Origin: a virus | Direction: 5' to 3' (one strand) | IMG/VR virus record: IMGVR_UViG_3300032223_002784 | Span: 1 to 64,000 of that record | Length of the DNA: 64,000 bases | Part shown: one piece after another, positions 1 through 64,000 of the stretch | Numbering within the stretch: position 1 is the first letter of the stretch | Layout of the letters: each line of letters begins with the position of its first letter | The notes under the pieces: model-generated | What the model saw: the letters and a program-made list of their open reading frames with translations, nothing else | Databases searched by the model: none | What the model was told of the DNA's origin: nothing | Position numbers and translations under genes: made by a program

Positions 1-35
1 ACTTATGCAATTGCTTTTGCAAAGGCGGGGAAGTA

Positions 36-257
36 ATGGAATTCCTAGACACAGTAAACCAAATGTCATTAGACGCTATAGATGAAGATATCAAAGATCA
101 TTTATTGGACCAATGGATTAATACTCATGCAGATGAGGGCCCAGAATATATAGAACATCAAGTCATGATGTTTGCAGGGCCCGAACTGCAAAAGCAATAT
201 AACGAGTATTATAAATTAACTAAAGATGATGATTTCTATTTTAAGGTGGGGGAATGA
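36..257 (+). CDS. hypothetical acidic protein
   Basis: 73-aa ORF, tightly coupled (TAATG) to an upstream partial gene; phage-like acidic composition. Confidence 0.7.
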   Translation: MEFLDTVNQMSLDAIDEDIKDHLLDQWINTHADEGPEYIEHQVMMFAGPELQKQYNEYYKLTKDDDFYFKVGE

Positions 258-382
258 AGACCTATTTTGTTGAATTAGAGTTAGATGAAAAATGGTGGAA
301 TGCTGTACAAGATCTTATTAATGTAGACATATATGAAGGCGAAGTATGTCGTGTAAATAGAATAGAGGTTTTAAATGATTAA
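254..382 (+). CDS. small hypothetical protein (42 aa, MKTYFVELELDEKWW...)
   Basis: Read manually; ATGA overlap with previous gene; fills the gap to the next ORF. Confidence 0.6.
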   Translation: MKTYFVELELDEKWWNAVQDLINVDIYEGEVCRVNRIEVLND

Positions 383-683
383 TGAAGGTCTAGGTGATGA
401 ACTATATACTAAGTTAAATAGTATGCTAGATGACATTGCTACCCTCCCCGTCTCTGGCCTTGGTTGGCTCTTTGTCTGGGACACTATCCGTGACACTGTT
501 ATGGATATTGAAGCATATGGCGAATATCAGTTGACTCCAGAGATAGATCTGAAGAAAGTTTGGGATACATTATGGGAAACGCCCTGGGGCGGATTTGACA
601 TAGAGCCCTCAGATGTTGTAGACTGGCTGGTTGATAATGATTTAATTCAAGAAGTTGACTATGAAGAAGAGGAGGACCATTAA
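375..683 (+). CDS. hypothetical acidic protein
   Basis: 102-aa ORF with GAGG SD, in the + strand operon. Confidence 0.75.
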   Translation: MINEGLGDELYTKLNSMLDDIATLPVSGLGWLFVWDTIRDTVMDIEAYGEYQLTPEIDLKKVWDTLWETPWGGFDIEPSDVVDWLVDNDLIQEVDYEEEEDH

Positions 684-976
684 TGGCTAGTTTAGAAGAC
701 AAGGTTCATGATAAGTTAGCAGCAGGTCTCGCAGATAGCAGGTTCTCGCCTGCAGTCCTAGCACTACAAATGCAACGTGAGAATACATACGTGAATGAAT
801 CATTCATACAGTATTTCACAAACTATATCATCCAAATGGCAGATTCACATACTATACCAATGCACTTATCAGAAGTCAAGAAGACATGCCAAGCACTTAG
901 ATTTTCCCTGACGGAGTTGGGCCTGACGGGAGAAACGAGAATGCCAGTTAATAATACTGAGTATATCTCATCATAG
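683..976 (+). CDS. hypothetical protein
   Basis: 97-aa ORF, TAATG coupling, GGAGG SD. Confidence 0.75.
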   Translation: MASLEDKVHDKLAAGLADSRFSPAVLALQMQRENTYVNESFIQYFTNYIIQMADSHTIPMHLSEVKKTCQALRFSLTELGLTGETRMPVNNTEYISS

Positions 977-997
977 AGGCTGCTACATAAAAGCCTT

Positions 998-1037
998 GGG
1001 CCTTACAGCGAATGAGCTGTAGGGCCCTATTTGTTTT
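998..1037 (+). terminator. rho-independent terminator of the + strand operon
   Basis: GGGCCTTACAGC-GAATGA-GCTGTAGGGCCC hairpin followed by TATTTGTTTT. Confidence 0.75.
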
Positions 1038-1087
1038 ATTATACATGTGATCACCCATATTTGCCGTGTCGGTTAATTAATCTATCG

Positions 1088-1397
1088 GACATTACGAATG
1101 AATGATTATTTTGCCTGACATTACGAAGGGCGGGAATTTTCACTGGATCTTATAATACCATCTAGTACCTATATATAATACATTACGAATAGAGCTATAT
1201 TTCGCTGGACATGTGTGTATATGATCATATAAATGTATCAAAAAATAAATATATATAAAATGTGATCATTTTCACACAGAATAATGTACATTTAATCCAA
1301 TATTGTCCAATATACATCAGAAATGATCAAAAATGTGTGCAAAATCACCCTATTTTTTATGTGATATATATCATATGCACAGGATTTGACATTACGA
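1088..1397 (+). repeat. four dispersed (G)ACATTACGA direct repeats
   Basis: Copies at 1088, 1117, 1180 and 1388 in an AT-rich non-coding region. Confidence 0.8.
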
Positions 1398-1480
1398 TGG
1401 GCAATATGTTATGCTCAATAACTAGGTAACATGTATCTATATATATAAACTGAATTTATTATTCATTCTATGGAATCTAT

Positions 1481-1510
1481 TCTCCACTTTACTCCACTTT
1501 ATTCCACTTA
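1481..1510 (+). repeat. 3 x 10-bp tandem repeat (xxTCCACTTx)
   Basis: tctccacttt actccacttt attccactta. Confidence 0.75.
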
Positions 1511-1611
1511 TAACCACAATATTCACATACAATAGCAAACGCTAGGATGGTGAATTTGTGTGTACAAGTATTTTGATCTTTGGACTTTATATCTATCTCC
1601 TTTTTCATATA

Positions 1612-1872
1612 TTAGTGTATATTTGGGGCGGGATATCCAGTATGTAATCCAGCCTTGAGTTCTGTATTTATAACCTTTATCTGCTCAATCTGAGCTTTTA
1701 GGGTTTCATTATCCTTATCAAGTGAAGAGATGATATCTACACTTTTGTAATATGATGCTATATGGGTCTCTATTTGAGAGTTTAAGTCTTTGATCTTATC
1801 TTCATATCTATGTATACCGTATATAATACCTATAGTATATATAGCTAGGATTACTAGGATTAAGGGATTCAC
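1612..1872 (-). CDS. membrane-anchored coiled-coil protein
   Basis: N-terminal hydrophobic helix followed by a heptad-rich segment. Confidence 0.7.
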   Translation of the reverse strand: MNPLILVILAIYTIGIIYGIHRYEDKIKDLNSQIETHIASYYKSVDIISSLDKDNETLKAQIEQIKVINTELKAGLHTGYPAPNIH

Positions 1873-2114
1873 TCGGATTCCCCCGCCTTGATTACCACAT
1901 CTTGATTCTTGTTGAATGCTAGGCGTAATTGATAGAATGGTTTGGGTTGTGGGATTTCTGGGTGCAAAATCTCCATATCCCTGATCATGACATAAAACCC
2001 ATTTGGATATACATCATTTTCCCTCATGAGTTGATCAATAACTGCACCAAAGGTAAATTGACCACCATGTAAGGGTTCTTTTGGAACCTCTATATCTAGG
2101 TTATATCTCTCCAT
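1869..2114 (-). CDS. hypothetical protein
   Basis: 81-aa ORF, ATGA overlap with the downstream gene. Confidence 0.65.
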   Translation of the reverse strand: MERYNLDIEVPKEPLHGGQFTFGAVIDQLMRENDVYPNGFYVMIRDMEILHPEIPQPKPFYQLRLAFNKNQDVVIKAGESE

Positions 2115-2197
2115 TATTTGTCCTTATTTCTTGGATCTGTTCTAAATAGCAATATGCATAGTGCTATGACTATACTTGCGTATTGATAGTTACTCAT

Positions 2198-2629
2198 TTA
2201 TACCCCCGAACTTCCAAATCCTGTATCCCCACGCTCTGAAATATTCAGTTGATTGGTTTCAATAAATTCAGCTGATTCCACTCTATGAAATACCATTTGA
2301 GCAATTCTATCGCCTTTGGTTATTTGAAACTTATTCCACTTATCATGGTTGAATAGGATAACCTTAATTTCGCCTCTATATCCAGAATCAATAGTTCCTG
2401 GAGCATTAAGTACAGTTACATTATGATTTGCAGCAACACCAGATCTAGGATTGATATAGCCTACATATCCCTCTGGAATTTCCATTGATATACCTGTAGA
2501 TATGATTTCTTTATCATTACACCATACTACTGTAGTTTCATTAGCATATAGGTCTGCTCCTGCATCCCCCGCCTTTGCATAGGTCGGAAGGATTGCAGAC
2601 GGATCAAGTTTAACTACTTTGACTTGCAT
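2198..2629 (-). CDS. dut: dUTP diphosphatase (trimeric dUTPase)
   Basis: Motifs AGADL, PRSG, GTIDSGYRGEI, GDRIAQ, RGDTGFGSSG. Confidence 0.97.
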   Translation of the reverse strand: MQVKVVKLDPSAILPTYAKAGDAGADLYANETTVVWCNDKEIISTGISMEIPEGYVGYINPRSGVAANHNVTVLNAPGTIDSGYRGEIKVILFNHDKWNKFQITKGDRIAQMVFHRVESAEFIETNQLNISERGDTGFGSSGV

Positions 2630-2789
2630 CTGCTTCTTCCTTTTGCTTGTTTACATAGTCCTGCATAAACTTAACTTGGGCAGCCATATGATTAAACTCC
2701 CGCAAAGCTTTTGCTCTCTTAAGTCTTGCCTTATTTTTTGAGTCCCTTTTAAGGCCTCTCTGCGAGACTGCTACATTGTTCTTCTTCAT
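2610..2789 (-). CDS. small basic hypothetical protein (59 aa)
   Basis: Read manually (MKKNNVAVSQRGLKR...); ATGA-coupled to the upstream gene. Confidence 0.6.
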   Translation of the reverse strand: MKKNNVAVSQRGLKRDSKNKARLKRAKALREFNHMAAQVKFMQDYVNKQKEEADASQSS

Positions 2790-2968
2790 GATTTTGGCGT
2801 TAGTCCTAACTTGTCCATGTACTCTTGCATCTTAGCAAAAACAGCGGAACGCTGTTCTTCTGTTCTGGCTGCCTCCATTTGGCGGTTGAGTTCCGCCATA
2901 TACGGAGTGCTTGGCATTTTTACCATCTTGATATCTTTTGGATCAAAATCTTTAATTTTCTTTTTCAT
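2786..2968 (-). CDS. hypothetical protein
   Basis: 60-aa ORF with GGAGG SD and ATGA overlaps. Confidence 0.65.
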   Translation of the reverse strand: MKKKIKDFDPKDIKMVKMPSTPYMAELNRQMEAARTEEQRSAVFAKMQEYMDKLGLTPKS

Positions 2969-3141
2969 TCTGGGTTATATCCTCCACCCTTATATGGTCC
3001 TAAAAAGGCTTCCATGAAGACTGCAAAGTCTTCATCAGATACTTCTGCTTTATCCATATCTTCGCCCAATTCTTTTACAATTCGTCGCTTTTGCGACTTA
3101 CTTTTAAATTCAATGATATTTTCATTTTCTTTATTTGTCAT
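2965..3141 (-). CDS. hypothetical protein
   Basis: ORF track entry; start moved to MTNKEN, which follows an AAGGAG SD. Confidence 0.6.
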   Translation of the reverse strand: MTNKENENIIEFKSKSQKRRIVKELGEDMDKAEVSDEDFAVFMEAFLGPYKGGGYNPE

Positions 3142-3286
3142 TTCTCTTTCTCCTTTTTCGCTCAATCATGCCGTCTACTTTATCAACATTTAAGCCTAAT
3201 ATTAAAGCAATGATAGGCATTACAAATACCATAAAAGCTAGCCACATTGCTACAAAAATGATTGCATAAACTATTACAGATGTCAT
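3131..3286 (-). CDS. small membrane protein (51 aa)
   Basis: Read manually: MTSVIVYAIIFVAMWLAFMVFVMPIIALILG, then a basic tail. Confidence 0.6.
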   Translation of the reverse strand: MTSVIVYAIIFVAMWLAFMVFVMPIIALILGLNVDKVDGMIERKRRKRNDK

Positions 3287-3498
3287 TCTTCTATCGCCTC
3301 TTGTTCAGGTTCTTTTGTATTTAGATTCTCCCCGTCAGGAGCAGTAACCGCACTGATTGCATAGTATGGGTCTAATTCATTAAAATCCAATAGCTCTAGC
3401 CCCATGCTTTCAGCAAGTTCATATGCTTTTTCATGGTCTTCTGCTTCTACCTCTATATTAGTATAAAGGGTCTTTGTTACTTCAATTAAAAATTTCAT
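3283..3498 (-). CDS. hypothetical protein, DpnD/PcfM-like
   Basis: Pattern F-x-I-E-V...IEVEAED-x-E-x-A-x-E-x-A typical of this small phage family. Confidence 0.55.
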   Translation of the reverse strand: MKFLIEVTKTLYTNIEVEAEDHEKAYELAESMGLELLDFNELDPYYAISAVTAPDGENLNTKEPEQEAIEE

Positions 3499-3689
3499 TG
3501 TTCTGGTTCCGCCCTAGTGTCTGGTGATCTTAGGTAAAATGACATTACCATTAGTTCCCCGCAAAAATGACAGGTAGGAGTTTCATCTATCTGTTTACTC
3601 AAATTAGAATTCATCTCGCCACCGCACTTACAAGTAAACTCATATGTGTGCAAATAGCTTTCCTGTTTTTCGCTCATTTTTCGCTCCAA
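3495..3689 (-). CDS. zinc-ribbon protein
   Basis: YEFTCKCG...PTCHFCG; start probably at the internal MSEK. Confidence 0.6.
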   Translation of the reverse strand: MERKMSEKQESYLHTYEFTCKCGGEMNSNLSKQIDETPTCHFCGELMVMSFYLRSPDTRAEPEQ

Positions 3690-3778
3690 TTTTATAGTTG
3701 GTAATATGAGGGGCAGAGAAGACAGTGCTTTGGACGAGCACTCCCCTCATATCTTTACCTGTCCATGACCAATGTTAT

Positions 3779-4177
3779 TTAGAAGGGTGTGTTACCCGAA
3801 GTATCCCAGACATCATCTGAGCTATTGATTACTCGTGCAGGACTGGAGCTTTTAACATCTGTAAGGCCTACTGAGGTAGCCTTAATTTCAACTACAGAAC
3901 GTTTTGAGCCAGTCTTATCTTCAAACTGACGCTCTCGTGCCTTGCCTAGGATTTGAACGCCAGAGCCCTTTTGGAGCGTGTTGTGCCACTTATCAGCAAG
4001 GTTTCCCCATACTTCAATGTTCCAACCTGACGTATCCTTGTTTACCCAATTGCCCGAAGCATCTTGAGTCCGTTCGTTTGTAACAACCCGAAACTTCAAC
4101 AGATTTCCTGTTGAAAAAGTTTTAAATTCGGGATCTGATGCGAGATTTCCTCGCAGTACCATTTCTGGATTTGGCAT
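3779..4177 (-). CDS. ssb: single-stranded DNA-binding protein (bacterial OB-fold type)
   Basis: LRGNLASDPE, WGNLA, LQKG...G, acidic tail ending in PF. Confidence 0.92.
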   Translation of the reverse strand: MPNPEMVLRGNLASDPEFKTFSTGNLLKFRVVTNERTQDASGNWVNKDTSGWNIEVWGNLADKWHNTLQKGSGVQILGKARERQFEDKTGSKRSVVEIKATSVGLTDVKSSSPARVINSSDDVWDTSGNTPF

Positions 4178-4250
4178 ATCTTTTTCCTTTTCTAGTCGTA
4201 GTAGGACTTTTTAGTCCCGCATTTCAAAGGCTTTCTGCCCTTGAATTCTT

Positions 4251-4280
4251 ATTGTATCACTCTTGTTCTTCATCTGTCAA
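4251..4280 (-). promoter_or_regulatory. SigA-type promoter for ssb
   Basis: TTGACA-N18-TACAAT. Confidence 0.75.
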
Positions 4281-4607
4281 GGGGACAGGCCATTTTTCCC
4301 AATATGGAATACCTTGATCATCATAATCAGAGCCAAGTTTATCTAAGATTTCTTCATTATCTTGCATCACTTCTTTTATAAATGAATCAGATATATTTCC
4401 TTTTGCAGGTACAACAGATCTCCCTGGTGTATATTTTACATGCACTATGTCATGCTTTGGAAGTCCTGTTAAGGCAAAATTAGCTTTATCTTCTACTTCT
4501 GTTAGGCTGTTGCCCATCCCGCCCAACTTATATTTTCCAAAAACTAAATCAAATCTCCATTTTTCCGCATGCATATAATATGTTATTATTACTTCTTTTT
4601 CGCTCAT
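4257..4607 (-). CDS. hypothetical protein
   Basis: ORF track entry; start at MSEKEV gives ATGA coupling to an upstream 24-aa ORF. Confidence 0.6.
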   Translation of the reverse strand: MSEKEVIITYYMHAEKWRFDLVFGKYKLGGMGNSLTEVEDKANFALTGLPKHDIVHVKYTPGRSVVPAKGNISDSFIKEVMQDNEEILDKLGSDYDDQGIPYWEKWPVPLTDEEQE

Positions 4608-5109
4608 TTTCCGTCCCAAAACCAAGCAATGATTCCAATCAAAATTGAAATAATAAGTAAGTTTAATCCTATGCTCATTTGTTTGCCTCCGAATTCTTTA
4701 ACCATTCTACTAATTCTTCACAGTCACATCTTTCTAGACCGTGATGATTTGTCCATTGAACTTTAAAATCACTACCATCTAAATGACGCTGCCAAATTTC
4801 ATTAGCTAATTCTTCACGACATTCTTTATGCATCTTTTTCTTTCTGTTCTTTTACCCAAGCGGATCCAGCGTACTCTTCATAACAATCAATACATAGCTT
4901 TTTATCACCTAGAGGCATATGCCTTTTTCTCACATTCCCGCAATCTGGGCAAGTATTATATATATTGCTCATTTGTAAAATTCAACTCCAACATACCACT
5001 TTAATAAATATAGCCCTATTTCCCATTCATGTTTTACTGGATATCCCCAGTTATGGACATATATTCCTAATGAAAAAGAAGATGTTTGCTTACCATAATT
5101 AATTTTCAT
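4604..5109 (-). other. run of four overlapping micro-ORFs (4604-4678, 4675-4833, 4826-4972, 4969-5109)
   Basis: Read manually: a 24-aa TM peptide, a 52-aa protein, a 48-aa CxxC...CxxC protein and a 46-aa aromatic protein; each overlaps the next by 4-8 nt. Confidence 0.6.
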
Positions 5110-5284
5110 TTTTTGATTTTTCATTTTTTGAAATTAAAATATTAGGAGGAATACTCAAAAATCCGCAGTTCGCAAATCCATCTCCAACATCTATAAATGT
5201 TTCTCCACAACCACAATATCTTAATTCATGAATATCTGTAGGAATAAGAATTTCACTACATTTTCCACATTGCACTTTATTCAT
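5099..5284 (-). CDS. small Cys-rich zinc-binding protein
   Basis: CGKC...CGCG...IDVG. Confidence 0.65.
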   Translation of the reverse strand: MNKVQCGKCSEILIPTDIHELRYCGCGETFIDVGDGFANCGFLSIPPNILISKNEKSKNEN

Positions 5285-5388
5285 TTATGTTCCTTTGATG
5301 TATGTCTGCTTAATGTTTCATTTGCCATGATTCCCGTGCGAACTTCAATTTCCCTCTTGCATATAGTGCATATTACAACCCTGGACAT
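5281..5388 (-). CDS. 35-aa C2H2-like zinc-finger peptide
   Basis: Read manually: MSRVVICTICKREIEVRTGIMANETLSRHTSKEHK, with an AAGGAG SD. Confidence 0.55.
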   Translation of the reverse strand: MSRVVICTICKREIEVRTGIMANETLSRHTSKEHK

Positions 5389-5392
5389 TAAA

Positions 5393-5872
5393 TTAACTCC
5401 TTTTTAATGGGTGTGTAGGCCAAAAATATTGGCACTTTGGGCAACATGGCTTATTGTATTCATTATCAACTGCATAGGAATACTCAGCATAATAAATTGG
5501 ATCTTTGCGATATAAATTTGCTCTATGAGTTGCCACAACCCTAGATAATTTTACTTTGTCTAGCATCCAGTCTGGCTTTGAATTATCCCATTGAGTATTA
5601 TATTGTGCAGCTAAAGCATTAATGTTGGCTTCGTTATTTACTGTTTTAATCCCACGATGTTTAGCTTCTGTAATCATGTTATGAACATAATTTAACAAGG
5701 CACCTTCATGGCCTTCCCACATTAGTACTGCTGGGTGATTACGCCAAGCTTTGCCATTGGTGGCTAGAACTTTAAGGATTTGATACCCCTCAAGTATTTG
5801 TTTATTTAATCTTTTATTGTCTAGTATCTGTGCAGAAAATAATGAACTGCCTGATGGAAGGAATGTTTGCAT
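5393..5872 (-). CDS. pyrimidine-dimer DNA glycosylase / endonuclease V-like (MSMEG_6728-type)
   Basis: MQTFLP...LDNKRLNKQILEGYQIL...WRNHPAVLMW...HRANLYRKDP. Confidence 0.85.
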   Translation of the reverse strand: MQTFLPSGSSLFSAQILDNKRLNKQILEGYQILKVLATNGKAWRNHPAVLMWEGHEGALLNYVHNMITEAKHRGIKTVNNEANINALAAQYNTQWDNSKPDWMLDKVKLSRVVATHRANLYRKDPIYYAEYSYAVDNEYNKPCCPKCQYFWPTHPLKRS

Positions 5873-5878
5873 GACCTT

Positions 5879-5908
5879 AGTCTATCAAATAGTGTTGTGT
5901 TTTGTCAA
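5879..5908 (-). promoter_or_regulatory. SigA-type promoter, leaderless mRNA
   Basis: TTGACA-N18-TAGACT with the ATG 6 nt downstream. Confidence 0.75.
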
Positions 5909-5934
5909 TAGGAAATTCTTTATCAAACTCAGAC

Positions 5935-6186
5935 TCAGAATTCATCTTTATCAATATCTTCTGTCATGTCCCAGCTGATTATTGTATGCATTGTTCCCCA
6001 TTTGCTATAAATAGCCCATGTCCATTTCCACATAAAATGATGGTATCTCCATTTAATCCCGCTTGTTATACCTTCATCTTGAAAGTCAAATAAATATAAT
6101 ATACTAGGGGATCCAATATGGTTACAAAAATTAGCAAACCATCTCAATGGAAGGATGTTAGTTCTATGTTCTGCTTTTGTTATCAT
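5935..6186 (-). CDS. hypothetical Trp-rich protein
   Basis: 83-aa ORF directly after its own promoter. Confidence 0.65.
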   Translation of the reverse strand: MITKAEHRTNILPLRWFANFCNHIGSPSILYLFDFQDEGITSGIKWRYHHFMWKWTWAIYSKWGTMHTIISWDMTEDIDKDEF

Positions 6187-6192
6187 GTCTTT

Positions 6193-6222
6193 AGTCTATC
6201 AGATAGCAAAAGCTTTTGTCAA
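6193..6222 (-). promoter_or_regulatory. SigA-type promoter, leaderless mRNA
   Basis: TTGACA-N18-TAGACT with the ATG 6 nt downstream. Confidence 0.75.
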
Positions 6223-6308
6223 TTAATTCTTATGCCAACGCTTTAAATGGCATTTGAAGGATAGTCCAACAATAATGCCCATGCTAGCCCAAAGTAACAA
6301 ACAGTCCA

Positions 6309-6623
6309 TTATTCCTCCTCATCCTTGAGGTTTCTAATGTCTTCCTGCATATCTCTAATGGCCTCATGAATATCTTCAACCATCCATTTAGTTTCTTTAG
6401 ATATAGATAGATCTTTACGTGCAATTTTCTTTTCTTGCTCCCCTTCACGATTACCTGAAGAAAGTAATAGGGAAGACAATATAATGGCCTCTAAGGACAC
6501 TATAAGGGTCAATAAACCATATGGGAAGGCTTCTACGCCACATCCAATCCATACTCCCCACCAAATAGCATGGAAAATAACAAAAAGTGGGTGTGCAGAA
6601 ATTTGAGCTGTCCAATCGGACAA
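6309..6623 (-). CDS. DUF1003-like membrane protein
   Basis: FVIFHAIWW...EAFPYGLLTLIVSLEAIILS, then a coiled-coil tail; start may lie upstream (6665). Confidence 0.75.
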   Translation of the reverse strand: MSDWTAQISAHPLFVIFHAIWWGVWIGCGVEAFPYGLLTLIVSLEAIILSSLLLSSGNREGEQEKKIARKDLSISKETKWMVEDIHEAIRDMQEDIRNLKDEEE

Positions 6624-6717
6624 TTCCTCAACTTTTACATTAAAACTTTTGAATAAATGCTTAATGATACACCTCTAATAAAAAGATTTTTATTACAAGG
6701 TAATTATACCATTATAT

Positions 6718-6945
6718 TTATTTAATTACGGATTTTGTCTCTTGTGACGCTTGCATCATCAAGTTATTAAAATGCTCCATAAAATTATTAATAACAAAAA
6801 TGGTGTCTTCTACTACATTCTTTTTTGCTTCTTCAAGCTCTTCTAAGGTAAAACGATCATTGATTGCCCACTGCTCTAGCAAATCTCTTGCTACTGCTGT
6901 TGTAATATCCTCAAGTTGATTCATTGGAATTGGTACGCTAGACAT
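6718..6945 (-). CDS. hypothetical protein
   Basis: 75-aa ORF coupled to the upstream gene. Confidence 0.7.
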   Translation of the reverse strand: MSSVPIPMNQLEDITTAVARDLLEQWAINDRFTLEELEEAKKNVVEDTIFVINNFMEHFNNLMMQASQETKSVIK

Positions 6946-7226
6946 TATTTACTCCCTTTATTATAGTTCATAGGGTTAATATGAAACATGTTTCTAATTC
7001 TATTTTTTCTTGCTTCTTCAAGCCACTTATTAATGTTGAAAAAATACACTGAAATATAAATTGTTGATCCAAATATGAATCCCCATTGCTTTGTTGTAAT
7101 GGCATACCATACCCAAGCACATTCAGTTACTATTCCTACTGCATATCCCCGCCAGTTTTTACGACCAGTCAGGTAAATTCCTATAACACCAACACAAGAA
7201 AGTGCCCATGATTGCCATTGTTGCAT
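6945..7226 (-). CDS. PnuC-like small membrane protein (nicotinamide riboside transporter-like half)
   Basis: W-x-LS-x-GV-x-G...GRKNWRGY...W-x-WYAI...QWG; three TM helices. Confidence 0.65.
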   Translation of the reverse strand: MQQWQSWALSCVGVIGIYLTGRKNWRGYAVGIVTECAWVWYAITTKQWGFIFGSTIYISVYFFNINKWLEEARKNRIRNMFHINPMNYNKGSK

Positions 7227-7250
7227 TTATTTCTCCAATTTTTTTATACC

Positions 7251-7277
7251 AAAAGGGGCAGGATTTCTCCTGCCCCC
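7251..7277 (-). terminator. rho-independent terminator
   Basis: GGGGCAGGA-GAAA-TCCTGCCCC followed by TTTT on the minus strand. Confidence 0.85.
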
Positions 7278-7290
7278 AAGGTTATACTAA

Positions 7291-8370
7291 TTACTTAGTT
7301 GTTGCAAAGCCATAACGCTTTGCCTTTGCATTGTACTTAGCAAGAAGTGCCTTGTACTTTGCGGTTGCTGTTGCGGAATCAGCAACATGTGTTGCCTTTT
7401 CTGTTGCAAGGGCAACATCTGCTAGAACCTTTGCATCTGCAGCGGATTTTACATCAGCAGCGTGTGCATCTGCAGCGGATTTTACATCAGCAGCGTGGGC
7501 TGCTTTTTCTGCTGCAAGCGCAGCGTTAGCATTAGCAAGTTGTGCAGACAATGATGAAATTGTTGCATTAAGGTCTGAAATAGACACTGAAATTGCTCCA
7601 GTTGTAATTGGAGTAGCAAGTCCTAGTACTGGTGTAATTGAAGCAGAAGTTGAAACTACTGCTGTAATTGAAGAACCAGTTGCTGGTGCAAGCTTATATG
7701 AAGCAGAGCCCCACACTGTAGCACCAGTTAGGTCTGCATCTGCTGCAGCCTTAGTTGATGTTACCAATGTCTTTGTTGTAGAAAGATCTGAGAATGTACC
7801 ATTAACTAATGTTACAGCCAAAGATGCTGACTCAACTGGGTTGCCAAATACGTCTGTTGCTGTTGCTGCTACAGTACCAATTGTACCTGTTGCAATTGCA
7901 CCTGGAAGTGATACAGAAACATTATAAATTGTTCCTGATGTTCCGTGAATATAAACTACTGTTGAATATGCACCATTTGTAATGGTTACAGAACCAACTG
8001 ATGTGCTAGTTGTGTAAGCATAGACAGTTACTGCTGAACCTTGTGAAGTTGCTGAATATGATGATATTCCTGATGCAACCGTCTTAGGTGCTGCTACTGA
8101 ATCAAGTGCAACAACAAGCTTAACGCCTGATGCTACGAATGATACTACAGTACCTGTATCTGCTGTTGCAGAAAGGGCTACTGAGTGACCCGCATCAATT
8201 ACATTTGATGATGGGACTGCTACTGCTTGTGAGCCAGCATATGTGTTTACAGTTGTGTTTGCACTGCCTGCTACTGTTACTGCCAGCGGGGCAGCGTGAG
8301 CAGAAGTAGAGAGTCCTACGATTGCTAGAGCTGCAGCAGAAGCAAGTGCGATCTTCTTTGTTACCTTCAT
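7291..8370 (-). CDS. secreted Ala/Thr/Ser-rich surface protein with Ig-like repeats and a C-terminal coiled coil
   Basis: Sec signal peptide (MKVTKKIALASAAALAIVGLSTSAHA|A); Big/Ig-like TATDVFGNPV; Ala-rich coil. Confidence 0.75.
   Translation of the reverse strand: MKVTKKIALASAAALAIVGLSTSAHAAPLAVTVAGSANTTVNTYAGSQAVAVPSSNVIDAGHSVALSATADTGTVVSFVASGVKLVVALDSVAAPKTVASGISSYSATSQGSAVTVYAYTTSTSVGSVTITNGAYSTVVYIHGTSGTIYNVSVSLPGAIATGTIGTVAATATDVFGNPVESASLAVTLVNGTFSDLSTTKTLVTSTKAAADADLTGATVWGSASYKLAPATGSSITAVVSTSASITPVLGLATPITTGAISVSISDLNATISSLSAQLANANAALAAEKAAHAADVKSAADAHAADVKSAADAKVLADVALATEKATHVADSATATAKYKALLAKYNAKAKRYGFATTK
7432..7497. repeat. exact 33-bp tandem duplication (HAADVKSAADA x2)
   Basis: tgcatctgcagcggattttacatcagcagcgtg occurs twice in tandem. 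Confidence 0.9.
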
Positions 8371-8433
8371 GTTTTTCCTATCTAGTTAGTATCCCTGTAC
8401 AGGATAATGACTGCCAATCGCAGCCAATAATTG

Positions 8434-8463
8434 ATTATAGCGTATTAGTTATATTTTTGTCAA
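8434..8463 (-). promoter_or_regulatory. consensus SigA-type promoter
   Basis: TTGACA-N18-TATAAT. Confidence 0.85.
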
Positions 8464-8466
8464 GTC

Positions 8467-9012
8467 TTATCTTGACCTTATATTCTTACTTTGTTTAACA
8501 ATTTGAAATGGACCTGCCGTATATGGACTAAGTTTCTCTGCAATTTCTAACGCTTTTTCTACAGTAGCACCTGTATGCAAAGCCCCCACAGCAAATGGTG
8601 CACCCGAACCAACACCATAAATGCCTGTTTGATCCATTAAAACACTAAAATCATCGCTTATGTTGAATAGTTCTCCATCTACAGCCAAAAGAATTTCAAA
8701 TCCAGAATCTTTATCTTCTTTATCAAGCTTATATCCATTTTCTTCAAGTGCTTCTTTCATGGAAGGCACAACATCTGTAATCATATACTTATAAAGATTT
8801 TTTCTTTGTGATGCATTTGGCATTGGTGGAATCCATAGATGCATAAAAATATCACATGCTGCTACATCACCAGCCCCGCCAAGTAAATAGCCGTTGTTAT
8901 TAATAATTTTTGCCATTTGTGGATGAATATGTTTGTTTGTTCCTGCAGTTACTAGACTATCAGCACCCATAATGACATGTCCGTTTTTAACTACACCCAC
9001 AATTGTTGTCAT
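8467..9012 (-). CDS. HslV/proteasome-beta-like Ntn hydrolase
   Basis: N-terminal M-T-T nucleophile, GADS, K, GGAGD, GVGSGAPFAVGAL. Confidence 0.88.
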   Translation of the reverse strand: MTTIVGVVKNGHVIMGADSLVTAGTNKHIHPQMAKIINNNGYLLGGAGDVAACDIFMHLWIPPMPNASQRKNLYKYMITDVVPSMKEALEENGYKLDKEDKDSGFEILLAVDGELFNISDDFSVLMDQTGIYGVGSGAPFAVGALHTGATVEKALEIAEKLSPYTAGPFQIVKQSKNIRSR

Positions 9013-9308
9013 GCTTTACCCAGTTCTCCTAATATTCCCTCGCTTGTACGAGATAGAATTGGTTTGAGGATTTCTCCCTTATTCATAACAAAAATCTGAG
9101 GAATGCTCTTCAGATTATAATATTCTAGCATATTTGCTGTCATTTCGTCAACATCAACCATATAATAATTAGTTTCAGGATCCATTACGGCTACTTTGCC
9201 ATAATGTGGCTTTAATTGTTTACATGGGCTGCACCATGTTGCTGTAAAATAAACTACACATTCATCTTCAGCAATAAATTCATTTACATCATTCGTAACC
9301 TTAAGCAA
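9009..9308 (-). CDS. thioredoxin
   Basis: FTATWCSPCK active site, VDVDE, SIP. Confidence 0.92.
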   Translation of the reverse strand: MLKVTNDVNEFIAEDECVVYFTATWCSPCKQLKPHYGKVAVMDPETNYYMVDVDEMTANMLEYYNLKSIPQIFVMNKGEILKPILSRTSEGILGELGKA

Positions 9309-9531
9309 TTAATTCCTCCGCAGATATTGTTTTACCTAAATAACGACGCTTAATAATGTAATCTCTAACTGAGTCAGCACCATTCTGCCTACCGCCCAAA
9401 ATTACAACCCACCTAGGTTCTAACTTAAGGTCTATACATTCTTGACACATAAATAAATTAACTCCATTAATAATTGCAGATTTAAATGGATGTAGCTGAT
9501 CTTTTTGCTTATCGCACGAAAAGCATTTCAT
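9301..9531 (-). CDS. hypothetical protein (CxxC...CxxC)
   Basis: CFSC...CQEC...EPRWVVIL. Confidence 0.7.
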   Translation of the reverse strand: MKCFSCDKQKDQLHPFKSAIINGVNLFMCQECIDLKLEPRWVVILGGRQNGADSVRDYIIKRRYLGKTISAEELIA

Positions 9532-9749
9532 TCTAATTCTTCCTCTTCTTCAATTTCATCTACATACCCTATGCCTATTTCATCTATAATTATAAAGTCA
9601 TCATTAATAACTTCAATGGTATATCTTATTCCCGCATCATAATATTCAATTATTGATGCATATGCGCCATAAGAAACAATGGTGCCGTAAATGCCTTCAT
9701 CTGAAAGATAAACATACTTTACTGTATCTTCATTTTCATTTATTGACAT
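9528..9749 (-). CDS. hypothetical acidic protein
   Basis: 73-aa ORF within the operon. Confidence 0.7.
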   Translation of the reverse strand: MSINENEDTVKYVYLSDEGIYGTIVSYGAYASIIEYYDAGIRYTIEVINDDFIIIDEIGIGYVDEIEEEEELE

Positions 9750-9993
9750 TTGGAGTTGCTATCCCTTCTATTTCACATGGTGTTCCGTAAGCCATTATTA
9801 ACTGTCTTACCAACAAAAGATATTCCATTAATTGAAATCTTTGGCTTTCATTATATTCCATAACATTCTCTTCATACACGGTTACAGCCAGATAATTAGG
9901 TCTAGCCCTAATATCCATTTTTAAATGCTTTACGGGACATTTAATTTCCCGTATTTTTTTAGCCATTTCAATTGTGTATTGTATTTTTGCCAT
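9736..9993 (-). CDS. hypothetical protein
   Basis: 85-aa ORF within the operon. Confidence 0.7.
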   Translation of the reverse strand: MAKIQYTIEMAKKIREIKCPVKHLKMDIRARPNYLAVTVYEENVMEYNESQRFQLMEYLLLVRQLIMAYGTPCEIEGIATPNVNK

Positions 9994-10303
9994 GAATTTT
10001 TTTCAGTTTCTTCCAAACTTCTTGATCTTTATGTGAATTATGTTGCTTATCTGGTCTTCCAAGATCCATATAAACACCACCCCTTACACCCTTTTCTTTA
10101 TTCTCAATTCCTTCTGCATGACATTGTTTAATAACAGGACAACTCAAACAAACTTGATCTATTTGTTTAGCAAGCTCCTTGTCATTTTCATAATCATCGT
10201 AGAACCAATTGATTGACATATTTTTACAGGCTGCTAAGTGATACCACTTTACATCTAGTTCATCTATCCCAAGCTTTTCAAATAAGTTGGGCATATTTAT
10301 CAC
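9968..10303 (-). CDS. whiB: WhiB-family Fe-S transcription factor
   Basis: W-x3-AAC...VCLSCPVIKQC...GVRGG (variant of the GVWGG turn). Confidence 0.88.
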   Translation of the reverse strand: MINMPNLFEKLGIDELDVKWYHLAACKNMSINWFYDDYENDKELAKQIDQVCLSCPVIKQCHAEGIENKEKGVRGGVYMDLGRPDKQHNSHKDQEVWKKLKKIHGKNTIHN

Positions 10304-10508
10304 TTACATCCCAAGTACCGTCCGACTTTAAACGATAACGATTTGCAAATCCCCACTTGTTATTTCTGAACATGCCTTTTGGATCCATAAAAGCACTTTT
10401 GCTTGGAGCCCATCTTACGATAGTATATCCATCCCAAAAGAAACCTTCTTTTTTGTTTTTTTCAACAAAATTGTGTGCTTGTTCATAATTCAATGTAATT
10501 TTAGCCAT
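10278..10508 (-). CDS. hypothetical protein
   Basis: FFWDGYTIV...G-x-FRNNKWG. Confidence 0.7.
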   Translation of the reverse strand: MAKITLNYEQAHNFVEKNKKEGFFWDGYTIVRWAPSKSAFMDPKGMFRNNKWGFANRYRLKSDGTWDVSDKYAQLI

Positions 10509-10806
10509 TTTTATCTACTCCAAATAGGTTGCGCCAATTGACGAATTGATATGTATTGTTTTGTGAATCTTTAACTTCTGTAGCATTAGCATCGTTATAA
10601 AATACAATTTGTCCAACTTCTAGGGGGACCGTATGAATTCTACCTTCTTGATCTCTTTCTCCTGGTCCAATCGCAATGATTGTCCCACGACTTAATTCTG
10701 CATCAAGAGTAACTGCAGATAAAACAAGTCCTGATGCCGTTGTTCTATCTTCTTGCTCTAGCTTTTCTAGCAATACAAGGCCACCCAATGGCTCAATGTT
10801 TGTCAT
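10501..10806 (-). CDS. groES: co-chaperonin GroES
   Basis: IEPLGGLVL...TASGLVL...GTIIAIGPG...PLEVGQIV. Confidence 0.9.
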   Translation of the reverse strand: MTNIEPLGGLVLLEKLEQEDRTTASGLVLSAVTLDAELSRGTIIAIGPGERDQEGRIHTVPLEVGQIVFYNDANATEVKDSQNNTYQFVNWRNLFGVDKNG

Positions 10807-10839
10807 ATCTTTCCTTTGTTAGTAGGGTTGTTATACTTA

Positions 10840-10869
10840 ATTGTATCATCTAGATACTGTATGTGTCAA
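10840..10869 (-). promoter_or_regulatory. SigA-type promoter for the groES operon
   Basis: TTGACA-N18-TACAAT. Confidence 0.75.
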
Positions 10870-10871
10870 GC

Positions 10872-11240
10872 TTATTCTTTAATGAATCTAAAAGGTATTC
10901 CAAAAGTTTCAAGGATTTTTACGCATGCAAGATTTCTTGATGATGAGCCAAATACCAATGCAAAGTCAGGAGTAGACTCAATTAAAGTAACATCTGAAAA
11001 TGAAGATTTATCTCTAACTAATTCTTCTTTGATTTTATAGCCTTTTTGACGTAAAAATTTTTCAGTCTTACCTATGTATTCAGTGATCATATTTTCAGCA
11101 CCTTTTTGCCCAGTATGAATAAACAAGTATTCTTTGTCATCTGGGAAAAAGTGTTTACGGTCATCCAATAGGACAGTAACTTGACGAATTAATTCGCTGT
11201 AATCTGTCCATTCTTTACTACCAAAAACTAATACTCTCAT
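10872..11240 (-). CDS. SLOG-superfamily (YspA/DUF2493-like) protein
   Basis: MRVLVFGSKEWTDY...IHTG-x-KGAE...PDFALVF. Confidence 0.7.
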   Translation of the reverse strand: MRVLVFGSKEWTDYSELIRQVTVLLDDRKHFFPDDKEYLFIHTGQKGAENMITEYIGKTEKFLRQKGYKIKEELVRDKSSFSDVTLIESTPDFALVFGSSSRNLACVKILETFGIPFRFIKE

Positions 11241-11260
11241 GATTTCTCCTTTGTTAAATG

Positions 11261-11287
11261 CAAGAGGACGGGGTTACCGTCCTCTTG
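11261..11287 (-). terminator. hairpin / probable terminator
   Basis: CAAGAGGACGG-loop-CCGTCCTCTTG perfect inverted repeat. Confidence 0.65.
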
Positions 11288-11309
11288 AATATATATACGT
11301 ATATATGGT

Positions 11310-11945
11310 TTAAAGTTTTGGAATTAGTGGAGCACTGAAAGCTCCGCCCCAAATTGACTTTTTCATTTCTGCTTTTTCATCTGCTGGAGTTTCTTTTGCA
11401 GCTTCTTCTTTAGATTCTGCTTCATCCGCAGCTTTACCCATGCAATCGCAAAGACTCATAGCCTTACCGCAATCTGCACATGTATCTGCTTTAGCAATTT
11501 CATCTGCCTTTTCAAGCTCTTCAGTTACTTCATCAGATGATGCTGCTTTTTCAACTTTCTCAGCTGGTAGTGTTTGACCACACTCTGAGCAAGTTCCTGC
11601 CTTAGCAATGTTAACAGTATCTGCTACCGCCAAATCCTCTGAAGTTGGAGCAATTGCTGCGCCTTCTGCTGGAAATGTCTCGTTTGTAGGTACTGGACCT
11701 TCTGGTGCATCTGTAACTGATTGATCGCCAGCAGGTGCTGTTGCACCACTGATTACCTTTGTTACTGCAATATCACCCTGTGGATCTGGTTCTGTTGTAT
11801 TTTCCATTGTATTACCTCCGTCCCTTACATAATTTTCAACGCTTCTTTCGTCACGCTCTTCATTAATTGAAGATGAAGTTCCAATGGCCTTTGTAAGAGC
11901 ATCTTTTACATCATCTATAAATTTATTAATCTCTTGTGTATTCAT
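11310..11945 (-). CDS. acidic low-complexity protein with CxxC motifs (possible internal head protein)
   Basis: Repeated [ILVM]-x-K-[AS] sites; C-terminal SIWGGAF. Confidence 0.7.
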   Translation of the reverse strand: MNTQEINKFIDDVKDALTKAIGTSSSINEERDERSVENYVRDGGNTMENTTEPDPQGDIAVTKVISGATAPAGDQSVTDAPEGPVPTNETFPAEGAAIAPTSEDLAVADTVNIAKAGTCSECGQTLPAEKVEKAASSDEVTEELEKADEIAKADTCADCGKAMSLCDCMGKAADEAESKEEAAKETPADEKAEMKKSIWGGAFSAPLIPKL

Positions 11946-12184
11946 TATGCGTGTGACCCCGCTTCAGTTGATGCGATTGGTCCACCAGCATGCTGAGGTG
12001 TTGTCATTGATACATCTTTACCAGTGAAAGATGTTCCAACATTAAGAGTCCCTGCGTTATTTACACCGAGATCTACTTGTGGTGCAGCAGCCAATGCTGA
12101 TGCAGGACCTGCTTGCTCTGTAACTGGTGTTGCTGATGAAGGTTGCTCTACGCCACCCTCTGTACCTTGTTGATTATTATCCAT
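11945..12184 (-). CDS. small disordered acidic protein
   Basis: 79-aa ORF with GGCGGTGA SD, coupled to the next gene. Confidence 0.65.
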   Translation of the reverse strand: MDNNQQGTEGGVEQPSSATPVTEQAGPASALAAAPQVDLGVNNAGTLNVGTSFTGKDVSMTTPQHAGGPIASTEAGSHA

Positions 12185-12217
12185 ATTTAAATCACCGCCT
12201 TATTGTCTTATTATACC

Positions 12218-12559
12218 CTAAAACTCGTCTTCTGCAGAACCATCTAAATCAAATCCCTGCTCTATAAGACGGGCTTTTCCTTCTTCTGAAATAGACATTT
12301 GTGCATTCAGATTTTCATCATATGAGACATCTATTAGTCCTTCTTGATATAAATCAATTAAAACTTTGTCCATATCATCTACCATTACTTGATGTAAGTC
12401 TGGCATAACTTCTTCCAAAACTTCCATATCAAACATATAAATTGGTTCACCATCTTCATCTACGCCGTCAAAAATAGCAGCACCTTCACTAACAAGGTAA
12501 TCCATTATTCTTGCATGCTCTTCATCTGAAGGATCATATTCCAATTTGCACTTCCTCAT
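12218..12559 (-). CDS. hypothetical acidic protein
   Basis: 113-aa ORF after a TATAAT box. Confidence 0.7.
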   Translation of the reverse strand: MRKCKLEYDPSDEEHARIMDYLVSEGAAIFDGVDEDGEPIYMFDMEVLEEVMPDLHQVMVDDMDKVLIDLYQEGLIDVSYDENLNAQMSISEEGKARLIEQGFDLDGSAEDEF

Positions 12560-12579
12560 TTCTTATTATACCTTATTTG

Positions 12580-12652
12580 CGCCCTTAGAGAGATTTGAAC
12601 TCCCGACCTTATCGGTAGAAACGATCTGCTCTATCCACTGAGCTATAAGGGC
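12580..12652 (-). tRNA. tRNA-Arg(TCT)
   Basis: GCCCTTA acceptor stem, anticodon loop TTTCTAC, GTTCAAATC T-arm. Confidence 0.93.
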
Positions 12653-12653
12653 A

Positions 12654-12727
12654 TGGCAGGGATAGTAGGAATTGAACCCACTCCAAGAGGTTTGGAATCT
12701 CTTGTGCTACCGTTACACTATATCCCA
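12654..12727 (-). tRNA. tRNA-Trp(CCA)
   Basis: Anticodon loop TTCCAAA, GGTTCAATTCC T-arm, encoded CCA. Confidence 0.9.
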
Positions 12728-12728
12728 G

Positions 12729-12800
12729 CTTCCCGTCGTGGATTCGGACCACGATTCTTGGCTTCAAAGGCCAATGTCCTGCCAGTTGGACGAACGGGAA
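12729..12800 (-). tRNA. tRNA-Gln(TTG)
   Basis: TTGGC-CTTTGAA-GCCAA anticodon arm; TTCCCGT/ACGGGAA acceptor. Confidence 0.92.
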
Positions 12801-12854
12801 ATGAAAAAGGCCTTCATTTAAGAAGACCTTTTATCAAGTTATAATTGTATTATA

Positions 12855-13295
12855 CTATGGCTTTAAGGTCGCTGTCAATTGCCATTGCCAAAAATTATGC
12901 TTGTCTAATCTATCAGCAAGAAAATTAACTAATCCTTGTTCGTCTAACTTGTTTGCATTATCGCATGCTCTTTTTAGCATAGCAATAACCACAATATTTG
13001 TTGAAGATAATTCTTGTAGCATTTGTTTGGCGGATATGTCCGAACTATTATTAGTAATTAAATCACTATTGTGACTCCATGTTTCTAATCCAAATGGTGC
13101 TTTAAATCCAAGTTTTCTCATGTTTTCTGAAATTGGATCAATTGATTCATAAACATCTGAATAAATTTTTAAAAGAAATTTATGGTATTGTGGAAAATTA
13201 GATCCTTCAACATTCCAATGATACCCATGTGATTGAATATACATTTTAACTACCATTGATTGTAGTTTAATTAAATCTTGTTCTAACTCATTCAT
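12855..13295 (-). CDS. dps: Dps / ferritin-like DNA protection protein
   Basis: HGYHWNVEGSNFPQYH...IDPISENMRKLG...H-x2-W-x-WQL. Confidence 0.92.
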   Translation of the reverse strand: MNELEQDLIKLQSMVVKMYIQSHGYHWNVEGSNFPQYHKFLLKIYSDVYESIDPISENMRKLGFKAPFGLETWSHNSDLITNNSSDISAKQMLQELSSTNIVVIAMLKRACDNANKLDEQGLVNFLADRLDKHNFWQWQLTATLKP

Positions 13296-13570
13296 TTCTT
13301 TCCCCCGTCATGCATATCTTTAAACATTTCAGCAATTATTGTGTCATCTGGCTTGTGTGGATCATTTTCAGTATATAAAGCTTTAAGAGTTTTTCTATCT
13401 TCTGCTCTTTGACTTGCTTCTCCCATACCTATAAGTAACATTGCTGCTGGAATCAATAAACTCATTGGAAGATCTTTCCACATTTTAGAAGCATTTAAAA
13501 CAATAGCAGACAGATAACCAGACACTCTCGCTGGATATTTATCTAAGTATAATGCCATACGCTTCCACAT
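13292..13570 (-). CDS. hypothetical membrane-associated protein
   Basis: 92-aa leaderless ORF with hydrophobic segments. Confidence 0.65.
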   Translation of the reverse strand: MWKRMALYLDKYPARVSGYLSAIVLNASKMWKDLPMSLLIPAAMLLIGMGEASQRAEDRKTLKALYTENDPHKPDDTIIAEMFKDMHDGGKK

Positions 13571-13585
13571 ATGACTAATTATACA

Positions 13586-13717
13586 TTATTTTGATGCTTT
13601 AGCGTAACCAGTCTTTTTCTTATTCATGGAACCAGGTTTCTTAAACCCCGCACCTTTAGGCATGCTTGCAATACGAATTTCTAGTGCTTTTGCAACTTTA
13701 TGTTGTTTTTGAGTCAT
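13586..13717 (-). CDS. 43-aa highly basic peptide
   Basis: Read manually: MTQKQHKVAKALEIRIASMPKGAGFKKPGSMNKKKTGYAKASK, with an AAAGGA SD. Confidence 0.65.
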   Translation of the reverse strand: MTQKQHKVAKALEIRIASMPKGAGFKKPGSMNKKKTGYAKASK

Positions 13718-13733
13718 GATTATCCTTTGTTAG

Positions 13734-13796
13734 ATGAGCAGTTTTACGCAGACATGCTCAGGTCCTTCCCTGCGACTCCCCGATGAAAGGGTGCAG
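13734..13796 (-). ncRNA. candidate structured 5' leader RNA (hairpin plus H-type pseudoknot)
   Basis: CTGC/GCAG and CCC/GGG stems; GAC/GTC stem whose loop TGAGCA pairs with downstream TGCTCA; extended -10 directly upstream. Confidence 0.5.
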
Positions 13797-13811
13797 ATTT
13801 ATATTATATCA

Positions 13812-14294
13812 TTATTTGATTTTGATTGTTTTTGGCTTAGCTTCTTCTGGAAGTTCACGTTCAATTTTTACTGTTAGTAAACCATTTTCCAGGGCTGCGG
13901 ACTTCACAACCATATATTCACCTAGGGTGAAAGTTTGTGTGAAATTGCGACCAGCAATGCCTTTGTGCAAGAATTCAGACTTATCGTCATTTTCTTTTTC
14001 ACTTTTTATGGTGAGAGTATCTTTTTCAACCTTTATATCAAGATCTTCACGGTCATATCCCGCAACCGCAAGTTCAATAATATAATTATCTTCATCAACT
14101 TTTTTTACATTATATGGAGGGAATGAAGATAGTGTCTTTTTATTTGTGTTCCATCTTACAAATTGATCATTAAATCCAAGGAAGAATGGATCATTAAACC
14201 AATTTTCAATTTGAATAAATGGATTTGTTGTGGTTGTGTAGTGATGTGATGCGTTATATGTTGATGGGGTTGTTACCCATTTTTCGTTTGTCAT
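13812..14294 (-). CDS. small heat-shock protein Hsp20 (IbpA-like)
   Basis: FPPYNV...IELAVAG...LHKGIAGRNF...A-x-LENGLL...PEEAKPKTI. Confidence 0.95.
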   Translation of the reverse strand: MTNEKWVTTPSTYNASHHYTTTTNPFIQIENWFNDPFFLGFNDQFVRWNTNKKTLSSFPPYNVKKVDEDNYIIELAVAGYDREDLDIKVEKDTLTIKSEKENDDKSEFLHKGIAGRNFTQTFTLGEYMVVKSAALENGLLTVKIERELPEEAKPKTIKIK

Positions 14295-14368
14295 TTTACT
14301 TAGCTCCTTTTCAGCAAGTTAGTTATATTCAGGACCCCGAAGGCATCCTGTAAATATATTATACCAGA

Positions 14369-15388
14369 TTATTGGTTTGAGCTACCCTTTGGGCTAGATG
14401 AATTACCATATCCTACTGATGGCTTGCCATCATGTTGTGGAGGGCTATTATAAGTAGATTGCCACCCAGTATCCCCTTCAATTGAGCCATAGTTTGTACC
14501 AGACATCGCATCACCTAGTGGCAGAAATATTCCGTCCCATATAGATGTTGAATCTTTTGTTGGAGTAGGATTTGCTGACTTAGTTACATCTGGTTGATTT
14601 ACCGCAATTGCATTCATAGCTTCCTGTGCATGTTCTTTGGTTGTATAACATCCAATTACCTGCCCTGTACCTGCCTTTAGGATTGCATAGCCACCTTGAC
14701 AGTCTGGAACATTAAATTCAATTTTAAATCCATATCCACCAGATAGAATATCTTTTTCAATTTTATTTTCTTTATTTACTATGGCACGAGACCAGGCATA
14801 ACCTGCATCTCCGCCCCAAGCATTCCACATAATTTTTCCATGTGATGGCTTGTCCCAATCTTTACCCTTTTTATCAACTTCATGACGTGAAAAGAAAGAA
14901 TACATTCTTTTAACTGTATCAAGGGACATTGATCTTCCTGCAACAATATCACTTGCACGACCCCAACCTACAGGAGTTCCTGCACCTGTTGCCATACCAG
15001 CATCTCTCCACTTTAACGCACGACGTGCTGCTGCTTTCATGCCTGCGTTTGGTTGATAACCGCCGTCTGATTTTTTGACGGGAATACAATTAGGAACAGT
15101 TTTGCCATCTTGATCTTTAGTCCCTGCGTATTCATATCCATCCCAGCAAGGTCCTTGACCTTTATCAATACATGATGTGCATTTTTCTGTATCTGAAATA
15201 TAATGATGATCATTTCCTAGATCATCACATCCACAAGTCATACACTTTTTAACATCTTTAACATTAGCATATAATGCAGCAAGTTGATCTTGTGCTTTCT
15301 TTTTAGATGGATGAGTTCCAACCACTTTACCAGTATTAGTTGCAATTACTGCAAATTTATCTCCAACTTGTTTAATATTATATGGCAT
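14369..15388 (-). CDS. multi-module hypothetical protein (probable virion/head-associated)
   Basis: Duplicated module (VVGTHPSKKKAQDQLAALYAN / VIGCYTTKEHAQEAMNAIAVN); PCWDGY...VPNC module; TVKRMYSFFSRH...WGGDAG module. Confidence 0.7.
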   Translation of the reverse strand: MPYNIKQVGDKFAVIATNTGKVVGTHPSKKKAQDQLAALYANVKDVKKCMTCGCDDLGNDHHYISDTEKCTSCIDKGQGPCWDGYEYAGTKDQDGKTVPNCIPVKKSDGGYQPNAGMKAAARRALKWRDAGMATGAGTPVGWGRASDIVAGRSMSLDTVKRMYSFFSRHEVDKKGKDWDKPSHGKIMWNAWGGDAGYAWSRAIVNKENKIEKDILSGGYGFKIEFNVPDCQGGYAILKAGTGQVIGCYTTKEHAQEAMNAIAVNQPDVTKSANPTPTKDSTSIWDGIFLPLGDAMSGTNYGSIEGDTGWQSTYNSPPQHDGKPSVGYGNSSSPKGSSNQ

Positions 15389-15873
15389 TATTGCTCCTTA
15401 TCTGTTTTAATTATATCACTAACTTTACGAGATTTAATACTATTATTAGGTATTACCTCTGCTGCAGGCTTAGTTCCTGCCTTTCTAAACCTAAGAGACT
15501 CCCACAAAGCGTGGGGTAAAGTATGAATGCCGTAGTGTGTTCTATGATGATTTGTGCATAATACTTCAAGATTTCCTGGACTTTCCAGCCATTCAGCAAA
15601 TTCTTGGTCATTTGTAAAATGTAAGCCAAAATACTCTTCTATTTTATGCTTATCAGCATTTGGTATTTGACTAAATTCTACATGTGTGTGGTGTAATTCT
15701 GGTTGACCTCCACATAAATCATCATTAATGACACATTTCCAAAGTCCCGCCTTTTTAATCTTTTTTTTAGCTGCAATAAAGAATTTATAGTTTGGGTCTT
15801 TTTCTCGTGGATCATGTTCTGGAATATGTGCCAGAATTGAAAAAGTCATATTTTGATCATGTGCATCTGTCAT
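15388..15873 (-). CDS. HNH-like (His-Me finger) protein
   Basis: C-x5-C...ELHH...NLEVLCTNHH; start moved to MTDAHD because the track start lies inside tRNA-Gly. Confidence 0.65.
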   Translation of the reverse strand: MTDAHDQNMTFSILAHIPEHDPREKDPNYKFFIAAKKKIKKAGLWKCVINDDLCGGQPELHHTHVEFSQIPNADKHKIEEYFGLHFTNDQEFAEWLESPGNLEVLCTNHHRTHYGIHTLPHALWESLRFRKAGTKPAAEVIPNNSIKSRKVSDIIKTDKEQ

Positions 15874-15894
15874 TATAAATCTATTATACATTAT

Positions 15895-15968
15895 TGGAGC
15901 GAATAGCGGGAATTGAACCCGCACATTAACCTTGGCAAGGTTACGCACTACCACTATGCAATATTCGC
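15895..15968 (-). tRNA. tRNA-Gly(GCC)
   Basis: TAACC-TTGCCAA-GGTTA anticodon arm, GCGAATA acceptor, encoded CCA. Confidence 0.95.
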
Positions 15969-15974
15969 AAAAGG

Positions 15975-16093
15975 GGCTATAGGTAGATATTCCAGCACAG
16001 AATGACTCTGCCCTATCTCCCCGAACTCTTACATGCGGGTACCTATATTTGTTATATGTAACTATACCATTCTAAGGTGTGCTACCTATAGCC
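15975..16093 (-). ncRNA. candidate ~120-nt structured ncRNA between two tRNAs
   Basis: 12-bp perfect closing stem GGCTATAGGTAG/CTACCTATAGCC, plus inner GCAC/GTGC and AGAATG/CATTCT helices. Confidence 0.6.
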
Positions 16094-16096
16094 TTG

Positions 16097-16170
16097 TGTG
16101 GAAGGTCGGACTTGAACCGACGATTACCGAATTATGAGTTCGGGGCTTTAACCAACTAAGCTACTCCCAC
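16097..16170 (-). tRNA. tRNA with CAT anticodon (Ile2 or elongator Met)
   Basis: CCGAA-CTCATAA-TTCGG arm; lacks the initiator GGG/CCC anticodon stem. Confidence 0.9.
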
Positions 16171-16178
16171 TTATTTTA

Positions 16179-16421
16179 TTAAGCGTGAGCATCCCCCACT
16201 AATTTGTTCTCTATTAACTTATCTCTTTCATCAACAATTTCATATGCAAAGTTTACTAATGCTGCTTCATTGCGGTTATAGTGATGACCACAAAACATCA
16301 ATTCTCCATTAACACCTTTAATAAGAACTAAGGCTTCAGCAGAACATTGATCACAACGATCAATAGGCCCTAAAATATATTTCTTTTCTTCTGATACTTC
16401 TTGTTCTACTGTCATATTCAT
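16179..16421 (-). CDS. hypothetical actinobacterial-type zinc-finger protein
   Basis: DRCDQC-x-A-x-A...LMFCGHH. Confidence 0.75.
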   Translation of the reverse strand: MNMTVEQEVSEEKKYILGPIDRCDQCSAEALVLIKGVNGELMFCGHHYNRNEAALVNFAYEIVDERDKLIENKLVGDAHA

Positions 16422-16456
16422 AATTATACTCTCTCTGTTAGGTTATTGGTAATTTG

Positions 16457-16529
16457 CTGGGGTGGTAGGACTCGGACCTACGACATTCCGATTAACAGTC
16501 GGACGCTCTGCCAGCTGAGCTACACCCCA
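16457..16529 (-). tRNA. tRNA-Asn(GTT)
   Basis: TCCGA-CTGTTAA-TCGGA arm; TGGGGTG/CACCCCA acceptor; promoter TTGACA-N18-TAGAAT at 16539-16568. Confidence 0.93.
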
Positions 16530-16536
16530 ATACTGC

Positions 16537-16824
16537 TTATTCTATATTACCATTATTTCTTTTGTCAAACATATCCAAGATATCTTGTGGAGTATCAATC
16601 ATTCTACGCTGTGCTTCAAACTTACCCAATTCAACAATTTCTGATGCAATAGTTCCCATCATATCAATAAGACCTTGTGCATAACGTTTGTCTTTTGAAT
16701 CTACATCTTCAATTTCTTTATTCATGTTTACTACAGATTTTACAAAATAATCACACAATTGCGTCAAAGAGATATAAATATCTTCTTCATTATCAATCGT
16801 TTTCATTGTTCCATTTGCTAGCAT
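16537..16824 (-). CDS. hypothetical protein
   Basis: 95-aa ORF with an AAAGGA SD. Confidence 0.7.
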   Translation of the reverse strand: MLANGTMKTIDNEEDIYISLTQLCDYFVKSVVNMNKEIEDVDSKDKRYAQGLIDMMGTIASEIVELGKFEAQRRMIDTPQDILDMFDKRNNGNIE

Positions 16825-16860
16825 TTCTATCCTTTGTTAGTAGTTATAGACTGTAGTCTA

Positions 16861-18702
16861 CTATAGAATTCTAAAGCTGTCAACAGGGATTTCATCTTCA
16901 TCATCTTCCAGCCCCATATATTCACGCAAGTTTGAGGGCATAACTGGTCTATCTGGCATCTTAATGGTTCCTTTTAATCTGGCATCAGATTCTTTCTTTA
17001 ATTGCTCAATCTCATCAGCAAAGACACCATCATAAGAGTAGATCTCAACCTCTTGGTCAGCATCTGGAGGGGTCAATGCAATAGCATTGTAAACAGCCCC
17101 ACAAACAGCGTCAGAAAGGTCCTTAGAGCCCTTTCTAGGGTGATCTACCTTATCCTTTACAATTCTTAGCTGTAACAACTCATCTATAAGTAATTGAATA
17201 TGTGGTCCATGCAATCTTTCTTCAGTTAAAGTAAGAGACATGTCTTCATAATGCTTTTTAGCAACTGAAAGTAATTCAGTATTGATTCCATTGGCTTTTA
17301 ATTGCTGCATCATATCATGTGAATTCCAACGGTCAAATGTAACCATCTTTAAATTAAAACCACGTTGCCTTAAACTAATTATATAATCTTTAACTTCTGT
17401 AAAATCTACAGACCTTGATGCTGTAGGTGTCCAATATCTTACTGCATCTATAATAACTCTGGGTGCTGATTCTTTATATTTATCGCCAATCTTCATTGTT
17501 ACCCACCCGCCAACATGGCTTAGTGCTACGGCACAATGGTCATGCTTTTGAGCAAGGTCAACGTGCACAAAATATGTTTTTTCTGGATCTGGTTTAAAGT
17601 CATCATCAAATCTGCCATAACTATCTACACCTTGCTTTGGATTGGAAAAAGCTTTTTCAATTACGACTCTATTCTTAAAGAACGCATCAGTAGCATCTGG
17701 TGGCATGCAAGCAAAACGAGACAATGCATCCGTTGGGTCTGAATAAAAGTCAATAGTAAAATCTTCAATCGTTCTTGTTGGATTAATATCCCATGTTGGT
17801 CTTTTTAGGGCAAACATTCTAGGGACTTTGTAGGATATGATGTGATCTTCTTCCCACTCAATCTCAAATTCATTTCCAACCGTTCCATCTGGCAAATCTG
17901 GATCAACTTTAAATCTATGATGTCTAAGAACTACTTCTTTCTCCGCTACCGCTTCATTATATTTTTGCTGAATATAATCCATTTTAAAGCGTGGGAATGA
18001 AAGTAAAATTACTTTTCCAAAATCTGGAAAACGTGAATTAACTGAAGCACGATACATCTTGTAAATAGACGATGCAGTTTTAGCTTGTGCATGACCAGAT
18101 GTTGATTCAAGTTCAAAACCTGAAATTTCGTCAAGAATAATTACAATAACGTTATATCCTTCCCATGATTCACTTTCTGAGTGACCTGAGTGAACTGTAA
18201 TTGATTTATCAAATTCAACCATATTGGCTTTTGGAATATATTTTCCTTGGAACCAAGGAGACCTAGTAATGCGTTGATTAAATCCTTTAAAGAAAACTCG
18301 GTTAGCCTGTACTGCGTTAATAGCAATGTTAATAATATCAATGGCATCCCCTGGAGGCTTTCCATAATAAACTGCTGGATCTGCTAAACATAATAATAAA
18401 TGCACTACATAAGCACAAGCAATAGTAGATGTATAGTCTTTTCCAGAACCCTTTCCAAGTTGTAGAATAACTTCACTACAAGTTTGCTTCCAAATCTTTT
18501 CGCCTTCTTCTGGGCCATAAAGTTTTATTAATGTGTCTCTTTTATAAACTTGGGTGGAAGCACGAATCATTTGATATTGGTATTCGGATAATGGTGGTAG
18601 CCCTAGATATTCTTTATCTGTTACAAATTGTTCAATTGTAACAGGCTTTTCTGAAAATTCATCACCTTCAAGTGCATCAATGAAAGCACTAAAATCAGCC
18701 AT
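16861..18702 (-). CDS. terL: terminase large subunit
   Basis: Walker A LGKGSGKD, Walker B IILDE, RNase-H-like nuclease HVDLA...TFDRW...DHP-x2-GSKDLSDA. Confidence 0.93.
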   Translation of the reverse strand: MADFSAFIDALEGDEFSEKPVTIEQFVTDKEYLGLPPLSEYQYQMIRASTQVYKRDTLIKLYGPEEGEKIWKQTCSEVILQLGKGSGKDYTSTIACAYVVHLLLCLADPAVYYGKPPGDAIDIINIAINAVQANRVFFKGFNQRITRSPWFQGKYIPKANMVEFDKSITVHSGHSESESWEGYNVIVIILDEISGFELESTSGHAQAKTASSIYKMYRASVNSRFPDFGKVILLSFPRFKMDYIQQKYNEAVAEKEVVLRHHRFKVDPDLPDGTVGNEFEIEWEEDHIISYKVPRMFALKRPTWDINPTRTIEDFTIDFYSDPTDALSRFACMPPDATDAFFKNRVVIEKAFSNPKQGVDSYGRFDDDFKPDPEKTYFVHVDLAQKHDHCAVALSHVGGWVTMKIGDKYKESAPRVIIDAVRYWTPTASRSVDFTEVKDYIISLRQRGFNLKMVTFDRWNSHDMMQQLKANGINTELLSVAKKHYEDMSLTLTEERLHGPHIQLLIDELLQLRIVKDKVDHPRKGSKDLSDAVCGAVYNAIALTPPDADQEVEIYSYDGVFADEIEQLKKESDARLKGTIKMPDRPVMPSNLREYMGLEDDEDEIPVDSFRIL

Positions 18703-19222
18703 TTATTATTACTGCCTCAACTTGTCCAGTTACCTCGGACAATCTTCTTGAAACTTCCCATTTACAATGATCACAATTGGCTGTTACTTCTTTAAGTATT
18801 CCAACTAAAATCTCTTGCTTTCTTTCATTCTCTAGAAGAGTATCTGTCATGCTGTCATTTTCTAAGACTCCCGCCTTATTCAACATATCAATGCGTTTTG
18901 CTTCAATGTCAGCAATCAACTTAAGTGTCTGTGCCTTTACATTTAATGCATCCTGAGCATCAGCTTGTTCAACTGTACGCCAAGCTTCCTTGATCAACAT
19001 ATTGTAATGCTCATCTGCCCCAGCTAAAGCTTCCTTAGCACGAGATTTTATGGCATTGTTATCTTGGACCAATACTTTCCAAGTATTAATATGTGTATCT
19101 ACTTGAACACGAGTAAGTTCTAGGCTACGTGAAATTTGTGCGGGAGTATTACCTTTAAGTAATTCCTCAACCACCTTGTTCATTTGGTCAAATTGACCTG
19201 CAACTTCTATTTCATTATCCAT
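18695..19222 (-). CDS. HTH/coiled-coil protein, candidate terminase small subunit
   Basis: N-terminal HTH (GNTPAQISRSLELTRVQV); lies directly upstream of terL. Confidence 0.55.
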   Translation of the reverse strand: MDNEIEVAGQFDQMNKVVEELLKGNTPAQISRSLELTRVQVDTHINTWKVLVQDNNAIKSRAKEALAGADEHYNMLIKEAWRTVEQADAQDALNVKAQTLKLIADIEAKRIDMLNKAGVLENDSMTDTLLENERKQEILVGILKEVTANCDHCKWEVSRRLSEVTGQVEAVIING

Positions 19223-19397
19223 TATCTGTTTTATAAAACCCTGATCCTTTGAATTGAACTCCTACGTTATTTACCACTACCCGAGACATATAAGAACCAC
19301 AAGCACAAGTCATATCAAGATCCCGATCATCTATACTTCTTTGCTCTTCAACAATATGACTTTCATCATCTAAGCATTTATACACATATGTTGGCAT
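19215..19397 (-). CDS. FmdB-family zinc-ribbon protein
   Basis: MPTYVYKC...CACG-x2-M-x-R...FKGSGFYKTD. Confidence 0.88.
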   Translation of the reverse strand: MPTYVYKCLDDESHIVEEQRSIDDRDLDMTCACGSYMSRVVVNNVGVQFKGSGFYKTDNG

Positions 19398-19402
19398 AAC
19401 TA

Positions 19403-19432
19403 ATTATACCGCTTTGTTCCTCTTCATGTCAA
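19403..19432 (-). promoter_or_regulatory. SigA-type promoter for the fmdB-terminase operon (leaderless)
   Basis: TTGACA-N18-TATAAT with the ATG 5 nt downstream. Confidence 0.75.
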
Positions 19433-19745
19433 GTCCAACTTTATACAAGATTAAATAACCAATCAAATCATCAACATCATTATCTCCCGCATATGATTGT
19501 TCATTCTTAATACGACTTAACTTATCATCAATTCTATTTCTAAGGCCATCTAAATCATCACCTTTTGAAAAAATGCTGATAGGCTGCAAAGCTGAATTAC
19601 CATATGAAATATTCTTATCAATAAGCATATGTGCAATTTCATGACATTTTTCCAAGATTTTGTGTCCTGCTGGAGCATTTATGGCATGCAAATATAGATC
19701 ATCACATCTAAACTCTTTTACATCTTCATATATTGGCTTAAGCAT
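19404..19745 (-). CDS. nucleotide-modification-associated domain protein (Nmad1/DUF1599-like)
   Basis: KNISYGNS...RIDDKLSRI...DDLIGYLIL. Confidence 0.75.
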   Translation of the reverse strand: MLKPIYEDVKEFRCDDLYLHAINAPAGHKILEKCHEIAHMLIDKNISYGNSALQPISIFSKGDDLDGLRNRIDDKLSRIKNEQSYAGDNDVDDLIGYLILYKVGLDMKRNKAV

Positions 19746-20641
19746 TACTTATTCTCCTCTATCCATTTTTCAAGCATTATCGTTGATTTCCAGCCAAAAT
19801 CTGTCCTGATTTTAGATGTATCTGAAAGACTCATTCTAACCTCCGCAAGTCTTGGTGGAATATATTCTATCCTATCAGATATCATTGATGCAAGTTCATT
19901 AATTGAATAATTTTTTCCAGCCCCGACATTATACAATGTACCAAAAGATATACTTTCATCTGGAAGTGTGGCAGCCAAAATATTAGCATTTACTGCATCA
20001 GAAACATGCGTAAATTCTCTTTTTTGTTCGCCATCCCCGACAATTGTTAATGGCATGCCTTCTTTAAATTGCTTAAGGAATAAACCAACAACAGGGGCAT
20101 ATTGACCCTTTAAAGGTTGCCTTTCGCCATAAACGTTAAAATATCTAAAGAATACAGTATCAAGTCCGTGAAGTTTTGTATACATAGAGCAAAGTTTTTC
20201 TCCTGTAGTTTTTGATATTGAATAAGCGTTTAAACAATCATCTGGATAAGATTCAATGCTTGGGATTGGATTGTTCCCATAGGCAGATGATGTTGATGAA
20301 TAAATAACTCTTTTTACTCCTGCTTCTCTTGAGCATTGCAAAACTGTTACTGTTCCTACAGCGTTGACAGAAATTGCTTGTATTGGATTTTTTATGGCTG
20401 GCTGAATTCTTGATTCGGCAGCTAAATGAAAAACATAATCAACTTCATTATATAAATCTCTTGTATTTTCATAATCACGTATGTCTAATTTATGATTAGA
20501 TGCTTTTTCATTCCAGTAAAACTGATCATGACAATCTGAAGATTCATTATCTATTACAACAACTTCATGACCTAGATTTATCAAAGCATCAACTAAATTT
20601 GAACCTATAAATCCTGCTCCGCCTGTTACTAAAGACTTCAT
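19745..20641 (-). CDS. NAD-dependent nucleotide-sugar epimerase/dehydratase
   Basis: VTGGAGFIGS, HLAA, SSTSSAYG, YSISK, RYFNVYG. Confidence 0.93.
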   Translation of the reverse strand: MKSLVTGGAGFIGSNLVDALINLGHEVVVIDNESSDCHDQFYWNEKASNHKLDIRDYENTRDLYNEVDYVFHLAAESRIQPAIKNPIQAISVNAVGTVTVLQCSREAGVKRVIYSSTSSAYGNNPIPSIESYPDDCLNAYSISKTTGEKLCSMYTKLHGLDTVFFRYFNVYGERQPLKGQYAPVVGLFLKQFKEGMPLTIVGDGEQKREFTHVSDAVNANILAATLPDESISFGTLYNVGAGKNYSINELASMISDRIEYIPPRLAEVRMSLSDTSKIRTDFGWKSTIMLEKWIEENK

Positions 20642-21300
20642 TATTTCACTCCATTAAACGGTATAGTATAAATTTCATTATCATTTGTTCCGCCCCATTT
20701 TTTAATATAGTGAAGAACAACTGATTGTGATTGCTCTAGCCAGATTTGTGCTTGTATCGGGTCTTTTATTGTATTTGAAGCAATATGAGAAACTTGGCAA
20801 TCTACTAATGATGAACTTTTATAACCTGCAAGCTTTAATCTTCTATAATAATCGCAATCTAGATAATAACCAGATTTCTGTGGAGGCCAAGATTCGTCTC
20901 CCCACTCTCCTATTTCTTTTACAGCTTCTGTATTAAATGCACAAAAAACATCATAATGGGTAAAAACAACTCCCCATTTTTCACTTAAATTCTCAACATG
21001 ATTAATCAATCTAACATCTGAATCATCATGAATCTCACCATCATTATGCATAAAAGAATAATAATCAAAATTATTATCAATGGCATATTGCCTCATAATG
21101 TTTTGAGTTTCCATAAAACTTCTTGGATTGAATGGTTCCCAAATTCTAAAGGGTGTGCCATAATAAAGTTTCTCTGGGATTGTAGAGCCAGAATTATTAA
21201 AAATAATATAATCATCATATAGCCTTGGCTTTACACTTCTTGCTGCTTTTTCTAAAAGATCAAAATTATTTACAACTGGAATAAATATAAATTTTTTCAT
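20641..21300 (-). CDS. GT-A fold glycosyltransferase (GT2-like)
   Basis: IFIPVVN...MHNDG...VKEIGEWGDE...DCDYYRRL. Confidence 0.75.
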   Translation of the reverse strand: MKKFIFIPVVNNFDLLEKAARSVKPRLYDDYIIFNNSGSTIPEKLYYGTPFRIWEPFNPRSFMETQNIMRQYAIDNNFDYYSFMHNDGEIHDDSDVRLINHVENLSEKWGVVFTHYDVFCAFNTEAVKEIGEWGDESWPPQKSGYYLDCDYYRRLKLAGYKSSSLVDCQVSHIASNTIKDPIQAQIWLEQSQSVVLHYIKKWGGTNDNEIYTIPFNGVK

Positions 21301-21923
21301 TTAGCAAGCCAGCCAATAATTCTGCTATCTTTGCTCTCCTCTATTAAGGTATATCCTGATTTTGCAGCAAAGTCATTTACAGCTTTTCTTACACTTGGCA
21401 TAGATAAATCATCCACTAAGATATTGTTTATCTTAAGTCTCGCACACTGCTCTAGGTCCGACATTGCATATTCATATGCGTGATGACCATCTACCCATGC
21501 AAGATCAAATTTTACTTTATCATTAAACTCTGGCATTGTTTTGGTTGAATCACCTTCAATAAAAGTAATAAAATTTTCACCAAAATGTTCATTAATTAGA
21601 TCTGTGCAAGTTTTGCTTTCAGGATCAATCCCAAACGTCCATATCTTACAACTTGGAATTTCCATCTTACAGAAATAAGAATATGAGCCTTTGTGTGTAC
21701 CAACTTCTAAGATATTTTTTGGCTTTAACAAAAGAAAAGCTTTTTTATGCAAGGATGTTTGTTGAAAACTTCCATTCATATCATCCCAACCAAAAGTTGA
21801 GCCTTCAATTTGATCCCAGGTCCCAAATAACTTATTTAAAAAATCGTAATCATAATTTGGGAACATGCTGTTAAATCTTGACTTATCTATAGATAAAGAA
21901 TTTTTAAACATTATTTTGTCCAT
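21297..21923 (-). CDS. class I SAM-dependent methyltransferase (Methyltransf_24-like)
   Basis: ILEVGTHKGSY...GID...EGDS...FDLAWVDGHH-x-YE...VDD. Confidence 0.88.
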   Translation of the reverse strand: MDKIMFKNSLSIDKSRFNSMFPNYDYDFLNKLFGTWDQIEGSTFGWDDMNGSFQQTSLHKKAFLLLKPKNILEVGTHKGSYSYFCKMEIPSCKIWTFGIDPESKTCTDLINEHFGENFITFIEGDSTKTMPEFNDKVKFDLAWVDGHHAYEYAMSDLEQCARLKINNILVDDLSMPSVRKAVNDFAAKSGYTLIEESKDSRIIGWLAK

Positions 21924-22072
21924 TTTCTAGGTTTTTTAATCAAGCCGTATCTTTCTAACTCACGCTGGATAGTCATGTGAGAACATTTAGCCTCCATTGC
22001 CATTTGCAATACAGTCTTTTTCTCTATAACATATCTTTTGTAAATCCAATCTTTACTATCATATAACTTCAT
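21911..22072 (-). CDS. small HTH DNA-binding protein (53 aa)
   Basis: Read manually: MKLYDSKDWIYKRYVIEKKTVLQMAMEAKCSHMTIQRELERYGL. Confidence 0.7.
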   Translation of the reverse strand: MKLYDSKDWIYKRYVIEKKTVLQMAMEAKCSHMTIQRELERYGLIKKPRKWTK

Positions 22073-22616
22073 TTATTGCATACCACGCTATTCCCGCTGC
22101 ATCAGCGACGTTATCATTTTCAGTGTCAATGCCCATTCCTTTAACAAAGGTAATTGTCCGAGCTTTTCTAAGTTCTCGGATTCTTCCTTTGTACCAATTT
22201 TCTGACTTGCCTGGAAACTCATCTTTAACCGCCTGCTTTTCAGCTTTTGTAAAATTTTTATTACCCAGATAGGATTGCCAAGTTATTGGATGAATCTCCA
22301 CAACTTCTACTCCATCACTAAGTAACTCTCCCATTATAGCACCAAATACGTATGCCATCTTAATTCCAGTGGCTACGGATTTGACTGAAATAGCTGCTTC
22401 CATTACAACAAAATCTGTATCTAATTCATGCTTGAACGCCTTGATCTTTCTTTTAGCATCAAGTATTCTTTCGTATACATCTGATCCTTCAAAAACTATT
22501 TCCCCCCACTTTACAGCAACCTTTTCTTGCATAAGACAAAACGCAAAGCTATTTGTGCTAGCGTCTATACCCAATACCTTATGTGCTTTAGGTTTAACTA
22601 ATTTAGCCAGAGACAC
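22059..22616 (-). CDS. RuvC-like Holliday junction resolvase
   Basis: VLGIDAS...VVME...P-x-TWQ...DNVADAAGIA. Confidence 0.85.
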   Translation of the reverse strand: MSLAKLVKPKAHKVLGIDASTNSFAFCLMQEKVAVKWGEIVFEGSDVYERILDAKRKIKAFKHELDTDFVVMEAAISVKSVATGIKMAYVFGAIMGELLSDGVEVVEIHPITWQSYLGNKNFTKAEKQAVKDEFPGKSENWYKGRIRELRKARTITFVKGMGIDTENDNVADAAGIAWYAINEVI

Positions 22617-22890
22617 GTTTTATCATTTCTACAAGGGCTTTTCTTTCAGCTTCTTTTTTAGCACCAACGCATTTATCGCAAATGCTTGTAGAATTATATC
22701 TACTTAACTCTACATTACAGCCTTTAGTCTTACAATATCTTTTTGCTCCCGCTAACCTTGCCTTTTTCTCATAGTATGCTTCTTTTAATTTATCGTTTGT
22801 AGCAATACGGCAACATTCATCAGAACAATACTTTTGATTATGGGTTTTTGGAGTAAAATCTTTTTTGCATTCTTTATAAGAACATTTCAC
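22603..22890 (-). CDS. Cys-rich zinc-finger protein
   Basis: C-x4-C...QKYCSDECC...C-x4-C...C-x2-C. Confidence 0.75.
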   Translation of the reverse strand: MKCSYKECKKDFTPKTHNQKYCSDECCRIATNDKLKEAYYEKKARLAGAKRYCKTKGCNVELSRYNSTSICDKCVGAKKEAERKALVEMIKRVSG

Positions 22891-23672
22891 TTTTCAAGCA
22901 CCAATGGTTCTATATAAACTTCGCCAAGGTCTTTCTTATCTTCCCAACATACTTTCTTTACTGGACAACCCTTACAAGCCCATTGCGACTTGGTGAATGT
23001 TCTCTCTGGCAAAGTTCCAGCCTCGTATGCACCATAAACTTTACGCATCCAGTCCCATACTCCGTCAACAAGTTTAGTATTCTTTTCGTCCATATTAATT
23101 GGAATAATTAAGAAACTATTATCATTCTTATTTTCATAGAAAAAGAAACCTTGTTCTGCTCCACGAATTTTCATATATGTAAGAAGCTGAACTTTATGAT
23201 AAGGTAGACCCTGCATTTCAGCTTGTCTAATTGCAAAAATTTCTTCCTTAGCGGATTTAATTTCCCCTACTACTTCTTTTCCATTCCAGTCAATAAAAGT
23301 GTCTGCAAATCCTCTAATTGGTGGATCATCATTGGTAACTTCTGTTTCATTCGCCTTGAATACTGGTGTTTTAGCCATGACTTTCTGTATGCGATCATGG
23401 ACATACGTACCATTATCCATATTAACGACACCCATAGCATCGGTTTCATTTTCAAATTCAGCACCAGTAAAAGCAATGAACCAATATCTAGGGCAGTTAC
23501 CGTTACCATAACCAACACCGCTAGGACTAAAAGTTTTCTTTTGAGTAAATTCATTTGGCCTCTTTCCACTTAAAACTGCTTCTTCATACATTTTTGCAAA
23601 CTCATTTGGGTCAAATCCATTTGGATCTAACACCTTTTGAAACTTTAAGTTTGCTATTAAATCTCTAGCCAT
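22887..23672 (-). CDS. Cas4-like PD-(D/E)XK exonuclease
   Basis: CPR...GTYVH...G-x-AD...EIKS...QLLTY...C-x2-C-x5-C. Confidence 0.88.
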   Translation of the reverse strand: MARDLIANLKFQKVLDPNGFDPNEFAKMYEEAVLSGKRPNEFTQKKTFSPSGVGYGNGNCPRYWFIAFTGAEFENETDAMGVVNMDNGTYVHDRIQKVMAKTPVFKANETEVTNDDPPIRGFADTFIDWNGKEVVGEIKSAKEEIFAIRQAEMQGLPYHKVQLLTYMKIRGAEQGFFFYENKNDNSFLIIPINMDEKNTKLVDGVWDWMRKVYGAYEAGTLPERTFTKSQWACKGCPVKKVCWEDKKDLGEVYIEPLVLEK

Positions 23673-23998
23673 TATGCCCCATATCTTGCAGAATACTTAA
23701 GAGCATCTACTAGTCTATTTATTGCTTCTTCTGCTGTGTAGTATACGTTCTTCTTTTTTGCATTCTCCCCGCCTTTTTCAAAGGTGGTATAGTATCTAGA
23801 AAGGACTGCAAATTTAGCACTGAGAGCTTGCATCTTTACTATAAGATCAGGAGCCTTAGATGAAGGAACATCTGGCTTGGCAATTAACTTGATAATTAAA
23901 TCAAGTGCAAAGTCTAGATCTTTATCGTTCATAAAATCTTTGAGATCATTGAATTCTGTTAATTCACTAATTAATTCAATAGTTGGCTTTTCTGTCAT
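23672..23998 (-). CDS. hypothetical protein
   Basis: 108-aa ORF ending LVDALKY, coupled in the recombination operon. Confidence 0.75.
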   Translation of the reverse strand: MTEKPTIELISELTEFNDLKDFMNDKDLDFALDLIIKLIAKPDVPSSKAPDLIVKMQALSAKFAVLSRYYTTFEKGGENAKKKNVYYTAEEAINRLVDALKYSARYGA

Positions 23999-24177
23999 TC
24001 CATAATCCTAACACAGAATTGACATGGATCTCCGCCTTCTTCCCATTCATTTTCTTCTTCTTCTGTTAAAGATGGAACGCCATCGTGTGTGGCACAAAAC
24101 ATATCTGTAATCCAACCACGCTCAACTCCATTATTAAACCAAATTTGAAATTCATTAAGGTCTTCATCTTTAATCAT
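23995..24177 (-). CDS. hypothetical protein
   Basis: GVERGWI...CATHDG...GGDPC. Confidence 0.75.
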   Translation of the reverse strand: MIKDEDLNEFQIWFNNGVERGWITDMFCATHDGVPSLTEEEENEWEEGGDPCQFCVRIME

Positions 24178-24478
24178 TATGTGTCTCCCAACACTCTATT
24201 AATTGTTCTAGCAATGCCCATTCTATGACCGCAAGTCTAGTTTTAGAACCTTCGCCACCGAGTACCAGTTTAAGTACTGGGCTTTTATTCCTACTAACTT
24301 TAAAAGTATCTGTACAAATTTTAGCCCATATAGTTTTTGAGATAGATATTGATTTTTCGTACTCTTTATAATCAACCACAAAATCATGCCAGATAGCATC
24401 CCCTTTTTGGTAGTCCCCACGACCAGAATTTTTTTGACCTTTTGCTCCATCACGCTTAATTTCCCCACGCTCTGACAT
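24170..24478 (-). CDS. PD-(D/E)XK nuclease, Hjc-like resolvase candidate
   Basis: E...NSG...KGD...VDYKE. Confidence 0.65.
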   Translation of the reverse strand: MSERGEIKRDGAKGQKNSGRGDYQKGDAIWHDFVVDYKEYEKSISISKTIWAKICTDTFKVSRNKSPVLKLVLGGEGSKTRLAVIEWALLEQLIECWETHND

Positions 24479-24684
24479 TAAATAACCACACTAGAATCAT
24501 GACCGTTTGAACAAGTCCAATGGATTCTGTTATGCATTCTATCAATGTATCCGTCATATGTAATCTCTTTACAGTCATTGTCTTGGCATTGAAAAGAACC
24601 ACTTGCAGGTTCATTAATAACTACATCTACTTTTTTATCTTTACTTAAAAACTGCTCAAGACTTGTCATAGATTTCCTTTTCAA
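24478..24684 (-). CDS. hypothetical zinc-binding protein
   Basis: FQCQDNDC...WTCSNGH. Confidence 0.7.
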   Translation of the reverse strand: MKRKSMTSLEQFLSKDKKVDVVINEPASGSFQCQDNDCKEITYDGYIDRMHNRIHWTCSNGHDSSVVI

Positions 24685-25654
24685 GTTTTGTTACAACTTC
24701 TGGATTCTCTCTAAGGTACTGCACAGCTTTTGCACGACCTTGAAATCTTTCTTCATTAACTGTATACCAAGCACCGCCTTTTTGAACAATACCCATCATT
24801 TCGGCTGTATCAAGGATTTCTCCAACACCGTCAATTCCCACATTTTCCCCTTGATAATAAAAGTCGTATTGACCTGAAAGGTTAGGGGGTCCGAGTTTGT
24901 TATAGTCAACAATCCAGTTAACGGGACGGCCAACTCTTTGTTCAATAATCTTATCGCCAACTTGGATGCCAGATTTAATAGCATTTGCTTCGGCTTCAGA
25001 AGACCAAAGCTTAATGATGGTTGATGAGAAAAATTTAACAGCCATGCCCCCTGTTGGAATGTGAGAGGCATGCATAGATCCGAACTGATTTCTCTGCTGC
25101 GAAATAAGTACAAGCAGCGTATTTTTATTGGCATAATTAAGCATTTTGACTGCATGTGTCATGTCCTTTGCTTCTGCACCAATCTGTTTGGTGTCTTCAA
25201 GTTTCTTTAAATCTGTGCTATCTTTTTCAAAATAGATAGCGGGGAGTAGTGCTGAAATAGAATCAACCACTATTAAATCTACTCCCGCTTCCATCAATTG
25301 TTGTGCAACATCAACCATATCATTAATAGATTTAGCAGATGAATAAATAAGCTTATCTGAATCAACTCCAAGCTTTCTTGCCCAATCTGCTGAATAAGAT
25401 GCTTCTGCATCAATCCAAGCACAAGTCTTACCATTTTTTTGTGCATCAGCAATCATCTGTAAACAAAATGATGATTTACCAGCGGATTTATTTCCCCATA
25501 CAAGAATTTGACGACCATAACCAAACCCGCCCTTTAAGGCCATGTTCAATCCAATACTAGGTGTCTTTTGCTTTTCTACGTCTATCTTTGTTGCTAACTG
25601 CACTCTTGCTCTTGTTTTTGGGTCCAGTTTTGCTAGAATCTCTTCCGCTATCAT
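24656..25654 (-). CDS. recA: RecA-like recombinase
   Basis: Walker A GNKSAGKS, WIDAE, IVVDSISAL, ISQQR, TGG, GAWY, FQG. Confidence 0.93.
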   Translation of the reverse strand: MIAEEILAKLDPKTRARVQLATKIDVEKQKTPSIGLNMALKGGFGYGRQILVWGNKSAGKSSFCLQMIADAQKNGKTCAWIDAEASYSADWARKLGVDSDKLIYSSAKSINDMVDVAQQLMEAGVDLIVVDSISALLPAIYFEKDSTDLKKLEDTKQIGAEAKDMTHAVKMLNYANKNTLLVLISQQRNQFGSMHASHIPTGGMAVKFFSSTIIKLWSSEAEANAIKSGIQVGDKIIEQRVGRPVNWIVDYNKLGPPNLSGQYDFYYQGENVGIDGVGEILDTAEMMGIVQKGGAWYTVNEERFQGRAKAVQYLRENPEVVTKLEKEIYDKS

Positions 25655-25811
25655 TCATACTCTTTTCTAGGTCTATTGCTAATTCTTTAATCTGTTCATT
25701 ACGGCTTGTTGCTAAGAAATCTATAATATTATAGATTGCCCTTTCGTCTTCTGCTCTTATTACTAGCAGATACTCGTTTTCCGTTCCTTTAAGTACATAG
25801 GATTGAGCCAT
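25557..25811 (-). CDS. hypothetical protein (C-terminal tail overlaps recA)
   Basis: Leaderless ORF after GGTATAAT. Confidence 0.6.
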   Translation of the reverse strand: MAQSYVLKGTENEYLLVIRAEDERAIYNIIDFLATSRNEQIKELAIDLEKSMNDSGRDSSKTGPKNKSKSAVSNKDRRRKAKDT

Positions 25812-25830
25812 ATACTTTATTATACCTTAT

Positions 25831-26064
25831 TTATTCGGTTTCTGCTTGCTCTTCCTCTGGCTTATCAGCCAAAGTAAAAGTCAAAGCCTTAGTAGTTTCA
25901 TCTTGGTTAACTGCAATATTCTTACCAGAATAATCTTTGATTAGATTTTCTAGAGATACCTCAACTGATCCAAGTGTTGTTAGAATTGATGCTAGGATTT
26001 GTTCAACTGAAATTTGAACGTTACCATCTGCTTCAACTGCCTCTTGTGTTGTCTCTTCTGTCAT
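25831..26064 (-). CDS. hypothetical acidic protein
   Basis: GGAGGTG SD; coupled to dnaE. Confidence 0.7.
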   Translation of the reverse strand: MTEETTQEAVEADGNVQISVEQILASILTTLGSVEVSLENLIKDYSGKNIAVNQDETTKALTFTLADKPEEEQAETE

Positions 26065-29000
26065 TAGTTCACCTCCTTTACAAATAGGGTTCCATCATCC
26101 ATTTTAGCTATGGCAGGGTCACAGATAGATCCCGCCTTCATTTTACCCAAAGCTTTCGTATACAGCTTTGGGAAAGCAATTACTCTCTCAAGATTCTTAT
26201 CTGCATCAGACAAAATTATATGTGCCATCATTTTGTTAGCCTTTGTTTTGTAGTTAGTAAAATCAAGAACCAAACGCTTTCCATTTTCAATCTTTAATTT
26301 ATCCTTATAAAGCCAATGAACAAATGGGTCATCAACTTTTTCAACAACATCGTTAATTGTAATATACTTGTGAATACGATTATCTCCTACAAGGAAAAAA
26401 TACATCATTCCAGTCTCAATCTGAGTATTTTCAGAATGGAATATACCAACAGATCCAGTGTCATCAACTAATTCTACTCTAGACCACCCCTGCCCTTTCT
26501 TGATTGACTTTACCATTGCAAGAATAACAAAACATCCTTCTTCAAGAAAGTCTTCTAGCGGGTTAACCTGAGATTTAATCTTTGGGCTAAGCTTTCCTGT
26601 ATCAAACTTCGGTATGCCTAAGTATTCATAAAGCTTTTCATTCTCTGTACCGCTTCTTGGATTATCTGGAAAAGCAGCAGCACCAATCATATTAAGAGAA
26701 TCAATGGCCCTTGAATTAATACCACTGCCTTTTTCTCTTGCCTTATCTATAAAATCTGAATACGATTTAAATGGTCGTGTTAAAGTTATCTTACTTCCAA
26801 TATTATCTGAGATATACTTAATGTTTGATAGACCAAACCTTATTGAGTTACCTTGGATACTGAAGTCAAGCTCCGACTCGTTAATATGCGGAAGCAAGAC
26901 TTTGATACCCAATCGCTTTGCTTCCAACAAATAGTCAGTACGTGCATCCTTATCTTTTTCATTCTTGAGAACGGCAAACATAAACTCAAGGGGATAATAA
27001 TGCTTAAGCCAAGCAGTGTAATAGCTAAGCATGGAGTAAGCAATAGCATGCGAACGGTTAAAAGAATAGCCTGCGTGGGCTTCAAAATCGTGCCATAATT
27101 TTTGGGCATCTTCGGCAGTAATATACTTGCTAGCACCCGTGATAAATTGGTCTTTATATTGATCAAATTCACTTGCATCTTTCTTCTTTCCAATAATCTT
27201 TCTAACCTTATCAGCATCTACCCATGACATCCCGCCCAAATGTACGCAAGCTTGCATAACCTGTTCCTGATAAATAATAACTCCATAAGTTCTGGCTGTA
27301 AACTCTTGCATAATTGGGTGTGCATAAGTTGTCATCTCCTCACCACGCTTACGTCTGATATAGGATCCTCCAACCGTATTCATGGCCCCTGGACGAACTA
27401 AAGCGTTTGATGCAGCCAAATCTTCAAAGTTGTTTACACCCATTTTCATAAGAAGGTTGGTGTATGGAGTTGCTTCTGCTTGAAACACACCCTTTGTATA
27501 TCCATTAGATAAATCTTCAAATACTTTTGGATCATCCAGCGTTATGTCTTTAAGATTAATTTTCTTCTTTTTAATATGTTCAATAGTCCTTATTGCATCA
27601 TCAATAACTGAAAGTGTTTTAAGTCCAAGTACATCCAACTTAATCAAACCAATATCCGCAGCCTGCTCCATGTCATAAGCTACTACAGGAATACGACCAG
27701 AGACGGATTCATTTGGATCTTTGCGTGTTTCAATTGGAACATATTTACTGATATCATCCTTTGCTACAACTACTCCTGCAGCATGCATTCCATTGCCACG
27801 AATTTTGCCACGCAGCATTGAAGCATATTTAGTTACTTCTGGATATTTCTTACGAAATTCTTCTGTGGATGCACTTGTTTCATATTCTTCAAACGTCTCA
27901 ACACCCTTAAGTGCCTTATTAACTTCACCAAGTGGGATAAGGAATGTTCTAGCAACGTCACGAATTACTCCCTTGTCTTTAAAGTATTGAAATGTAGAAA
28001 TAGAAGCAACATGCTTAAACTTCTTACGCAAATATTCTTTTACTTCTCCACGACGACGATCCATAAAATCTGTATCAATATCGGGAAAATCATTACGCTC
28101 TGGATTAATAAAGCGAAAAAACAATAAGTCATAAACGATTGGGTCTACTTCTGTAATACCCATCAAATAACATACTAAAGATCCAGCAGCGGATCCTCGT
28201 CCTGGGCCAACCATGATTTCATTTGTCTTTGCCCAACCAACCATATCACCAACAACAAGGAAATAACTAGCAAAGTTTTTGTCATCAATGATCTTAAGCT
28301 CTTCTTGGAGTCTTTCTCTGTATCTCTCATTATCTAGTCCTTTTTCTATTAGAGATTCTTCACACATTTTTTTAACTGTTTTTAGTGCATTTGCTTTTGG
28401 TACTGGCAGCAAGTCAAGATTCTCATGAAAATCATAAACTTCAACCTTATTAGATATTTCTATTGTTGATTCGTATATATCTTTTCTTGTAATCCCCGCT
28501 TTTTCAAAGTCCATACTAATTTCAGAATAGGATTGAATATAAACGTTAATATCAGCGAAAGAAATAGGGCGATTGGGATAAAGATGATCAAAGCGATCAA
28601 TAATATTAGATTGTGCACGACCACTTGCGTAATCTGCTTCTTTGTTTTGCGTAGGCTTTGTGGATAAGATAAGGAGGAGTTCTTCCAAATCCCTCTCTTC
28701 TTTCTTTGCAAAATGACAGTCTCCTGTAGCAACTGGCTTCACCCCAAACTCGTCTGCTAATGAAAGCAATGCGGTATTTAAACTTTCAGGGTTATGGGCT
28801 TGAACTTCAATGTAAAAATCTTTTCCAAAACGTTCTTTGAATGATTTAACATATTCTCTTGCCTTTTCATTATCCCCACGTTCAATTGCTTTGGAAATAA
28901 GTCCATTCATACACCCTGACACTACAATTATACCGTCACCGAATTCAAAAAGGGCTTCCATATCAATTCGTGGCTTGTGATAATAACCTTCGGTCCAAGC

Positions 29001-29339
29001 AATCTGTGAAAGCTTTTGTAAATTCTTTACGCCTTCATCATTTTTTGCAAGCAAAATAATGTGATTATAGAGTGAAGTATTGTCATCACGCTTTGAAACA
29101 GCTCTTTTATCAAATCTATCTGTTGCAGAGATATATGCTTCTAGACCTAGAATGGGCTTCATTCCCAATTCTTTTGCAGCAATCTGCATGTCTCTATGGG
29201 AAGCTAGCGACCCATGATCTGTAATAGACAAACATGACTGACCTTGATTCTTTGCAGCCTCAAGTAATTCGTGAGGTGTATTAAGCCCATCCATCAACGA
29301 GTAATGGCTATGGACATGTAAATGTACAAAGTCAGACAT
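26064..29339 (-). CDS. dnaE: DNA polymerase III alpha subunit (family C)
   Basis: PHP HLHVHSHYSLMDG and TDHG; GPGRGSAAGSLV; PDIDTD; MHAAGVV; KLDVLGL; YSFNRSHA. Confidence 0.97.
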   Translation of the reverse strand: MSDFVHLHVHSHYSLMDGLNTPHELLEAAKNQGQSCLSITDHGSLASHRDMQIAAKELGMKPILGLEAYISATDRFDKRAVSKRDDNTSLYNHIILLAKNDEGVKNLQKLSQIAWTEGYYHKPRIDMEALFEFGDGIIVVSGCMNGLISKAIERGDNEKAREYVKSFKERFGKDFYIEVQAHNPESLNTALLSLADEFGVKPVATGDCHFAKKEERDLEELLLILSTKPTQNKEADYASGRAQSNIIDRFDHLYPNRPISFADINVYIQSYSEISMDFEKAGITRKDIYESTIEISNKVEVYDFHENLDLLPVPKANALKTVKKMCEESLIEKGLDNERYRERLQEELKIIDDKNFASYFLVVGDMVGWAKTNEIMVGPGRGSAAGSLVCYLMGITEVDPIVYDLLFFRFINPERNDFPDIDTDFMDRRRGEVKEYLRKKFKHVASISTFQYFKDKGVIRDVARTFLIPLGEVNKALKGVETFEEYETSASTEEFRKKYPEVTKYASMLRGKIRGNGMHAAGVVVAKDDISKYVPIETRKDPNESVSGRIPVVAYDMEQAADIGLIKLDVLGLKTLSVIDDAIRTIEHIKKKKINLKDITLDDPKVFEDLSNGYTKGVFQAEATPYTNLLMKMGVNNFEDLAASNALVRPGAMNTVGGSYIRRKRGEEMTTYAHPIMQEFTARTYGVIIYQEQVMQACVHLGGMSWVDADKVRKIIGKKKDASEFDQYKDQFITGASKYITAEDAQKLWHDFEAHAGYSFNRSHAIAYSMLSYYTAWLKHYYPLEFMFAVLKNEKDKDARTDYLLEAKRLGIKVLLPHINESELDFSIQGNSIRFGLSNIKYISDNIGSKITLTRPFKSYSDFIDKAREKGSGINSRAIDSLNMIGAAAFPDNPRSGTENEKLYEYLGIPKFDTGKLSPKIKSQVNPLEDFLEEGCFVILAMVKSIKKGQGWSRVELVDDTGSVGIFHSENTQIETGMMYFFLVGDNRIHKYITINDVVEKVDDPFVHWLYKDKLKIENGKRLVLDFTNYKTKANKMMAHIILSDADKNLERVIAFPKLYTKALGKMKAGSICDPAIAKMDDGTLFVKEVN

Positions 29340-29366
29340 GTTTATCTTTTCTATTAGTTTTTTAGT

Positions 29367-30044
29367 TTACCACTCAACGGCTGATGAGGATGATGAAGCA
29401 GTTTCTCCAGATGAGTCTGAAGTAATTCCTAGATAGAAATTCTCCTGCTCTTCGTATGGAACATCACGTACTGCTGATTTTTCAAGATCAAATAGTTCGT
29501 GCTTAGTTAAATCAATTGGAGAAGCATCTGCAGTTGGCAGAGGAATAATTGAATAATTAGTCTCTGTTGAAGTGCCTGTACGCTTTAACTTCCAATTAAG
29601 ATTTGAAATGCTTCCAGTCTCTCCTGCATAATTAATAATCTCAGGAGTTGCAGATTTTGGTCCTGCGCCTTGTGAAAAGATTGCAACGTAAGGCTCTTCA
29701 GTACCGTCATCAACAAGAACGTTGGCGTAGAATCGTGAACGACCCTTCCAGCCAGCCTTGATGTCACGGCGATGTTGTTCGCAACCAAAGCAACGGCCTT
29801 GGTCTTCAATTGTGCAAAGAGCTTTTCGCTTGTAATCTTTTGGATTTGTGTGTTCAATTGCAATAAATGCTAAACCAGCTTTTTCCAAATAACTTGGTGA
29901 GTCTGGATCAATTTCTTGCATAAAACGGATTTTTAGAGATTGACCATCTTTAAGTTGTAGCCATCTTCCTTTTTGTGAATCACCAGTGTTTGCTGGTTTG
30001 TCCATTGCCTTGTTCATGGCATTTAAGCCTTTTACTATTCCCAT
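29367..30044 (-). CDS. gp32-like single-stranded DNA-binding protein
   Basis: W-x2-LKDG-x-S-x-KIRF, Zn ligands H...C-x7-C-x2-C, KRTG-x3-ETNY, acidic/Ser tail. Confidence 0.75.
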   Translation of the reverse strand: MGIVKGLNAMNKAMDKPANTGDSQKGRWLQLKDGQSLKIRFMQEIDPDSPSYLEKAGLAFIAIEHTNPKDYKRKALCTIEDQGRCFGCEQHRRDIKAGWKGRSRFYANVLVDDGTEEPYVAIFSQGAGPKSATPEIINYAGETGSISNLNWKLKRTGTSTETNYSIIPLPTADASPIDLTKHELFDLEKSAVRDVPYEEQENFYLGITSDSSGETASSSSSAVEW

Positions 30045-30095
30045 ATATTTCTCCTTAGTGTAAGGGGCTGTTTGGTGCCCTGTGTTTCTATTATA

Positions 30096-31055
30096 TCATA
30101 AAAGTGCATACTCAAAGTGCGGAATTGCACTCTTTACGCATATTTTTATTTCTTCATCTGTGAGATCTCCCACATCTTTGGCTCCATGTGGATAGACTGT
30201 GTTATAGTCATATGATGCCCAAAGAATATTTTTATTCTTTAATTTGTTAGCGATTGTACTTCCAAGTGCTCTTCCAGCAGTATCATTATCTGTCATTATA
30301 ATAATGGTAGATGAATACTTGTTTAAATGATTAATGTTGGTATCTGAGATACTTCCACCTAATGTAGCGACAGCATTTGGATATCCCGCCTGCCATAATC
30401 GTATAGCATCAAAGCTAGACTCAACAACGATTATTGTTCCACCTTCACGCTTAGCTCTATGCAAATTAAACATTGTTTTATTTCGTGGAAGGTTGGGGCT
30501 ATTTTTAAAAGACTTGCCCTCTATTGATCTTCCAATAATACCAACGGGTAGGCCATCTGGTGAGTGTAATGGCACAGTGACCATGCTCATATTTTCAGAA
30601 TATCCTAATGAAAAGTGTGCAATGGCATCATAATTAATTTTACGTGAGGCAAAATACTCTTTGGCTTTTTCATTAGACAACAGATTATTATATAACTTGG
30701 CAAGAGTCTCTTTTGGAAATTCTGTAAAGTCTGGCTTTTCATCAAGAAGTTCTTTTAACCCGTCCTCAAATGCTTCTCCCTCAGATTGCTTGTTTGCGGA
30801 TATAAAACGCAAAGCTTCAAAATCATTTCTTTTTGTAAGTGCTTTAACTAAATCTAATATTGTTCCAGAGGAGTTGCAATTTTGGTTATAGCAGATGTAT
30901 AAGCCTTTTGAATAACTTACTGCAAATGCTGGAGAGTCTGTATTATGATGAAAAGGACATAGGCATAAAAAGTCTGTTCCTGTTTCTGAAACTACTTCAA
31001 TATTGCAAGAACGCAGAATAGAGCGGAGATCCGCCTTACTATATGCATCTGTCAT
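30096..31055 (-). CDS. DnaG-type DNA primase
   Basis: CPFHH zinc finger, GR, TOPRIM VVESSFD...ATLG...TDNDTAG, KDVGD. Confidence 0.92.
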   Translation of the reverse strand: MTDAYSKADLRSILRSCNIEVVSETGTDFLCLCPFHHNTDSPAFAVSYSKGLYICYNQNCNSSGTILDLVKALTKRNDFEALRFISANKQSEGEAFEDGLKELLDEKPDFTEFPKETLAKLYNNLLSNEKAKEYFASRKINYDAIAHFSLGYSENMSMVTVPLHSPDGLPVGIIGRSIEGKSFKNSPNLPRNKTMFNLHRAKREGGTIIVVESSFDAIRLWQAGYPNAVATLGGSISDTNINHLNKYSSTIIIMTDNDTAGRALGSTIANKLKNKNILWASYDYNTVYPHGAKDVGDLTDEEIKICVKSAIPHFEYALL

Positions 31056-31340
31056 TTATTTTCCTTTAAGTATTAAACTCTGACCCGAAAATCCTTCATA
31101 TTGAAGTGCCTTGGATTTTCCAAGATACATTCCATACATAACGAGATTGAAAGAATAGTGATCTTTCTCTTCATTATATTTTACATTAAACTGTGGCTGC
31201 ATGTCAAGTACAGGAACATATCCTTTATCCCGCATCTGCTGGACTAGAAGTCTCTCGTAATTTTCTCTTGAGCTTTGGAATATAGAGTCATCTTTGATTG
31301 TCCCACTAATCCAAAAGTCATGTATCTTTCTTGGGTACAT
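31056..31340 (-). CDS. hypothetical protein
   Basis: MRDKGYVPVLD; located between helicase and primase. Confidence 0.75.
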   Translation of the reverse strand: MYPRKIHDFWISGTIKDDSIFQSSRENYERLLVQQMRDKGYVPVLDMQPQFNVKYNEEKDHYSFNLVMYGMYLGKSKALQYEGFSGQSLILKGK

Positions 31341-31391
31341 GATCCACCTATCTTTGGTACAATTATACCAAGATAAGCAGTCATTACATAT

Positions 31392-32618
31392 TTATTGAAT
31401 TGGGTTATCATAAAGCTCAGTTACAATTCCCCGATTTATATCCCAATCTAAATAAAAGCCAAACTCTGTACCATGACGATTTTTTCTACTAACAATTTCC
31501 ATGATGTTTGTATCTGGAGTTTTGTGAATTGCAATTGCCATATCTGCATCATATTCAATAGCCTTTGACCAAGCCACCTGATTAAGCATTGGTGGAGAAT
31601 CATGGTCTGATGACTCTTCGGCGGTTGCTGCAGTAATATCAATTACTGGAATATTATTTCTGACTGCAAGCATTTTAAATTCACGAGAAATATTCATGTT
31701 ACGCTCTGTAGGAGCTTTTGAGTTATTTGAATCAGAAAATAATTGATGATAATCTACAATGACAAGATCTGGCTTATGCTGGTCAATCTTGGCTTGAACT
31801 GTTGTAGGTGTTACTTGACCTGAACCTTCATTGGACACCAAGATGAATTGATTTTTGTCTGCAAACTTTTTTGTTCCCCAGTCATCAAAAGCATCAATAT
31901 CAATTGCTCCTCTTGAAAAATCTGAAGCTTTAAATAAACCAGAGCCCATCATAGTATAAATACGGTCTCTCATGTTTTCTGGAGTCATTTCAAGTGAAAC
32001 AATCATAGGCTTAAAACCCTGTTCCCAAGCCTTACAGGCTAGATAAGATGAGAACCATGTCTTACCCTTACCTGGCCAACCAATCATCACTATAAGGTGT
32101 CCTGGAGCCATTCCAGTGGGGTAGGCATAGTCAATAGCCTTAAACCCTGTCATAATTCCTGGACTTCCGCCCATCGCATTTGAACGATCTCTTACTGCTT
32201 CAAAATGCTTTTCTGCAGATTTAAAATCTGTAAGGTCAACATCTCTTACATTAGCAGTTAATTTGCCAAGACTATTTAGTTCAGATTGCATTTGAGAAAT
32301 AACTCTTCCCGACGCTTCTGTTTTTAGACTTGCACCAGAGGTGAGAAGAAGGTTTCTTAATCTACCAGCAAGGTATTCATTTTTTAATCTGTCAACATAA
32401 TAAGCAGTCTCGCCTTTTACCTTCTCTGGTTCAAAGTCTTTAAATCTTTCAGTAAGAACTGAGATATCTGGAACAGCCTTAAATTTAAGGTAATAGGACT
32501 TTAGGCCTTCCCAAACATCTCTGTGGGAAGTAAAGACTTCATCAATATTATCTGCAAGAACCGTAGAAATATCTTTGTTCTCACATACTGCCGTGATGAC
32601 TGCGGATTCAGTGTTCAT
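31392..32618 (-). CDS. dnaB: DnaB-like replicative helicase
   Basis: GWPGKGKT Walker A, SLEM, IVDYHQL, IEYDAD, KNRHG. Confidence 0.94.
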   Translation of the reverse strand: MNTESAVITAVCENKDISTVLADNIDEVFTSHRDVWEGLKSYYLKFKAVPDISVLTERFKDFEPEKVKGETAYYVDRLKNEYLAGRLRNLLLTSGASLKTEASGRVISQMQSELNSLGKLTANVRDVDLTDFKSAEKHFEAVRDRSNAMGGSPGIMTGFKAIDYAYPTGMAPGHLIVMIGWPGKGKTWFSSYLACKAWEQGFKPMIVSLEMTPENMRDRIYTMMGSGLFKASDFSRGAIDIDAFDDWGTKKFADKNQFILVSNEGSGQVTPTTVQAKIDQHKPDLVIVDYHQLFSDSNNSKAPTERNMNISREFKMLAVRNNIPVIDITAATAEESSDHDSPPMLNQVAWSKAIEYDADMAIAIHKTPDTNIMEIVSRKNRHGTEFGFYLDWDINRGIVTELYDNPIQ

Positions 32619-32940
32619 TGTCTCTTTCTTCAACCATAGATTTTGTCTTTGCCCTGATTAATTCCCGACGGGATTTATCTTCTTGTGTTTGTTGTAAAGT
32701 TAAATCTAGCTTTTCAAAGTTATAAAAAAACCAAGATATAGGATGCCCTGGCTTTGAGATCTTAAAATAATATTCTAATAGTACCTTGGCTCTGTCATAT
32801 CCAACACTATCAACTACATCTTGCATAGCCCACTTTTCACGGTACCTATTTACAATTGCAGTCTTCTTATAAACTTCTTTATAAAGAGTACAATAAAGCC
32901 CAACTAAGCCGTAGGCTAGCTTTGCTTCATCTTTGGTCAT
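32608..32940 (-). CDS. hypothetical protein (possible helicase loader/initiator)
   Basis: Directly upstream of dnaB; NRYREKW...YYF. Confidence 0.65.
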   Translation of the reverse strand: MTKDEAKLAYGLVGLYCTLYKEVYKKTAIVNRYREKWAMQDVVDSVGYDRAKVLLEYYFKISKPGHPISWFFYNFEKLDLTLQQTQEDKSRRELIRAKTKSMVEERDNEH

Positions 32941-33155
32941 TTCTTTCCTTTACCCTTAGTCAATTCATCTTCAATTTCGTTAACTTTTTCCATTAACTTG
33001 TTCTCAACGAAAGTATACACCCTATTGGTGGCTTCATCAATACTTTCATTGTCCCTCTTAAAATCTTCAATTCCAATTCCAACCTTAAGGCTTTCATAAT
33101 TTCCTAGGTTGCGAGTAAATTGTAATTCAACCTTAACGTTCGTTTGGTTCGTCAT
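32937..33155 (-). CDS. hypothetical protein
   Basis: FTRNLGNYESLK motif. Confidence 0.75.
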   Translation of the reverse strand: MTNQTNVKVELQFTRNLGNYESLKVGIGIEDFKRDNESIDEATNRVYTFVENKLMEKVNEIEDELTKGKGKK

Positions 33156-33372
33156 CTTTTACATCGTCCCTTTCAATTAAAGCAAACCCTGGCTTAAACT
33201 TCTTAGTACCTTTGTCTGCAAGATGCTGATACAACATCATCAGTCTGTCTGATATGGCTATCATACCATCTAGGTCATCCTTTTGTCCAGCGATCTCCAT
33301 TGCATATTCTAAAACTCTAATTGCTGAATCTAATACTTGTTTTGCTTCTTTACTTAATTTATCATTTACCAT
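33133..33372 (-). CDS. hypothetical protein
   Basis: 79-aa ORF within the operon. Confidence 0.7.
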   Translation of the reverse strand: MVNDKLSKEAKQVLDSAIRVLEYAMEIAGQKDDLDGMIAISDRLMMLYQHLADKGTKKFKPGFALIERDDVKDDEPNER

Positions 33373-33881
33373 TCAGGTTGCTTCCAAACTGGGACAAATT
33401 CCCCTTCATTGTTTTTAACATATAAGATGTTCTCTTGTTTCATTATAGCTTCTATTTCCGCTCTACTAGGCATATCTCCTGGGGTGATCCCGCCATCTAA
33501 TCTTGGTCTACCTCTATGAACTGTTTTAAAGAAATCATGCATTTTTCTAACGTCGTCTTCACTCCAAAAATATTTTCCTGGAGTTTTATTTCCATTTAAA
33601 GAATAAATTTGTTGCGGAAACTTTATATCTCCACGATATAGATGCCACTTAATGGTGTCTTCATGCTTACCAATAATTTTAACAACTTCAGAGATTGGGT
33701 AAGCGTGTTGTTTATTTTTATTAACTTCCGTCAAATTATAAGCAACACGCTTTTCCAACTGATAGTCCCAAGCGACTAATAGGTCCTCGGCTCGTGAACG
33801 TCTTAAAACTTTATGCAACTTGGAATTTAAATAGAAATACCGAAGTTGTGGTGTAGTTTTTCCTCGTTTTTTGCGATCCAT
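33366..33881 (-). CDS. MerR-like HTH DNA-binding protein
   Basis: YPISEVVKIIGKHEDTIKW...WSEDDV; GRPR AT-hook-like. Confidence 0.7.
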   Translation of the reverse strand: MDRKKRGKTTPQLRYFYLNSKLHKVLRRSRAEDLLVAWDYQLEKRVAYNLTEVNKNKQHAYPISEVVKIIGKHEDTIKWHLYRGDIKFPQQIYSLNGNKTPGKYFWSEDDVRKMHDFFKTVHRGRPRLDGGITPGDMPSRAEIEAIMKQENILYVKNNEGEFVPVWKQPEW

Positions 33882-34012
33882 GATGCAAACCTATTTTCTC
33901 TTCTGACCATCCATCTTTTGCCACACATAATGCAAAAAAGCTCCACACGTAAATTCTGGGCATAAACCCTGTCTACGAATACTCTTCCCTTGCATTTTTT
34001 GCATTTCATCAT
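33827..34012 (-). CDS. zinc-ribbon protein
   Basis: CKKCKGRVFVDR...FCIMCG. Confidence 0.75.
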   Translation of the reverse strand: MMKCKKCKGRVFVDRVYAQNLRVELFCIMCGKRWMVRRENRFASWIAKNEEKLHHNFGISI

Positions 34013-34031
34013 TATTTAATTGTTTATCTGA

Positions 34032-34211
34032 TTACTTAGCTGCTGGCTTTGCCTTGTCAATAACAGCCTTAAGAACTGGACCAAGTACACCAACGAGTGC
34101 TGCCCATGCTACCTTCTTAATATCATGGTTTCCACCCTGATAAATGGCTACTGCTGCGGTTGCAGTCGCATATAGATAATGCTCTACAAGTACCTTTGTC
34201 TTTGCGTTCAT
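34032..34211 (-). CDS. putative holin (59 aa, two hydrophobic helices)
   Basis: Read manually: HYLYATATAAVAIY...VAWAALVGVLGPVLKA, basic C-terminus, AAGGAG SD. Confidence 0.55.
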   Translation of the reverse strand: MNAKTKVLVEHYLYATATAAVAIYQGGNHDIKKVAWAALVGVLGPVLKAVIDKAKPAAK

Positions 34212-34228
34212 TTGTTTCTCCTTATATG

Positions 34229-34990
34229 TTATGCGGTAAAAATTTTACCGTCAACTACACAAGTGTAGTCTCTTGTTATTTGGATTAATTGCATGTGTGG
34301 ATAGTCATTGACAACATGTGCCACTGCAAATCCAGCCTGCCAATTCTTTTGAATTGAATAATCCATCTTGGTTTCATCGCATAGGTGGCCAATTTCATAT
34401 CCACGTTGCTCTTGCCCCGTGATATTGTATGTTTGAAAATAGGCTCCCATGCGGTGAGAATGTCCACGAACTAGAGAAACTCCCCAGTTGTTGACATCAT
34501 TACGTACAGATTCTCCAGAGTGTTTAGAAATGGACTCGCCATGATGACCATACATATCACCATAGCGTTTAACAGGAGGCTCGTTATATTCGTGCCAGTT
34601 AATGCCATGCTTTTTATATTCATAGAGTGAATCTGGTGTAATGAATTCTAGAAATGCTGGAGCTTTCTTTGCCAAGTAATCACCATGTCTTGTCCAGCCA
34701 TGATTACCATCGTGAAAATGTAATTCTGCTTCTGGTCCTGCAATCTGTCTAAGATCTGCAAGAAAATCTCTTGTTCCTGTTACTCCGCCATCACTGACTG
34801 GAATACTAAATTCTGCAGGATATTCTGCTGCCCAACGTGATGTTGAATCTGCATCGTCAATGTCTCCAAGTAGGTCAACTGCGTCTGGCTTGAACCACTT
34901 CATAACTTTCATAAAGAGTTCTACTTTTCTTGGATCATGGCGGGGGAAATGAATATCCGATACCATCATCCACTTTAAGTCATTAGTCAT
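34229..34990 (-). CDS. calcineurin-like metallophosphoesterase
   Basis: SDIH, GDIDD, GNH, HG, GHSHR. Confidence 0.9.
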   Translation of the reverse strand: MTNDLKWMMVSDIHFPRHDPRKVELFMKVMKWFKPDAVDLLGDIDDADSTSRWAAEYPAEFSIPVSDGGVTGTRDFLADLRQIAGPEAELHFHDGNHGWTRHGDYLAKKAPAFLEFITPDSLYEYKKHGINWHEYNEPPVKRYGDMYGHHGESISKHSGESVRNDVNNWGVSLVRGHSHRMGAYFQTYNITGQEQRGYEIGHLCDETKMDYSIQKNWQAGFAVAHVVNDYPHMQLIQITRDYTCVVDGKIFTA

Positions 34991-35015
34991 ATAATCCTTT
35001 TTCTAGGTTTAGTTA

Positions 35016-35045
35016 ATTGTAGCGTACTATGTTATATTCTGTCAA
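35016..35045 (-). promoter_or_regulatory. SigA-type promoter
   Basis: TTGACA-N18-TACAAT. Confidence 0.75.
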
Positions 35046-35302
35046 GCAACGTGTGCTTTGTTATGTTCTATTCTTGAGCATAAAAAAAGATTAACTAATC
35101 TATTATCTGTTTTATCTTTATTTATGTGATGAATGGTTTCCCAATCTTCAATAACTCTATTTAGTTGTTTTTCTATCATCAGTCTGTGTTCATAATAAAA
35201 GCCCCTGAAGGCTTTTGGATGTTCGGGGACTCTGATTAATACATAGCCTTCCCGACTAATTCTTCTATCACGTTTTGTCCAAACTCTGATAGGAGTATAC
35301 AT
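35042..35302 (-). CDS. HNH endonuclease
   Basis: GYVL...EHRL...IHHINKDKTDNRLVNL...EH-x3-H. Confidence 0.88.
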   Translation of the reverse strand: MYTPIRVWTKRDRRISREGYVLIRVPEHPKAFRGFYYEHRLMIEKQLNRVIEDWETIHHINKDKTDNRLVNLFLCSRIEHNKAHVA

Positions 35303-35323
35303 TATTAAATTTTAGAACTTCTC

Positions 35324-35728
35324 TTAAGCATCTAGTGTATCTCCTTCAACGTGCGTGGATATATCTTTTTCACTAACTTTAAGAACTTCTTTACTAACCC
35401 ATTCTATCACATCTGGATTGGTAATGTGCCTTCTTTTTGAATCGCTTATAAGATATATTTTACCATCTGCAATGTTTTGGACCAAAGATCCATCTCTAAA
35501 GCCCAACACTCCTGTTATTCCAAATCCCGCCATTTTGGATTCTGTTGTAATAACGACGGGAAGATCCCATGACAACATTGCCTTTTCTGAAACAAATTTA
35601 AATCTTTTTACACCTTTGATGTAAAAATATCCTTTTTCAGTATGAGCAATTAATCCGCTAGGGACTATAGGGTTGTATGTTTTATTGCTTTGTGTTTGTT
35701 TTTTCTGAAAGGCTTTGAGAATATTCAT
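35324..35728 (-). CDS. hypothetical protein with two short internal repeats
   Basis: PSGL...YFYIKGVKR and RDGSL...IYLISDSKRR. Confidence 0.7.
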   Translation of the reverse strand: MNILKAFQKKQTQSNKTYNPIVPSGLIAHTEKGYFYIKGVKRFKFVSEKAMLSWDLPVVITTESKMAGFGITGVLGFRDGSLVQNIADGKIYLISDSKRRHITNPDVIEWVSKEVLKVSEKDISTHVEGDTLDA

Positions 35729-35870
35729 CTATAGCTTTCTGCTTATCTTCTTGATCCTGCATTACTTGTGTAATTTCTGCTCTAAGTACAGCGATTTGAG
35801 TCTCATAATTTGAAACTAATTCACCAATACGTTGTTGTAGAGCAGTAATGATTAATTCTGCTTTATCCAT
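35682..35870 (-). CDS. small coiled-coil protein
   Basis: ALQQRIGELVSNYETQIAVLRAEIT. Confidence 0.7.
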   Translation of the reverse strand: MDKAELIITALQQRIGELVSNYETQIAVLRAEITQVMQDQEDKQKAIDEYSQSLSEKTNTKQ

Positions 35871-35886
35871 TGTATTCCGTTTCTAT

Positions 35887-36168
35887 TTACTTGGTTATAG
35901 TAGAGGCTGTTTTGTCTGCTGCTGCTTGAGCTGACAATTCTGCTGCCTGAGCTGCTTCAAGAGATTTAATCTCATTTTGCAAAACTAACTTTTGAGAAGC
36001 AATACTTGCAAGTTGTAAATTTACGCCATCAATGTTTGATTGATTTGGAATTGTTACTGCTTGAGACTCAAGTAGGCTAATCTGTTGATTATACTCAGAA
36101 TATAGGATATTCTTCAAGTGTTGCTGCACAATTGTGAGCTTGTCTTCTACGCTTAATTCTAGATTCAT
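35887..36168 (-). CDS. coiled-coil hypothetical protein
   Basis: GGAGG SD, GGTATAAT box upstream. Confidence 0.7.
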   Translation of the reverse strand: MNLELSVEDKLTIVQQHLKNILYSEYNQQISLLESQAVTIPNQSNIDGVNLQLASIASQKLVLQNEIKSLEAAQAAELSAQAAADKTASTITK

Positions 36169-36202
36169 TTTGTTTCCTCCTTTCTTATTATACCATTATA
36201 GC

Positions 36203-37108
36203 TTACTTTGAGTCAACTAAGACTTCTCTGTTTTCAAAGTCTAACCCCGCAAAAAGGCCATATTCAGATAAAGACCTTTCCTCGCCTAAATGTAATTTTC
36301 CAACTTTTTTAAAGACAAAAGTATCTATAATTTCTTTTTTAGAGATTACATCAATTTCTGCAAATTGATCTTGAAAATCAGACCATATTAACCTTCTCAT
36401 ATTTTTAGGCGGGTTTGTGTGGTCAAAGTATAAATGCGACATAAATTGTTTTGTTGGAACCACTGGGGTAAATCCGTTAGTATATGCCCTTGCTGCAATA
36501 AAAATTTCTTCTCCATAAAAAGCTATGTCTGTATTGGGTGTTATAAATGGCCCAACTGTAAAAACAGAGCCACCTGAGATTGATCTTGAAAAAATGTTGT
36601 CTTTTGGGTTTGGCATAGCTGTTTGTGTTGGTATCATTATATCTTTAAACTGTTGTACATTTTCATGAAAACTAATTTCTGAAACTGAATTTCCACGATC
36701 TTCGTCTATTGAGAAATCATCATTATACCAATAGTTTTTTGGATAATTAGTTATTAATGGTTTTTTAATTCCCATAGACTGATATTCTTGTGTAAGATTA
36801 ACTAAATATTCATCCCATCCATCTATAAATCTGCTATGTGAATCTATTTGAAAATAATAATCTTCTCCGTTATAAAAACTATGAGCTATTGATCTTCCAA
36901 CTCCCAGCCCTATATTCTCTGGAGCCTTGCTTACTTTATACTTTACACATTCTAGTTCTGGTATAGTAATTTCTTGTTTTTCAAAATAACAAAGATGTAC
37001 TCCAAAATTAATTTGATATTTTCCAGAACTTTTATTTATAGCATCCCTGATAGTTCTAGGTAACTCAAAATCATGATATGCAGCTAATTGAATAAATATA
37101 CTTTTCAT
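36203..37108 (-). CDS. GT60-like glycosyltransferase (Skp1-hydroxyproline/polypeptide GlcNAc-transferase family)
   Basis: SIFIQLAAYHD-x-EL, YYFQIDSHSRF-x2-GWD (DxH motif), FYGEE, ARAYTNG, HLY, LGEERSL. Confidence 0.82.
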   Translation of the reverse strand: MKSIFIQLAAYHDFELPRTIRDAINKSSGKYQINFGVHLCYFEKQEITIPELECVKYKVSKAPENIGLGVGRSIAHSFYNGEDYYFQIDSHSRFIDGWDEYLVNLTQEYQSMGIKKPLITNYPKNYWYNDDFSIDEDRGNSVSEISFHENVQQFKDIMIPTQTAMPNPKDNIFSRSISGGSVFTVGPFITPNTDIAFYGEEIFIAARAYTNGFTPVVPTKQFMSHLYFDHTNPPKNMRRLIWSDFQDQFAEIDVISKKEIIDTFVFKKVGKLHLGEERSLSEYGLFAGLDFENREVLVDSK

Positions 37109-38085
37109 AAATTTTCTCCGTATGGTTGCTCTTTATTATACTTTATTTGTGGTATTCCAGCAAATACTTCTGGCAAAGGTTCGTTGTTAAATGTGGGTTT
37201 TTTAAATAATTCTGGGTTTTCTTCACCCATTTTTTTTCTTTTTAAATAAAGATTAATACAGTATGCTGCTGCTGAGTTGCCTGCCTGATATTCTAGGTTA
37301 TTATATGACCCGTATCTTGCTTGAAACTTAGAGTATATAAAATCGTGATGATAACAATGAAAATGATAATAGTTTTTGTAATAATCTAACCAGTCAGATC
37401 CAGAATCAATGGTATCAATTACCTTAACATTTTTTTCTTTATATACAGAAGACAAGATTATTTCTGCTGCGTACAATGAACATACGCCAGTGCTTAAGCC
37501 TATTGTTCCTCTAAAAAAGGATTTGCCCCATTCACCATCATCATGCCATCCATAATATATATTTTTACAAAGATCATCTGATAACCTCATAATTTCTATT
37601 AAATTTTCTTTTGAACAAATTATTGTTGGACCCATATCGCTTATTCTTTTATACTCTGGATAACCAAACATTCTGGCTGCAACATAATAGTCTTTTATTT
37701 GATTTTCATTTGTCGTATAGTTCCCTCTTCCAATATATATATCATGTTTATTAAATGGAAATTCATTCATTTTTGAAGTAAATAAAACATCTGTATCTGT
37801 TTTACAAACATAGTCATATTCTTCAAGATATTCTGGTTTATCATATGGAAAAACTAAAGATTTAGCAAAACTATAATCTTTATAATATTTTTTTTCTGGA
37901 ACAATATATTTAAATACTTTAACATTTGTGTATAAATCTATATAATCCGCTACATCTGGATGAGCATAAATTATAAAAGTAAATCTTTCATCTAAATCCT
38001 GACCGCTAAAAGTCATTAGATTGCATTCGTCTATAAATTTATTATTCCAAAATTCATCAACATATGCTGTTATTGCAATTTTCAT
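37105..38085 (-). CDS. putative GT-A glycosyltransferase
   Basis: YDYVCKTDTDVLF (DxD), H-x-H-x-YH, SKF; start at MKIAITAY. Confidence 0.55.
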   Translation of the reverse strand: MKIAITAYVDEFWNNKFIDECNLMTFSGQDLDERFTFIIYAHPDVADYIDLYTNVKVFKYIVPEKKYYKDYSFAKSLVFPYDKPEYLEEYDYVCKTDTDVLFTSKMNEFPFNKHDIYIGRGNYTTNENQIKDYYVAARMFGYPEYKRISDMGPTIICSKENLIEIMRLSDDLCKNIYYGWHDDGEWGKSFFRGTIGLSTGVCSLYAAEIILSSVYKEKNVKVIDTIDSGSDWLDYYKNYYHFHCYHHDFIYSKFQARYGSYNNLEYQAGNSAAAYCINLYLKRKKMGEENPELFKKPTFNNEPLPEVFAGIPQIKYNKEQPYGENL

Positions 38086-38177
38086 TTTAACCCCAAATTG
38101 CTGATGCACAAGTTGCATAAACCATTTGGATCTATTTGCGCCATACTTATTGGAAAAAAGTATTTATTATTATTCAT
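38082..38177 (-). pseudogene. internally deleted radical SAM/SPASM gene remnant (inferred)
   Basis: MNNNKYFFPISMAQIDPNGLCN runs out of frame into ATCASAIWG-stop. Confidence 0.45.
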
Positions 38178-38261
38178 TTTATTGAATCACTGGTCCTTGT
38201 CTGTTAATGTATATTTGTAGTGTTGTGTAAAAATCTTATATGAATGAAGAATCATTATTTA

Positions 38262-41200
38262 TTATCCTACAGCTCCAACATATGCTGAAGCACCTGCACT
38301 ATTTTTTGCACGTACATAAATTCTTACCCATTTATAGCTTCCAGTAGTTTGTGTACCCGCTAAAGAAAGTCCAGCTGTTGTGCCTGGTGAAGTTGGTGTT
38401 GCGTTTGTATAAACATTAGAAAATGGACCTGCCTGTAACATTCCGCATTGTACATAAAAGTCATATCCCGTAGCTGCACTATGTGTTGAATCAACTGTTG
38501 GTGCTGACCAACTTGCACTAAATGGTAAAGTTACTCCCGATGCTGCTGAACTGGCTGTCAAATTATTTACCGTATTTGGTATAGTGATAGGTGCTGCAGT
38601 AGTAGTTGTAGTTGGTGCTGCAGTAGTAGTTGTAGTAGTTGTAGTAGTGGTTGTAGTAGTTGGTGCTGCAGTAGTAGTTGTAGTGGTTGTAGTAGTAGTT
38701 GTAGTAGTGGTGGTTGCACTAGTAGTAGCACCACCTAAACTTACCCAGGATCCATTTCCATTATAATTAACTCCTCTAACCCAGTAGTATCTTGTTGTTG
38801 CAGCTGCTAAGGAGTCAACATATGAGCTTGCCGTATCTAGTGCTGTGTAGGTTGCAGCTGTTGAAGAAATTGGTGCAGAGTTAATTGAAGATGAATAAAT
38901 ATCATATCTAGCAGCTGTAGCTGGGGAAGTATTATGAATATTGTTTTTAATGGTAGACCAATAGTTATATGTAGAATCATTATATTGGGTCCATGAAGGT
39001 GTAAGAGTAGTTGTACCTATTGTTACTCCTTTGGATGTTGGTGATTGTGGAGCACCAGGATAGAACCAGTTTGCCGTTGTTCCTGTTTGACCACTAACAT
39101 TTGAATATGTTGTTGTGCTGTTTTGCCCTGTACCATTTGGACCACTCCATCCAGTTGCTACCATATAATAATATCCAGCTTCTGGTATATCGTATAACTT
39201 ATTTAACGATGTATCTATTGTTCCAGAATCATATAATAAATAAGTGTTTACATTTCCATATGAAGAAACCCCGCCACCATTTGTAGCTCTATATATTGAG
39301 ACTACAATACTAGAAGCATTTGTTGATGAAACAGATATGTATCCTTGTGTACCAGAAACTCCTGAAGAGCCCTGAATAACTACAAATGTAGGTGCTGATG
39401 GAATAACAGAATATGTTGCATTAAATGACCCTAGGCCTCCTGCTGCTGTTGCATAGCTTGGAGTAATTGCTGTTGTTGTTGGCAGAGTTCCTAAATTTGT
39501 ATTAGTTCCAGTTCCATCTGTTGTTGAATATGCAGTTACATTGTTTAATGTAAATGTTCCTCCATTTGCAGTCATATCTAATGTAAAGGTTGTACCTGTT
39601 TGAGAAGCACTTGTAAATGTTCCATTTCCAGAAGTGGCTCCAGATATTGTATAATTTACTTTATAGCTTCCAGCATTTGTTGCTGATGCCCAGCTTACTC
39701 CCGCCACCTTGTTAGCTCCAACTGCAGTTATAGTGGCATAAAAAGTTCCAGAATTAGTTATGGGCCAGTAATCATCATATGTTCCATTCCCTTGGCCTAA
39801 TGACGTAGATGTAGATAAAAAATCAGTTGCTGTATGACCCGTAGATATATATGGGGATAAAACTGTATAGTTTCCATTGCTAAAACTTGTTCCATAAATA
39901 GTTTCTGTATATGAAGATGTATTAGATGGCTTTGAACCAACAACCCAATCCAACATAACAGCATTTATATAAGTTGATCCAGTTCCTTGAACTATTGTTG
40001 GTGTACTTGGAGTTGTTGGTGCAGTACTTGCATTGTACACATTATTAATTGTAAATGCACCCACAGGTGCAACAGGAACTGCTGTCTGATTTAGTTGTGA
40101 ACCAGAATACGATAGTCCTGTAGCATATTTATATTTTGGAGTAACATAAACAGTATATGTTGATCCATTCGTTAATCCCGTTGGCGAAACAGATGTTAGG
40201 GTTGAATCTGTAAGTGGATATCCAGTTAGTGATGTTCCTAAGTTATTTCTAACATCTATGTCATAAACATTTGCAGTGGTGGAAGACCATCCTTGAGTAA
40301 ATGTACCTGATCCTTGAGTTTGAGTTCCCCACGATATTGTTGGAAAATCTTGTCCAGTAGGTACTATCCCACCTGAGAATGCTGCACTTCCAGGAACCCC
40401 CTGCATTGATGAGCCTGTATATGGATACATATCTGTTGTTGTAGTATAAGAACTTCCTGGTGATGCTGTAAAGACATAAGCGGTATTAGCACTTGTATTC
40501 ACATAATTTGTAATGTTTGGCAAATAAACAGACACGCCTGCGCCACTTATATAATAATATCCATAGATGTTAACAGAAAGAGTATTTGTTCCTGTTGTAT
40601 AATAAGTCCATGTATTTCCAGATGTGAAACTTTTTATTACTATATTACTAATATTTCCTGGTGGCCCTGGCGTAATAGCTGATCCCATATATATCCATCC
40701 AGAGTACCCAAGAACGGGATCATTATTTCTTCCTCGTACCCAATAATAATAAGTAGTATTTCCAGTAAGTGGCACCACTGTATCAGTAAATGTATTGTTT
40801 GTCGTATAAGATCCAATTGGAAGAGTTCCAGTAGCGGTAACACTTGAAGATGGTGTTGTAGCTGATGAAGAACCATAATATTCAAGAGTATTATTATTAC
40901 TTTGAAATGTTACGTTATCTCCTAAATAGCTACTTTGAGCTACTAATTTCCAGTTTGACGGAATATAACTTAAAGTTATTCCTAGGGAAGTTGTAGCTGC
41001 AACTGATTGTGATGAAGTTCCTATTGGCACTCCAGGATAAAATATATTTGTGTTATATATTGTAGAATAATCGCTTGTAGTTCCATGAGAATTAGTAGCC
41101 GTTACATACATATAATAATATCCATAACTTGGTATACTATAAATTAATGTCCCAGTGCTTGATGTGGCTGTATCATATGTTGTCTGTGTTGCCCAGCTAC

Positions 41201-43025
41201 TACTACCTGATCTATATATAGTCGCAGTCATAGATGTTGCGCCTGTTGCGGTAGCTTTTATATAACCATTATTACCAATAAGTCCACTTAAGCCTTGGCT
41301 ATATGTAAATTGCAATGTTCCAGGTGCGGGTGTAGAGTTATATGGTCCATATGAGGCACTTCTTATTCCTACCCCCGCTGCGTTATAAGCGATAACACTA
41401 TAATAATATGAGCCAGCTGGCAATCCCGTATAATTAATTGCACTATTATTTGTTGTTTTTGTTGTTCCTATGTTAGTCCAGGGACCGCTAGAAGCAGAAG
41501 AATAAGATAATTGATAATATGAAGAAGAATAAAGACTTCCCCAAGTTACGTCTGCAGCTTGATCTGCTGTCCAGGTCATAACAGTAATTGATTGTTGCTC
41601 TGGTAAATCATACATTAATTGAGGAATATTATAATAAAAATCGGAATATGCCCCACTTGTTCCATTTTCTGCTATTGTTTCGCTTGTAATATATTTACCA
41701 CCACTTGTTACTCCTCCCGCTCCTGTTGCAGTTGTATATTGATATGCTGGAAGAATAAATGAGTGATTTTGGTTTTGAGATGTATCAAGCCCACCTGCAG
41801 AATAAAATATTCCAGGTACGGGGACATATGTTGTATAAACTTTTCCAGATGAGTTTGTGATATACCCTCCCGTTCCATTTGTTGTCACCGTTGAAGAATT
41901 CAGCCAATATGGAAGCCACGACACTGCATATGTACCGCTTGGTGCTGGAGTCCAAGTTCCTGTATTAATATTTACTGTTCCCCCAGCAGTGAAAGATATT
42001 GCAGAATTTGTTTTAGCAGAATCATAAATATAACCTACTGGCGAACTTGCCGTCATTGTTGGAGCAGTTACAACTACTGGAGGAGAACTCATCAAACTTG
42101 TTGATCCAAAAGCAATTACTGGTGATCCAGAATAATCTGTACCGCTATTATATTCTGTTTCAATAACATAAAAATAATTATTCAAATCTGTAGTTGTATT
42201 TGTTGTATATGTTGATATTAATTGCATATTTGTTGCATTCCATCCCTGAGATATTCCTATCCCAGAAGTTATTGGAGTAGCATTTGACACTATGCTTGCA
42301 GCATCAGTATATAGAGTTGTACTTTTATACCATTTAACTGTTCCCCTTGATGCATCTGTTGCATATGGTTCGGTATTATCCCAGTTAGCGGTCCATGTTA
42401 TTGTTGCCCCAGGCTTTAAGGTTCCAGTAGAGTATGTAAACCCATAATTAGTATTTGAAGGAGATTGAGAAACAACCCATACTTTATACCAACCTGTTGA
42501 TTGTAAATCAACCCCTGGAATATTTTGTGTATTATTATCAGTTATTTCAAAATCTAAATACTGCCCAGCCCATTGTGAGTTAATGGTAAGTCCATTATAA
42601 TTTTTTGTTCTTAAATCAACTTTTACAGCTGAAGAATACGTTCCAGATAACGGTGATCCTGTTGTGTAATCTGTTGGAATAGTTAAAGTTCCACCCGTTG
42701 AAGTGCTATTTAATAAAACACGATATGCATAGCTTGTGCCCGTAAAACCAGTATTGTCCCATGTACCATTTAATCCATAAAGTATATTGCCAGCGGTGGT
42801 GAGTCTTACATAAGTATTTACATATACGGGTGATCCAGTAGTGCTAGTTGAAAACCAGGGGGAAACTGTTGTATACGGACCTACTTTTGGCCAAAATTGT
42901 TTCCAAACTCCTACTGCAGTTTTTATATATAATCTTTTTGCAGGAGACCATGTACTTACTGCTGTTTTAATAAAGAATTTTTTAGTTGTTGTCCATGTAT
43001 TTGTTGCTGTTTTAAAATATAACAT
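38262..43025 (-). CDS. large tail fibre/adhesin with Fn3/Ig-like repeats and a mucin-like Thr-rich linker
   Basis: 1587 aa, S/T/G/Y-rich; YYYSVIAYN, YYWVRG and YVRAKN Fn3 strands; poly-Thr/AAP tract. Confidence 0.8.
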   Translation of the reverse strand: MLYFKTATNTWTTTKKFFIKTAVSTWSPAKRLYIKTAVGVWKQFWPKVGPYTTVSPWFSTSTTGSPVYVNTYVRLTTAGNILYGLNGTWDNTGFTGTSYAYRVLLNSTSTGGTLTIPTDYTTGSPLSGTYSSAVKVDLRTKNYNGLTINSQWAGQYLDFEITDNNTQNIPGVDLQSTGWYKVWVVSQSPSNTNYGFTYSTGTLKPGATITWTANWDNTEPYATDASRGTVKWYKSTTLYTDAASIVSNATPITSGIGISQGWNATNMQLISTYTTNTTTDLNNYFYVIETEYNSGTDYSGSPVIAFGSTSLMSSPPVVVTAPTMTASSPVGYIYDSAKTNSAISFTAGGTVNINTGTWTPAPSGTYAVSWLPYWLNSSTVTTNGTGGYITNSSGKVYTTYVPVPGIFYSAGGLDTSQNQNHSFILPAYQYTTATGAGGVTSGGKYITSETIAENGTSGAYSDFYYNIPQLMYDLPEQQSITVMTWTADQAADVTWGSLYSSSYYQLSYSSASSGPWTNIGTTKTTNNSAINYTGLPAGSYYYSVIAYNAAGVGIRSASYGPYNSTPAPGTLQFTYSQGLSGLIGNNGYIKATATGATSMTATIYRSGSSSWATQTTYDTATSSTGTLIYSIPSYGYYYMYVTATNSHGTTSDYSTIYNTNIFYPGVPIGTSSQSVAATTSLGITLSYIPSNWKLVAQSSYLGDNVTFQSNNNTLEYYGSSSATTPSSSVTATGTLPIGSYTTNNTFTDTVVPLTGNTTYYYWVRGRNNDPVLGYSGWIYMGSAITPGPPGNISNIVIKSFTSGNTWTYYTTGTNTLSVNIYGYYYISGAGVSVYLPNITNYVNTSANTAYVFTASPGSSYTTTTDMYPYTGSSMQGVPGSAAFSGGIVPTGQDFPTISWGTQTQGSGTFTQGWSSTTANVYDIDVRNNLGTSLTGYPLTDSTLTSVSPTGLTNGSTYTVYVTPKYKYATGLSYSGSQLNQTAVPVAPVGAFTINNVYNASTAPTTPSTPTIVQGTGSTYINAVMLDWVVGSKPSNTSSYTETIYGTSFSNGNYTVLSPYISTGHTATDFLSTSTSLGQGNGTYDDYWPITNSGTFYATITAVGANKVAGVSWASATNAGSYKVNYTISGATSGNGTFTSASQTGTTFTLDMTANGGTFTLNNVTAYSTTDGTGTNTNLGTLPTTTAITPSYATAAGGLGSFNATYSVIPSAPTFVVIQGSSGVSGTQGYISVSSTNASSIVVSIYRATNGGGVSSYGNVNTYLLYDSGTIDTSLNKLYDIPEAGYYYMVATGWSGPNGTGQNSTTTYSNVSGQTGTTANWFYPGAPQSPTSKGVTIGTTTLTPSWTQYNDSTYNYWSTIKNNIHNTSPATAARYDIYSSSINSAPISSTAATYTALDTASSYVDSLAAATTRYYWVRGVNYNGNGSWVSLGGATTSATTTTTTTTTTTTTTTAAPTTTTTTTTTTTTTAAPTTTTTAAPITIPNTVNNLTASSAASGVTLPFSASWSAPTVDSTHSAATGYDFYVQCGMLQAGPFSNVYTNATPTSPGTTAGLSLAGTQTTGSYKWVRIYVRAKNSAGASAYVGAVG
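38590..38727. repeat. (ACN)n trinucleotide repeat encoding T-rich/AAP mucin-like linker
   Basis: gtagtagttgtagt... with three ggtgctgca (AAP) units. Confidence 0.9.
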
Positions 43026-46000
43026 TTAGTATGATACCCACAAATCTCCTACGTACCCGCTTGAAGCTTGTGGGGTTGTTGCTGCTGGTGCATTATATAT
43101 TGCATATCCACGAATTATATCTCCTGCTGTAATTCCTGCTGAAGTAACGGTGTTAGGAGCAACCATTATTGTTCTCAAGAAATTAGCATTGGTTGTCAGG
43201 GTTGAGCTTCCTGCAGCACCATCGCTTGTACCAGATTGTGAAATATCTCCATACACGCTAAGGCCATTGATTGATAATCCATTAGTTCCAAGTTTTACAT
43301 ACTGTGTCCCTGCATTAAAGTACTGTGTTCCGTTATTATAATAATAATATGTATTTGATGGCACGAGGGTTTGCATAACAATTCCAGTTGATGCAAAAGA
43401 TTGAAAAACATTTGAGTTTGCCTGCATATAAATTCCACTTGAATTCATAGCTTGATAAACTCCTGTTGCTGCTTGCATATACACGCTATTTGTGGTTGCT
43501 CCTGTTGGCGAACCTGTGGGTAAAGTTGGTCCAAATAAACTTATAAATGTATTTGTACTGGCACTTAGATTAATTGTACCATTAGAGAATGTAGCCCACG
43601 AACCATATGTTGTTGATGGTGTGTATGTTGTTGGATTGGTTGAAGTATATATTAATATTCCAGCAGTTGTTGGAAAGTTTGTTGATCCCGCTTTATCAAT
43701 TATCATTCCAACTGCAGGTCCACCAGAAAGTTGTAGTCCTGTTGTTGTTGCACTAATAAATGGGCTGCTTGATCCAGTGCTAAAGTAATCCCATGCACCA
43801 GTATACATACCAATTCCATTAACTCTTGTGCCATATGAATCTTTAAATCCGCCACCGCTTGCTGATGTTCCCATTGCAAGAAATGGTGTGCCCGTAGGTG
43901 CTGTTGAATCAGTAAGAGAAGGGGACGATCCTCCCCAAGGTTGTGTACTAGTAGCTGCTGGTGCGGTTAAATAAACATTGTTATTTCTTGTTATTAAATA
44001 TGCAGTTCCAGCAACATCACCTAAAGATATCCAGTCTTTAGCTGCATCAATTGTTATAATATTTTTTGTGCTTGCTGTTCCAGCTGTTGAAACTGTAATA
44101 GCACCAGTTATATCTGCTCCTCTTGCATAAAGTTTTCCACCTAATGTGACTCTAAAAGCATTTGTTGTTGAATCACCTGCTGCACCACCTGTTCCCGCCC
44201 AAAATACGTTAGTGCCAGTTGTTGTGGCTGCACCATATATACCAGCAGAATATCCAGCTACGCTTCCATTTGATACAGATATTGTTCCTGCAGACGAGTC
44301 TAGGGCTATATTTCCATTTCCACCAGAGGATATGCTGGCTATTTTACTTGCATTAATTGTCCATCCGCCTAGATATGCAGCAGTACTATAAAGATTATAT
44401 AGCGTTCCATCTGGGGCGGTAGATGGCGTTGTAAGTAATTGTGTTGAGGTAGAGCCAGATGTCCAAGCATATAGTCCGCTAGGATTAAATATTAATCCTG
44501 GAGTGCCTGATGCTGGCAATGTTCCAGATGTTTGTGGAGAATATAATGAACCTCCAGATATCAATACGTTTCCAGTAAAAGATCCACCAGTTGCATTTAT
44601 TGGGCCAGATAGGTATGCACTTGATGCATACAGCGTTCCATCAGTTCCAATATGTGCTCCAGATGCTGGTCTAAAGATAATTACTGTTGATGTTGGAATA
44701 TTAGCTGATACGCTTGCACTTAAAACAACTGTTGTGGATGTTACAGAGCTTACAGTGGTTCCTGCTGGCAATAATGGAATTCCCGCTGCAGTATATGCAT
44801 AAACAACCATACCTGCAACTGGTGAAACTGACGCTCCATTAATTGTAGTTGCTGTAGTAGTAAATGTAAGTGTGGTTCCAGATGCAGTTGCTGCTGATGT
44901 TGTAAGCTTTAATGGCTGTACTATAGATCCAACATCTAATGTTCCACCTGTAATAATTGCATTGTTGGCATATAGCGTACCTGAAGGTGTCACTGCAAAT
45001 TTAGTATTATCTCCACCTGATGCTGTTGATCCTGCCCATATAGAATATGATGCTGCTGCAAGCGAATTAATTCCAACGTATGAACCCGCTGATCCAAGGT
45101 TTTGAATAGAATTTGTTCCAACTATCCAGTTACCAATTCTTGCATCAGTTGTGGTAAATGTTCCAGTCCCAGTAGTTACATTTCCTAGAATCTGTGTGGT
45201 TGGATTTCCAGATGAATCGTATGCAGAAATATTATTTGATTGAATTGTAACTCTTCCACCACTATTTGTTAACATGGCGGTTCCACTATTTGCATAAGTA
45301 TATGTATTTAATCCAGTTGATGCTACAGAGAATGATGTTGTTGAAGGTGCTGGGGTAGCAAGAATGGTTCCTGATGTTACATTAAATACTGAAGGATAAA
45401 CTCCAACTACTGTAACTGATTGACCCGCTACAAATGTTGAAGCAGCTGCTGGAGATATAGTATATGTTGTATATGTTGTTGTAGCCACTACATTAGAAAT
45501 TGTATAGCTTGTAGCAGCAATAATAGAACCAGTTGAAGAAATTAATAACGGTCCATTAAATGAACCTCTACTTGCATTAACTTGTCCCGATATATTGAGT
45601 GCATTTTGATCCCATACAACTTGATTTCCTGAAGCTCCTACTGAAAAATATCCATTTGAATACCATTGGTTGTAGTTATTAATATACATTCCATCAAGCG
45701 ACCCCGCTGCTGTTCCACTTACTGGAATATTTATAGGGTTTACGCCTTTACCAATTTTCATGGTTCCACTATTAACAGTCATTGCTCCAGCGAAATTACC
45801 TGCTGTAGCATTAATGGTTCCTGTTGCAGTCAAAGCATTTGTTGATGGGTCAAATTTAAATTGATCATTTAATGAAAAGTATCCAGCAGTGTCAATATAG
45901 AATGGAGTTCCATTGTTAAACCAAACGCCAGTACCTGAATAAAGTCTATTTACTGGTTGTGCAGTTTGTATATTGCTATATGTTCCTGATCCATCAATAT

Positions 46001-49000
46001 ATATTGCATAAGGGCTTGTTGAGCCAACTCTGAATGATTTTGTATTTAATATTGTTGCGTCAACTTGACTTGCAGTTACTGCACCCGCTTGAATTTGATT
46101 TGCAGCAATAGTATTTGCAGCGACATCTCCATTGGATACTTGTAATGTAGATCCACTTGCTTGTGGGCTTGCTGCTGCTGCACCATTAAAGTCTTTAGCA
46201 ACGACCTTAGTATAATAAACTTGCGGAGTAGTTCCAGATGAGAAATATACAAGCTGTGTCGTAGCTGCTCCATATGTGGCACCTGGTAAAGCTTTAATAA
46301 GTGCAAAGGTTGACGATGTTTGAATTGCAAGAGTTGTGCTATATGCCATCGCTGTTGCATACTGACCAATAATAGATCCTGTAGCACCAATGTTATTTGA
46401 TACAGCAAACGTAGTAGATGTAGGTGCTGGCGAGGCTAAAACAGTTGCATTTGAAATTCCAAACGTTGGCGATATACCAGATAAAGAAATTGTTTGTCCA
46501 GCAATAAATGTATGAGTAGCAGAGGTTGTATAAATAATATTTGCTCCTGATACTTGTGCACCTGTCACTATTGCAGTATTTCTATCTGGAGTAAAATTAT
46601 TTGTAGTTGATATATGTACTTCATATGTAACTGGATCTGGATTAGAAACAAGAGGCCAAGCTACCTGTAGTGCACCAAACATGGGTGTAATTGTTGGTGA
46701 CACTGTTAAGCCATTTGAAGCAACCCCATCATTACTTCCACCCAAAGCATTTAGAGTTACTGTTACTGGATTAGTTGGAATACTTTCAACATTATAGATA
46801 TCTTTTGTATATACTGCAACGCCATAAGAGGTTGATGCTACTAAGCCAGAAATAGCAAAAGTTGTTCCTGGGGTATATTGCTCAAAAAGTAATGGATAAA
46901 AAGTAATGGTATTTCCAGTTACGGCAGCTGTATTTTTTACATTTAATGTAACTACGCTTGTTCCAGCATTAATAGCGGTTATTTCTGCTCCCGTGCCAAT
47001 ACCAGTACCAGATACTGCCATGCCAACAGATAGCCCCGTTGTATTTGCAAAAGTTATAGTAAATGTATTTATTGCTCCCGCTGTTGCAGTCTTTGTAATA
47101 ATGTTTGTATTATCAAACAATAATACTCCATATGTACTGATTGTAGTAGTAGGTGAAGCAAGAGACATATCGTTCCATGATGCTAAAGCTGAGTATGATT
47201 TTGCTGATACAGAAAGGCCAGTAGGTGTTGCTACAGTTTGTGTTGTTGTAGATGAAGTTAGGGTTGTACTATTTACGCCAACATTATTATACTGATCATA
47301 TGCCTGTGCAATAAAATCATAAGATGTTCCAGGTGTGAGATTGGGTATGGAATAGTTTGTTGTAGATGTTCCACTTACAAAATTTACAGATGGAATATTT
47401 ATCATAGTCATATTTGCCTGCAAGGTACCTGTTGTACCATAACTCAAGAAATATCCTTTAGTTGATGTAGCAGTAGTTTGAAGTTGAATTGTTATGCTAT
47501 TTAATGCTTGTGCGGTACTTGCTATAGAAGGCGGGTTTGGTGCTGTAGTAATAATAACCGCTGGATTTGAAGGAGTTACTGAAACAACATTTGAAGATAA
47601 AGATTCATATCCAAATGCATCCACATACCTTACAATAACATTTCTTGGTGCATAGAATATTGAAGGAATAGTTGCTGGTCCACCACCAGTATATACAATT
47701 GAAGTAAATGTATATGTTCCTGATGCAGTTGTAGTTAAATTAGATGCAACAACAGAACTTGTAGAAGTGTTATATGTTGATAAAGTAAGTTGATATGTTC
47801 CTGCACTCAACAATGTTATTGCTGAAACAAATGTATTTGCTGGAACTCCCGCTCCAGTAATCAAATATCCTGGATAATTTCTAAAGTCTGCGATGGCAGT
47901 TATTCCATTGTCATCTAGCACGTTGTTTACCGTAAGAAGATTTTGACTTGCAACGTTTGATCCACCAGTTGCTGTAGCTACTGATCCAGTCATATAGTCT
48001 GGGAAGTCATTTGTTAAGGCATAAGTTGTGTATGCAGTATATGACTCATATATTTCTCCAGCAATAGCGTACGGCGTTGTTGTAAAATCAAAAGTAGAAA
48101 TATATCCATTTGTGATTGGAACAACTCGTGCTACTGGAATTGTAGTAATCAATGGATTTAATCTTGTTGCAATTGATATTGCCGTTCCTGTGCTTGATAC
48201 ATCAACAGAAGAATAACTATTTAATGTTCCAGTATATGCTGTACTTATGTTTGAAGCTCCAAATTGCCCCGTTAAATCTGATAAAGAAATTACTTGTGTT
48301 TGATTAACCCCAATTACGTTTCCAGTGACACCTGTTGCTGTTCCCACTGTTGTGGTAGTAGCATTCAATACTTTAAATCCACCCGTAACTAAAGAAGTGA
48401 TACTATAGGTTCCATTATATCCAGATGGTGTCGCACCTGAAATAGTTACACTTGATCCAACTGATACTGTTGAGGATGTATAGTATGTTGCATATGTTCC
48501 ATCTCCAGACATTCCAGTGATGGTTATTGAAGATGTTGTTGGATAAAAATAAAACTTTCCCGTCGCTCCATTTGCTGAGTTTAATGTTGTAACATATCTA
48601 ACTCCTGCATTTGATGTTGGTAATGTGAAAGGTATATATATATTATTTAAAGAATTTGCTGCTGGTAGGAAACTAATTGTTCCTGAAACCGCCGAATAAT
48701 TAGCTACCGTTAACGGCACCGTAGTTGAGCCAGGTGTATAAGAACTTGCTACTAGGGCTGCACTACCGATACCAGTTCCAAATACTGACATTCCCGCAAC
48801 AATATTTGTTGCACTTCCAACTGTTATTGAAGTTGCAGAAATTGATCCCGATGCAGTTGTTGATGTAACTCCGCCCCACGTAGGTGTTCCAACTACTACA
48901 TCGCTTGGCTGTGTGGTATTGACATATCCGAGTGTCTGTGGTGTTGCTGGTTTTCCTGGTGTAGAAAAAGTAGTATAGACTCCTCCAGAAGAAGAAAACC

Positions 49001-49967
49001 TGGCGTAGACATATCTTTGATTATAGTTTGGGCTTGTTATATTTGCTGGATTAATTTTAGAAAAATAAGTTCTTACTGCTACCCCAGGCCATGCCGTTGT
49101 TGTTCCACCAACAGTATAGCTTGCTGGCGTATATCCATCTGCAGCATATGTTATTGTTGGGGCTGAGCCAGATGTAGATTCAATTTCCCAAATATCAATA
49201 GCATCAAATGCACCTTTTGCCATTTCTGATGTATTTGTAACTGTTGCTACATATCCATTAATTGCATTTACCACATTTATTGTTGGTGGATTAAGATTAA
49301 GTACATAAGTTGGTACGCTGGTTGCACATACTGTAGCACTTACGTTATTAAGTACATCTGCTACAGACACACAAATTGCAGTAAGTTGTGGTGTAAAAAT
49401 ATTGAAAAGATAAGTGTTTATTGCTTTTGTTACATATATTACTTGAGATGTTGTTCCTGCAGCTATTGGGTATCCAGTATACCTATTTGTTACTGCAGAA
49501 GATCCAGTTCCCGCCGTTAATGACACTATAAATTGAGACATTGTTGTGTTTGTAGATAAAGTTGGATCCCAAGTAAATGATATCTGTAAATCATCTCCAG
49601 AGCCTGCTGTCCAAACCCCAGCAACATAAGTTCCCCAAGCTGCTACAACATTTGTTGGATCAGTTGGAACAATTACTGTTGGTCCACTACCCCCTGGATA
49701 TACTACTGGCGGTTGATTATTTATTGGAGGAATAACAAAAGAATCTGGATTTCCTGGCAATTTTGTTACAAGAGAAGCATCTGAACGAGATGTTAAATTA
49801 GCCATATTGATTGGTCTTCCAGTACCATCAACAATTACAACTTCTGCACCTTGTCTTGCTAAGGTCTGAGCATACTTACCATTTTTTAGGCGTGGGTCAT
49901 TAACATCAATGAAGACTGTTTGTCTTTTACCAACCGTATTAGGAGATTGGTAATTGTTTTTTGCCAT
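43026..49967 (-). CDS. very large minor tail/fibre protein with Fn3 domains and repeated inserted modules
   Basis: 2313 aa; LTPGTSYDF-x-AQAYD and LVASTSY-x-VAV Fn3; IAANQIQAGAVTA coil; G-x-I-x-A-x2-G repeats. Confidence 0.8.
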   Translation of the reverse strand: MAKNNYQSPNTVGKRQTVFIDVNDPRLKNGKYAQTLARQGAEVVIVDGTGRPINMANLTSRSDASLVTKLPGNPDSFVIPPINNQPPVVYPGGSGPTVIVPTDPTNVVAAWGTYVAGVWTAGSGDDLQISFTWDPTLSTNTTMSQFIVSLTAGTGSSAVTNRYTGYPIAAGTTSQVIYVTKAINTYLFNIFTPQLTAICVSVADVLNNVSATVCATSVPTYVLNLNPPTINVVNAINGYVATVTNTSEMAKGAFDAIDIWEIESTSGSAPTITYAADGYTPASYTVGGTTTAWPGVAVRTYFSKINPANITSPNYNQRYVYARFSSSGGVYTTFSTPGKPATPQTLGYVNTTQPSDVVVGTPTWGGVTSTTASGSISATSITVGSATNIVAGMSVFGTGIGSAALVASSYTPGSTTVPLTVANYSAVSGTISFLPAANSLNNIYIPFTLPTSNAGVRYVTTLNSANGATGKFYFYPTTSSITITGMSGDGTYATYYTSSTVSVGSSVTISGATPSGYNGTYSITSLVTGGFKVLNATTTTVGTATGVTGNVIGVNQTQVISLSDLTGQFGASNISTAYTGTLNSYSSVDVSSTGTAISIATRLNPLITTIPVARVVPITNGYISTFDFTTTPYAIAGEIYESYTAYTTYALTNDFPDYMTGSVATATGGSNVASQNLLTVNNVLDDNGITAIADFRNYPGYLITGAGVPANTFVSAITLLSAGTYQLTLSTYNTSTSSVVASNLTTTASGTYTFTSIVYTGGGPATIPSIFYAPRNVIVRYVDAFGYESLSSNVVSVTPSNPAVIITTAPNPPSIASTAQALNSITIQLQTTATSTKGYFLSYGTTGTLQANMTMINIPSVNFVSGTSTTNYSIPNLTPGTSYDFIAQAYDQYNNVGVNSTTLTSSTTTQTVATPTGLSVSAKSYSALASWNDMSLASPTTTISTYGVLLFDNTNIITKTATAGAINTFTITFANTTGLSVGMAVSGTGIGTGAEITAINAGTSVVTLNVKNTAAVTGNTITFYPLLFEQYTPGTTFAISGLVASTSYGVAVYTKDIYNVESIPTNPVTVTLNALGGSNDGVASNGLTVSPTITPMFGALQVAWPLVSNPDPVTYEVHISTTNNFTPDRNTAIVTGAQVSGANIIYTTSATHTFIAGQTISLSGISPTFGISNATVLASPAPTSTTFAVSNNIGATGSIIGQYATAMAYSTTLAIQTSSTFALIKALPGATYGAATTQLVYFSSGTTPQVYYTKVVAKDFNGAAAASPQASGSTLQVSNGDVAANTIAANQIQAGAVTASQVDATILNTKSFRVGSTSPYAIYIDGSGTYSNIQTAQPVNRLYSGTGVWFNNGTPFYIDTAGYFSLNDQFKFDPSTNALTATGTINATAGNFAGAMTVNSGTMKIGKGVNPINIPVSGTAAGSLDGMYINNYNQWYSNGYFSVGASGNQVVWDQNALNISGQVNASRGSFNGPLLISSTGSIIAATSYTISNVVATTTYTTYTISPAAASTFVAGQSVTVVGVYPSVFNVTSGTILATPAPSTTSFSVASTGLNTYTYANSGTAMLTNSGGRVTIQSNNISAYDSSGNPTTQILGNVTTGTGTFTTTDARIGNWIVGTNSIQNLGSAGSYVGINSLAAASYSIWAGSTASGGDNTKFAVTPSGTLYANNAIITGGTLDVGSIVQPLKLTTSAATASGTTLTFTTTATTINGASVSPVAGMVVYAYTAAGIPLLPAGTTVSSVTSTTVVLSASVSANIPTSTVIIFRPASGAHIGTDGTLYASSAYLSGPINATGGSFTGNVLISGGSLYSPQTSGTLPASGTPGLIFNPSGLYAWTSGSTSTQLLTTPSTAPDGTLYNLYSTAAYLGGWTINASKIASISSGGNGNIALDSSAGTISVSNGSVAGYSAGIYGAATTTGTNVFWAGTGGAAGDSTTNAFRVTLGGKLYARGADITGAITVSTAGTASTKNIITIDAAKDWISLGDVAGTAYLITRNNNVYLTAPAATSTQPWGGSSPSLTDSTAPTGTPFLAMGTSASGGGFKDSYGTRVNGIGMYTGAWDYFSTGSSSPFISATTTGLQLSGGPAVGMIIDKAGSTNFPTTAGILIYTSTNPTTYTPSTTYGSWATFSNGTINLSASTNTFISLFGPTLPTGSPTGATTNSVYMQAATGVYQAMNSSGIYMQANSNVFQSFASTGIVMQTLVPSNTYYYYNNGTQYFNAGTQYVKLGTNGLSINGLSVYGDISQSGTSDGAAGSSTLTTNANFLRTIMVAPNTVTSAGITAGDIIRGYAIYNAPAATTPQASSGYVGDLWVSY

Positions 49968-49979
49968 GATCCCCCCGTT

Positions 49980-50471
49980 TTATCTTGGACCTATTGCTAT
50001 CCAATTCACATATAGCGATGCATTTGAACCAGAGCCATCAAGTGTTTTTGTGGTCCCAGGTCTATACAGTCTGTAAGAAAATCCTGTGGAGGTTATATTA
50101 TATAAGCTAATTACAATGTCAGAGTTTGATGTTGAAAAAGAAGTTCCCGCAGAACATGTTGCTGTTACTACGGGTATTGAAGAAAATGCATTTGCCCCCG
50201 TTGTTGCATTTGCAAATGTAACTGTGTTTGTATAAATATTAGATGTAGCCGTATCGCTATGATATGAAGTTGCTCTTCCAAAAAGGATTGCTTGAGACCC
50301 TGAATCAAATTGATGAGAAAATGAGACTGAACTCCAGTCTACTGTTCCAGCCGAACCAAAGTTATTAGTTAGATTATTTAAACTATCACTATGCTGATTT
50401 ACTACGTTAATAACCTGATGCCAAGCTGCCAGATCTATAATAGAAGGATCTGATATTTTAACATATGCCAT
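49980..50471 (-). CDS. minor tail protein with gp53/H-type-lectin-like C-terminus
   Basis: VTF...FSSIPVVTAT...NITSTGF...VNWIAIG. Confidence 0.7.
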   Translation of the reverse strand: MAYVKISDPSIIDLAAWHQVINVVNQHSDSLNNLTNNFGSAGTVDWSSVSFSHQFDSGSQAILFGRATSYHSDTATSNIYTNTVTFANATTGANAFSSIPVVTATCSAGTSFSTSNSDIVISLYNITSTGFSYRLYRPGTTKTLDGSGSNASLYVNWIAIGPR

Positions 50472-50537
50472 TTTTACCCGCCCTTTTTACGCTTATTTAT
50501 AGTAACATTATACCATTTAATTGGTTTTTAGGCCATA

Positions 50538-53500
50538 TTATAGTGCTGTGCCTTTGCCAAGCATATTTAATACTAGGGTGGTTTTGAATCCTTGATCAAA
50601 TGAATGAGAAACAGAATGAACAAAGTATGTTTGAGCATTAATTCTAGATAGGCTATATGTCAAAGTTATTACATCTCCCACCTGTATAAGTGGGTTTCCA
50701 AATATAGTTAATGAAGTATCTTTTGAGAACCCGTCAAATCCCTGGGCAATTACTTTTAACATTTTATTTGCAGAATCAGGGGACTGTATCCATTGAGAAT
50801 CTACTTGTGCAACTTCAGATGCATTTGCTGGATCAGTAATTTTTTCAAGCAAAACGGGATCTGATGGAGCTATAATTTCATGTGTCCAAAGATTAAGATT
50901 AATGTTAAAGGAATTTGTTGCATCTGATTGTTTGCTTAAATAAACCATGTGTGATGAGTTATTAACAATTGCCATCTTTGCCCTAAATCCAGTATTTATA
51001 GGTGTTGAGTAGGAAAGAGAATATTCATCAACATTTTGTTTTTGATAGTAAGATTGGTCAGTAGGTTGTGTGCCTGGGAAATAATACCATAGATATTCAA
51101 TTGGTAATACATCTACGGAAACTGCTGCTGGGGTAGTATATTGAACATCATATACATTTATTCCAACAACCTCTGGGGTTGTTTGCATCATGTAATTACT
51201 ATACTTTGAATATAAATTTTGTCCTTGAATCAATCCATTTAAAAATTCTCTATCTTGATACCAGTAACTTACACTTCTTTCTCTTAATGGCTTTGTTGAT
51301 GCATAAATTTCTCTTAAATTAGCAGAATTTGTTGAAGAACTAATTGTTGATGGATATGTTATACTAGTAATTGGGACTGGCAGAGTTGATGTGTAGAATC
51401 CAAACTTTGTTCCAACTGTGTTTATTGTAGATCCAGCATTAATATTTACTTTCTTTCTTAGCCCAGTCAACGTATTTTTTGCTGTTGTGCTCCACCCATA
51501 TGCAATGTCAGAATTTGATAATGTTGCAGCTGTTTGCCATCCTGTAATTTCAGTATTATTTAAAAATACTTGTATAAGCTCTCCGTTATCTTCTCCCAGA
51601 TTTGCATCTGTTCCATCTGAATAAAAATGAGCAACCTTTAATTTAAAAGCTTGATCTGTGGCTGCACGATATGAATAGTTGCTAGCTGCTCCAGAACCTG
51701 GCACTTTAACTAAAACTTTTTCAAAATTATTGATAATAGAGTTTACTGTTCCAGTTACTTCTGTCCATGCAATTACGGTTGGAGTTGTACTAACAACTTT
51801 ATATATAGCCATGATATATCTATATATTGGTGTTGTGTATAGTTGGCCAGTTTTTGGATCTAATTGATTATACTTAATAAGTTCTACAAAATATGCTCCA
51901 GATGGACTTGATCCAGTCAAATTAAAAAATAAACCAGAGGCAGATACTGCAATATCTGGGAGATCAAATTTAACTGAGTATGTTTTGTATCCAGGATCTG
52001 TAACTGATGTTGGGTAAACCAAGCTTTTTGTTGAAGCTGGAGCGGTAAGTGCTATTTTATTCACGCTTGGGTTTTTTGGATCAGAGGTTGTGCTATTAAT
52101 AATTGAAGTTGTTGAGGTTCCCGTTGTCATAGCATAAGACGAGCTTATTGTTGCTTCGGACAAACTCTTGCTTGCAATATTTGTTGCAACCCTTGTATGT
52201 GCTGAAGGAACCGTGCCAAAAAGGCCTCTTTGAACATTTGTAATGTATCCTGTCGGGGAAATAATAACATTGTAATCAGTTGCTGATGTTGGCATCCCAT
52301 TAGAATCCAGAGAAGACACCGTAAGTCCTATTTGATTGTTCTTGATGTATCTATTAATTTCAGAAGATAATTCAATGTCACTTTTAACTGATACGGTAGA
52401 TGAACCTACGGTATATTCTTTATAAACAAAAGATACAAGTTCATTTTCTATGACTGCATAACCATTATTATTCAATGTAAACGTATGGAATATATCAAGA
52501 AGATCATTTGTATTTAATTGAAATTTATTTGCAGTCTGTGACATATCAGAAGCAAGGTAATTAAATCCAACAGAATCTAGAGTGGTCTGTTGCCATACAA
52601 CATCGTTAGATGTAGTATAAATAAATGAAGGCGATTGTGCCACATTTGGATTTGTTGCATTTTGTAAAGCCAGGGATTGCTTAATTTTTGGAGTTTGATA
52701 TTTCAAAGCTATTTTTCCAGGTTTTGCTTTATTGCTTACAGAATATCCACCTTCAATTACACTTGAATCATTTATTGTAAGCTGAGATGTGCTATTGGAT
52801 AAAACATCAGCCAAGCTTTTGAAGTTCATAACCCCATACTCATCAATCCAAGCACCTATTTGATAGGCTAGGAATATGTCTGCCAATGTGTCTACAATTG
52901 TAGAATCTCTACTATTGCAATAGAAATAGGCTAAATCTAATGGCATGGTCTTGCTATTACAGATCTTATACAAAGAGTCATAATCATAATCTGTGAATCC
53001 CGCCAAATCTAAGATGTTGGTTATTACCTCAAATACTGGTTTTAGATTAGATACATAATCTGGCACTGGAGTTGTTTGAAGATATCTGGTGACATCAAAA
53101 CATTGGATCTTAACATCTTTAATGTCTGTCTCATCCCAAGTATCTGAGTAGAATACTCCTCCTGGGATATATGTTCCCGTTGGAGAGTTTACTTGAATAA
53201 AAGCTTTTGTTGTTGAGTCAAAATAAGACTTAAGCCTAAAATTAATATAAAATTTAATATTTTTTCTTAACATGTTTGACAAAATATTTGTTGATAAATT
53301 ACTTTGGCTGGCAAAAATAGGAATGAATGTTGTACTTGTTACAATAGGAATTGCAGTTAAATTAAGAGTTGCATCATTTGCATTGATTGAGGAAATTGGA
53401 ACAAAGTTGTTTTTGCTGTCTAATGACTTACTGATATCAAGAGTTTTAACAAACTTGGTTAAATCAATTTCAAGTCTTGGAGAAATTTCTACTACCTGCA

Positions 53501-54701
53501 TTCTTGATGCATCTGAGGTAAAATTTGTATTTGAAGAGGTAAATGATGAATTTGTAGTTTTGCTGATTTGAGTAATAGTTATTTTTTTAAAAGATGTGTA
53601 AGGTGAGACTAGACCCGCATTAGTAATGGCTGGCATCGTAGACCATTTTGTTTTAGTCCATGCAGTGCCTGTCCAATAGAGCACGAGCACTCCAGTAGTA
53701 AAAGAATCTGAATTGGCTGGAGGTGTTATTGAGGTACTTCCATCAACCGTAAGTATTGTTCCATCAAGATAGATATTTATGGTTGGAACAGTTATTAATG
53801 TATTAAATTTTATGACAAGCTTGTTTGAATTAATATTTTGTGAATATAGACCCGTAATGCTTAAAGATGAAGAATCTGAAACAAAATATTTGTATGGAGC
53901 CATATCATTTGCCAATGCATTTTTAAATACAGGGACTGGTGGGGATGCCATAGTAAAGCTTGGAGTTTGAATAATTGGACTTACTGGAGAATATGTTGTA
54001 GGCTGACTGGTGAGTACAGAGCTTGTTACTTTTCTGAATGCTGTTGGAAATGTAGCATTAATATTTCCAGATCCAACATATGATTCTCCTGGGCGGAAAA
54101 ATGTGAATGGGCTTTCTGTAGGCCAAAGGGGGTTGTGTTGATAATCAAAATATGTAGTCTTGTATATTTCAGGCGTAGTATAATAAATTGTTTTATTAGA
54201 GCCTTGATCAGAACTTAATGTGTTTACCTGCAATGTAAATGTAATTGATGTAATATTATCTGAAGTTCCAGATGAACCAATATATGTAACAATTTTAGTC
54301 CAACCTAGGGAATTGATTTCTGCTGAAGATGAACCAAATTGAGTTGATGAACCACCTTGAGCAAATGCACTTAACATTACTGGAGTTGCATCACTTGTTT
54401 TCATATATGTTACTATCTTATATGCATTTCCAGCACTTACTGTTGTATTAGATGTATATACTACAGATCCTGTATTGCTTGTTAATGCAAAGCTATTTGT
54501 TGTAAATCCCGCATAAGCATTAGCTCCTGTTATTCCCGCCACAATAGTGCTTGAGGTTGATACAGTTTCTGCTACACCAGTTCCTGCTACTGTAAGATAT
54601 GGTGGATTAAATAAGTTTTGATTCCATTCGGCTGAAACAACTGGTTGCAATTCAATTGAACTGGAGTTCAAAAAGATATTTGAAGATACATTACTAAGCA
54701 T
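50538..54701 (-). CDS. minor tail / baseplate-hub protein
   Basis: Follows the Dit-like gene; WIDEYGVMNF, VQRGLFGT, GNPLIQVGDVI hub motifs. Confidence 0.75.
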   Translation of the reverse strand: MLSNVSSNIFLNSSSIELQPVVSAEWNQNLFNPPYLTVAGTGVAETVSTSSTIVAGITGANAYAGFTTNSFALTSNTGSVVYTSNTTVSAGNAYKIVTYMKTSDATPVMLSAFAQGGSSTQFGSSSAEINSLGWTKIVTYIGSSGTSDNITSITFTLQVNTLSSDQGSNKTIYYTTPEIYKTTYFDYQHNPLWPTESPFTFFRPGESYVGSGNINATFPTAFRKVTSSVLTSQPTTYSPVSPIIQTPSFTMASPPVPVFKNALANDMAPYKYFVSDSSSLSITGLYSQNINSNKLVIKFNTLITVPTINIYLDGTILTVDGSTSITPPANSDSFTTGVLVLYWTGTAWTKTKWSTMPAITNAGLVSPYTSFKKITITQISKTTNSSFTSSNTNFTSDASRMQVVEISPRLEIDLTKFVKTLDISKSLDSKNNFVPISSINANDATLNLTAIPIVTSTTFIPIFASQSNLSTNILSNMLRKNIKFYINFRLKSYFDSTTKAFIQVNSPTGTYIPGGVFYSDTWDETDIKDVKIQCFDVTRYLQTTPVPDYVSNLKPVFEVITNILDLAGFTDYDYDSLYKICNSKTMPLDLAYFYCNSRDSTIVDTLADIFLAYQIGAWIDEYGVMNFKSLADVLSNSTSQLTINDSSVIEGGYSVSNKAKPGKIALKYQTPKIKQSLALQNATNPNVAQSPSFIYTTSNDVVWQQTTLDSVGFNYLASDMSQTANKFQLNTNDLLDIFHTFTLNNNGYAVIENELVSFVYKEYTVGSSTVSVKSDIELSSEINRYIKNNQIGLTVSSLDSNGMPTSATDYNVIISPTGYITNVQRGLFGTVPSAHTRVATNIASKSLSEATISSSYAMTTGTSTTSIINSTTSDPKNPSVNKIALTAPASTKSLVYPTSVTDPGYKTYSVKFDLPDIAVSASGLFFNLTGSSPSGAYFVELIKYNQLDPKTGQLYTTPIYRYIMAIYKVVSTTPTVIAWTEVTGTVNSIINNFEKVLVKVPGSGAASNYSYRAATDQAFKLKVAHFYSDGTDANLGEDNGELIQVFLNNTEITGWQTAATLSNSDIAYGWSTTAKNTLTGLRKKVNINAGSTINTVGTKFGFYTSTLPVPITSITYPSTISSSTNSANLREIYASTKPLRERSVSYWYQDREFLNGLIQGQNLYSKYSNYMMQTTPEVVGINVYDVQYTTPAAVSVDVLPIEYLWYYFPGTQPTDQSYYQKQNVDEYSLSYSTPINTGFRAKMAIVNNSSHMVYLSKQSDATNSFNINLNLWTHEIIAPSDPVLLEKITDPANASEVAQVDSQWIQSPDSANKMLKVIAQGFDGFSKDTSLTIFGNPLIQVGDVITLTYSLSRINAQTYFVHSVSHSFDQGFKTTLVLNMLGKGTAL

Positions 54702-55219
54702 TAGATCTCCGTAAATTCTATTTTGAGATCAACATAGTCATAACCTAAGTTTACTGCACCCGCTCTTCTCTTTTTTATGTTATAAGTAAATGTTGTCATA
54801 AAAGCATTATAAACTTGACCTGGGCTGGAATCAGCATCTACATATGTTGTAGCATCAGGTATTTTTGGATCAACTGTTGGAATTGTATCTTGAGCAAATA
54901 TGAGCTTTACGTATACTGGCTGAAAAGCATTTGCCTCATAGAAAGCTTTTATCCATGCTCCGCCCTTGGCTCCATATACACCTTCTGAAGCACTATAATC
55001 AACAAGGTTGCTATCAAGTGTTGGAAGATCTACCCAATCTGCTGATATAACAAATTTCTTAGCAATTATAAACTTTCTTAAAGTTCCATCAGCCATTCTA
55101 TCTGTTGACTCTATGAGGTTGTACGAAATATCAATCGGTTGACGATTATGGTCTGTTAGCTTGTACCAAGTTACATTATCTAGGGAGATCTGAACTCCTT
55201 GTGGAATTTGGAATATCAT
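54701..55219 (-). CDS. distal tail (Dit-like) protein
   Basis: Immediately after the tape measure; LTDHNR...RMADGTLR. Confidence 0.7.
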   Translation of the reverse strand: MIFQIPQGVQISLDNVTWYKLTDHNRQPIDISYNLIESTDRMADGTLRKFIIAKKFVISADWVDLPTLDSNLVDYSASEGVYGAKGGAWIKAFYEANAFQPVYVKLIFAQDTIPTVDPKIPDATTYVDADSSPGQVYNAFMTTFTYNIKKRRAGAVNLGYDYVDLKIEFTEI

Positions 55220-58200
55220 TGCGGTACCGCCTTTACCTTTGTATGAGTAACAGTAGATCCATTTTTAGTGGTCTTTTTTTCATGAGTTGCAAGTGTCTTT
55301 AATAGTTTATCATGAACTGCTTTAGCGGTAGCTGCAGCATTAGCACCAGCCTGTACGTTTACATGTACAGTTGTAGAAGCTCCGCCAGCTGCTGGAGCAC
55401 CACTCAAAATTGGCATCTTTGCAACACTTAAAATTTTCTTATCTATAACTTTTACATTATTAGCAATTGCGTCAGTCAATGTTCCAAGTGCCTCTGAGAA
55501 GACATCTGTTCTGGCTTGAATTGTATCAATTTGTTCTTGTGCTTTTGCATCTTTAGTCCCAGCATTAAAATCTACTGTGGCTCCCGCTGCCTGCTGCTTA
55601 AGCATTGCAGCTTGCAAGAAGTTTCCAGATATGAGTGCTTCTTTTGCTTGATTTGCAAGATCTTGTCTTTGTTGATCATAATCAAATTGACGTTTCTTTT
55701 CAGCAGTTACTTTTTGCTCTGCTGCAAGTTGATCTTTAAGTCCTTTAAGAATTTTATTTTCAGCACCAACTCTTGCTTCCAAAATCTTTTTGACTTTCTT
55801 TTCTTCTGCAGTTCCTGCAAATGGAGCTGATGCTGCTGCAGATGCTGCTGCTGTTTTTGCGTCTGCTGCTGCTTTTGCTTTTGCGTCTGCTGCTGCTTGA
55901 GCTGCTGCTGCTTTTGCTGCATCTGAGTTGTATTTAGCAATTTGAGCAGCAAGGGTTGCCATTGCTTTTGGATCTTTAATTAATTTAGTTAAAGCTAATT
56001 TATCCAAATTCTTAATGAGTCCATCTGCTTCTGCAGTTGCAATCATCATGGATTTTCCAGTGTCCCCAACTACCGAATTAATTGTTGTAAATCTTTTAGC
56101 AAGATCTGTTTGTCCCATTTCATTAAGTTTTGCTGCAAGTAGTGTTCCAGATGTATATGCATCTAACCCACTTTTATCTAAGGCGTTCATTGATGCTATT
56201 AATGTCTTGGCAGTTGCATTTCCATCAATCATGCTTGTTCCTACTGTGCCAAATCCGTCAGCTAAATTCTTTTGTTCCTTATTTAAATCTTTATAGGTTT
56301 TTATAAAACCACGATTTATACTCCAAGAAGTGTTTGTAGCACCTGCTGCTGCAACTAGTTTACTCAACAATGTTTGTTGTGCAGTTCCAGCATCTTTTGT
56401 TGCGGGAATAATTTCTTTTAATGCTGCTTTAAGATACTGTGTTTTCCCAGCATATTGAAGCATTGCAGCAACCATCTTTTGAACACCTTTTGGATCCATG
56501 CCTGCTGCTACTTGTGCTGCAGCAAATTGCTTAATTGTTCCAACAACAGAGCCAACACTCTTATAGCCTTTAATTGCATCTGCAGTTTTCTTCATTGGAT
56601 CATCTTTTCCAAGTTTTCCAATTGCTTGTGATGCTGCTTGAATTTCAGTTAATGTTTTTTGAGATGTAATTCCAGCTTGCTTTATATCTTCTGTGAAATG
56701 AATTACTCTATCTGTAGGAGGCTTTAATGATCCCCCGAATGCGGTTATTGCTGCTGCACTTGCAGTAAATGATGCTTGTGCAATTGCTTGATGTTCTTTC
56801 TCGGCCTTCATTAATGCGCCAATACCACCCGTTACAAGGCCTAGTGCAGCTCCTGCTGCTGCTCCCCAAGGTCCGAACATCATTCCCATTCCAGCCATGC
56901 TAGAAACGCTGCTAGTAATATTAGAAATATTTGAGCCCTTTGGTAATTGGCTGGCAATCATTTGACCGCCCATCATTAATCCACCAGACAAGGCCATCTT
57001 TGACTGAATGCCAAGTTTTCCTTCTGGGGTCATTACTTTGCCCTTTATTTTTCCTAAAAGCCCAGTGTTTTGTGTAAACTTTCCATTTTCCATACTTGGG
57101 CCAAATGGTTCTTCTGTTGGTCCAACAGTTCCATAATTTTCAAATCCTGGAAGGGAAGTTTGAGAAACAGATTGGCTTGTTGAACGTACTTTAGGTGCAC
57201 CTTCTTTAATTCCCGTAACAACTCCATCAACTAAATTTGTCGCTGCACGTTTTGTTGCTTTTGAAGGAGATGCTGCTTCTGCTGCAATATTAATTTCAGA
57301 AACAACATTTTCTGCAGTTCTTTTTGCTACAATTTCTCCAGCATCTCTTGCGCCTTTACTTAAATTTGGACGACTCAATATTTCAGTCATGCTTTCTTCT
57401 CTTGGCCCATAAACATGTCCCATTTCCATGCCTGTAGCAGAAGTATTTGACCTTCTTTCAAATAATGCTCGTGCTGCTTGACCTAGACTAGAGAAGCCTC
57501 TTACATTTGTTGATTTAACATTTTGTATTGGCTTTCTTGCTTTTGAAGGAGTTGTCTCTGTTGGCCTATCCGTTGCAGTTTGAATAGATCCATAAACATC
57601 TGGATCTAATCCAAATACTTTTCTTATGACACCTTTATCAACATCCTTACTTATTAAATTTACTTCTTTTTCAACATCTTGACCCGCTTTTGTCCATGCC
57701 AATTTATATCTTTCATCTGCATCAGTAATATGCTTAAATGTATCATCATAATGCTTTTTAAGCTTATCGTTAAAATTCTTTACTATCCCAGAGTATTCTT
57801 CAGCTATTGGGTCAAAGCTTCCTGCTGCAACTTGAGTTTTTGAAGGTTTAATTCCTCTTGCTTCTCCAATTCTTAATGCTAAAGGACTTAGGATTTCTTC
57901 ATCCCTACCTGGGGCACCCGCACCTATTGAATTTTGGGCTCCTGATTGAAGTCTTACGGCATATTCTGGATACGTAGCAATTTTATCTCCAGATCTTCCA
58001 ATTCCCAGACCTTTAGCAAAACCTGGTAAATCTCCTTGAATCATAGCATTAATAAATGGTGCATATTTAGCTGCTTTATCCTTTGGAATAATTTTCTCAC
58101 CTGGAGTTAATAATGCAGGATAAGTATCTCCATTTCCTGTTCCAGGGACTGTTCCCCCAGAGGCAAAACCTGGAAGATGCATTTGAGTAATGATTCCTGC

Positions 58201-60129
58201 TTCTTTTGCAATTAATCCAACCTCTGTGCTTGCACCCATTGTAGATACAAGACCTTCCATACTAATAGTTAAATTCTTAATTGCTTGATTTAATAGATCA
58301 ACAGAATCAACATCATTCATTATTCCTTTACTAAATAAATCTGCAGCTTGTGTTGAAGCAATTACTTCTGGAGTAAACAATTGTTTTAATGTTGTTCCGC
58401 CCGTGATTAATTGTTTAAAGCTAAATACTGTCTTTATAATATATCCTAGGAAGTTAGCCATAAGACCAGTTAACATAATTACTGGTCCCGCCAAAGCTGT
58501 TCCAATTGCTGCAATTCCAAGGATTGATTTAATTGGGCCTGGAAGTCCAGCAAATGCTTTACTGATAGAGTTTGCAAAGCCCATTAATGCTGTGGCAATT
58601 TCAAGAATCTTTTGTCCTACTGGAATTAAATCAGCCTTAAATGTTTCCATAGCTCTTTGATATTTTCCAGTTACTGACTCTGTAGCAGTTTTCATTTCAG
58701 AGTTTGCTACACCAGCAAGCTGTGCACTATTTGCATTCATTAAATCAAAAGCAGTTTTAGTCTGGCTATTCGCAGCACCTAAGTTTGTAATAAGTGCTTG
58801 AATTCTTGCTTCTTGGAACTTACCAAAAAGCTTTTCAATTAATTGTGATTGAGCAAGTGGAGCAAGTCCTTTAAGTGCCTGTTGTAAAGACATAATCATC
58901 TTAACAGGATTGCCCTTGTTTTCTGTAGCAATAGATCCTACATCAATGTTAAATGCAGCAAATGCTTTCTTTGCTGCTACGGTTGGATTGATAAGTGATG
59001 CAATTGCAGATTTAATAGCGTTAGCAGATTGAGCTGCTGGAACTCCCGCTTCTTTCATGGCAACCATCATTACAGCAGTATCCTTGAATGAGCCTCCAAG
59101 TTGTTCAACAATTGGCCCAACTTTTGGTATACCTGCTGCTAAATCTTGTAAGCTTGTTGAGGTTTGGTTTTCTACGGCGTTTAAGAAATTTACAGCATCA
59201 GATAATTGATTTGTATTAAGCTTATAAACATTTTGCAAAGAAATAGTTGTATTCATAGCATCTTGAGTGCTTAATTCACCAAGCTTTGAAAGTCTCATAG
59301 CTTCTCTGGTCGCTGTTATAAGATCCACGCCAGTTTTACCTGTAGCAGCAAGGTCAGCTGCCATAGACGCTGTATCTTTTACTGCAATACCCATAGATGA
59401 TGCAAGTTCTTTTGCAAGACCGAGTGTCTGTTGTTTAATTGCATCAAGTGCTTGCTTTGAAGGCTGTTGTAAGCCTGTTCCATAAACTTTTTGAAGTCTT
59501 ACAATTTGATCATTTACATCTTTAAAAACACTTGCTGCTTGTTGACCAAATAGCATAAGTGGAACTGACATACCAACAGTTAGCTGACGACCAGCCCACT
59601 GAGTATTTTTACCCCAGTTAATTAAAGACTTAGAACCTTCTTGTACCGCTAAATTATAAATATTTTGTTCATTAGCTGCAATCTTTGTAGCATTTGTTAC
59701 TTCATTAATTCTTGTTGGAGTAAATACAGAATAGAATCCCTGTTTTGTAGGATCAGCAGTAATTACAGAATTTTGAAGCTTTGTTTGTTCTAATGCGAGA
59801 GCTTTAACGTTTGACATTGCAGTACCAGATTGCTGTCTGATAATACTATAATATTGTCCTAGTGATAGCTTTCCGTTCTGAAGTGCCTGCCCAAATTTTT
59901 CAGTTTCTGTTCTTAACTGGACAGTTTGTTGGGTAAACTGACCCGTTGAAAGCATTGTATTTTTAAATGCAGCTGATGCTGAATTTAAGTCTTTTGTTAA
60001 ACTAGTACCTAGTCCAACTCCAGCAACGCTTTTATTTAATGCGTCTACTTGTAGCTGAAGAGCCTTGATGCTTGAATTTATAGATGTAAAGTCGCCAAGT
60101 GCGACTATATTAAGTTCTACTCTTGCCAT
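55216..60129 (-). CDS. tape measure protein
   Basis: 1637 aa, Ala-rich helical; NWGKNTQWAGRQL, TP901-type core, FASGG-x-VPG...PALLTPGE. Confidence 0.92.
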   Translation of the reverse strand: MARVELNIVALGDFTSINSSIKALQLQVDALNKSVAGVGLGTSLTKDLNSASAAFKNTMLSTGQFTQQTVQLRTETEKFGQALQNGKLSLGQYYSIIRQQSGTAMSNVKALALEQTKLQNSVITADPTKQGFYSVFTPTRINEVTNATKIAANEQNIYNLAVQEGSKSLINWGKNTQWAGRQLTVGMSVPLMLFGQQAASVFKDVNDQIVRLQKVYGTGLQQPSKQALDAIKQQTLGLAKELASSMGIAVKDTASMAADLAATGKTGVDLITATREAMRLSKLGELSTQDAMNTTISLQNVYKLNTNQLSDAVNFLNAVENQTSTSLQDLAAGIPKVGPIVEQLGGSFKDTAVMMVAMKEAGVPAAQSANAIKSAIASLINPTVAAKKAFAAFNIDVGSIATENKGNPVKMIMSLQQALKGLAPLAQSQLIEKLFGKFQEARIQALITNLGAANSQTKTAFDLMNANSAQLAGVANSEMKTATESVTGKYQRAMETFKADLIPVGQKILEIATALMGFANSISKAFAGLPGPIKSILGIAAIGTALAGPVIMLTGLMANFLGYIIKTVFSFKQLITGGTTLKQLFTPEVIASTQAADLFSKGIMNDVDSVDLLNQAIKNLTISMEGLVSTMGASTEVGLIAKEAGIITQMHLPGFASGGTVPGTGNGDTYPALLTPGEKIIPKDKAAKYAPFINAMIQGDLPGFAKGLGIGRSGDKIATYPEYAVRLQSGAQNSIGAGAPGRDEEILSPLALRIGEARGIKPSKTQVAAGSFDPIAEEYSGIVKNFNDKLKKHYDDTFKHITDADERYKLAWTKAGQDVEKEVNLISKDVDKGVIRKVFGLDPDVYGSIQTATDRPTETTPSKARKPIQNVKSTNVRGFSSLGQAARALFERRSNTSATGMEMGHVYGPREESMTEILSRPNLSKGARDAGEIVAKRTAENVVSEINIAAEAASPSKATKRAATNLVDGVVTGIKEGAPKVRSTSQSVSQTSLPGFENYGTVGPTEEPFGPSMENGKFTQNTGLLGKIKGKVMTPEGKLGIQSKMALSGGLMMGGQMIASQLPKGSNISNITSSVSSMAGMGMMFGPWGAAAGAALGLVTGGIGALMKAEKEHQAIAQASFTASAAAITAFGGSLKPPTDRVIHFTEDIKQAGITSQKTLTEIQAASQAIGKLGKDDPMKKTADAIKGYKSVGSVVGTIKQFAAAQVAAGMDPKGVQKMVAAMLQYAGKTQYLKAALKEIIPATKDAGTAQQTLLSKLVAAAGATNTSWSINRGFIKTYKDLNKEQKNLADGFGTVGTSMIDGNATAKTLIASMNALDKSGLDAYTSGTLLAAKLNEMGQTDLAKRFTTINSVVGDTGKSMMIATAEADGLIKNLDKLALTKLIKDPKAMATLAAQIAKYNSDAAKAAAAQAAADAKAKAAADAKTAAASAAASAPFAGTAEEKKVKKILEARVGAENKILKGLKDQLAAEQKVTAEKKRQFDYDQQRQDLANQAKEALISGNFLQAAMLKQQAAGATVDFNAGTKDAKAQEQIDTIQARTDVFSEALGTLTDAIANNVKVIDKKILSVAKMPILSGAPAAGGASTTVHVNVQAGANAAATAKAVHDKLLKTLATHEKKTTKNGSTVTHTKVKAVPQ

Positions 60130-60132
60130 TCA

Positions 60133-60450
60133 TCACCCCTCCATTTGCATAAAGCCAAGTCCTTCATTAATTCCAAAGCCTTCACTTGATGCAACATTAC
60201 TACTCTTTAATTCTGTAATATCATTTGGCGTTTCATCTTCTTCAATGTCAACACCATTTACAGCAGCAGTAAATCTTTTGTCATCATTGTCTTTCTTTCT
60301 AAGTGCCTCTATAATTACTATAAGCTCTTCTAAAGAAAGACTGCTTTCTAATTCGTCAAAGTTTTTCCAATGACCAAGTAGAAATACTTCGGACTCCAAG
60401 GAGCGTAGGTCTAGTTCGTCCCAACTAGTGCCGCTCCCAGAAGGTTTGGG
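60133..60450 (-). CDS. tail assembly chaperone, frameshift-extended C-terminal part (gpT-like)
   Basis: -1 frame is open from the slippery site through WDELDLRSLESEVFLLGHWKNF. Confidence 0.8.
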   Translation of the reverse strand, partial: PKPSGSGTSWDELDLRSLESEVFLLGHWKNFDELESSLSLEELIVIIEALRKKDNDDKRFTAAVNGVDIEEDETPNDITELKSSNVASSEGFGINEGLGFMQMEG

Positions 60451-60746
60451 TCTGTCAACTTCAAACCACCGCAGATTTCAAGAATCTTCATCATGGTAGG
60501 GACTTCAATAATTTCTTCAAACTTATCTTTATCTACAGATAGTTCAGGGCGTAGTGTTTCTAAGCAGACCATTGCTGCTTTGATAAAAATGTCCATAGCA
60601 ATATCTTCAGATGAGTTTTCCTCAAGATCCATTTCTCTAATTACAGTCATGAATTTTCTTAATTGCTTTATAGGTAGGGGTTTCAGAGTCAGTACTGACC
60701 CATCAACTAGTTCAATCTCTAATACATCATATATTGTCGTTGCCAA
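60411..60746 (-). CDS. tail assembly chaperone (gpG-like)
   Basis: Lies between the major tail and tape measure genes; LKPLPIKQLRKFM. Confidence 0.85.
   Translation of the reverse strand: MATTIYDVLEIELVDGSVLTLKPLPIKQLRKFMTVIREMDLEENSSEDIAMDIFIKAAMVCLETLRPELSVDKDKFEEIIEVPTMMKILEICGGLKLTDPNLLGAALVGTN
60444..60450 (-). other. -1 programmed ribosomal frameshift site C CCA AAC
   Basis: XXXYYYZ heptamer in the correct frame near the end of gpG. Confidence 0.8.
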
Positions 60747-60802
60747 TTTATAGCTCCTTTTGTTAGTTAAATTATACCAATAAATTGAGCATATACAAAT
60801 TC

Positions 60803-60830
60803 AAAGACCCCGCCTTTTATTGACGGGGCC
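60803..60830 (-). terminator. probable terminator after the major tail gene
   Basis: GCCCCGTC-AATAAAA-GGCGGGGT followed by CTTT. Confidence 0.6.
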
Positions 60831-60862
60831 CCTGAGTACAATATTAAATTGTTATTAAGTTT

Positions 60863-61654
60863 TTAGTAAGCACCGTATACACGGTCAATAACGACACCAT
60901 ATTCCATACCTGAGTATGCTGGATCGCTATCTGGTAAGCAACGGAAGTTCACTGGGAACACTGTTGCTGCATCACGCTTAAGCGCATGCATTGTTGTATC
61001 AATAGAAACAACACGACGTGCAACATATACACGCTCTTTTTGACGAGCAACTGAAGTAGTTGAACCTATACCTACTGTTACTCCTGCATCTGCTGTAGTT
61101 ACTGAAGCACCAATCTGTGCTGGAGCTTGTCCAACTGCAACTAGAGTGCGCTCTACTGGAGCATCTCCCAATGCACCTGCAGCCATTTTTAATGTTGCTG
61201 CTGGAGAATCTACTGATGTGTAAATAGTAGAATCGTTAGGAATCAAGGTTGTAACTGCTTGAACAGCGGTTCCAGATGAGTTTGTTCCATATACATAGTC
61301 AAGTTGACCCCATGAAAGTTGAAGATTCTCAAGAGTTGCCTCTGTAAGTTCTGTCTTAAGCATAACCTTTAGAGATTGCTTAAATAGACGAGCTGCGTCA
61401 AGAAGCTGATCTACTGCTACTTCGCCGTATGAAGGTTCGTAAGAAACTTCAAATCCTGTTGCTGTATATCCAACCTCACGGAATAGATTAGATGCAAGAA
61501 GACCTGAGCGAGCTGATGTTGTATTATTTGATCCGAACAATGTTGTTAGGTCAGATGCTTTTGTAGTTGGGCGTTGCTGATCGTTTGAGCTGTTTCCAAC
61601 GCTAACGAAAATAGATGCTGCACCAACAATAATATTTTTTGTATTTGTAGCCAT
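60863..61654 (-). CDS. major tail protein
   Basis: NIIVGAA, VGYT-x2-G, P-x-YGEV-x-VDQLLD, EATLENL, FPVNFRCLP; position in the tail module. Confidence 0.88.
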   Translation of the reverse strand: MATNTKNIIVGAASIFVSVGNSSNDQQRPTTKASDLTTLFGSNNTTSARSGLLASNLFREVGYTATGFEVSYEPSYGEVAVDQLLDAARLFKQSLKVMLKTELTEATLENLQLSWGQLDYVYGTNSSGTAVQAVTTLIPNDSTIYTSVDSPAATLKMAAGALGDAPVERTLVAVGQAPAQIGASVTTADAGVTVGIGSTTSVARQKERVYVARRVVSIDTTMHALKRDAATVFPVNFRCLPDSDPAYSGMEYGVVIDRVYGAY

Positions 61655-61754
61655 TTTTTTTATTTCACCACCTTATTTATTTTTAGATTAAAAAAAAGAT
61701 GACATTTTACTTCCTCATAGAAAATCATATCATCAATGTCTAATAAATCAAAGT

Positions 61755-62270
61755 TTAAGCATATCTTCCAGTAATTGGGTCTAGGTCTCTGACATAGGCA
61801 TATGAGATTGAAATATCTCCACTCATAAACCCGCCTTCATCTGTAAAAGATTGAACTGGGTCTGCAGAGTCTAGCCTAAAATACATAAACTTAAATGGGC
61901 TATTTGGGGTCAATTGAACATTTATATCCCCCGCTGATTGATCATATCTTCTGAATAGATCAACTAAAAAGTTGGTAATTGCTTGTATTTGAGCACCATT
62001 TCTTGAAATAATTTCAAGCATAATTACTTCCTCAGACATCCACCAGCTAACACCTGTTTGTTTTTGCTGAATATCATATGTGAAATATGGTTTTCCAGGC
62101 AATAGGTTGTTCATTTCTGGTATTTGCTGTGCTGGAAAAATTGGTATTAATGCATCTGTAAATCCATCTGCAAAATAATCACTTGCTTTAAAAAGTCCTG
62201 CATTTTGTAGTTCTAGCCATATTGCATTTATAACATCCCTAGAAGCTACTTTTGTGTAGTCTGGAGTCAT
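61755..62270 (-). CDS. tail terminator-like protein
   Basis: Directly upstream of the major tail gene; PIFPAQQIPE. Confidence 0.6.
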   Translation of the reverse strand: MTPDYTKVASRDVINAIWLELQNAGLFKASDYFADGFTDALIPIFPAQQIPEMNNLLPGKPYFTYDIQQKQTGVSWWMSEEVIMLEIISRNGAQIQAITNFLVDLFRRYDQSAGDINVQLTPNSPFKFMYFRLDSADPVQSFTDEGGFMSGDISISYAYVRDLDPITGRYA

Positions 62271-62986
62271 GATATCACATCCATTCCGCCACTAATACTG
62301 TTGGCAATTTTTGCTACTGCTGTTTTTACTTGTGAAACTTTTTGTCCATTTGTGCTTAAAACTAATGATACATCATTTGCTATTTTTTCATATACTCCAG
62401 ATGAATCCATGATGGTGTTTCCATTCCTTACATACCAATCATACATAAATGATTCAAAAGATCCTTTTGTTTGAATACCGCCTGGATGAGCTATGTTGAT
62501 GGTAGTTCCAGGTCTGATGAATACCATTCCGTTTCCGCCCATAAATGCTAAAACTCTTCTTGCAGTAAAAGAAACCATGTTTCCTGATTCCATTACACTT
62601 GCTTTATCTTTAAAAATGCTTCTTCGTGAAACGATTTTTCCAGTTCTTCCTGGGGATAATAACTCAGGGTTAATTGGAACTGGCATTTTAGATGGAAGAA
62701 ATCTTGAAGATATAATTAGATCTCCACCAATTACGGACGAACGTTCTAAAACAAACAATCTTTTTGTTGAGTTTCCAATTGAGCCCCATTCATAAACATG
62801 GTGCATTTTCTTAGGATTTCTTCTAGCATAGTTGTCTGCTGCCTTCATAAATCTTTCACCAGTAATAGCAAATGTTGCTTTTCCAAGTTCTTCTAAAACT
62901 GATGGGGATGTTAAAGCTTTGACTCCCGCCAATTTATTTTGAACTTCTTCCATAAGTTGCTTAGTATCAATTTGAAGTTGGATCAT
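62267..62986 (-). CDS. neck/tail-completion protein
   Basis: HHVYEW-x3-G...RLF, F-x2-KA-x-VME-x-G; position in the module. Confidence 0.55.
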   Translation of the reverse strand: MIQLQIDTKQLMEEVQNKLAGVKALTSPSVLEELGKATFAITGERFMKAADNYARRNPKKMHHVYEWGSIGNSTKRLFVLERSSVIGGDLIISSRFLPSKMPVPINPELLSPGRTGKIVSRRSIFKDKASVMESGNMVSFTARRVLAFMGGNGMVFIRPGTTINIAHPGGIQTKGSFESFMYDWYVRNGNTIMDSSGVYEKIANDVSLVLSTNGQKVSQVKTAVAKIANSISGGMDVIS

Positions 62987-63419
62987 TATCCTGCACCTGT
63001 ACTCTTAGCAAGGTAGACTCATAATAAGATATCTTGCCAAATGGGTCAAGAACTGCATGTGCTGCAGTAATTTCAAATATTGTATCTGGAGTATCAATTT
63101 GATCAGTTTCAATAAATACTTGTTTGCCATCGCTTGAACGAATATTTTCTATTCTCCAACGCTTTGAAAGTAACTCTAGACCTTTTAATTTAAGCTGAAC
63201 CTTTTCAGAATATTCTCCTTCTTGGCCTTTTCCAAAAATTTTATTGTCAGATCTTGACGAAGATCCACCAACTTTAATAGGTTCTATTTTGCAATTAATT
63301 GTCTTGTAATATACCCATTCTCTGACAATAGCACCAGTTGATGGGTCTTGGCGATTTTGTTGCTTATACACATCAGCCTTCATGTTCATGACAGAGGCTA
63401 TGAAGGATGAATTAAACAT
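62967..63419 (-). CDS. head-to-tail stopper (head closure) protein
   Basis: MKADVY-x-Q...G-x-IVREW; position in the module. Confidence 0.65.
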   Translation of the reverse strand: MFNSSFIASVMNMKADVYKQQNRQDPSTGAIVREWVYYKTINCKIEPIKVGGSSSRSDNKIFGKGQEGEYSEKVQLKLKGLELLSKRWRIENIRSSDGKQVFIETDQIDTPDTIFEITAAHAVLDPFGKISYYESTLLRVQVQDNDPTSN

Positions 63420-64000
63420 TAGATTATCACGATATTCATATTGCGGTATTGATCAAGAATATTATCAACTGTAATATTCCCTGTGCCATTGAATGCACCT
63501 TTAGCCATTTCAAATGAAATTTCGCTAAGATCAACTTTTTGCAAATATTTATTTCTCCAATTATAATCATTTGAAAGAATATCTTGAATAAGCAGCATTG
63601 AAGCTAGCTTGATGTCTTCTGGAATATACTTATATCCTATTTGACCAGTAAAACTATATCTTGAGCCATCTCTGAAGCGTCCATAATAGAGCACAGTAGG
63701 GTCTATCTGGTTGTCATATCTTAAATCCCAACCTGGGTATGTGATTCTAATCTGCTTGCCTGTAGGGCTAACCTCAAGCGGGAAACCAAAAGTATTGTAG
63801 ATTGGAGATACTGTATTATCAATAATAAGAATATCGTTTTCATAAACTTTATCAATCGTCAATACTCTTTCAGTCATTTCACAAGCATCTGAGCCCATTC
63901 CTACAACTTCTTGTGAGCCATAGTATGTATAAAATTTAATGCCCGTATATCCATTAATAATTGTTCTTGCTACTTTTTCAGCACTGACAATATCTTTGGG
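63419..64000 (-). CDS. head-to-tail adaptor (5' end outside the window)
   Basis: Frame open to the window edge; AEKVARTIINGYTG, GYKYIPEDIKLA, TGN-x2-VD-x-IL-x2-Y. Confidence 0.75.
   Translation of the reverse strand, partial: PKDIVSAEKVARTIINGYTGIKFYTYYGSQEVVGMGSDACEMTERVLTIDKVYENDILIIDNTVSPIYNTFGFPLEVSPTGKQIRITYPGWDLRYDNQIDPTVLYYGRFRDGSRYSFTGQIGYKYIPEDIKLASMLLIQDILSNDYNWRNKYLQKVDLSEISFEMAKGAFNGTGNITVDNILDQYRNMNIVII

Follow-up and report, generated by a model that had tools for sequence, protein, structure and literature searches.

A polar GCGGG signal in the phage genome

The genome of a lake phage akin to Streptomyces phages harbors the pentamer GCGGG as a selected polar signal at the DNA level, which is not explained by codon usage. 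The window analysed here comprises bases 1-64,000 of a single contig of 91,984 bp (IMGVR_UViG_3300032223_002784), the phage genome being CpG-poor, with a GC content of 37%. On the + strand of the window, CCCGC occurs 66 times and GCGGG 15 times by exact count, the mononucleotide expectation being roughly 16 and 10, respectively; over the full contig, the counts are 90 and 25. An earlier inspection of the letters, made without database searches (hereafter, the sequence-only reading), had arrived by eye at about 65 and about 14, and the positions that it gave as examples were all verified, both for CCCGC (1882, 2568, 4216, 9631, 22093, 30385, 44194, 53614, and 62925) and for GCGGG on the + strand (25, 1130, and 1628). 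The excess of GCGGG, its even spread, and its bias toward one strand regardless of gene direction point to a directional signal carried by the DNA itself.

Oligomers that are both polar and over-represented are uncommon and telling, in that each of the known classes (Chi, KOPS, and primase sites) reveals a machine tracking along DNA and its direction of travel. In this uncultured lake phage, about 90 copies are kept despite a strong CpG depletion and a neutral gene skew that is C-rich.

When written in its G-rich form, the site has the consensus D-GCGGG-D, with G favoured at position -1 and A at position +5, i.e., (G)GCGGG(A) in short; both orientations share these flanks, C being found on neither side. 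The optimum is close to GGCGGGA(T), a word of about 8 nt, and GGCGGGAT is enriched 20-fold. Sixty of the 82 in-gene sense sites found genome-wide are Ala-Gly pairs spelled GCG-GGN. Within - strand genes there are also 12 dispersed minor-orientation sites, about 2-fold above expectation. The coordinates of the sites and of the genes discussed below are reported in Table 1.

Table 1. Sites of the GCGGG signal and phage genes related to its possible readers (positions in the window)
Feature	Position	Strand	Remarks
Main GCGGG array, 66 sites (CCCGC on +)	1882..62929	-	mean spacing about 1 kb
Intergenic site, major orientation	4216..4220	-	further ones at 13647, 50477, 60809
Minor-orientation site in + strand early-gene module	25..29	+	grouped with 1130-1134 and 1628-1632
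Minor-orientation site in - strand gene (example)	8286..8290	+	one of 12 (8286 ... 56402, 63778)
GCGGG...CCCGC inverted pair, T-arm of tRNA-Gly (15895-15968)	15906..15922	.	incidental
Large terminase	16861..18702	-	
Cas4-family exonuclease	22887..23672	-	phage recombination module
UvsX/RecA-like recombinase	24656..25654	-	phage recombination module
DnaE-type DNA polymerase III alpha	26064..29339	-	marker for collecting relatives
DnaG-type primase, PF01807 CHC2 zinc finger and Toprim	30096..31055	-	candidate reader if primase start site
DnaB-like replicative helicase	31392..32633	-	

Enrichment beyond codon usage

Genes were called greedily as the longest ORFs and not by a trained gene finder. 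Under a shuffle of synonymous codons that keeps both proteins and codon usage, the 82 sense-strand copies of GCGGG compare with 18.7 +/- 3.9 expected (z 16), and the pentamer ranks first of all 1024; this was the check suggested by the sequence-only reading. A swap chain that also keeps all dinucleotides, including those at codon junctions, raises the expectation to 31.1 +/- 4.5, with a z of 11. The excess concerns all three reading frames (60/16/6 copies in frames 0/1/2, versus 13.4/4.4/0.9 expected) as well as intergenic DNA (7 copies versus about 1), in keeping with the previous remark that sites fall in several frames and between genes. Its proposal of a polar signal in the DNA rather than an effect of codon usage is thus upheld, since the excess survives the shuffling of codons and of junction dinucleotides. 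As any pentamer in frames 0 and 1 sits within one dicodon, a true dicodon-preserving shuffle is uninformative.

These figures also bear on the possibility that the pentamer is the by-product of other constraints, such as codon-pair bias, avoidance of CCGG/CGCG and of the SD-like AGG, descent from a GC-rich ancestor, or evasion of Type III restriction, which cuts only inversely oriented site pairs. Before Gly, C-ending codons are absent (CCGG avoidance) and A-ending codons are under-used, which raises ACG-GG and TCG-GG about 2-fold; in addition, every clade has an excess of GGCGG[A/C/T] of about 2-fold, chiefly in frame 0, and all 36 EcoP15I sites of phage T7 lie in one orientation. However, GCG-GG is enriched 4.5-fold rather than 2-fold, and the excess, far from being confined to one frame and to the sense strand as a codon-pair or translational bias would be, is also found antisense to the genes of minority-strand modules; the sister clade discussed below shows the same CCGG/CGCG and SD avoidance with no GCGGG excess, and the even spacing of the sites is not expected from a by-product. 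Type III evasion predicts the depletion of one orientation, whereas both are enriched. Taken with the frame, intergenic, and shuffle results, this evidence largely refutes the idea of a by-product, which we regard as very improbable.

Polarity and genome strand

The orientation of GCGGG is set by the genome strand and not by the gene strand. Minority-strand modules of four genomes (G000, G003, G004, and G005), which are related and hence not fully independent, were pooled (40 kb), and an unbiased scan of their local sense strand returned CCGCC and CCCGC as the top words, the latter being the reverse complement of the motif. In the same four related genomes, Pro-Ala is spelled CCC-GCN in 46% of the cases in minority modules versus 10% in majority genes (p 1.3e-8), and Ala-Gly is spelled GCG-GGN in 24% of the cases in majority genes versus a baseline of 3.4%. 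Matched slots of this kind show an enrichment of 7-8-fold for the major orientation and of about 2-fold for the minor one; relative to a motif-free codon model, the values are 6.2- and 9.3-fold for the former and 2.6- and 5.6-fold for the latter. The minor-orientation excess of about 2-fold extends over the whole genome and is not confined to one replichore. Neutral 4-fold sites on the sense strand are C-rich, not G-rich, and the skews at these sites show no genome-strand component. Neither gene strand nor G-skew, the two causes against which the sequence-only reading had asked for a check, accounts for the orientation. The matched-slot comparison (Ala-Gly versus Pro-Ala codon choice in opposed modules) separates genome-strand from gene-strand signals and may be reusable elsewhere.

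A flip of polarity near a convergence region at 1-1.6 kb, which had also been proposed, is not borne out. The + strand gene module extends across the contig ends (85.9-92 kb joined to 0-1.4 kb), and both orientations coexist in it, CCCGC being roughly as dense as elsewhere (85931, 86486, 89563, 90330, 90525, and 91221) together with GCGGG (88094, 88812, 88970, 89310, 25, and 1130). No polarity switch was found along four complete or near-complete genomes.

A uniform polarity over the genome whatever the gene direction, together with a G-rich motif having an extended optimum, is what might be expected of a KOPS/SRS-like cue that orients a DNA translocase (e.g., a host pump of the FtsK/SpoIIIE type) or that acts in packaging or entry. 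The polarity of KOPS, however, switches at dif, whereas no switch exists in the four genomes, and the minor orientation is enriched here rather than avoided. Moreover, none of the phage proteins scanned is FtsK-like, and terminases are not known to require sequence cues. A role of this kind is accordingly judged decidedly unlikely.

Spacing and turnover of the sites

The sequence-only reading had described the sites as fairly evenly spread, and the spacing test agrees with it. The gaps have a CV of 0.73, more even than under uniform placement (P about 0.0004-0.0007) and than under random placement among synonymous "slots" (P 0.0003), while control words are clustered (CV 1.1-1.6); spacing is more even than the slot-aware null in only two of four genomes (G000 and G003). 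Of 51 aligned sites, only 10-15 recur in relatives, at about 65% amino acid identity, and every relative with a DnaE identity of 71% or more keeps a site density of 0.4-1.2 per kb. Selection is therefore on the density of sites, with single sites turning over among relatives, and the motif is maintained by this turnover across the whole clade.

Distribution of the motif among relatives

With DnaE as the marker, 78 relatives were gathered. The GCGGG motif is common to those with at least 71% DnaE identity; the excess is absent in G006-8, and most of the sister clade lacks the motif, while G009 possesses it in the GGCGGG form. In the Streptomyces phage BillNye, GCGGG is not enriched. The restriction-site words having zero occurrences (TCGA, GCGC, ACGT, GGCC, and GTAC) likewise vary from lineage to lineage. 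From these sequence comparisons, the clade pattern of GCGGG looks host-driven.

Candidate readers of the motif

Besides the genes listed in Table 1, the phage encodes an SSB and resolvases. The G-rich form of the motif lies on the sense strand of TerL and of the structural genes. The sequence-only reading had named the RecA/Cas4 pair of the phage as a possible reader, but no link was found, both genes occurring to the same extent in the sister clade that lacks the motif.

The main rival to the Chi-like reading presented below is a primase start site, i.e., the DnaG-type primase and the DnaB-like helicase would use the GCGGG sites of the lagging-strand template to start Okazaki primers during mostly unidirectional replication. 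In a CpG-poor genome with 37% GC, a chance site would occur only every 5-8 kb, so that selection would have raised the sites, evenly, to about one per kb. The replicon does encode a zinc-finger primase (CHC2 and Toprim), along with the helicase, SSB, and DnaE, and the spacing of about 1 kb, more even than chance, and the one-strand polarity without any switch would suit such a role. It is known that T7 primase uses pentamer sites (GGGTC, TGGTC, and GTGTC) and that DnaG uses trinucleotide start sites; the trinucleotide 5'-GCG-3' could template a pppG-started primer. GCGGG resembles the T7 sites in its pentamer size, strand specificity, and Okazaki-like spacing; the T7 sites are read on single-stranded template by a zinc-finger primase, an enzyme of the kind that this phage has. 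Unlike the T7 case, however, the presence of the motif does not follow the similarity of the primase zinc finger, this region being 87% identical between the motif-bearing G009 and the motif-less G006 and only 53% shared between G000 and G004, both of which have the motif. This indirect evidence, which bears on whether specificity follows the zinc-binding domain, weakens the claim somewhat. The motif-less sister clade carries the same replisome genes, and both the enrichment of the minor orientation outside any single replichore and the lack of a genome-strand component in 4-fold-site skews also argue against priming. A primase site is thus possible but rather unlikely; if it were one, GCGGG would illustrate clearly how Okazaki starts are selected for throughout an AT-rich replicon.

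It might also be supposed that the sites are bound as double-stranded DNA, either by a nucleoid or boundary protein or a repressor-like "stoperator" system, of the phage or of the host, or that they are the targets of a DNA-modifying enzyme. Both orientations are enriched with the same flanks, and three small proteins without an assigned family (23995-24177, 25831-26064, and 33133-33372) are peculiar to the motif-bearing group; yet these three are missing from G009, which has the motif, and polarity, which is not needed on double-stranded DNA, is strong at matched slots. Among the proteins scanned, no methyltransferase, nickase, or modification gene had credible support. The stoperators of cluster A mycobacteriophages are asymmetric repressor sites of 13 bp, intergenic, about 30 in number and oriented with transcription. 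Like them, GCGGG occurs in many asymmetric copies over an actinophage-related genome, but it is a word of 5-8 bp, mostly located in coding sequence, with about 90 copies whose orientation is independent of transcription. Binding of this sort seems unlikely.

A possible Chi-like reading

The sequence-only reading had listed a primase site, a Chi-like site, and a KOPS-like cue; the sequence does not separate these decisively, and the comparative data speak somewhat against the primase. The reading that we tentatively favour, as a plausible one still short of probable, is that GCGGG might be a Chi-like attenuator or recombination hotspot for a helicase-nuclease of the host, which is probably actinobacterial. 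As in the case of Chi, a short, asymmetric, G-rich word is over-represented in one orientation, with a polarity independent of the gene strand.

According to this Chi-like reading, an enzyme tracking the phage chromosome in one predominant direction would read GCGGG on one strand. The helicase-nuclease would load at a free double-strand end, which might be a collapsed fork, the tail of a concatemer or rolling circle, or the end that is injected first. On meeting the motif from its 3' side, the enzyme would cease degradation and turn to RecA-type loading and recombination. With one site in the protective orientation (itself an assumption) every 1 kb or so, chewing from any such end would be limited, and the weaker minor-orientation excess might be of use at the opposite end when a break is two-ended. 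Between lineages, gain and loss of the motif occur in the manner of restriction-site avoidance, and the motif tracks no phage replication or recombination gene; we therefore infer that the reader is encoded by the host (AdnAB or RecBCD-type, probably actinobacterial) and not by the phage, its travel direction likewise being deduced.

Against this reading stand the phage's own recombination module (UvsX-like recombinase, Cas4-like exonuclease, and resolvases), the even spacing in just two of four genomes, and the fact that we know of no Chi for actinobacterial AdnAB. The search of genome contigs for the host yielded nothing beyond a 27% match to a Bacteroidota MAG.

If GCGGG were Chi-like, it would be a concrete candidate for the control of end resection in Actinobacteria, where no Chi is known, and a sequence marker linking uncultured phages to their hosts. 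A narrower version, which appears doubtful, is that the GGCGGGA(T)-type GCGGG would be the Chi of an AdnAB/RecBCD-type resection machine of uncultured low-GC freshwater actinobacteria, copied by their phages. In that case, Actinobacteria would have their first known Chi-type regulatory sequence, discovered from phage DNA alone, and motif-bearing versus motif-less sister clades would mark a host switch.

Comparison with known systems

It is known that the Chi sites of AddAB are short, G-rich, and contain GCGG (AGCGG in B. subtilis, GAAGCGG in S. aureus), the Chi of E. coli being GCTGGTGG. The Chi sites of RecBCD and AddAB share with GCGGG the G-richness, the asymmetry, the GCGG core, a (putative) directional reading as single-stranded DNA, and the over-representation of both orientations, about 3:1 toward one strand.

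The lambdoid phage LLS contains 20 versus 3 Chi sites, one per 1.86 kb, and the Pseudomonas phage MD8 32 versus 0, the terminase and structural genes of both phages having the active orientation on their sense strand (Genome Res 2025, PMC12315714). As in the phage studied here, these are short G-rich words in one main orientation, on the TerL/structural sense strand, at about one per 1-2 kb, whose single sites come and go in evolution. Unlike LLS and MD8, which are rich in Chi and have no Rec module, this phage has retained a recombinase and exonuclease module of its own; its word is a pentamer (optimum of about 7-8 nt) with a candidate reader only, spread evenly over the whole genome instead of being clustered at one end, and its host is uncultured and probably actinobacterial, i.e., from a phylum without a known Chi.

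The EcoP15I sites of T7 also represent a short asymmetric word in a single orientation genome-wide; there, one orientation is avoided, whereas both orientations of GCGGG are above expectation, the major one 6-9-fold.

Lastly, hairpin partners such as the tRNA T-arm pair make up about 10% of the minor-orientation sites in the four genomes; the tRNA-Gly pair of the window was rejected as a signal site, being a plain T-arm.

Genome Organization and Gene Content

The window covers bases 1–64,000 of a single viral contig of 91,984 bp (36.9% GC), in which the genes were called as greedy longest ORFs. The − strand carries nearly all of them, between about 1.6 and 85.9 kb, and a short + strand module wraps from 85.9–92 kb to 0–1.4 kb. 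Replication is represented by a DnaE-type polymerase, a primase of DnaG type, a DnaB-like helicase, and SSB, and recombination by a UvsX/RecA-like recombinase, a Cas4-family exonuclease, and resolvases; TerL, tail proteins of very large size, and six tRNAs are also encoded. The nearest relatives of DnaE (57%), TerL (64%), and the major capsid protein (55%) belong to the Streptomyces cluster BE phages, and the sequence is present in lake/freshwater metagenomes (19 sequencing runs, none of them listed as RNA).

Two promoter-like sites of the form TGTCAG-N10-TAnnnT, which match the actinobacterial RecA-NDp/PafBC promoter type, precede early + strand ORFs in a locus where 0.11 would be expected; the 64 kb window has no copy. 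An actinobacterial host is inferred for the phage. The epimerase, used as a query against genome contigs in one scan, matched only a MAG of Ichthyobacteriaceae (27%). All the homologues retrieved for the Cpn10 of the auxiliary cluster come from contigs no longer than about 110 kb, taken as phage contigs, which suggests a phage-specific clade.

Coordinates of the features discussed in the text
Feature	Position	Strand	Description
Auxiliary host-like cluster	window 8467–13295	−	HslV-family peptidase, thioredoxin, Cpn10/GroES, SLOG-like, ferritin-like
tRNA genes	window 12579–16529	−	Six, in two clusters: Arg-TCT, Trp, Gln, Gly-GCC, Met, Asn
ORF call	window 15388–15954		Overlaps tRNA-Gly; probably too long
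Small ORF, 60 aa	window 23995–24177	−	Inside the replication module
Small ORF, 77 aa	window 25831–26064	−	Inside the replication module
Small ORF, 79 aa	window 33133–33372	−	Inside the replication module
TGTCAG-N10-TAnnnT	genome 91,473–91,494 (L114:7473–7494)		Upstream of early + strand ORFs
TGTCAG-N10-TAnnnT	genome 91,799–91,820 (L114:7799–7820)		Upstream of early + strand ORFs
Minor/major site pair	window 25239/25284
Minor/major site pair	window 41326/41374

Over-Representation of GCGGG

Exact counting on the + strand gave 66 CCCGC and 15 GCGGG in the window, in close agreement with the sequence-only reading (about 65 versus about 14), and 90 and 25, respectively, in the whole genome. A synonymous-codon shuffle predicts 18.7 ± 3.9 sense copies of GCGGG within genes, versus the 82 observed, the highest z-score of all 1024 pentamers; when every dinucleotide was also preserved (swap chain), the expectation rose to 31.1 ± 4.5 and z was still 11. 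A dicodon-preserving shuffle fixes frame-0 and frame-1 pentamers by construction and is thus no test of them; the maximal-order Markov z-score misses CCCGC, whose sub-words themselves hold the signal, and shuffles were used instead. It had also been proposed that the word occurs in several frames and between genes, and this proved correct: frames 0, 1, and 2 hold 60, 16, and 6 copies (13.4, 4.4, and 0.9 expected), and seven copies are intergenic, where about one is expected.

The 60 frame-0 copies are Ala-Gly pairs written as GCG-GGN, and GCG makes up 27% of the Ala codons ahead of Gly, versus about 3% elsewhere. Part of this frame-0 excess is a shared by-product of codon context. No codon ending in C precedes Gly, since CCGG is missing from the genome, and codons ending in A are under-used ahead of GG, which avoids the Shine–Dalgarno-like AGG; as a consequence, ACG-GG and TCG-GG are raised about 2-fold, versus a 4.5-fold rise of GCG-GG. 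Within genes there is strong avoidance of Shine–Dalgarno-like words (GGAGG, AAGGA, and AGGAG; z from −5 to −7, coding regions genome-wide), which pushes Gly-Gly pairs toward GGC-GGN and leads to an excess of GGCGG of about 2-fold in every clade. The enrichment of GGCGG[A/C/T], about 2-fold in all the clades and chiefly in frame 0, is best explained by the avoidance of the Shine–Dalgarno-like GGA-GGN.

Strand Polarity

A total of 78 relatives was gathered from IMG/VR through DnaE, and eight long contigs were retrieved. All the relatives at or above 71% DnaE identity show an excess of GCGGG on the strand that is sense for DnaE (0.4–1.2 per kb), and it is the top word in whole-genome in-place shuffles. 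The polarity belongs to the genome strand and not to the gene strand, as disclosed by the oppositely transcribed (minority) modules. An unbiased scan of their local sense strand, over 40 kb pooled from the phage under study (G000) and three relatives (G003, G004, and G005), all related to each other, placed CCGCC (37 vs. 6.9 expected) and CCCGC (35 vs. 11.5) on top, with GCGGG at just 18 vs. 7.5. In matched slots, Pro-Ala is written as CCC-GCN in 46% (23/50) of the cases in minority genes and in 10% (31/300) in the genes of the main modules (p = 1.3e-8); Ala-Gly is written as GCG-GGN in 15% (7/48) and 24% (167/710), respectively. As baselines, CCC makes up 5.6% of the other Pro codons, and GCG 3.4% of the other Ala codons. 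Relative to a motif-free codon model, the major orientation (GCGGG on the DnaE-sense strand) is enriched 6.2-fold in majority and 9.3-fold in minority genes, and the minor one 2.6-fold and 5.6-fold.

In both types of module, the sense strand is rich in C at neutral 4-fold sites, with no genome-strand component, so that the G-rich motif opposes the background skew. The suggestion of a DNA-level signal is upheld: the excess persists in the shuffles, and its orientation is not a simple consequence of gene strand or G skew. The polarity flip proposed near 1–1.6 kb from three sites (25, 1130, and 1628) is not: the small + strand module simply holds both orientations together. In the motif-less sister clade (G006–G008), whose contigs carry only 4 kb of minority-strand genes, no equivalent polar word was found, the top words being CTGGA, GCTGG, and GGCGGA.

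Spacing and Anatomy of the Motif

An even spacing is seen in two of four genomes. Compared with a slot-aware null, the sites are more even in G000 (gap CV 0.73, P = 0.0003) and G003 (0.79, P < 0.0003), but not in G004 (0.88, P = 0.09) or G005 (1.00, P = 0.41); control words are clustered (gap CV 1.1–1.6). In G000, short gaps are depleted and the longest do not exceed 3.8 kb.

As regards the flanks, C is absent at −1 and +5, G is favored at −1 and A at +5, with identical preferences in both orientations. The enrichment climbs with length, from 3.4-fold for [A/T/C]GCGGG to 9-fold for GGCGGG, 10.6-fold for GGCGGGA, and 20-fold for GGCGGGAT, and the reverse complements show a comparable enrichment when set against the numbers expected for them. 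About 10% of the minor-orientation sites are hairpin partners, e.g., in tRNA T-arms and terminator-like stems. Minor and major sites also recur 45–49 nt apart, and these distances are found again in G005 and G003.

Candidate Readers of GCGGG

A polarity that extends genome-wide and ignores transcription suggests a reader that would follow one DNA strand in one predominant direction. Among the possible readings, a Chi-like site is tentatively placed first. A primase start site comes second and is rather unlikely, though it keeps some appeal, since an evenly spaced, one-strand, GC-rich word at about 1 kb is what priming would require in an AT-rich, CpG-poor replicon. A break has two ends that call for opposite orientations, and for this reason the 2-fold excess of the minor orientation, found throughout the genome, agrees with Chi more than with a primase site on the lagging strand. 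Moreover, the zinc-finger region of the primase does not appear to track the motif, being 87% identical between G009, which carries it, and G006, which lacks it, and only 53% identical between G000 and G004, both of which carry it.

About 50 proteins were scanned with PHROGs and Pfam, which revealed no nickase, helicase-nuclease, Gam-like protein, or credibly scoring methyltransferase. The genes limited to motif-bearing genomes (thioredoxin, Cpn10, SLOG, ferritin, and three small orphans) are either unrelated to DNA recognition or missing from G009. The three small ORFs of the replication module, for which no Pfam family was found, are present in 3/3 close relatives and absent from G009 and about 15 sister-clade loci. 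These results favor a host-encoded reader.

For the Chi-like reading, the closest precedent is that of Chi-rich lambdoid phages, in which the abundant host Chi is oriented on the sense strand of terminase and structural genes, as in LLS (20 vs. 3, one per 1.86 kb) and MD8 (32 vs. 0) (PMC12315714); likewise, GCGGG lies here on the sense strand of TerL and the structural genes. Literature searches turned up nothing specific on GCGGG in phage DNA, on an excess of primase sites, or on Chi in Actinobacteria. Rejected readings include a signal acting on mRNA or translation, a simple G skew, and Type III restriction evasion. Dense nicking as in T5 was rejected as well, since some 90 nicks in a single strand would be implausible and the scans detected no nickase.

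Evolution and Distribution

Single sites turn over: they are patchy in a codon alignment of 40 DnaE sequences, with a few that are conserved within clades. Between genomes about 65% identical at the amino acid level, only 10–15 of 51 aligned sites are shared, approximately as predicted from conserved Ala-Gly and high GCG usage; selection thus acts on density and coverage. GCGGG is missing from most of the sister clade (about 66% DnaE identity), Ala-Gly being written as GCG-GGN in 3% of the cases in G006–G008; G009 and its kin carry the motif in the GGCGGG form.

Restriction-type avoidance differs from lineage to lineage in the same manner as the motif. CCGG has zero copies in 8/8 freshwater genomes (59–169 expected) and is absent in 77/78 DnaE loci, CGCG is zero in 7/8 freshwater genomes, and TCGA (0/308 in G000), GCGC, ACGT, GGCC, and GTAC are zero in single lineages; CpG observed/expected is 0.45–0.6. 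From word counts, this looks like a layered avoidance of restriction sites, in which one target is common to the family and several are specific to lineages. Streptomyces phage BillNye (loci L116–L122) shows no enrichment of GCGGG, lacks GATC altogether against an expectation of 491, and has almost no GCCGGC or GACGTC; its first 60 nt are repeated at position 124,822, indicating a direct terminal repeat of about 2.26 kb.

Follow-up and report, generated by a model that had tools for sequence, protein, structure and literature searches.

A modular phage protein that shares a short tag with the protease-scaffold of its phage: a candidate cargo polyprotein of the viral head

The window analysed here is the first 64 kb of a single phage contig of 91,984 bp, which we treat as a genome of ~92 kb. 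On the window side, this genome encodes a terminase, a family-A-like DNA polymerase, a primase, a helicase, and UvsX, along with a WhiB regulator, GroES, thioredoxin, Dps, and Hsp20; beyond the window lie genes for a portal, an S78 protease-scaffold fusion, an HK97-fold capsid protein, and siphovirus tail proteins. The protease has 37–39% identity with its counterparts in Streptomyces phages (family Stanwilliamsviridae). A G+C content of 36–37%, taken together with the WhiB gene, points to a low-GC aquatic actinobacterium as the probable host. A megablast search of 8.3 kb against 50,697 phage records returned a tRNA as its sole match and no close cultured relative.

The gene that concerns us encodes a protein that we call P0001 (Table 1). 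It follows the terminase gene, near the genes for Hsp20, Dps, GroES, and WhiB and outside the head module, and the block running from terminase through P0001, Hsp20, and Dps to open reading frame (ORF) 11310 is kept in dozens of IMG/VR contigs. A ribosome-binding site (AGGAG, 15394-15398) lies 5 nt upstream of its ATG, which overlaps the TAA of an HNH-like ORF directly upstream (15388-15954, minus strand). This HNH-like ORF is found in just 20 of 70 related loci and is therefore probably a mobile insertion; since its listed GTG start overlaps a tRNA-Gly (15895-15968), its true start is probably internal.

Table 1. The P0001 gene, its modules and junctions, and the two other tagged proteins of the genome (window coordinates unless marked; arrows, here and in the text, stand at proposed or known cuts).
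Feature	Residues	Position	Strand	Observation
P0001, whole ORF		14369..15388	-	339 aa, 36.4 kDa, pI 8.6
Module A1, DUF2188-like	1-42	15263..15388	-	phrog_3684, E 2e-10
Junction 1, VKDVKK↓C	K48	15245..15262	-	K48 invariant in 26 orthologues
Module Z, CxxCxC..HH metal knuckle	49-69	15182..15244	-	C49, C52, C54, H61, and H62 invariant
Module W, CxxC + PCWDGY..VPNC	70-103	15080..15181	-	phrog_9737, 28131, 36547, 4359
Junction 2, VKK↓S	K106	15071..15079	-	K105 and K106 invariant; break point at residues 104-116
R domain	107-208	14765..15070	-	phrog_2859, E 2e-29
Junction 3, KIEK↓D	K212	14753..14764	-	K212 invariant; AF2 low-confidence linker 209-218
Module A2, DUF2188-like	213-264	14597..14752	-	AF2: beta strands then helix
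Junction 4, QPDVTK↓S	K270	14579..14596	-	K270 in at least 90% of sequences; break point at residues 268-277
T tag, SIWDGIFLPLG	282-292	14513..14545	-	one of three W.G.F in the genome
Conserved C-terminal tail	311-339	14372..14458	-	..YNSPPQ.DGK..VGYGN..SN; predicted disordered
Second tagged protein		11310..11945	-	211 aa, pI 4.2, two CxxC pairs; ends MKK↓SIWGGAF + 8 aa
P0003, S78 protease + coiled-coil scaffold fusion		genome 66038-67435	-	465 aa; outside the window, 51 kb away

A sequence-only reading of this ORF had described small modules strung together by a recurrent Lys motif, and translation of the minus strand bears out both its list of elements and their order: MPY..ALYAN, VKK↓C (K48), CxxCxC..HH, IDK↓G (K76), PCWDGY..VPNC, VKK↓S (K106), the RMYSFFSRH/WGGDAG domain, IEK↓D (K212), a second A, VTK↓S (K270), and SIWDGIF (W284). 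That list stopped at SIWDGIF and missed the conserved tail beyond it, which is near-invariant across architectures and forms the constant, most conserved end of the family. Every P0001-family architecture ends with the tag, then a variable stretch, then this tail, which is specific to the family and found in no other protein of the genome or of related loci.

The two A modules are homologous, as had been proposed (29% identity over 48 aa; pairwise E 2e-9), and their alignment takes in the terminal DV-x-K of each. A1 is predicted to form three beta strands followed by a helix (AF2 pLDDT ~80). A2 matches Pfam PF09954 (DUF2188) at E 4.8e-4 with 20.7 bits, short of the gathering cut-off of 22 bits, and some close relatives of P0001 bear a precomputed PF09954 match. 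Module Z occurs alone or duplicated among relatives; AF2 confidence for it is low, as expected because the metal is absent from the model. Module W is probably a Cys4 unit that includes the IDK↓G sequence. Each module matches a different PHROG of unknown function. No Pfam match above cut-off and no NCBIfam match was found for P0001, Foldseek found no PDB match for the whole model or for the R domain at E <= 0.001, PDB sequences searched by profile likewise gave none, and the ESM Atlas yielded unnamed viral clusters only. AF2, run with 26 orthologues, delimits folded units at residues 3-40, 67-103, 115-208, and 215-264, with low-confidence stretches at 43-68 (the metal site), 209-218, and 263-339.

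A metagenomic search restricted to a near-length range gave 5,370 relatives of P0001 at E <= 1e-3, and module shuffling was mapped on the best 120 of them with P0001 as the query. Among these 120, A1 or R may be missing, the order may be permuted, Z or W may be duplicated, and some proteins carry extra modules (DUF5872 or additional W-x-G-x-F peptides). Break points cluster at query residues 46-50, 104-116, 204-222, and 268-282. The proposal that modules are exchanged with boundaries at the Lys motif thus stands for four of the five sites originally put forward and fails for IDK↓G. The further expectation that predicted domain boundaries would fall on the Lys-motif linkers is matched by AF2 linkers at residues 41-48, 104-114, 209-218, and 265 onwards.

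Conservation at the junctions is high: the P1 Lys is invariant in 26 orthologues at K48, K76, K105/106, and K212, and K270 is present in at least 90% of sequences. Immediately upstream of Z (C.TCGC), P1 is Lys in 63 of 63 distinct contexts, and P3 is mostly Val or Ile regardless of which module precedes. IDK↓G was rejected as a junction, the string K-C-x-x-C-x-x-K-GQGPCW being constant in 55/55 contexts. Because this Cys4 string is constant and the Cys4 unit of W moves without the CxxCxC-HH part (Z), the boundary between Z and W is better placed at TEK↓C, ~7 residues upstream of IDK↓G. In ~10 related loci, a pair of neighbouring genes takes the place of the single one, with natural fission at the R–A2 or the DUF5872–A2 junction; some of these pairs have overlapping frames, which frameshifts or sequencing errors could also explain. 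The sequence [VILM]-x-K also occurs three times within folded domains of P0001 (K173, K206, and K238) and therefore does not by itself define a site; the conserved junction Lys may be no more than the residue with which each module ends.

P0001 has its tag in common with the protease-scaffold. Among all six-frame ORFs of the ~92-kb genome, W.G.F occurs three times, in each case within SIW.G.F. Besides P0001, the bearers are ORF 11310-11945 and the 465-aa protease-scaffold, both of which carry it at the C-terminus. The expected number of SIW.G.F in the 123 non-overlapping ORFs is 0.006, against the three observed, and at least one appeared in just 11 of 2000 shuffled controls. The likeness of SIWDGIF to SIWGGAF of ORF 11310-11945, noticed at the outset, is accordingly beyond chance, with SIWGGAF lying at a C-terminus; and SIWxGxF holds up as a motif common to P0001, ORF 11310-11945, and the protease-scaffold, and kept in relatives. 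Because it also ends the protease-scaffold fusion, capsid targeting is its natural reading.

In other genomes, the tag ends the protease-scaffold of nine metagenomic viruses and of two Streptomyces phages (38–74% identity). In the latter two, Jay2Jay and Comrade, it reads S-x-W-G-G-x-F-L, and the strict pattern WGGxF finds the protease only and no tagged cargo. We also collected 80 viral contigs with a 123-aa stand-alone R protein as the query: of their 80 R-domain ORFs, 66 have W-x-G-x-F or W-x-[GDN]-[ST]-x-F at the end, with a Lys 0–2 residues before the Trp in 65 of these 66. Where the gene is split at the R–A2 junction, the upstream half has a tag of its own at or near its C-terminus (e.g. 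..IAK↓EIWNGAF..); the unsplit P0001 has none at that junction and bears the distal tag alone. A loading signal would be expected at roughly one copy per polypeptide, and this is the pattern seen in split versus unsplit genes. The tag of the P0001 family is not C-terminal, with ~47 residues, including the conserved tail, beyond it, and the W+4 and W+5 forms of the tag show no co-variation between cargo and protease of the same genome (five genomes).

The second tagged protein, ORF 11310-11945, is a candidate for further cargo or for a scaffold-like protein. All 34 of its homologues in related loci end in K-S-[ILV]-W-G-G-A-F or a near variant, and it has many [ILVM]-x-K-A sites. The neighbouring Dps (12855-13295, minus strand), which belongs to the same gene block as P0001, and Hsp20 were considered as tagged cargo and rejected, as neither carries the tag.

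The third bearer, P0003, matches PF04586 (Peptidase_S78; E 3.7e-7, above the cut-off), PF14550, and, below its cut-off, TIGR01543; its C-terminus is ..IQK↓SIWQGHF + 8 aa. In an alignment of 12 protease-scaffold sequences, an [IV]-x-K↓[SA] motif like that of the junctions recurs at conserved positions: SI[QET]K stands at the end of the protease domain (12/12), [IV]EK↓[AS] where the scaffold helices begin (most of the 12), and ETA-x-[KRQ]KS ~25 residues from the C-terminus (12/12); in the low-GC clade, [IV]-[QK]-K↓S immediately precedes the tag. In HK97, the type system for S78 proteases, the capsid protein gp5 is cut at F-N-K103↓S104, as mature capsid chains in the PDB begin at residue 104, and this makes a hydrophobic-x-Lys specificity of the S78 protease of our genome plausible by analogy. 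The P0001 junctions VKK↓C, VKK↓S, IEK↓D, and VTK↓S resemble the HK97 site by motif similarity only.

Several further features of these proteins deserve mention. Many tags, and HK97 gp4 too, end in hydrophobic-x-K at the extreme C-terminus, which is how a protease product would look. The capsid protein (genome 64870-66006, minus strand) begins with MSNELL[QE]K, kept as far as Streptomyces phages, and the 20–40 residues that follow vary; the start may be a short propeptide ending in L-x-K. In the HK97 regions compared (4028-4402 and 3348-4025), the scaffold domain of gp5 contains ..LIK-SWDGKQGTF.. and gp4 ends in ..SIK-SFPSNLGK, which are loosely like a K-S-x-W-x-G-x-F tag, a likeness that could be coincidence. 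The window also encodes an HslV-like peptidase (8467-9012, minus strand; phrog_1040, E 5e-33), with no HslU partner seen; as a second phage protease, it could in principle process tagged proteins.

The R domain is the module with the widest distribution (3451 clusters at 50% identity, in proteins of 79–1,453 aa). Folded alone, it is predicted with confidence to be a five-helix bundle (AF2 pLDDT 92.5); in a VIA-align comparison with 48,161 chains, its best Z was 5.0, a score that helical bundles reach generically. It has the motifs SRHEVDK and WGGD, and its invariant Arg, His, Asp, and Lys make an enzymatic or ligand-binding role possible. Fusion partners were counted by Pfam among 46 long R proteins: R is joined to Phage_Mu_F (5), Peptidase_S78 (4), portal families (4), and Phage_capsid (1), as well as to ADP-ribosyltransferase (3), Hva1_TUDOR (5), DUF5872 (4), and ferritin (2). 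Structural matches of R in BFVD carry the names prohead protease, portal, XkdF, Dps, and ParB; fusions of R with ferritin or Dps in other phages thus number two of the 46 by Pfam and one BFVD match. In Vibrio phage 1.250.O, a gene situated between a MuF-like gene and the scaffold and capsid genes is protease-like and has R at its N-terminus; the MuF and protease identities of these two genes are our reading of their sequences, and of the tblastn match to gene 21 we treated only the R part as reliable, not the alignment of residues 212-334 with the protease half. In Haloarcula virus HSTV-1, module W lies under the gene for the head maturation protease.

The reading that we prefer, at a little better than even odds (a probability of roughly 0.55), is that P0001 is a tag-loaded cargo polyprotein of the head that the prohead protease cuts into pieces. 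Its W-x-G-x-F tag would be a copy of the C-terminal peptide of the phage's own S78 protease-scaffold and, for that reason, would bind the inner face of the assembling HK97-fold procapsid at the scaffold's site; the chain of mini-domains would be co-assembled into the prohead, and the same tag would bring in the protease. The protease would cut exposed [I/V/L]-x-K linker sites (K48, ~K69, K106, K212, and K270) and release from the tag about five small folded units of 2–12 kDa, and cuts at AVKK↓S and IQK↓S would likewise sever the scaffold from its tail. At least the basic, 12-kDa R domain, if not every folded piece, would stay beside the DNA as an internal protein of the head, and the pieces may reach the host upon infection. 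The data show the modular build, the shuffling at Lys sites, the shared and conserved tag, its number of about one per polypeptide, and the fusions with head proteins elsewhere; packaging, cleavage, and what becomes of the pieces and what they do are inferred, and not all with equal assurance: capsid loading is the best-supported part, with odds at or somewhat beyond those of the reading as a whole, and cleavage at the Lys sites is plausible, at odds a shade below even. Counting against this reading, the P0001 gene lies amid stress and chaperone genes and not among head genes, and the tag is non-terminal in the P0001 family, its W+4 and W+5 forms not co-varying; so do the [VILM]-x-K sequences inside folded domains, the chance that the Lys merely closes each module, and the strict WGGxF form being confined to the protease in the cultured Streptomyces relatives.

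P0001 might instead be packaged via its tag and stay uncleaved, as an intact multi-domain internal head or assembly protein in which the Lys residues mark module ends or belong to flexible, Lys-rich linkers of an AT-rich genome. We regard this as unlikely, if well worth weighing: the terminal DV-x-K is part of the duplicated A module and could be inherited with it, and the motif is also found inside folded domains. However, the P1 Lys and P3 Val/Ile are kept whatever the neighbouring modules, as the 63 contexts before Z illustrate; the same motif recurs at the domain boundaries of the protease-scaffold, a known class of protease substrate; and HK97 is cut at F-N-K↓S.

It is less probable still that W-x-G-x-F docks another common partner—the protease itself (at a substrate exosite, or as a tail that inhibits its own protein), a chaperone of the phage, or some factor of degradation or of the host—and that P0001 is no virion protein but one regulated through this partner. 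The sole tag bearer of known role is the protease-scaffold, and in HK97, lambda, P2, and herpesviruses the C-terminus of the protease or scaffold contacts the shell; the cargo modules R and W also recur in fusions with portals, proteases, MuF, and capsid proteins. What speaks for such a partner is that the P0001 gene sits among genes for Hsp20, Dps, GroES, thioredoxin, and the HslV-like peptidase, with GroES- and Hsp20-like genes adjacent, and that many tags end in [hydrophobic]-x-K at the extreme C-terminus, as a protease product would. Finally, a chance resemblance or annotation artefact—a hypothetical protein with low-complexity Lys linkers and a coincidental motif—is very improbable, the shortness of the motifs and the lack of Pfam matches above cut-off and of NCBIfam matches notwithstanding, and is already contradicted by the excess of SIW.G.F over expectation, the retention of the tag in hundreds of proteins across lineages, and thousands of homologues with conserved synteny.

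A broader reading, which we offer only tentatively, is that a large lineage of tailed phages, aquatic relatives of Stanwilliamsviridae that infect actinobacteria, combines portable, encapsulin-like loading with [IV]-x-K polyprotein cutting. Any protein ending in K-[SA]-x-W-x-G-x(1,2)-F would then be loaded via the scaffold's docking site of the HK97-fold prohead, and the S78 protease would cut polyproteins of interchangeable mini-domains into a mixture of small proteins delivered with the DNA.

If P0001 is cargo of the kind we prefer, a simple sequence rule, namely a C-terminal W-x-G-x-F tag after a Lys site, would tell which proteins occupy the head interior in an uncultured and very abundant group of freshwater or marine actinophages, and a location there would be assigned to several widespread viral domains: R, the CWDGY..VPNC unit, DUF5872, and the DUF2188-like units. 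HK97-type prohead proteases would be able to act as polyprotein-processing enzymes for cargo, and a ready tag would be at hand for loading HK97-fold capsids with foreign proteins. The long-standing question of how siphophages that have no T4-like core choose their internal proteins becomes testable. Were the broader reading true, phage heads would have a natural protein-packaging code that is programmable, and the system might form an evolutionary bridge from scaffold tails to the targeting peptides of encapsulins.

Our literature search found no description of a system of tagged, modular cargo polyproteins. The arrangement resembles T4 cargo with capsid-targeting sequences (CTS), the scaffold tails of HK97 and herpesviruses, encapsulin peptides, and polyvalent proteins, and fits none of these classes. 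In T4, the internal proteins IPI-III and Alt share an N-terminal CTS, which binds the scaffold core and is removed by the prohead protease gp21, an S77 protease that cuts at [LI]-x-E; the proteins stay in the head and are ejected (PMC7411985). As with IPI-III and Alt, one short peptide is shared here by several otherwise unrelated proteins. Unlike the CTS, the tag is C-terminal or internal and the same as the tail of the scaffold itself; an S78 protease would cut, presumably at [IVL]-x-K; and there are five or six cargo modules per polypeptide. Pfam, PHROG, and NCBIfam indicate no homology between P0001 and IPI-III or Alt.

Protease and scaffold share C-termini in lambda (C/Nu3), P2 (gpO), and herpesviruses (UL26/UL26.5). 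In HK97, the C-terminal tail of the gp4 protease reportedly directs the protease inside the HK97-fold shell, and in systems of the HK97, lambda, P2, and herpesvirus type a maturation cut just upstream of the tail releases the rest. The S78 protease family and a Lys at P1 are common to HK97 and our phage; in contrast to all of these systems, in which the tail is on the protease and scaffold only, the tail here is also on unrelated accessory proteins.

Polyvalent proteins of phages and conjugative elements have 2–15 domains per polypeptide, travel inside the head, and are believed to be split up into individual units; they are large, with signature domains (MuF, MPTase peptidase, ART, and nucleases), and often self-processing (Iyer et al. 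2017, PMC5512222). P0001 is like them in having five or six modules in one polypeptide that are recombined in relatives, but it has only 339 aa and would depend on the prohead protease. Pfam finds none of the polyvalent signature domains in P0001, and MuF and ART are fused to R only in other phages.

Encapsulins take up diverse cargo through a short C-terminal peptide, which attaches to the inside of their HK97-fold shell. Here, too, a short peptide is found on diverse proteins, R is fused to ferritin or Dps in related phages, and the peptide would bind the shell; the peptide sequence is a different one, however, the shell is the DNA-filled head of a virus, and a protease is involved. CpmB of the staphylococcal element SaPI1 copies the C-terminal capsid-binding motif of the scaffold of phage 80alpha to enter the procapsid. 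Whereas CpmB is the scaffold of a satellite that redirects capsid size, P0001 is the proposed cargo of the phage itself.

Follow-up and report, generated by a model that had tools for sequence, protein, structure and literature searches.

Results

A structured element within a phage tRNA array

The window, by which we mean the whole 64,000-nucleotide stretch analysed here, is part of a 91,984-bp virus record (IMG/VR) and carries six tRNA genes, all on the minus strand (ARAGORN, Rfam). The large terminase gene lies on the same strand, ~700 nt upstream of a spacer that is read in the order tRNA-Met, element, tRNA-Gly (Table 1). An earlier note made from the letters of the window had described a discrete element filling this tRNA-tRNA spacer, and annotation of the two tRNA genes bears this out (15969-16095). 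Because both flanking tRNAs are on the minus strand, however, the RNA is the reverse complement of the strand read in that note. Covariance-model search finds one copy of the element in the window and in the whole 92-kb phage record.

A sigma-70-like promoter ahead of tRNA-Asn is the likely start of a transcript carrying the tRNA array together with the element. Between this promoter and the element a terminator-like site was not found, and a scan of 15300-17000 returned neither a terminator-like site nor a plus-strand promoter reading into the element. The array also contains the gene of a small DUF7455 protein, which could be a candidate RNA- or zinc-binding partner of the element. Relatives retain a gap of ~290-360 nt that matches the position of this gene.

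Table 1. Features of the window around the anti-helix-69 element, with example loci of the related architectures
Feature	Position	Strand	Remarks
terL	16861-18702	minus	Upstream of the tRNA array
Sigma-70-like promoter TTGACA-18-TAGAAT	16539..16568	minus	11/12 matches; upstream of tRNA-Asn
tRNA-Asn(GTT)	16456..16529	minus	First gene of the array downstream of terL
DUF7455 protein (phrog_1720)	16179-16421	minus	80 aa, CxxC...CGHH; between tRNA-Asn and tRNA-Met
tRNA-Met(CAT)	16096..16170	minus	Directly upstream, 3' end abuts element; ARAGORN and Rfam
Spacer, anti-helix-69 RNA element	15969..16095	minus	127 nt; structured core 15975-16093
P1 closing stem, 5' strand (GGCUAUAGGUAG)	16082..16093	minus	Perfect pairing with 15975-15986
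Anti-helix-69 block CCUUAGAAUGGUAUAGUUAC	16058..16077	minus	Complements 23S rRNA nt 1910-1929 (E. coli numbering)
P2 hairpin UAUA[GUUACA]UAUA	16053..16066	minus	Loop GUUAC complements G1910-C1914 of helix 69
P3 hairpin CCCG...GUAAGAGU...CGGG	16020..16039	minus	Fold and covariation
3' module GGCAGAGUCAUUCUGUGCUGGAAU	15989..16012	minus	Local hairpin P4 and motifs CAUUC-GUGC-GGAAU
P1 closing stem, 3' strand (CUACCUAUAGCC)	15975..15986	minus	Followed by CCUUUU, then tRNA-Gly
tRNA-Gly(GCC)	15895..15968	minus	Directly downstream of element; ARAGORN and Rfam
phrog_2859 ORF	14369-15388
WhiB gene	10073-10246
Type II, examples	L083:2500-2640; L092:3340-3460
Type III, examples	L199:1859-1940; L205:1900-1970; L178:3041-3130; ~30 other loci

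The element is non-coding, as had been noticed, since AUG GUA is followed at once by the stop codon UAG. Nor does it form a cloverleaf: ARAGORN and Rfam detect the flanking tRNAs only. In the closing stem P1, RNA positions 3-14 pair with 110-121 in 12 bp with zero mismatches. The spacer as a whole folds with a minimum free energy of -39.1 kcal/mol (z = -2.7), and one of 200 shuffles folds equally well, a modest single-sequence signal. In the predicted fold GUUACA forms a hairpin loop and UAGAA an internal loop, and about half of the block that is complementary to helix 69 (H69) of 23S rRNA is sequestered within the element's own helices.

The element recurs as a member of terL-linked tRNA arrays

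We fetched 80 terL-related viral loci and compared the spacer with them by blastn, which recovered homologues down to ~75% identity, always downstream of terL and on the same strand. A covariance model, R1, built from 19 close relatives finds 55 elements in the terL-linked loci and matches the window at 15972-16095 with 127.6 bits (E = 1.9e-28); an independent pattern scan yields ~51 unique stem-closed elements. In ~50 related phages, 0-2 nt separate the start of the element from the tRNA upstream, and its end usually lies 0-5 nt from a second tRNA downstream. The upstream neighbour may be Met, Gln, Leu, Ile or Asp and the downstream one Gly, Gln, Ser, Pro or Thr, and because the neighbouring tRNAs differ between loci, the element behaves as one more gene of the array. 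This flush placement beside tRNAs supports the earlier suggestion that tRNA processing would release it. The element stands first in the array at three loci (L140, L159, L192), follows the terL stop codon with no tRNA nearby at others (L040-42, L072, L104), and is also without a tRNA neighbour in L158. An 82-nt short form occurs in L019 and others.

One relative has a 1.7-kb insertion between tRNA-Leu and the element (L007:6859-8565) that encodes an NAD-dependent epimerase/dehydratase and a partial UDP-glucose/GDP-mannose dehydrogenase-like protein. The array thus accepts cargo genes.

Covariation supports a folded RNA on the tRNA strand

Among 39 distinct homologues, each of the 12 P1 pairs has changed at both of its positions. 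Paired cells make up 98%, a share that drops to 25-49% if the partner strand is offset as a control. As the 39-sequence alignment was fitted to the model, the stem was also measured independently with G·U and A·C allowed equally, which gave 691 Watson-Crick pairs, 22 G·U and 7 A·C, with all seven A·C pairs at the edges or in spurious extensions of the helix. Because G·U outnumbers A·C, we place the functional fold on the tRNA strand, and the internal hairpins likewise carry G·U pairs on that strand. Gene context and these wobbles together make the functional strand the one that is antisense to rRNA, as described below.

The inner helices vary in their support. The second pair of P2 covaries (A-U in 29 homologues, G-C in 7, U-A in 1), giving the variants UAUA/UAUA, UGUA/UACA and UUUA/UAAA; P3 is 85% paired, with change on both sides in 3/3 pairs; and the local hairpin P4 shows some covariation. 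Several helices proposed in the earlier note can be judged against this alignment. Its perfect 12-bp closing stem ends exactly where it was drawn and covaries throughout, and its CCCG/CGGG hairpin is kept in the family with some covariation. The GTTA/TAAC hairpin is not conserved, the conserved hairpin being UAUA/UAUA with the loop GUUACA. The GCAC/GUGC and AGAAUG/CAUUCU helices can be drawn in the window copy, but their positions are invariant or change without compensation; for that reason, and because a covarying local hairpin competes with them, they remain unproven. The broader claim of a conserved non-coding RNA with paired ends stands, and we regard the element as a real, conserved, folded RNA with near certainty.

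We define this form, type I, by four features that the window copy shares: a closing stem of 11-14 bp; the core CUUAG-N4-6-U-N-UAGUUAC a few nucleotides past its 5' strand; a GUGC(A/U) motif ahead of its 3' strand; and a strand in common with the adjacent tRNAs and terL.

The invariant core is antisense to helix 69 of 23S rRNA

The core that does not vary, CUUAGGAUGGUAUAGUUAC, is the reverse complement of nt 1910-1929 in 23S rRNA, a segment made up of the H69 loop, the 3' strand of this helix and CCUAAG. No member of the family differs in the columns C-U-U-R-G, U-G, U and U-A-G-U-U-A-C. By sequence, then, the conserved core is antisense to H69, a relation that the functional reading in the earlier note had missed and that changes the likely function of the RNA.

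The wider likeness to rRNA is well above background. Local alignment of type I and type II elements (the latter described below) with antisense actinobacterial 23S gives z = 7-9 over dinucleotide shuffles, and z = 7.1 for the window copy. With nhmmer, a permuted family profile searched against a complete rrn operon hits H69 only, on the antisense strand (E = 0.001), and blastn-short of the whole window against the rrn operon finds no further rRNA-like stretch. Predicted duplexes with H69 have energies between -26 and -39 kcal/mol, whereas those of shuffles lie at about -8 to -11; the 26-nt block of the window copy gives -25.6 kcal/mol, compared with -8.3 +/- 2.5 for shuffled blocks. The window copy departs from the complement by one A·C mismatch (GAAUGG, not GGAUGG) and one bulged A. 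Every type I or II copy is one nucleotide short of perfect antisense, so that one A of the H69 loop would bulge.

A scan of the viral collection for the core pattern returned >100 loci. By comparison, the 19-mer CTTAGGATGGTRTAGTTAC had one match only in 596 Gb of prokaryotic sequence, taken as one genome for each of 185,579 species. This sole cellular match (L196) is a 619-bp contig that is part of a 23S gene, in which the motif is the reverse complement of the rRNA. The contig is 97% identical to Tsukamurella 23S and hence actinobacterial; it is binned in a Parasphingorhabdus MAG (L196:1-619), probably as a binning contaminant. Compared with the universal 9-nt loop, its H69 loop lacks one A, and if that short loop is real, the phage 19-mer would be its perfect complement.

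Three architectures share the anti-H69 core

The complement of the H69 loop and of CCUAAG is common to three architectures. Type I, represented by the window copy, is closed by a stem and lies flush with tRNAs. Type II (L083, L092, L093, L114, L154, L168, L174 and L188) is placed after a phrog_2859 gene, of the same PHROG as the window ORF in Table 1, and before tRNAs. It has another covarying stem of 13 bp (for example CCCAUAUGCCAGC/GCUGGCAUAUGGG), which encloses, in order, a part ending in CAUUCGUGCAG, a short linker and CUUAGGAUGGUGUAGUUACC. Apart from a deletion of helix 71, this arrangement runs colinear to antisense 23S between nt ~1972 and 1908.

In type I the order of blocks is permuted, with the H69 block first and CAUUC-GUGC-GGAAU last, and P1 occupies the place of the type II linker. 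The CAUUC-GUGC-GGAAU motifs resemble antisense 23S nt 1962-1972 and 1938-1942. In one subfamily of type I (subfamily C), the part 3' of the H69 block can be aligned over 51-53 columns with antisense 23S ~1962-2012, and in the type II member L092 a further 36 columns match antisense 23S to ~nt 2005 (z = 7.5). Taken together, these stretches of 36-53 columns score z = 3.7-7.5, in every case with the H69 block masked. Under the same masking, the 3' module of the window copy alone, which has diverged, has no significant likeness to rRNA. Judged by its block order, type I is a circular permutation of the type II arrangement, and the permutation is statistically supported because the stretch found in subfamily C lies 5' of H69 in antisense rRNA.

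Type III was sought with an E. coli-type variant of the pattern, which found 59 loci, one of them a real rRNA gene. It is a bare hairpin 1-6 nt past the stop codon of a major head gene (phrog_3922 or phrog_1623), followed by an intrinsic terminator, and in 33 distinct contexts it lies on the mRNA strand each time (33/33). Its invariant parts are CUUAGG and (G)UUAUAGUUAC. The stretch that separates these two is paired to a 3' arm that covaries, and the two middle positions of the hairpin follow the local stem, not host rRNA. Several copies carry the exact 20-nt antisense of the common H69 sequence. Completeness estimates indicate that the type III contigs are fragments of large phages, not T7-like ones.

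Because related forms carry further stretches colinear with antisense 23S, to ~nt 2012, we conclude that the origin of the family was very probably an inverted fragment of host rDNA. The element in the window is type I of an apparently undescribed rRNA-derived, H69-antisense RNA family of actinobacterial and other large phages.

Match to the presumed host

The WhiB gene of the phage points to an actinobacterial host. The 3' strand of H69 reads CCAUCC in the actinobacterium Tsukamurella, and type I and II cores read GGAUGG, its complement; in Bacillus, Azospirillum, Hymenobacter, Deinococcus and Ralstonia, taken to represent five other phyla, the same strand reads CGGUCC. The host-type sequence is here defined by one Tsukamurella operon together with L196. 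Two type III contigs that encode WhiB carry GGACUG or GGACGU at the core. Covariation of the stem-complement positions with the host therefore holds in types I and II but fails in type III, and we do not claim it.

A record labelled as a 2750-bp 'E. coli plasmid' (L198, NZ_AP027888.1) contains a 23S fragment whose H70-H71 segment, CCCGCACGAAAGG, matches Bacillus and Deinococcus; proteobacterial and Bacteroidota records read CCUGCACGAAUGG there. This record may be misassembled or mislabelled.

Comparison with known RNA families

Searched with Rfam 15 at the gathering threshold and at E<=10, the spacer returns the flanking tRNAs only, so the element is as unassignable to a family as it had first appeared. 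The Y-RNA-like and 6S-like analogies proposed for it find no support, with no Rfam match at E<=10 and no Ro/TROVE gene in the phage record. Y RNA/YrlA with Ro (Rsr) resembles the element in size, long terminal stem and phage occurrence, but the element lacks a tRNA-like domain, and PF05731 is absent from the 92-kb record (86% complete). 6S RNA is a rod of ~180 nt with a central bubble resembling an open promoter; the element is a multi-hairpin RNA of 127 nt and has no Rfam match to it. The tRNA and tRNA-like clan (RF00005) has no match within 15969-16095 at E<=10, and ARAGORN reports the flanking tRNAs only. Nor is there an Rfam match to phi29-type pRNA (the phage is tRNA-rich, >92 kb and has a conventional TerL) or, at E<=10, to self-cleaving ribozymes (hammerhead, twister, pistol, hatchet, hairpin, HDV-like).

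The closest counterparts in position are rnaC and rnaD of phage T4 (species 1 and 2 RNAs), which are likewise stable small RNAs inside a phage tRNA cluster (139 and 119 nt) and for which, to our knowledge, no function has emerged in 50 years. Since rnaD (L259:2054-2172; T4 71053-71171) starts 1 nt past tRNA-Arg, it appears to be released by tRNA processing. The two are positional analogues only, without kinship in sequence or structure: R1 finds no match in the T4 tRNA region (69000-75000), rnaC and rnaD lack the anti-H69 motif and any significant rRNA complementarity, and rnaC has a tRNA-like T-arm (CCGGGUUCGAAUCCCGG), which the window element does not.

Two further comparisons concern antisense action. 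Lambda OOP, CopA/CopT and ColE1 RNA I are short antisense RNAs rich in stem-loops that begin pairing loop to loop, OOP being phage-encoded and acting by duplex formation. Like the element, they expose 5-7 nt complementary to the target in the loop of a hairpin, but their targets are mRNAs or primer RNAs from the same locus, whereas the putative target of the element is a host rRNA encoded elsewhere. The snoRNAs and the archaeal C/D and H/ACA guides share with it 10-20 nt of antisense to conserved rRNA; the element has neither box C/D nor H/ACA motifs and no Rfam match to them, and we know of no guide-RNA partner proteins in bacteria or in the window phage.

Discussion

We propose that the element is a stable RNA, excised from the tRNA array, that acts by pairing with helix 69 of host 23S rRNA, a proposal to which we give about an even chance. 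RNase Z or 3' exonucleolytic trimming of tRNA-Met would free its 5' end, and the RNase P cut at the 5' end of tRNA-Gly would define its 3' end. The product would be an RNA of ~125 nt with a 2-nt 5' overhang and a ~6-nt 3' overhang on the 12-bp stem, a paired-end geometry that should resist exonucleases. Hairpin and internal loops are the usual nucleation sites of natural antisense RNAs, and the GUUAC(A) hairpin loop and the CUUAG internal loop could nucleate pairing with H69 here. Its target could be H69 in free 50S subunits, from which the loop protrudes to form the intersubunit bridge B2a, or nascent 23S rRNA. The m3-pseudouridine at position 1915 of mature H69 is incapable of Watson-Crick pairing, which favours immature rRNA as the target.

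Two outcomes can be envisaged, both speculative. Binding to the 50S subunit might block or modulate subunit joining or recycling, and in type III this could happen in cis, directly after termination on the capsid mRNA. Alternatively, pairing might mark nascent, unmodified 23S rRNA for decay, either by blocking the folding of domain IV or by creating an RNase III substrate. This second outcome would fit type II and subfamily C, whose antisense stretches are longer, as well as the inability of m3-pseudouridine 1915 to pair. Genes for RtcB, RNA ligase and RNase III are absent from the phage record, so any nuclease involved would have to be the host's. Against the first outcome, a phage needs working ribosomes, and an inhibitor of subunit joining is not obviously useful to it. 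That types I-III form a widespread class of phage RNA aimed at H69, exerting RNA-only control of subunit joining and recycling or of rRNA decay, is a more tentative proposition, to which we give somewhat less than even weight.

That H69 would be reachable by antisense is suggested by analogy with a synthetic agent: PMC12916000, citing Kulik et al. (2017), includes among antibacterial antisense agents a 13-mer PNA directed against H69 of E. coli. This PNA targets the same 23S hairpin and is listed as antibacterial in E. coli K12; it is artificial and unstructured, whereas the phage RNA is natural and folded and has additional modules.

Other readings of the conserved core were weighed against pairing with H69. 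The likeness to rRNA might reflect ancestry only, with the core now binding a protein or ligand and no longer pairing with 23S rRNA; we think this unlikely, although it would accommodate a core partly buried in the element's own helices, type III central positions that follow local pairing and not rRNA, and the gene of a small Cys/His protein (DUF7455) within the same tRNA array. What speaks against it is that, across three unrelated architectures, the invariant part is the exact complement of the H69 loop and CCUAAG while the rest has drifted, and that no co-occurring RNA-binding protein was identified. A role in cis, as a processing or stability module for RNase P, RNase Z or RNase E whose excised product has no function, seems to us distinctly unlikely. 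Other tRNAs of the same arrays are joined by 0-5 nt without such a module, some members (for example L040-42, L072, L104 and L158) have no tRNA neighbour at all, and an aid to processing would not require an invariant 19-nt core antisense to rRNA. The flush contact with tRNAs, a 12-bp stem of the length of an acceptor/T-arm minihelix, and the position of type III at mRNA 3' ends beside terminators are the features that such a module would explain.

The two remaining alternatives would place the function elsewhere than in the antisense RNA. If the opposite strand were the functional one, it could mimic helices 69-71 in the sense orientation and, as a decoy, titrate either a factor that binds H69 or a toxin that cuts this region. 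The mycobacterial toxin MazF-mt6 cuts UU/CCU at 1939-1943, and such a decoy would be in keeping with the counter-defence logic that has been proposed for tRNA arrays of phages. Watson-Crick stems are possible on either strand, but the excess of G·U over edge-only A·C pairs (22 vs 7) is on the tRNA strand, as are the G·U pairs of the internal hairpins; every gene nearby is on the minus strand, as is every promoter-like site, with no plus-strand promoter into the element; and type III copies lie on the mRNA strand. We consider a decoy very improbable. Of still smaller probability, in our judgement, is a site acting at the DNA level for a homing endonuclease or for rrn recombination, overlapping the I-CeuI site in 23S rDNA. 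The sense sequence TAACTATAACGGTCCTAAGGTAGCGA is what we take to be the I-CeuI recognition site, and phage tRNA clusters do house homing endonucleases, for example segB in T4. However, the site is interrupted by a 1-nt deletion in type I and II copies, where its GGTAGCGA half is also missing, and the compensatory changes, together with the asymmetry of G·U pairs, show that RNA folding is under selection. The only insertion adjacent to an element, that in L007, encodes an epimerase and a dehydrogenase and no endonuclease; we considered a homing-endonuclease neighbour there and rejected it on finding these sugar-nucleotide enzymes.

Several more specific identities for the core were tried and set aside. 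An extended -10 promoter (TGnTATAGT) is contradicted by the -11-equivalent position, which varies (A, G, U) and covaries with its downstream partner, and an SP6/T7-type phage promoter (TTAGG...TATAG) by a spacing that is 1-2 nt off and by type III contigs that are not T7-like. Resemblances to an L11-binding GTPase-centre mimic and to loop B of the hairpin ribozyme are likenesses at the level of words only, not colinear with the element and without a model match; in the latter case, which concerns GGUAUAGUUAC, the equivalent of the catalytic A38 also varies and covaries with its pairing partner. An RNA-repair splint was rejected because none of the enzymes RtcB, RNA ligase and RNase III is encoded in the phage record.

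The use of tRNAs, ribosomal proteins and protein modifiers by phages to reprogram translation is well known. Conservation of helix 69 is universal, and the helix is essential for subunit association, decoding, termination and recycling. Our data suggest that this phage group probably makes a previously undescribed ribosome-directed RNA: we found no phage RNA that targets rRNA or H69 in Rfam 15 or in full-text searches of the literature, and a catalogue of 10,006 csRNAs (PMC10690425) may hold the motif anonymously. If this reading of the element is true, it would bring to light a new level of conflict, or of cooperation, between virus and host at the ribosome and provide the first functional lead for RNAs at such positions in phage tRNA clusters. 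The family would also offer a clear case of a fragment of an rRNA gene turned into a regulatory RNA, natural circular permutation included. Since helix 69 is already a target of drugs as well as of PNA (PMC12916000), the phage RNA could in addition serve as a natural scaffold for antisense antibacterials.

The arrays themselves show a further variation. Many of the relatives (L002-L036 and L050-L075) carry a tRNA-Ile with the anticodon UAU, which is rare in bacteria, and across these same loci the order and content of the tRNA array vary widely, with the anti-H69 element kept.

What the first reader, a model, noticed from the sequence alone, without database searches (positions are those of the whole stretch)
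36203..43025. Candidate phage mucin-type O-glycosylation system: GT60-like transferase and second GT directly downstream of a tail protein with a poly-Thr/Pro stalk
Seen: the 1587-aa fibre ends in a ~45-residue TTTT...AAP tract holding out a terminal Fn3-like domain. The next intact genes are a DxD glycosyltransferase and a protein with the IDSH (DxH) and GEE motifs of Skp1 GlcNAc-transferases. Established: GT60 enzymes are related to the polypeptide GalNAc-transferases that start mucin O-glycosylation, and virion glycosylation is known in some actinobacteriophages. Inference: the phage builds a mucin-like glycosylated stalk on its tail fibre (initiating and extending GTs, with sugar from the epimerase block) for rigidity, protease resistance or host/particle adhesion.
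Basis: partly seen in the sequence, partly recalled or inferred. Interest (0 to 1): 0.8.

Follow-up and report, generated by a model that had tools for sequence, protein, structure and literature searches.

The report
Phage sugar-transferases beside poly-threonine fibre linker
An uncultured freshwater phage has a tail-fibre protein with a 42-residue threonine linker, followed by two soluble sugar-transferase genes, one from the family that starts mucin-type sugar chains in protists; enzyme and threonine tracts occur together across related phages and some bacteria, so the phage probably sugar-coats its fibre linker, though no sugar has been measured.

Summary

- **Fibre:** the 1587-aa protein (38262-43025, minus strand) carries T15-AAP-T13-AAP-T5-AAP at aa 1438-1479. 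This is the only such tract in the 92-kb phage contig. A 108-aa Ig/Fn3-like end domain follows it.
- **Second transferase (301 aa):** a true Pfam PF11397 (CAZy GT60) member with invariant DxH, GEE and a C-terminal His. Its model is closest to mucin-type polypeptide GalNAc-transferases.
- **First transferase (337 aa):** DUF7164, with a retaining GT-A fold and an invariant DxD.

- In syntenic relatives, 8 of 8 loci with GT60 have a Thr-rich tract in the upstream fibre gene, against 9 of 42 without GT60 (strict definition: 7 of 8 against 2 of 42).
- The tract-bearing proteins belong to several unrelated families.
- In bacteria, Thr-repeat proteins are about 14-fold enriched right next to GT60 genes.
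- DUF7164 and GT60 are adjacent in 17 of 22 viral loci and fused in both domain orders.

The epimerase block does not travel with GT60. The split into initiating and extending enzymes, and the suggested benefits, are untested.

This scan has flagged the same pairing in many other genomes. I found no published description.

The parts
38262..43025 (-). 1587-aa distal tail-fibre-like protein (P0001), the last large gene of the tail module; proposed glycosylation substrate
   Evidence: ORF and translation. It lies downstream of the tape measure gene (PF10145, 55216-60129) and a minor tail protein (phrog_10359, 50538-54701). Its N-terminal and middle parts are homologous to the last fibre gene of syntenic relatives.
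38589..38714 (-). Thr tract T15-AAP-T13-AAP-T5-AAP (aa 1438-1479); proposed O-glycosylated linker
   Evidence: It is the only such tract in the contig. Homologous fibres in GT60-negative relatives join the same Fn3-type modules without a Thr run.
38265..38588 (-). 108-aa C-terminal Ig/Fn3-like domain held beyond the tract
   Evidence: Weak Pfam match to Ig_J_second (E 0.0016, below cut-off). Fn3-type sequence signature shared with modules of related fibres.
38112..38171 (-). Remnant (about 20 codons) of a radical SAM/SPASM gene that is intact between the tract protein and GT60 in the closest relatives
   Evidence: tblastn: 90% identity over 20 aa to the N-terminus of L003:7914-8927 and to 11 further loci. 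Those ORFs are Radical_SAM + SPASM by Pfam.
37105..38118 (-). DUF7164 glycosyltransferase (P0002, 337 aa; likely start at Met12, about 38085): soluble retaining-type GT-A with DxD
   Evidence: Pfam PF23741, E 6.8e-19. Invariant D108-x-D110, E219, D238, H254, H257. AF2 model pLDDT 88; best PDB folds are GT6 ABO transferases and alpha-1,3-GalT. No hydrophobic segment that looks membrane-spanning (maximum 19-residue Kyte-Doolittle mean 1.38).
36203..37108 (-). GT60-family (PF11397) glycosyltransferase (P0003, 301 aa): soluble, single domain, DxH type; proposed polypeptide Thr O-glycosyltransferase
   Evidence: Pfam 109.3 bits against cut-off 21; phrog_24687. Invariant D89-x-H91, E200-E201, H225. 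AF2 pLDDT 95.6; the top 46 of the PDB fold matches listed are ppGalNAc-transferases. 4-nt overlap with P0002. No hydrophobic segment that looks membrane-spanning (maximum 19-residue Kyte-Doolittle mean 0.97).

Best explanation
The phage makes two soluble, cytoplasmic glycosyltransferases late in infection, from genes coupled to the end of its tail-fibre module. The GT60-family enzyme (P0003) recognises the extended poly-Thr linker of the 1587-aa fibre protein and, using a host UDP-sugar (most likely UDP-GlcNAc) and a divalent metal held by D89/H91/H225, attaches sugars to Thr hydroxyls. This is what protist GT60 enzymes do on T8 runs of mucins. The DUF7164 enzyme (P0002) works in the same pathway, either extending the first sugar or adding a second kind of sugar to the same tract. 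The result would be a densely O-glycosylated, mucin-like stalk that holds out the terminal Ig/Fn3-like domain.

Shown here: family and fold of both enzymes, conservation of their catalytic motifs, the tract, and the comparative association.

Inferred: the acceptor, the donor sugar, the order of action and the benefit to the phage.
For: 1. Family. P0003 is PF11397 at 109 bits with invariant DxH, GEE and a C-terminal His. Its nearest solved folds are GT27 ppGalNAc-transferases. GT60 and GT27 share the DxH variant and polypeptide Ser/Thr O-glycosylation (PMC7185993). GT60 enzymes start mucin-type chains in protists (PMC8724618). The T. cruzi enzyme uses KPPTTTTTTTTKPP and Mn2+ (PMC3769586).

2. 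Natural experiment. Among 80 contigs with 71-91% identical DnaB and the same downstream synteny, the slot after the last fibre gene varies.
- Any Thr-rich tract upstream: 8 of 8 GT60-positive loci against 9 of 42 GT60-negative loci.
- Strict definition (T run of 8 or more, (PT)5 or more, or at least 60% Thr): 7 of 8 against 2 of 42, Fisher p = 2.8e-6.
- After dereplication: 6 of 7 against 2 of 38, p = 2.3e-5.

3. Phage GT60 clade. In the 54-row clade (SH-like support 96), 34 of 41 non-redundant loci with at least 3 kb of upstream sequence have a Thr-tract ORF within 2.5 kb, mostly on the same strand. A distant viral GT60 clade has 0 of 24.

4. Diversity of the tract proteins. With tracts masked, all tract-bearing ORFs across the fetched loci fall into 22 clusters. 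Those next to GT60 include large fibres, 720-aa (PT)n proteins and 110-120-aa proteins. Shared ancestry of one fibre gene therefore cannot explain the link.

5. Bacteria. Thr-repeat ORF ends occur at 14.2 per 100 kb within 500 bp of GT60 genes, against 0.5-1.9 further out. Examples are Magnetospirillum, Pseudoduganella, Sterolibacterium, cyanobacteria and Acidobacteria.

6. Link between the two transferases. DUF7164 and GT60 are adjacent in 17 of 22 DUF7164 viral loci. They are fused in L246/L247, P0180, P0204 and P0215, in both domain orders.

7. Neither enzyme has a hydrophobic segment that looks membrane-spanning. They overlap by 4 nt.
Against: - No glycan, mass shift or enzyme activity has been measured.
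- Most bacterial PF11397 genes sampled (59 of 78) have no Thr-tract neighbour. Family membership therefore does not by itself prove a polypeptide acceptor.
- Five of 41 phage-clade loci lack any Thr tract within reach.
- One GT60-negative relative (L102, no PF11397 in its 70.6-kb record) still has a (PT)10 run.
- Fibre genes and accessory genes travel as one exchangeable cassette, so part of the association could be linkage rather than an enzyme-substrate relation.
- The closest GT60 relatives carry a radical SAM/SPASM partner that this genome has lost. The pathway here may therefore be reduced or altered.
Confidence: 0.66

Rival explanations
1. Linkage only. The Thr tract is just a flexible, unmodified linker. 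The two transferases act on something else, such as a host envelope polymer, a receptor (for superinfection exclusion) or a small molecule. They merely sit in the same swappable fibre-end cassette.
For: PHROGs files the family under 'moron, auxiliary metabolic gene and host takeover'. The two GT genes have lower GC (0.30 against about 0.37), as expected for an acquired accessory cassette. Most bacterial homologues lack a Thr-tract neighbour.
Against: The association holds across several unrelated tract-bearing protein families. It also holds in bacteria of several phyla, with the repeat protein ending 4-90 bp before the GT, and in divergent gene orders. The enzymes look soluble, with no hydrophobic segment of membrane-spanning strength. 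The closest characterised relatives are polypeptide transferases.
Confidence: 0.17
2. The transferases glycosylate phage DNA or make a nucleotide-sugar-derived product for DNA hypermodification. The Thr tract is unrelated.
For: Phages often encode DNA glycosyltransferases. The genome has a separate epimerase, unknown-protein and methyltransferase block.
Against: The genes lie at the end of the tail module, not with replication or nucleotide-metabolism genes. No hydroxymethylase was looked for or seen here. Co-occurrence with Thr tracts, and the fusions with prolyl-hydroxylase-type domains in relatives, point to protein substrates. The epimerase block does not co-occur with GT60.
Confidence: 0.04
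3. The cassette is decaying here. With the radical SAM partner deleted, the pathway no longer works in this genome even if it glycosylates Thr tracts in relatives.
For: Only about 20 codons of the radical SAM/SPASM gene remain. Of the 13 loci in the query's nearest GT60 subclade, 11 keep it intact; L246 and the 3-kb fragment L149 show none.
Against: Both GT genes are intact, and their catalytic residues match residues that are invariant across homologues. About half of the phage clade (27 of 52) has GT60 and Thr tracts without any radical SAM gene, so that gene is not obligatory.
Confidence: 0.1

Closest known systems
CAZy GT60 polypeptide alpha-GlcNAc-transferases of protists (T. cruzi pp-alpha-GlcNAcT on mucin Thr runs; Dictyostelium Golgi enzymes; cytoplasmic Skp1 Gnt1)
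   Same: Same Pfam family (PF11397). DxH metal motif. Single catalytic domain without a ricin-type lectin domain. Like Skp1 Gnt1, probably soluble and cytoplasmic. The proposed acceptor is a run of Thr, like the T8 run of T. cruzi mucins (PMC8724618, PMC3769586, PMC7185993).
   Different: Encoded by a bacteriophage. The substrate would be a virion fibre linker made in the bacterial cytoplasm. Donor sugar and anomeric linkage are unknown. It is paired or fused with a DUF7164 transferase, and in relatives with radical SAM/SPASM and prolyl-hydroxylase-type enzymes.
GT27 polypeptide GalNAc-transferases (animal mucin-type O-glycosylation)
   Same: Best structural matches of the P0003 model (Foldseek E about 3e-9, TM by query 0.5-0.59). 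DxH motif. They act on Ser/Thr-rich unstructured tracts.
   Different: No sequence-level match to any solved structure. No lectin domain, no membrane anchor, not in a secretory pathway.
Virion glycosylation in mycobacteriophages (Che8, Rita; Freeman et al. 2023, as cited in PMC11256854 and PMC12582341)
   Same: Actinobacteriophage-like siphovirus whose own glycosyltransferases are proposed to modify its structural proteins.
   Different: There the capsid (and, from my memory of the paper, the tail tube) is modified, and the enzymes lie near the right genome end. Here the target would be a poly-Thr linker of a distal fibre, and the enzyme is GT60. The primary paper was not available, so enzyme families could not be compared.
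Retaining GT-A transferases of family GT6 (ABO GTA/GTB, alpha-1,3-GalT); plant and algal peptidyl-Ser alpha-galactosyltransferase and Hyp arabinosyltransferase (Pfam HPAT)
   Same: The P0002 model aligns to GT6 structures (E about 6e-9). The ESM Atlas model aligns at TM 0.70-0.72 to HPAT-family clusters that glycosylate extensin-type Ser/Hyp tracts. It has a DxD motif.
   Different: No Pfam or sequence link to GT6 or HPAT. TM to GT6 is only 0.44-0.48 by query. The Atlas resemblance is a lead, not a test.

Membership tests
CAZy GT60 / Pfam PF11397 (GlcNAc) | Significant match to the family profile above the curated cut-off | tested here: met
   109.3 bits against cut-off 21, E 3.7e-31. All 120 listed metagenome homologues carry PF11397.
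CAZy GT60 / Pfam PF11397 (GlcNAc) | DxH in place of the GT-A DxD, plus an acidic xED-type motif and a C-terminal His | tested here: met
   D89-S-H91, E200-E201 and H225 are invariant in 25 sequences down to 23% identity. The motif definition is from PMC7185993. Assigning E200/E201 and H225 to the xED and C-His positions is inference.
CAZy GT60 / Pfam PF11397 (GlcNAc) | GT-A fold closest to GT27, without a ricin-like lectin domain | tested here: met
   AF2 pLDDT 95.6. The top PDB matches are all ppGalNAc-T catalytic domains. The protein is 301 aa with a single domain.
CAZy GT60 / Pfam PF11397 (GlcNAc) | Transfers alpha-GlcNAc from UDP-GlcNAc to Thr or Hyp of a polypeptide | not testable with these tools
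   Only genomic context supports a polypeptide acceptor. The donor is unknown.
Skp1-type Hyp-GlcNAc pathway (prolyl 4-hydroxylase + GT60) | A prolyl 4-hydroxylase partner that creates the Hyp acceptor | tested here: not met
   No homologue of the PF13640 oxygenases of related cassettes anywhere in the 92-kb contig. Such oxygenases do accompany GT60, or are fused to it, in relatives with (PT)n or Pro-rich proteins.
Pfam DUF7164 (PF23741) | Profile match; GT-A fold with DxD | tested here: met
   E 6.8e-19, 68 bits against cut-off 27. D108-x-D110 invariant. Model pLDDT 88 with GT6-like fold matches.
Phage virion glycosylation system | Glycans covalently attached to a virion protein, dependent on phage glycosyltransferases | not testable with these tools
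   Needs mass spectrometry or glycan staining of particles or of co-expressed proteins.

The most novel reading that the evidence does not exclude
Phages and bacteria carry modular cassettes in which the modifying enzymes match the low-complexity linker of the neighbouring protein. Poly-Thr goes with GT60 (with or without DUF7164 and radical SAM/SPASM). (Pro-Thr)n goes with a prolyl-hydroxylase-type oxygenase plus radical SAM plus GT60. Poly-Pro goes with the oxygenase alone. GT60-oxygenase and GT60-DUF7164 fusions also exist. This would be a prokaryotic and viral counterpart, and possibly the evolutionary source, of eukaryotic mucin-type and Hyp-linked (Skp1, extensin-like) O-glycosylation, operating in the cytoplasm on virion appendages.
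Probability: 0.4. Interest if true: 0.85.

Novelty: new variant of a known kind. Interest (0 to 1): 0.7.

Why it matters
Mucin-type O-glycosylation is regarded as a eukaryotic trait. Virion glycosylation in phages is known from only a few mycobacteriophages. A soluble GT60 enzyme that sugar-coats poly-Thr fibre linkers would give three things. First, a simple bacterial-cytoplasm system for making mucin-like glycopeptides. Second, an explanation for the common Thr and Pro-Thr linkers in environmental phage fibres. Third, a testable link between prokaryotic or viral GT60 genes and the origin of eukaryotic polypeptide O-glycosylation. It could also bear on how aquatic phages resist proteases or stick to particles and hosts.

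Tried and rejected
- Megablast of 36000-44000 against GenBank phages: no match.
- tblastn of P0001 and P0002 against phages: no match. P0003 hit only four jumbo Xanthomonas/Stenotrophomonas phages at 23-25% identity.
- Sequence searches of the PDB with P0002, P0003 and the P0003 profile: nothing useful.
- A sequence-level link of DUF7164 to HPAT/SGT1 enzymes, suggested by the ESM Atlas, was not found. No member of alignment A1, and none of ten profile hits, matched Pfam HPAT. The resemblance stays a lead.
- The epimerase block as sugar supplier was rejected on co-occurrence.
- L102, a GT60-negative relative with a (PT)10 run, has no PF11397 anywhere in its 70.6-kb record. It is a real exception.
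- Literature searches for GT60 or PF11397 in phages or bacteria, and for Thr-rich fibres with glycosyltransferases, found no description of this pairing.
Freeman et al. 2023 is not held.
- Complex prediction was not used, because enzyme-substrate pairs are outside what it tests well.


Full report
**What the window is**

The window is the first 64 kb of a 91,984-bp linear IMG/VR viral contig, estimated 86% complete. All genes run on the minus strand.

The order is typical of a large siphovirus:
- tape measure protein (PF10145, 55216-60129);
- a 172-aa protein;
- a 1387-aa minor tail protein (phrog_10359);
- a 163-aa protein with a weak H-lectin match;
- a 2313-aa protein;
- the 1587-aa protein of the finding;
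- two glycosyltransferase genes;
- small genes and an HNH endonuclease;
- DnaB, primase and a DnaE-type polymerase, the last 57% identical to that of Streptomyces cluster BE phages.

GC is about 0.37, but 0.30 over the two transferase genes. The host is probably a low-GC freshwater actinobacterium. That is inference.

**The observation**

The 1587-aa protein ends with T15-AAP-T13-AAP-T5-AAP (aa 1438-1479, window 38589-38714), followed by a 108-aa domain. Codons are mixed ACT/ACA/ACC, and the DNA shows a 48-nt repeat unit. No other ORF of 100 aa or more in the whole contig has such a tract.

The terminal domain gives only a sub-threshold Ig-like match. It does share the Fn3-type signature of modules in related fibres.

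The next gene (P0002, 337 aa) is Pfam DUF7164. The one after it (P0003, 301 aa) is PF11397, the Pfam family of CAZy GT60.

**The enzymes**

P0003:
- It scores 109 bits against a cut-off of 21.
- Across 25 homologues down to 23% identity, D89-x-H91, E200-E201 and H225 never change.
- Its AF2 model (pLDDT 95.6) finds polypeptide GalNAc-transferases as the top 46 of the PDB matches listed.
- There is no sequence-level match to any solved structure.

P0002:
- It has an invariant D108-x-D110, plus E219, D238, H254 and H257.
- Its model (pLDDT 88) has a retaining GT-A fold nearest to the GT6 ABO transferases.
- The ESM Atlas places it structurally nearer to plant and algal peptidyl-Ser and Hyp glycosyltransferases (TM 0.70-0.72). 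No sequence method confirmed that.

Neither protein has a hydrophobic segment that looks membrane-spanning. The two genes overlap by 4 nt.

**Does GT60 go with Thr tracts?**

Four independent comparisons say yes.

1. Loci found with P0003. A search of viral contigs gave 67 loci. Nearly all loci with at least 38% identity have poly-Thr, (PT)n or T/S/P tracts in an ORF just upstream on the same strand. The ~24%-identity clade has none nearby. In a tree, the query falls in a 54-row phage clade (support 96). Of 41 non-redundant loci with at least 3 kb of upstream sequence, 34 have a tract ORF within 2.5 kb.

2. Syntenic relatives found with DnaB. A search with this phage's DnaB, which is blind to GT60, gave 80 contigs with 71-91% identical DnaB and conserved synteny. 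The slot after the last fibre gene varies among them.
   - All 8 loci with a close GT60 have a Thr-rich tract upstream, against 9 of 42 without GT60.
   - Under a strict definition the counts are 7 of 8 against 2 of 42 (p = 2.8e-6).
   - After dereplication they are 6 of 7 against 2 of 38 (p = 2.3e-5).
   - Homologous fibres in GT60-negative relatives join the same modules without a Thr run.

3. Unrelated tract proteins. With tracts masked, all tract-bearing ORFs across the fetched loci fall into 22 clusters. Those next to GT60 include large fibres, 720-aa (PT)n proteins and 110-120-aa proteins.

4. Bacterial genomes. PF11397 homologues (25-32% identical) are widespread. Thr-repeat proteins end within 500 bp of them at 14.2 per 100 kb, against 0.5-1.9 further away. 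Cases are scattered over Magnetospirillum, Pseudoduganella, Sterolibacterium, Sphingomonas, cyanobacteria and Acidobacteria.

Exceptions exist. Five phage-clade loci have no Thr tract within reach. One GT60-negative relative has a (PT)10 run.

**The second transferase and other partners**

- DUF7164 and GT60 are adjacent in 17 of 22 DUF7164 viral loci. Three of the five exceptions end at the contig edge.
- They are fused in L246/L247 and in P0180, P0204 and P0215, in both domain orders. The two enzymes therefore act in one pathway.
- In 25 of 52 phage-clade loci, a radical SAM/SPASM gene lies within 3 kb of GT60, directly upstream of it where checked. These include 11 of the 13 loci in the query's nearest subclade; L246 and the 3-kb fragment L149 show none. 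None of 70 GT60-negative relatives has one.
- This genome keeps only about 20 codons of that gene, at 38112-38171.
- In the (PT)n sub-clade, a PF13640 prolyl-hydroxylase-type oxygenase is also present. GT60-oxygenase fusions exist in L077 and L154.
- This contig has no such oxygenase. A Hyp-dependent, Skp1-like route is therefore unlikely here.

**The epimerase**

19745-20641 is an NAD-dependent epimerase/dehydratase, and 21297-21923 is a methyltransferase. Homologues of the epimerase occur in 0 of 8 GT60-positive related records, three of which are 79-83% complete. They occur in 4 of 12 GT60-negative ones. It is not part of the cassette.

**What is known**

- GT60 enzymes initiate mucin-type chains in protists and lack the lectin domain of GT27 (PMC8724618).
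- GT27 and GT60 share the DxH variant, and GT60 is reported only from prokaryotes and protists (PMC7185993).
- The T. cruzi enzyme glycosylates KPPTTTTTTTTKPP with Mn2+ (PMC3769586).
- Phage virion glycosylation is known for mycobacteriophages Che8 and Rita (cited in PMC11256854).
- I found no paper describing GT60 in phages or its pairing with Thr tracts.
- Earlier notes of this scan report the same pairing in many other genomes. They are not independent evidence.

**Verdict**

It is not supported for the epimerase link. The division of labour between the enzymes and the benefit to the phage remain untested. All evidence is computational.

Noticed in passing
window 38112-38171 (-): About 20 codons matching (90% identity) the N-terminus of a radical SAM/SPASM enzyme that sits intact directly upstream of GT60 in the closest relatives (L002, L003, L229-L236, L239, L249). 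The gene has been deleted here. A radical SAM gene is next to GT60 in 25 of 52 phage-clade loci and in 0 of 70 GT60-negative relatives.
   Followed up: yes
L006, L009-L022, L083 (e.g. L009:5925-10888): A four-gene cassette: a (Pro-Thr)n repeat protein, a PF13640 prolyl-hydroxylase-type 2OG oxygenase, a radical SAM/SPASM enzyme and GT60. This suggests Hyp and/or Thr glycosylation of PT repeats.
   Followed up: partly
L077:3483-4991; L154:1309-3114; L025-L030 (e.g. L028:4227-8189): Single ORFs fusing GT60 (PF11397) with a PF13640 oxygenase occur in a phage contig and in an alphaproteobacterial MAG. A Thr-tract-free phage sub-clade has a JmjC hydroxylase and two PF13640 oxygenases directly upstream of GT60, and a PPPIIATPPP protein a few kb away. 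This recalls the Skp1 P4H + Gnt1 pathway.
   Followed up: partly
L246:7998-9779, L247; proteins P0180, P0204, P0215: DUF7164 and GT60 are fused in one polypeptide in both domain orders, once with a TPR spacer.
   Followed up: yes
L165, L177 (Magnetospirillum), L198, L224 (Pseudoduganella), L213, L203, L185, L207, L210, L194: Bacterial GT60 homologues have a Thr/Pro-repeat protein as immediate neighbour, for example (APTPTTTG)n ending 22-67 bp before the GT. This suggests mucin-like protein glycosylation in free-living bacteria.
   Followed up: partly
L074, L080, L094/L095 (GT60-negative relatives): Fibre-end proteins here have poly-Pro or (STPP)n tracts and a PF13640-like oxygenase homologue in the same slot, but no GT60. 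The oxygenase also occurs in loci where I flagged no Pro tract, so this match is less clean.
   Followed up: partly
window 19404-21923 (-): Block of a phrog_1485 protein, an NAD-dependent epimerase/dehydratase, a 219-aa protein with a weak galactosyltransferase PHROG match (E 6e-4) and a methyltransferase. Its target is unknown, and it does not co-occur with GT60.
   Followed up: partly
window 38085-38118 (-): The first 11 codons of the listed P0002 ORF have no counterpart in homologues, whose consensus starts at MKIAITAY. The real start is probably Met12.
   Followed up: no
proteins P0182, P0189, P0190, P0192: Very long proteins (1,659-2,869 aa) carry 5-8 tandem DUF7164 domains. Their origin is unknown.
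   Followed up: no
L004:1507-2592 and 3968-4864: Two PF11397 paralogues lie in one phage locus that lacks a Thr tract in the 4 kb available upstream.
   Followed up: no
window 36001-38000: GC falls to 0.30 over the two transferase genes against 0.36-0.38 around them. This is consistent with a separately acquired cassette.
   Followed up: no
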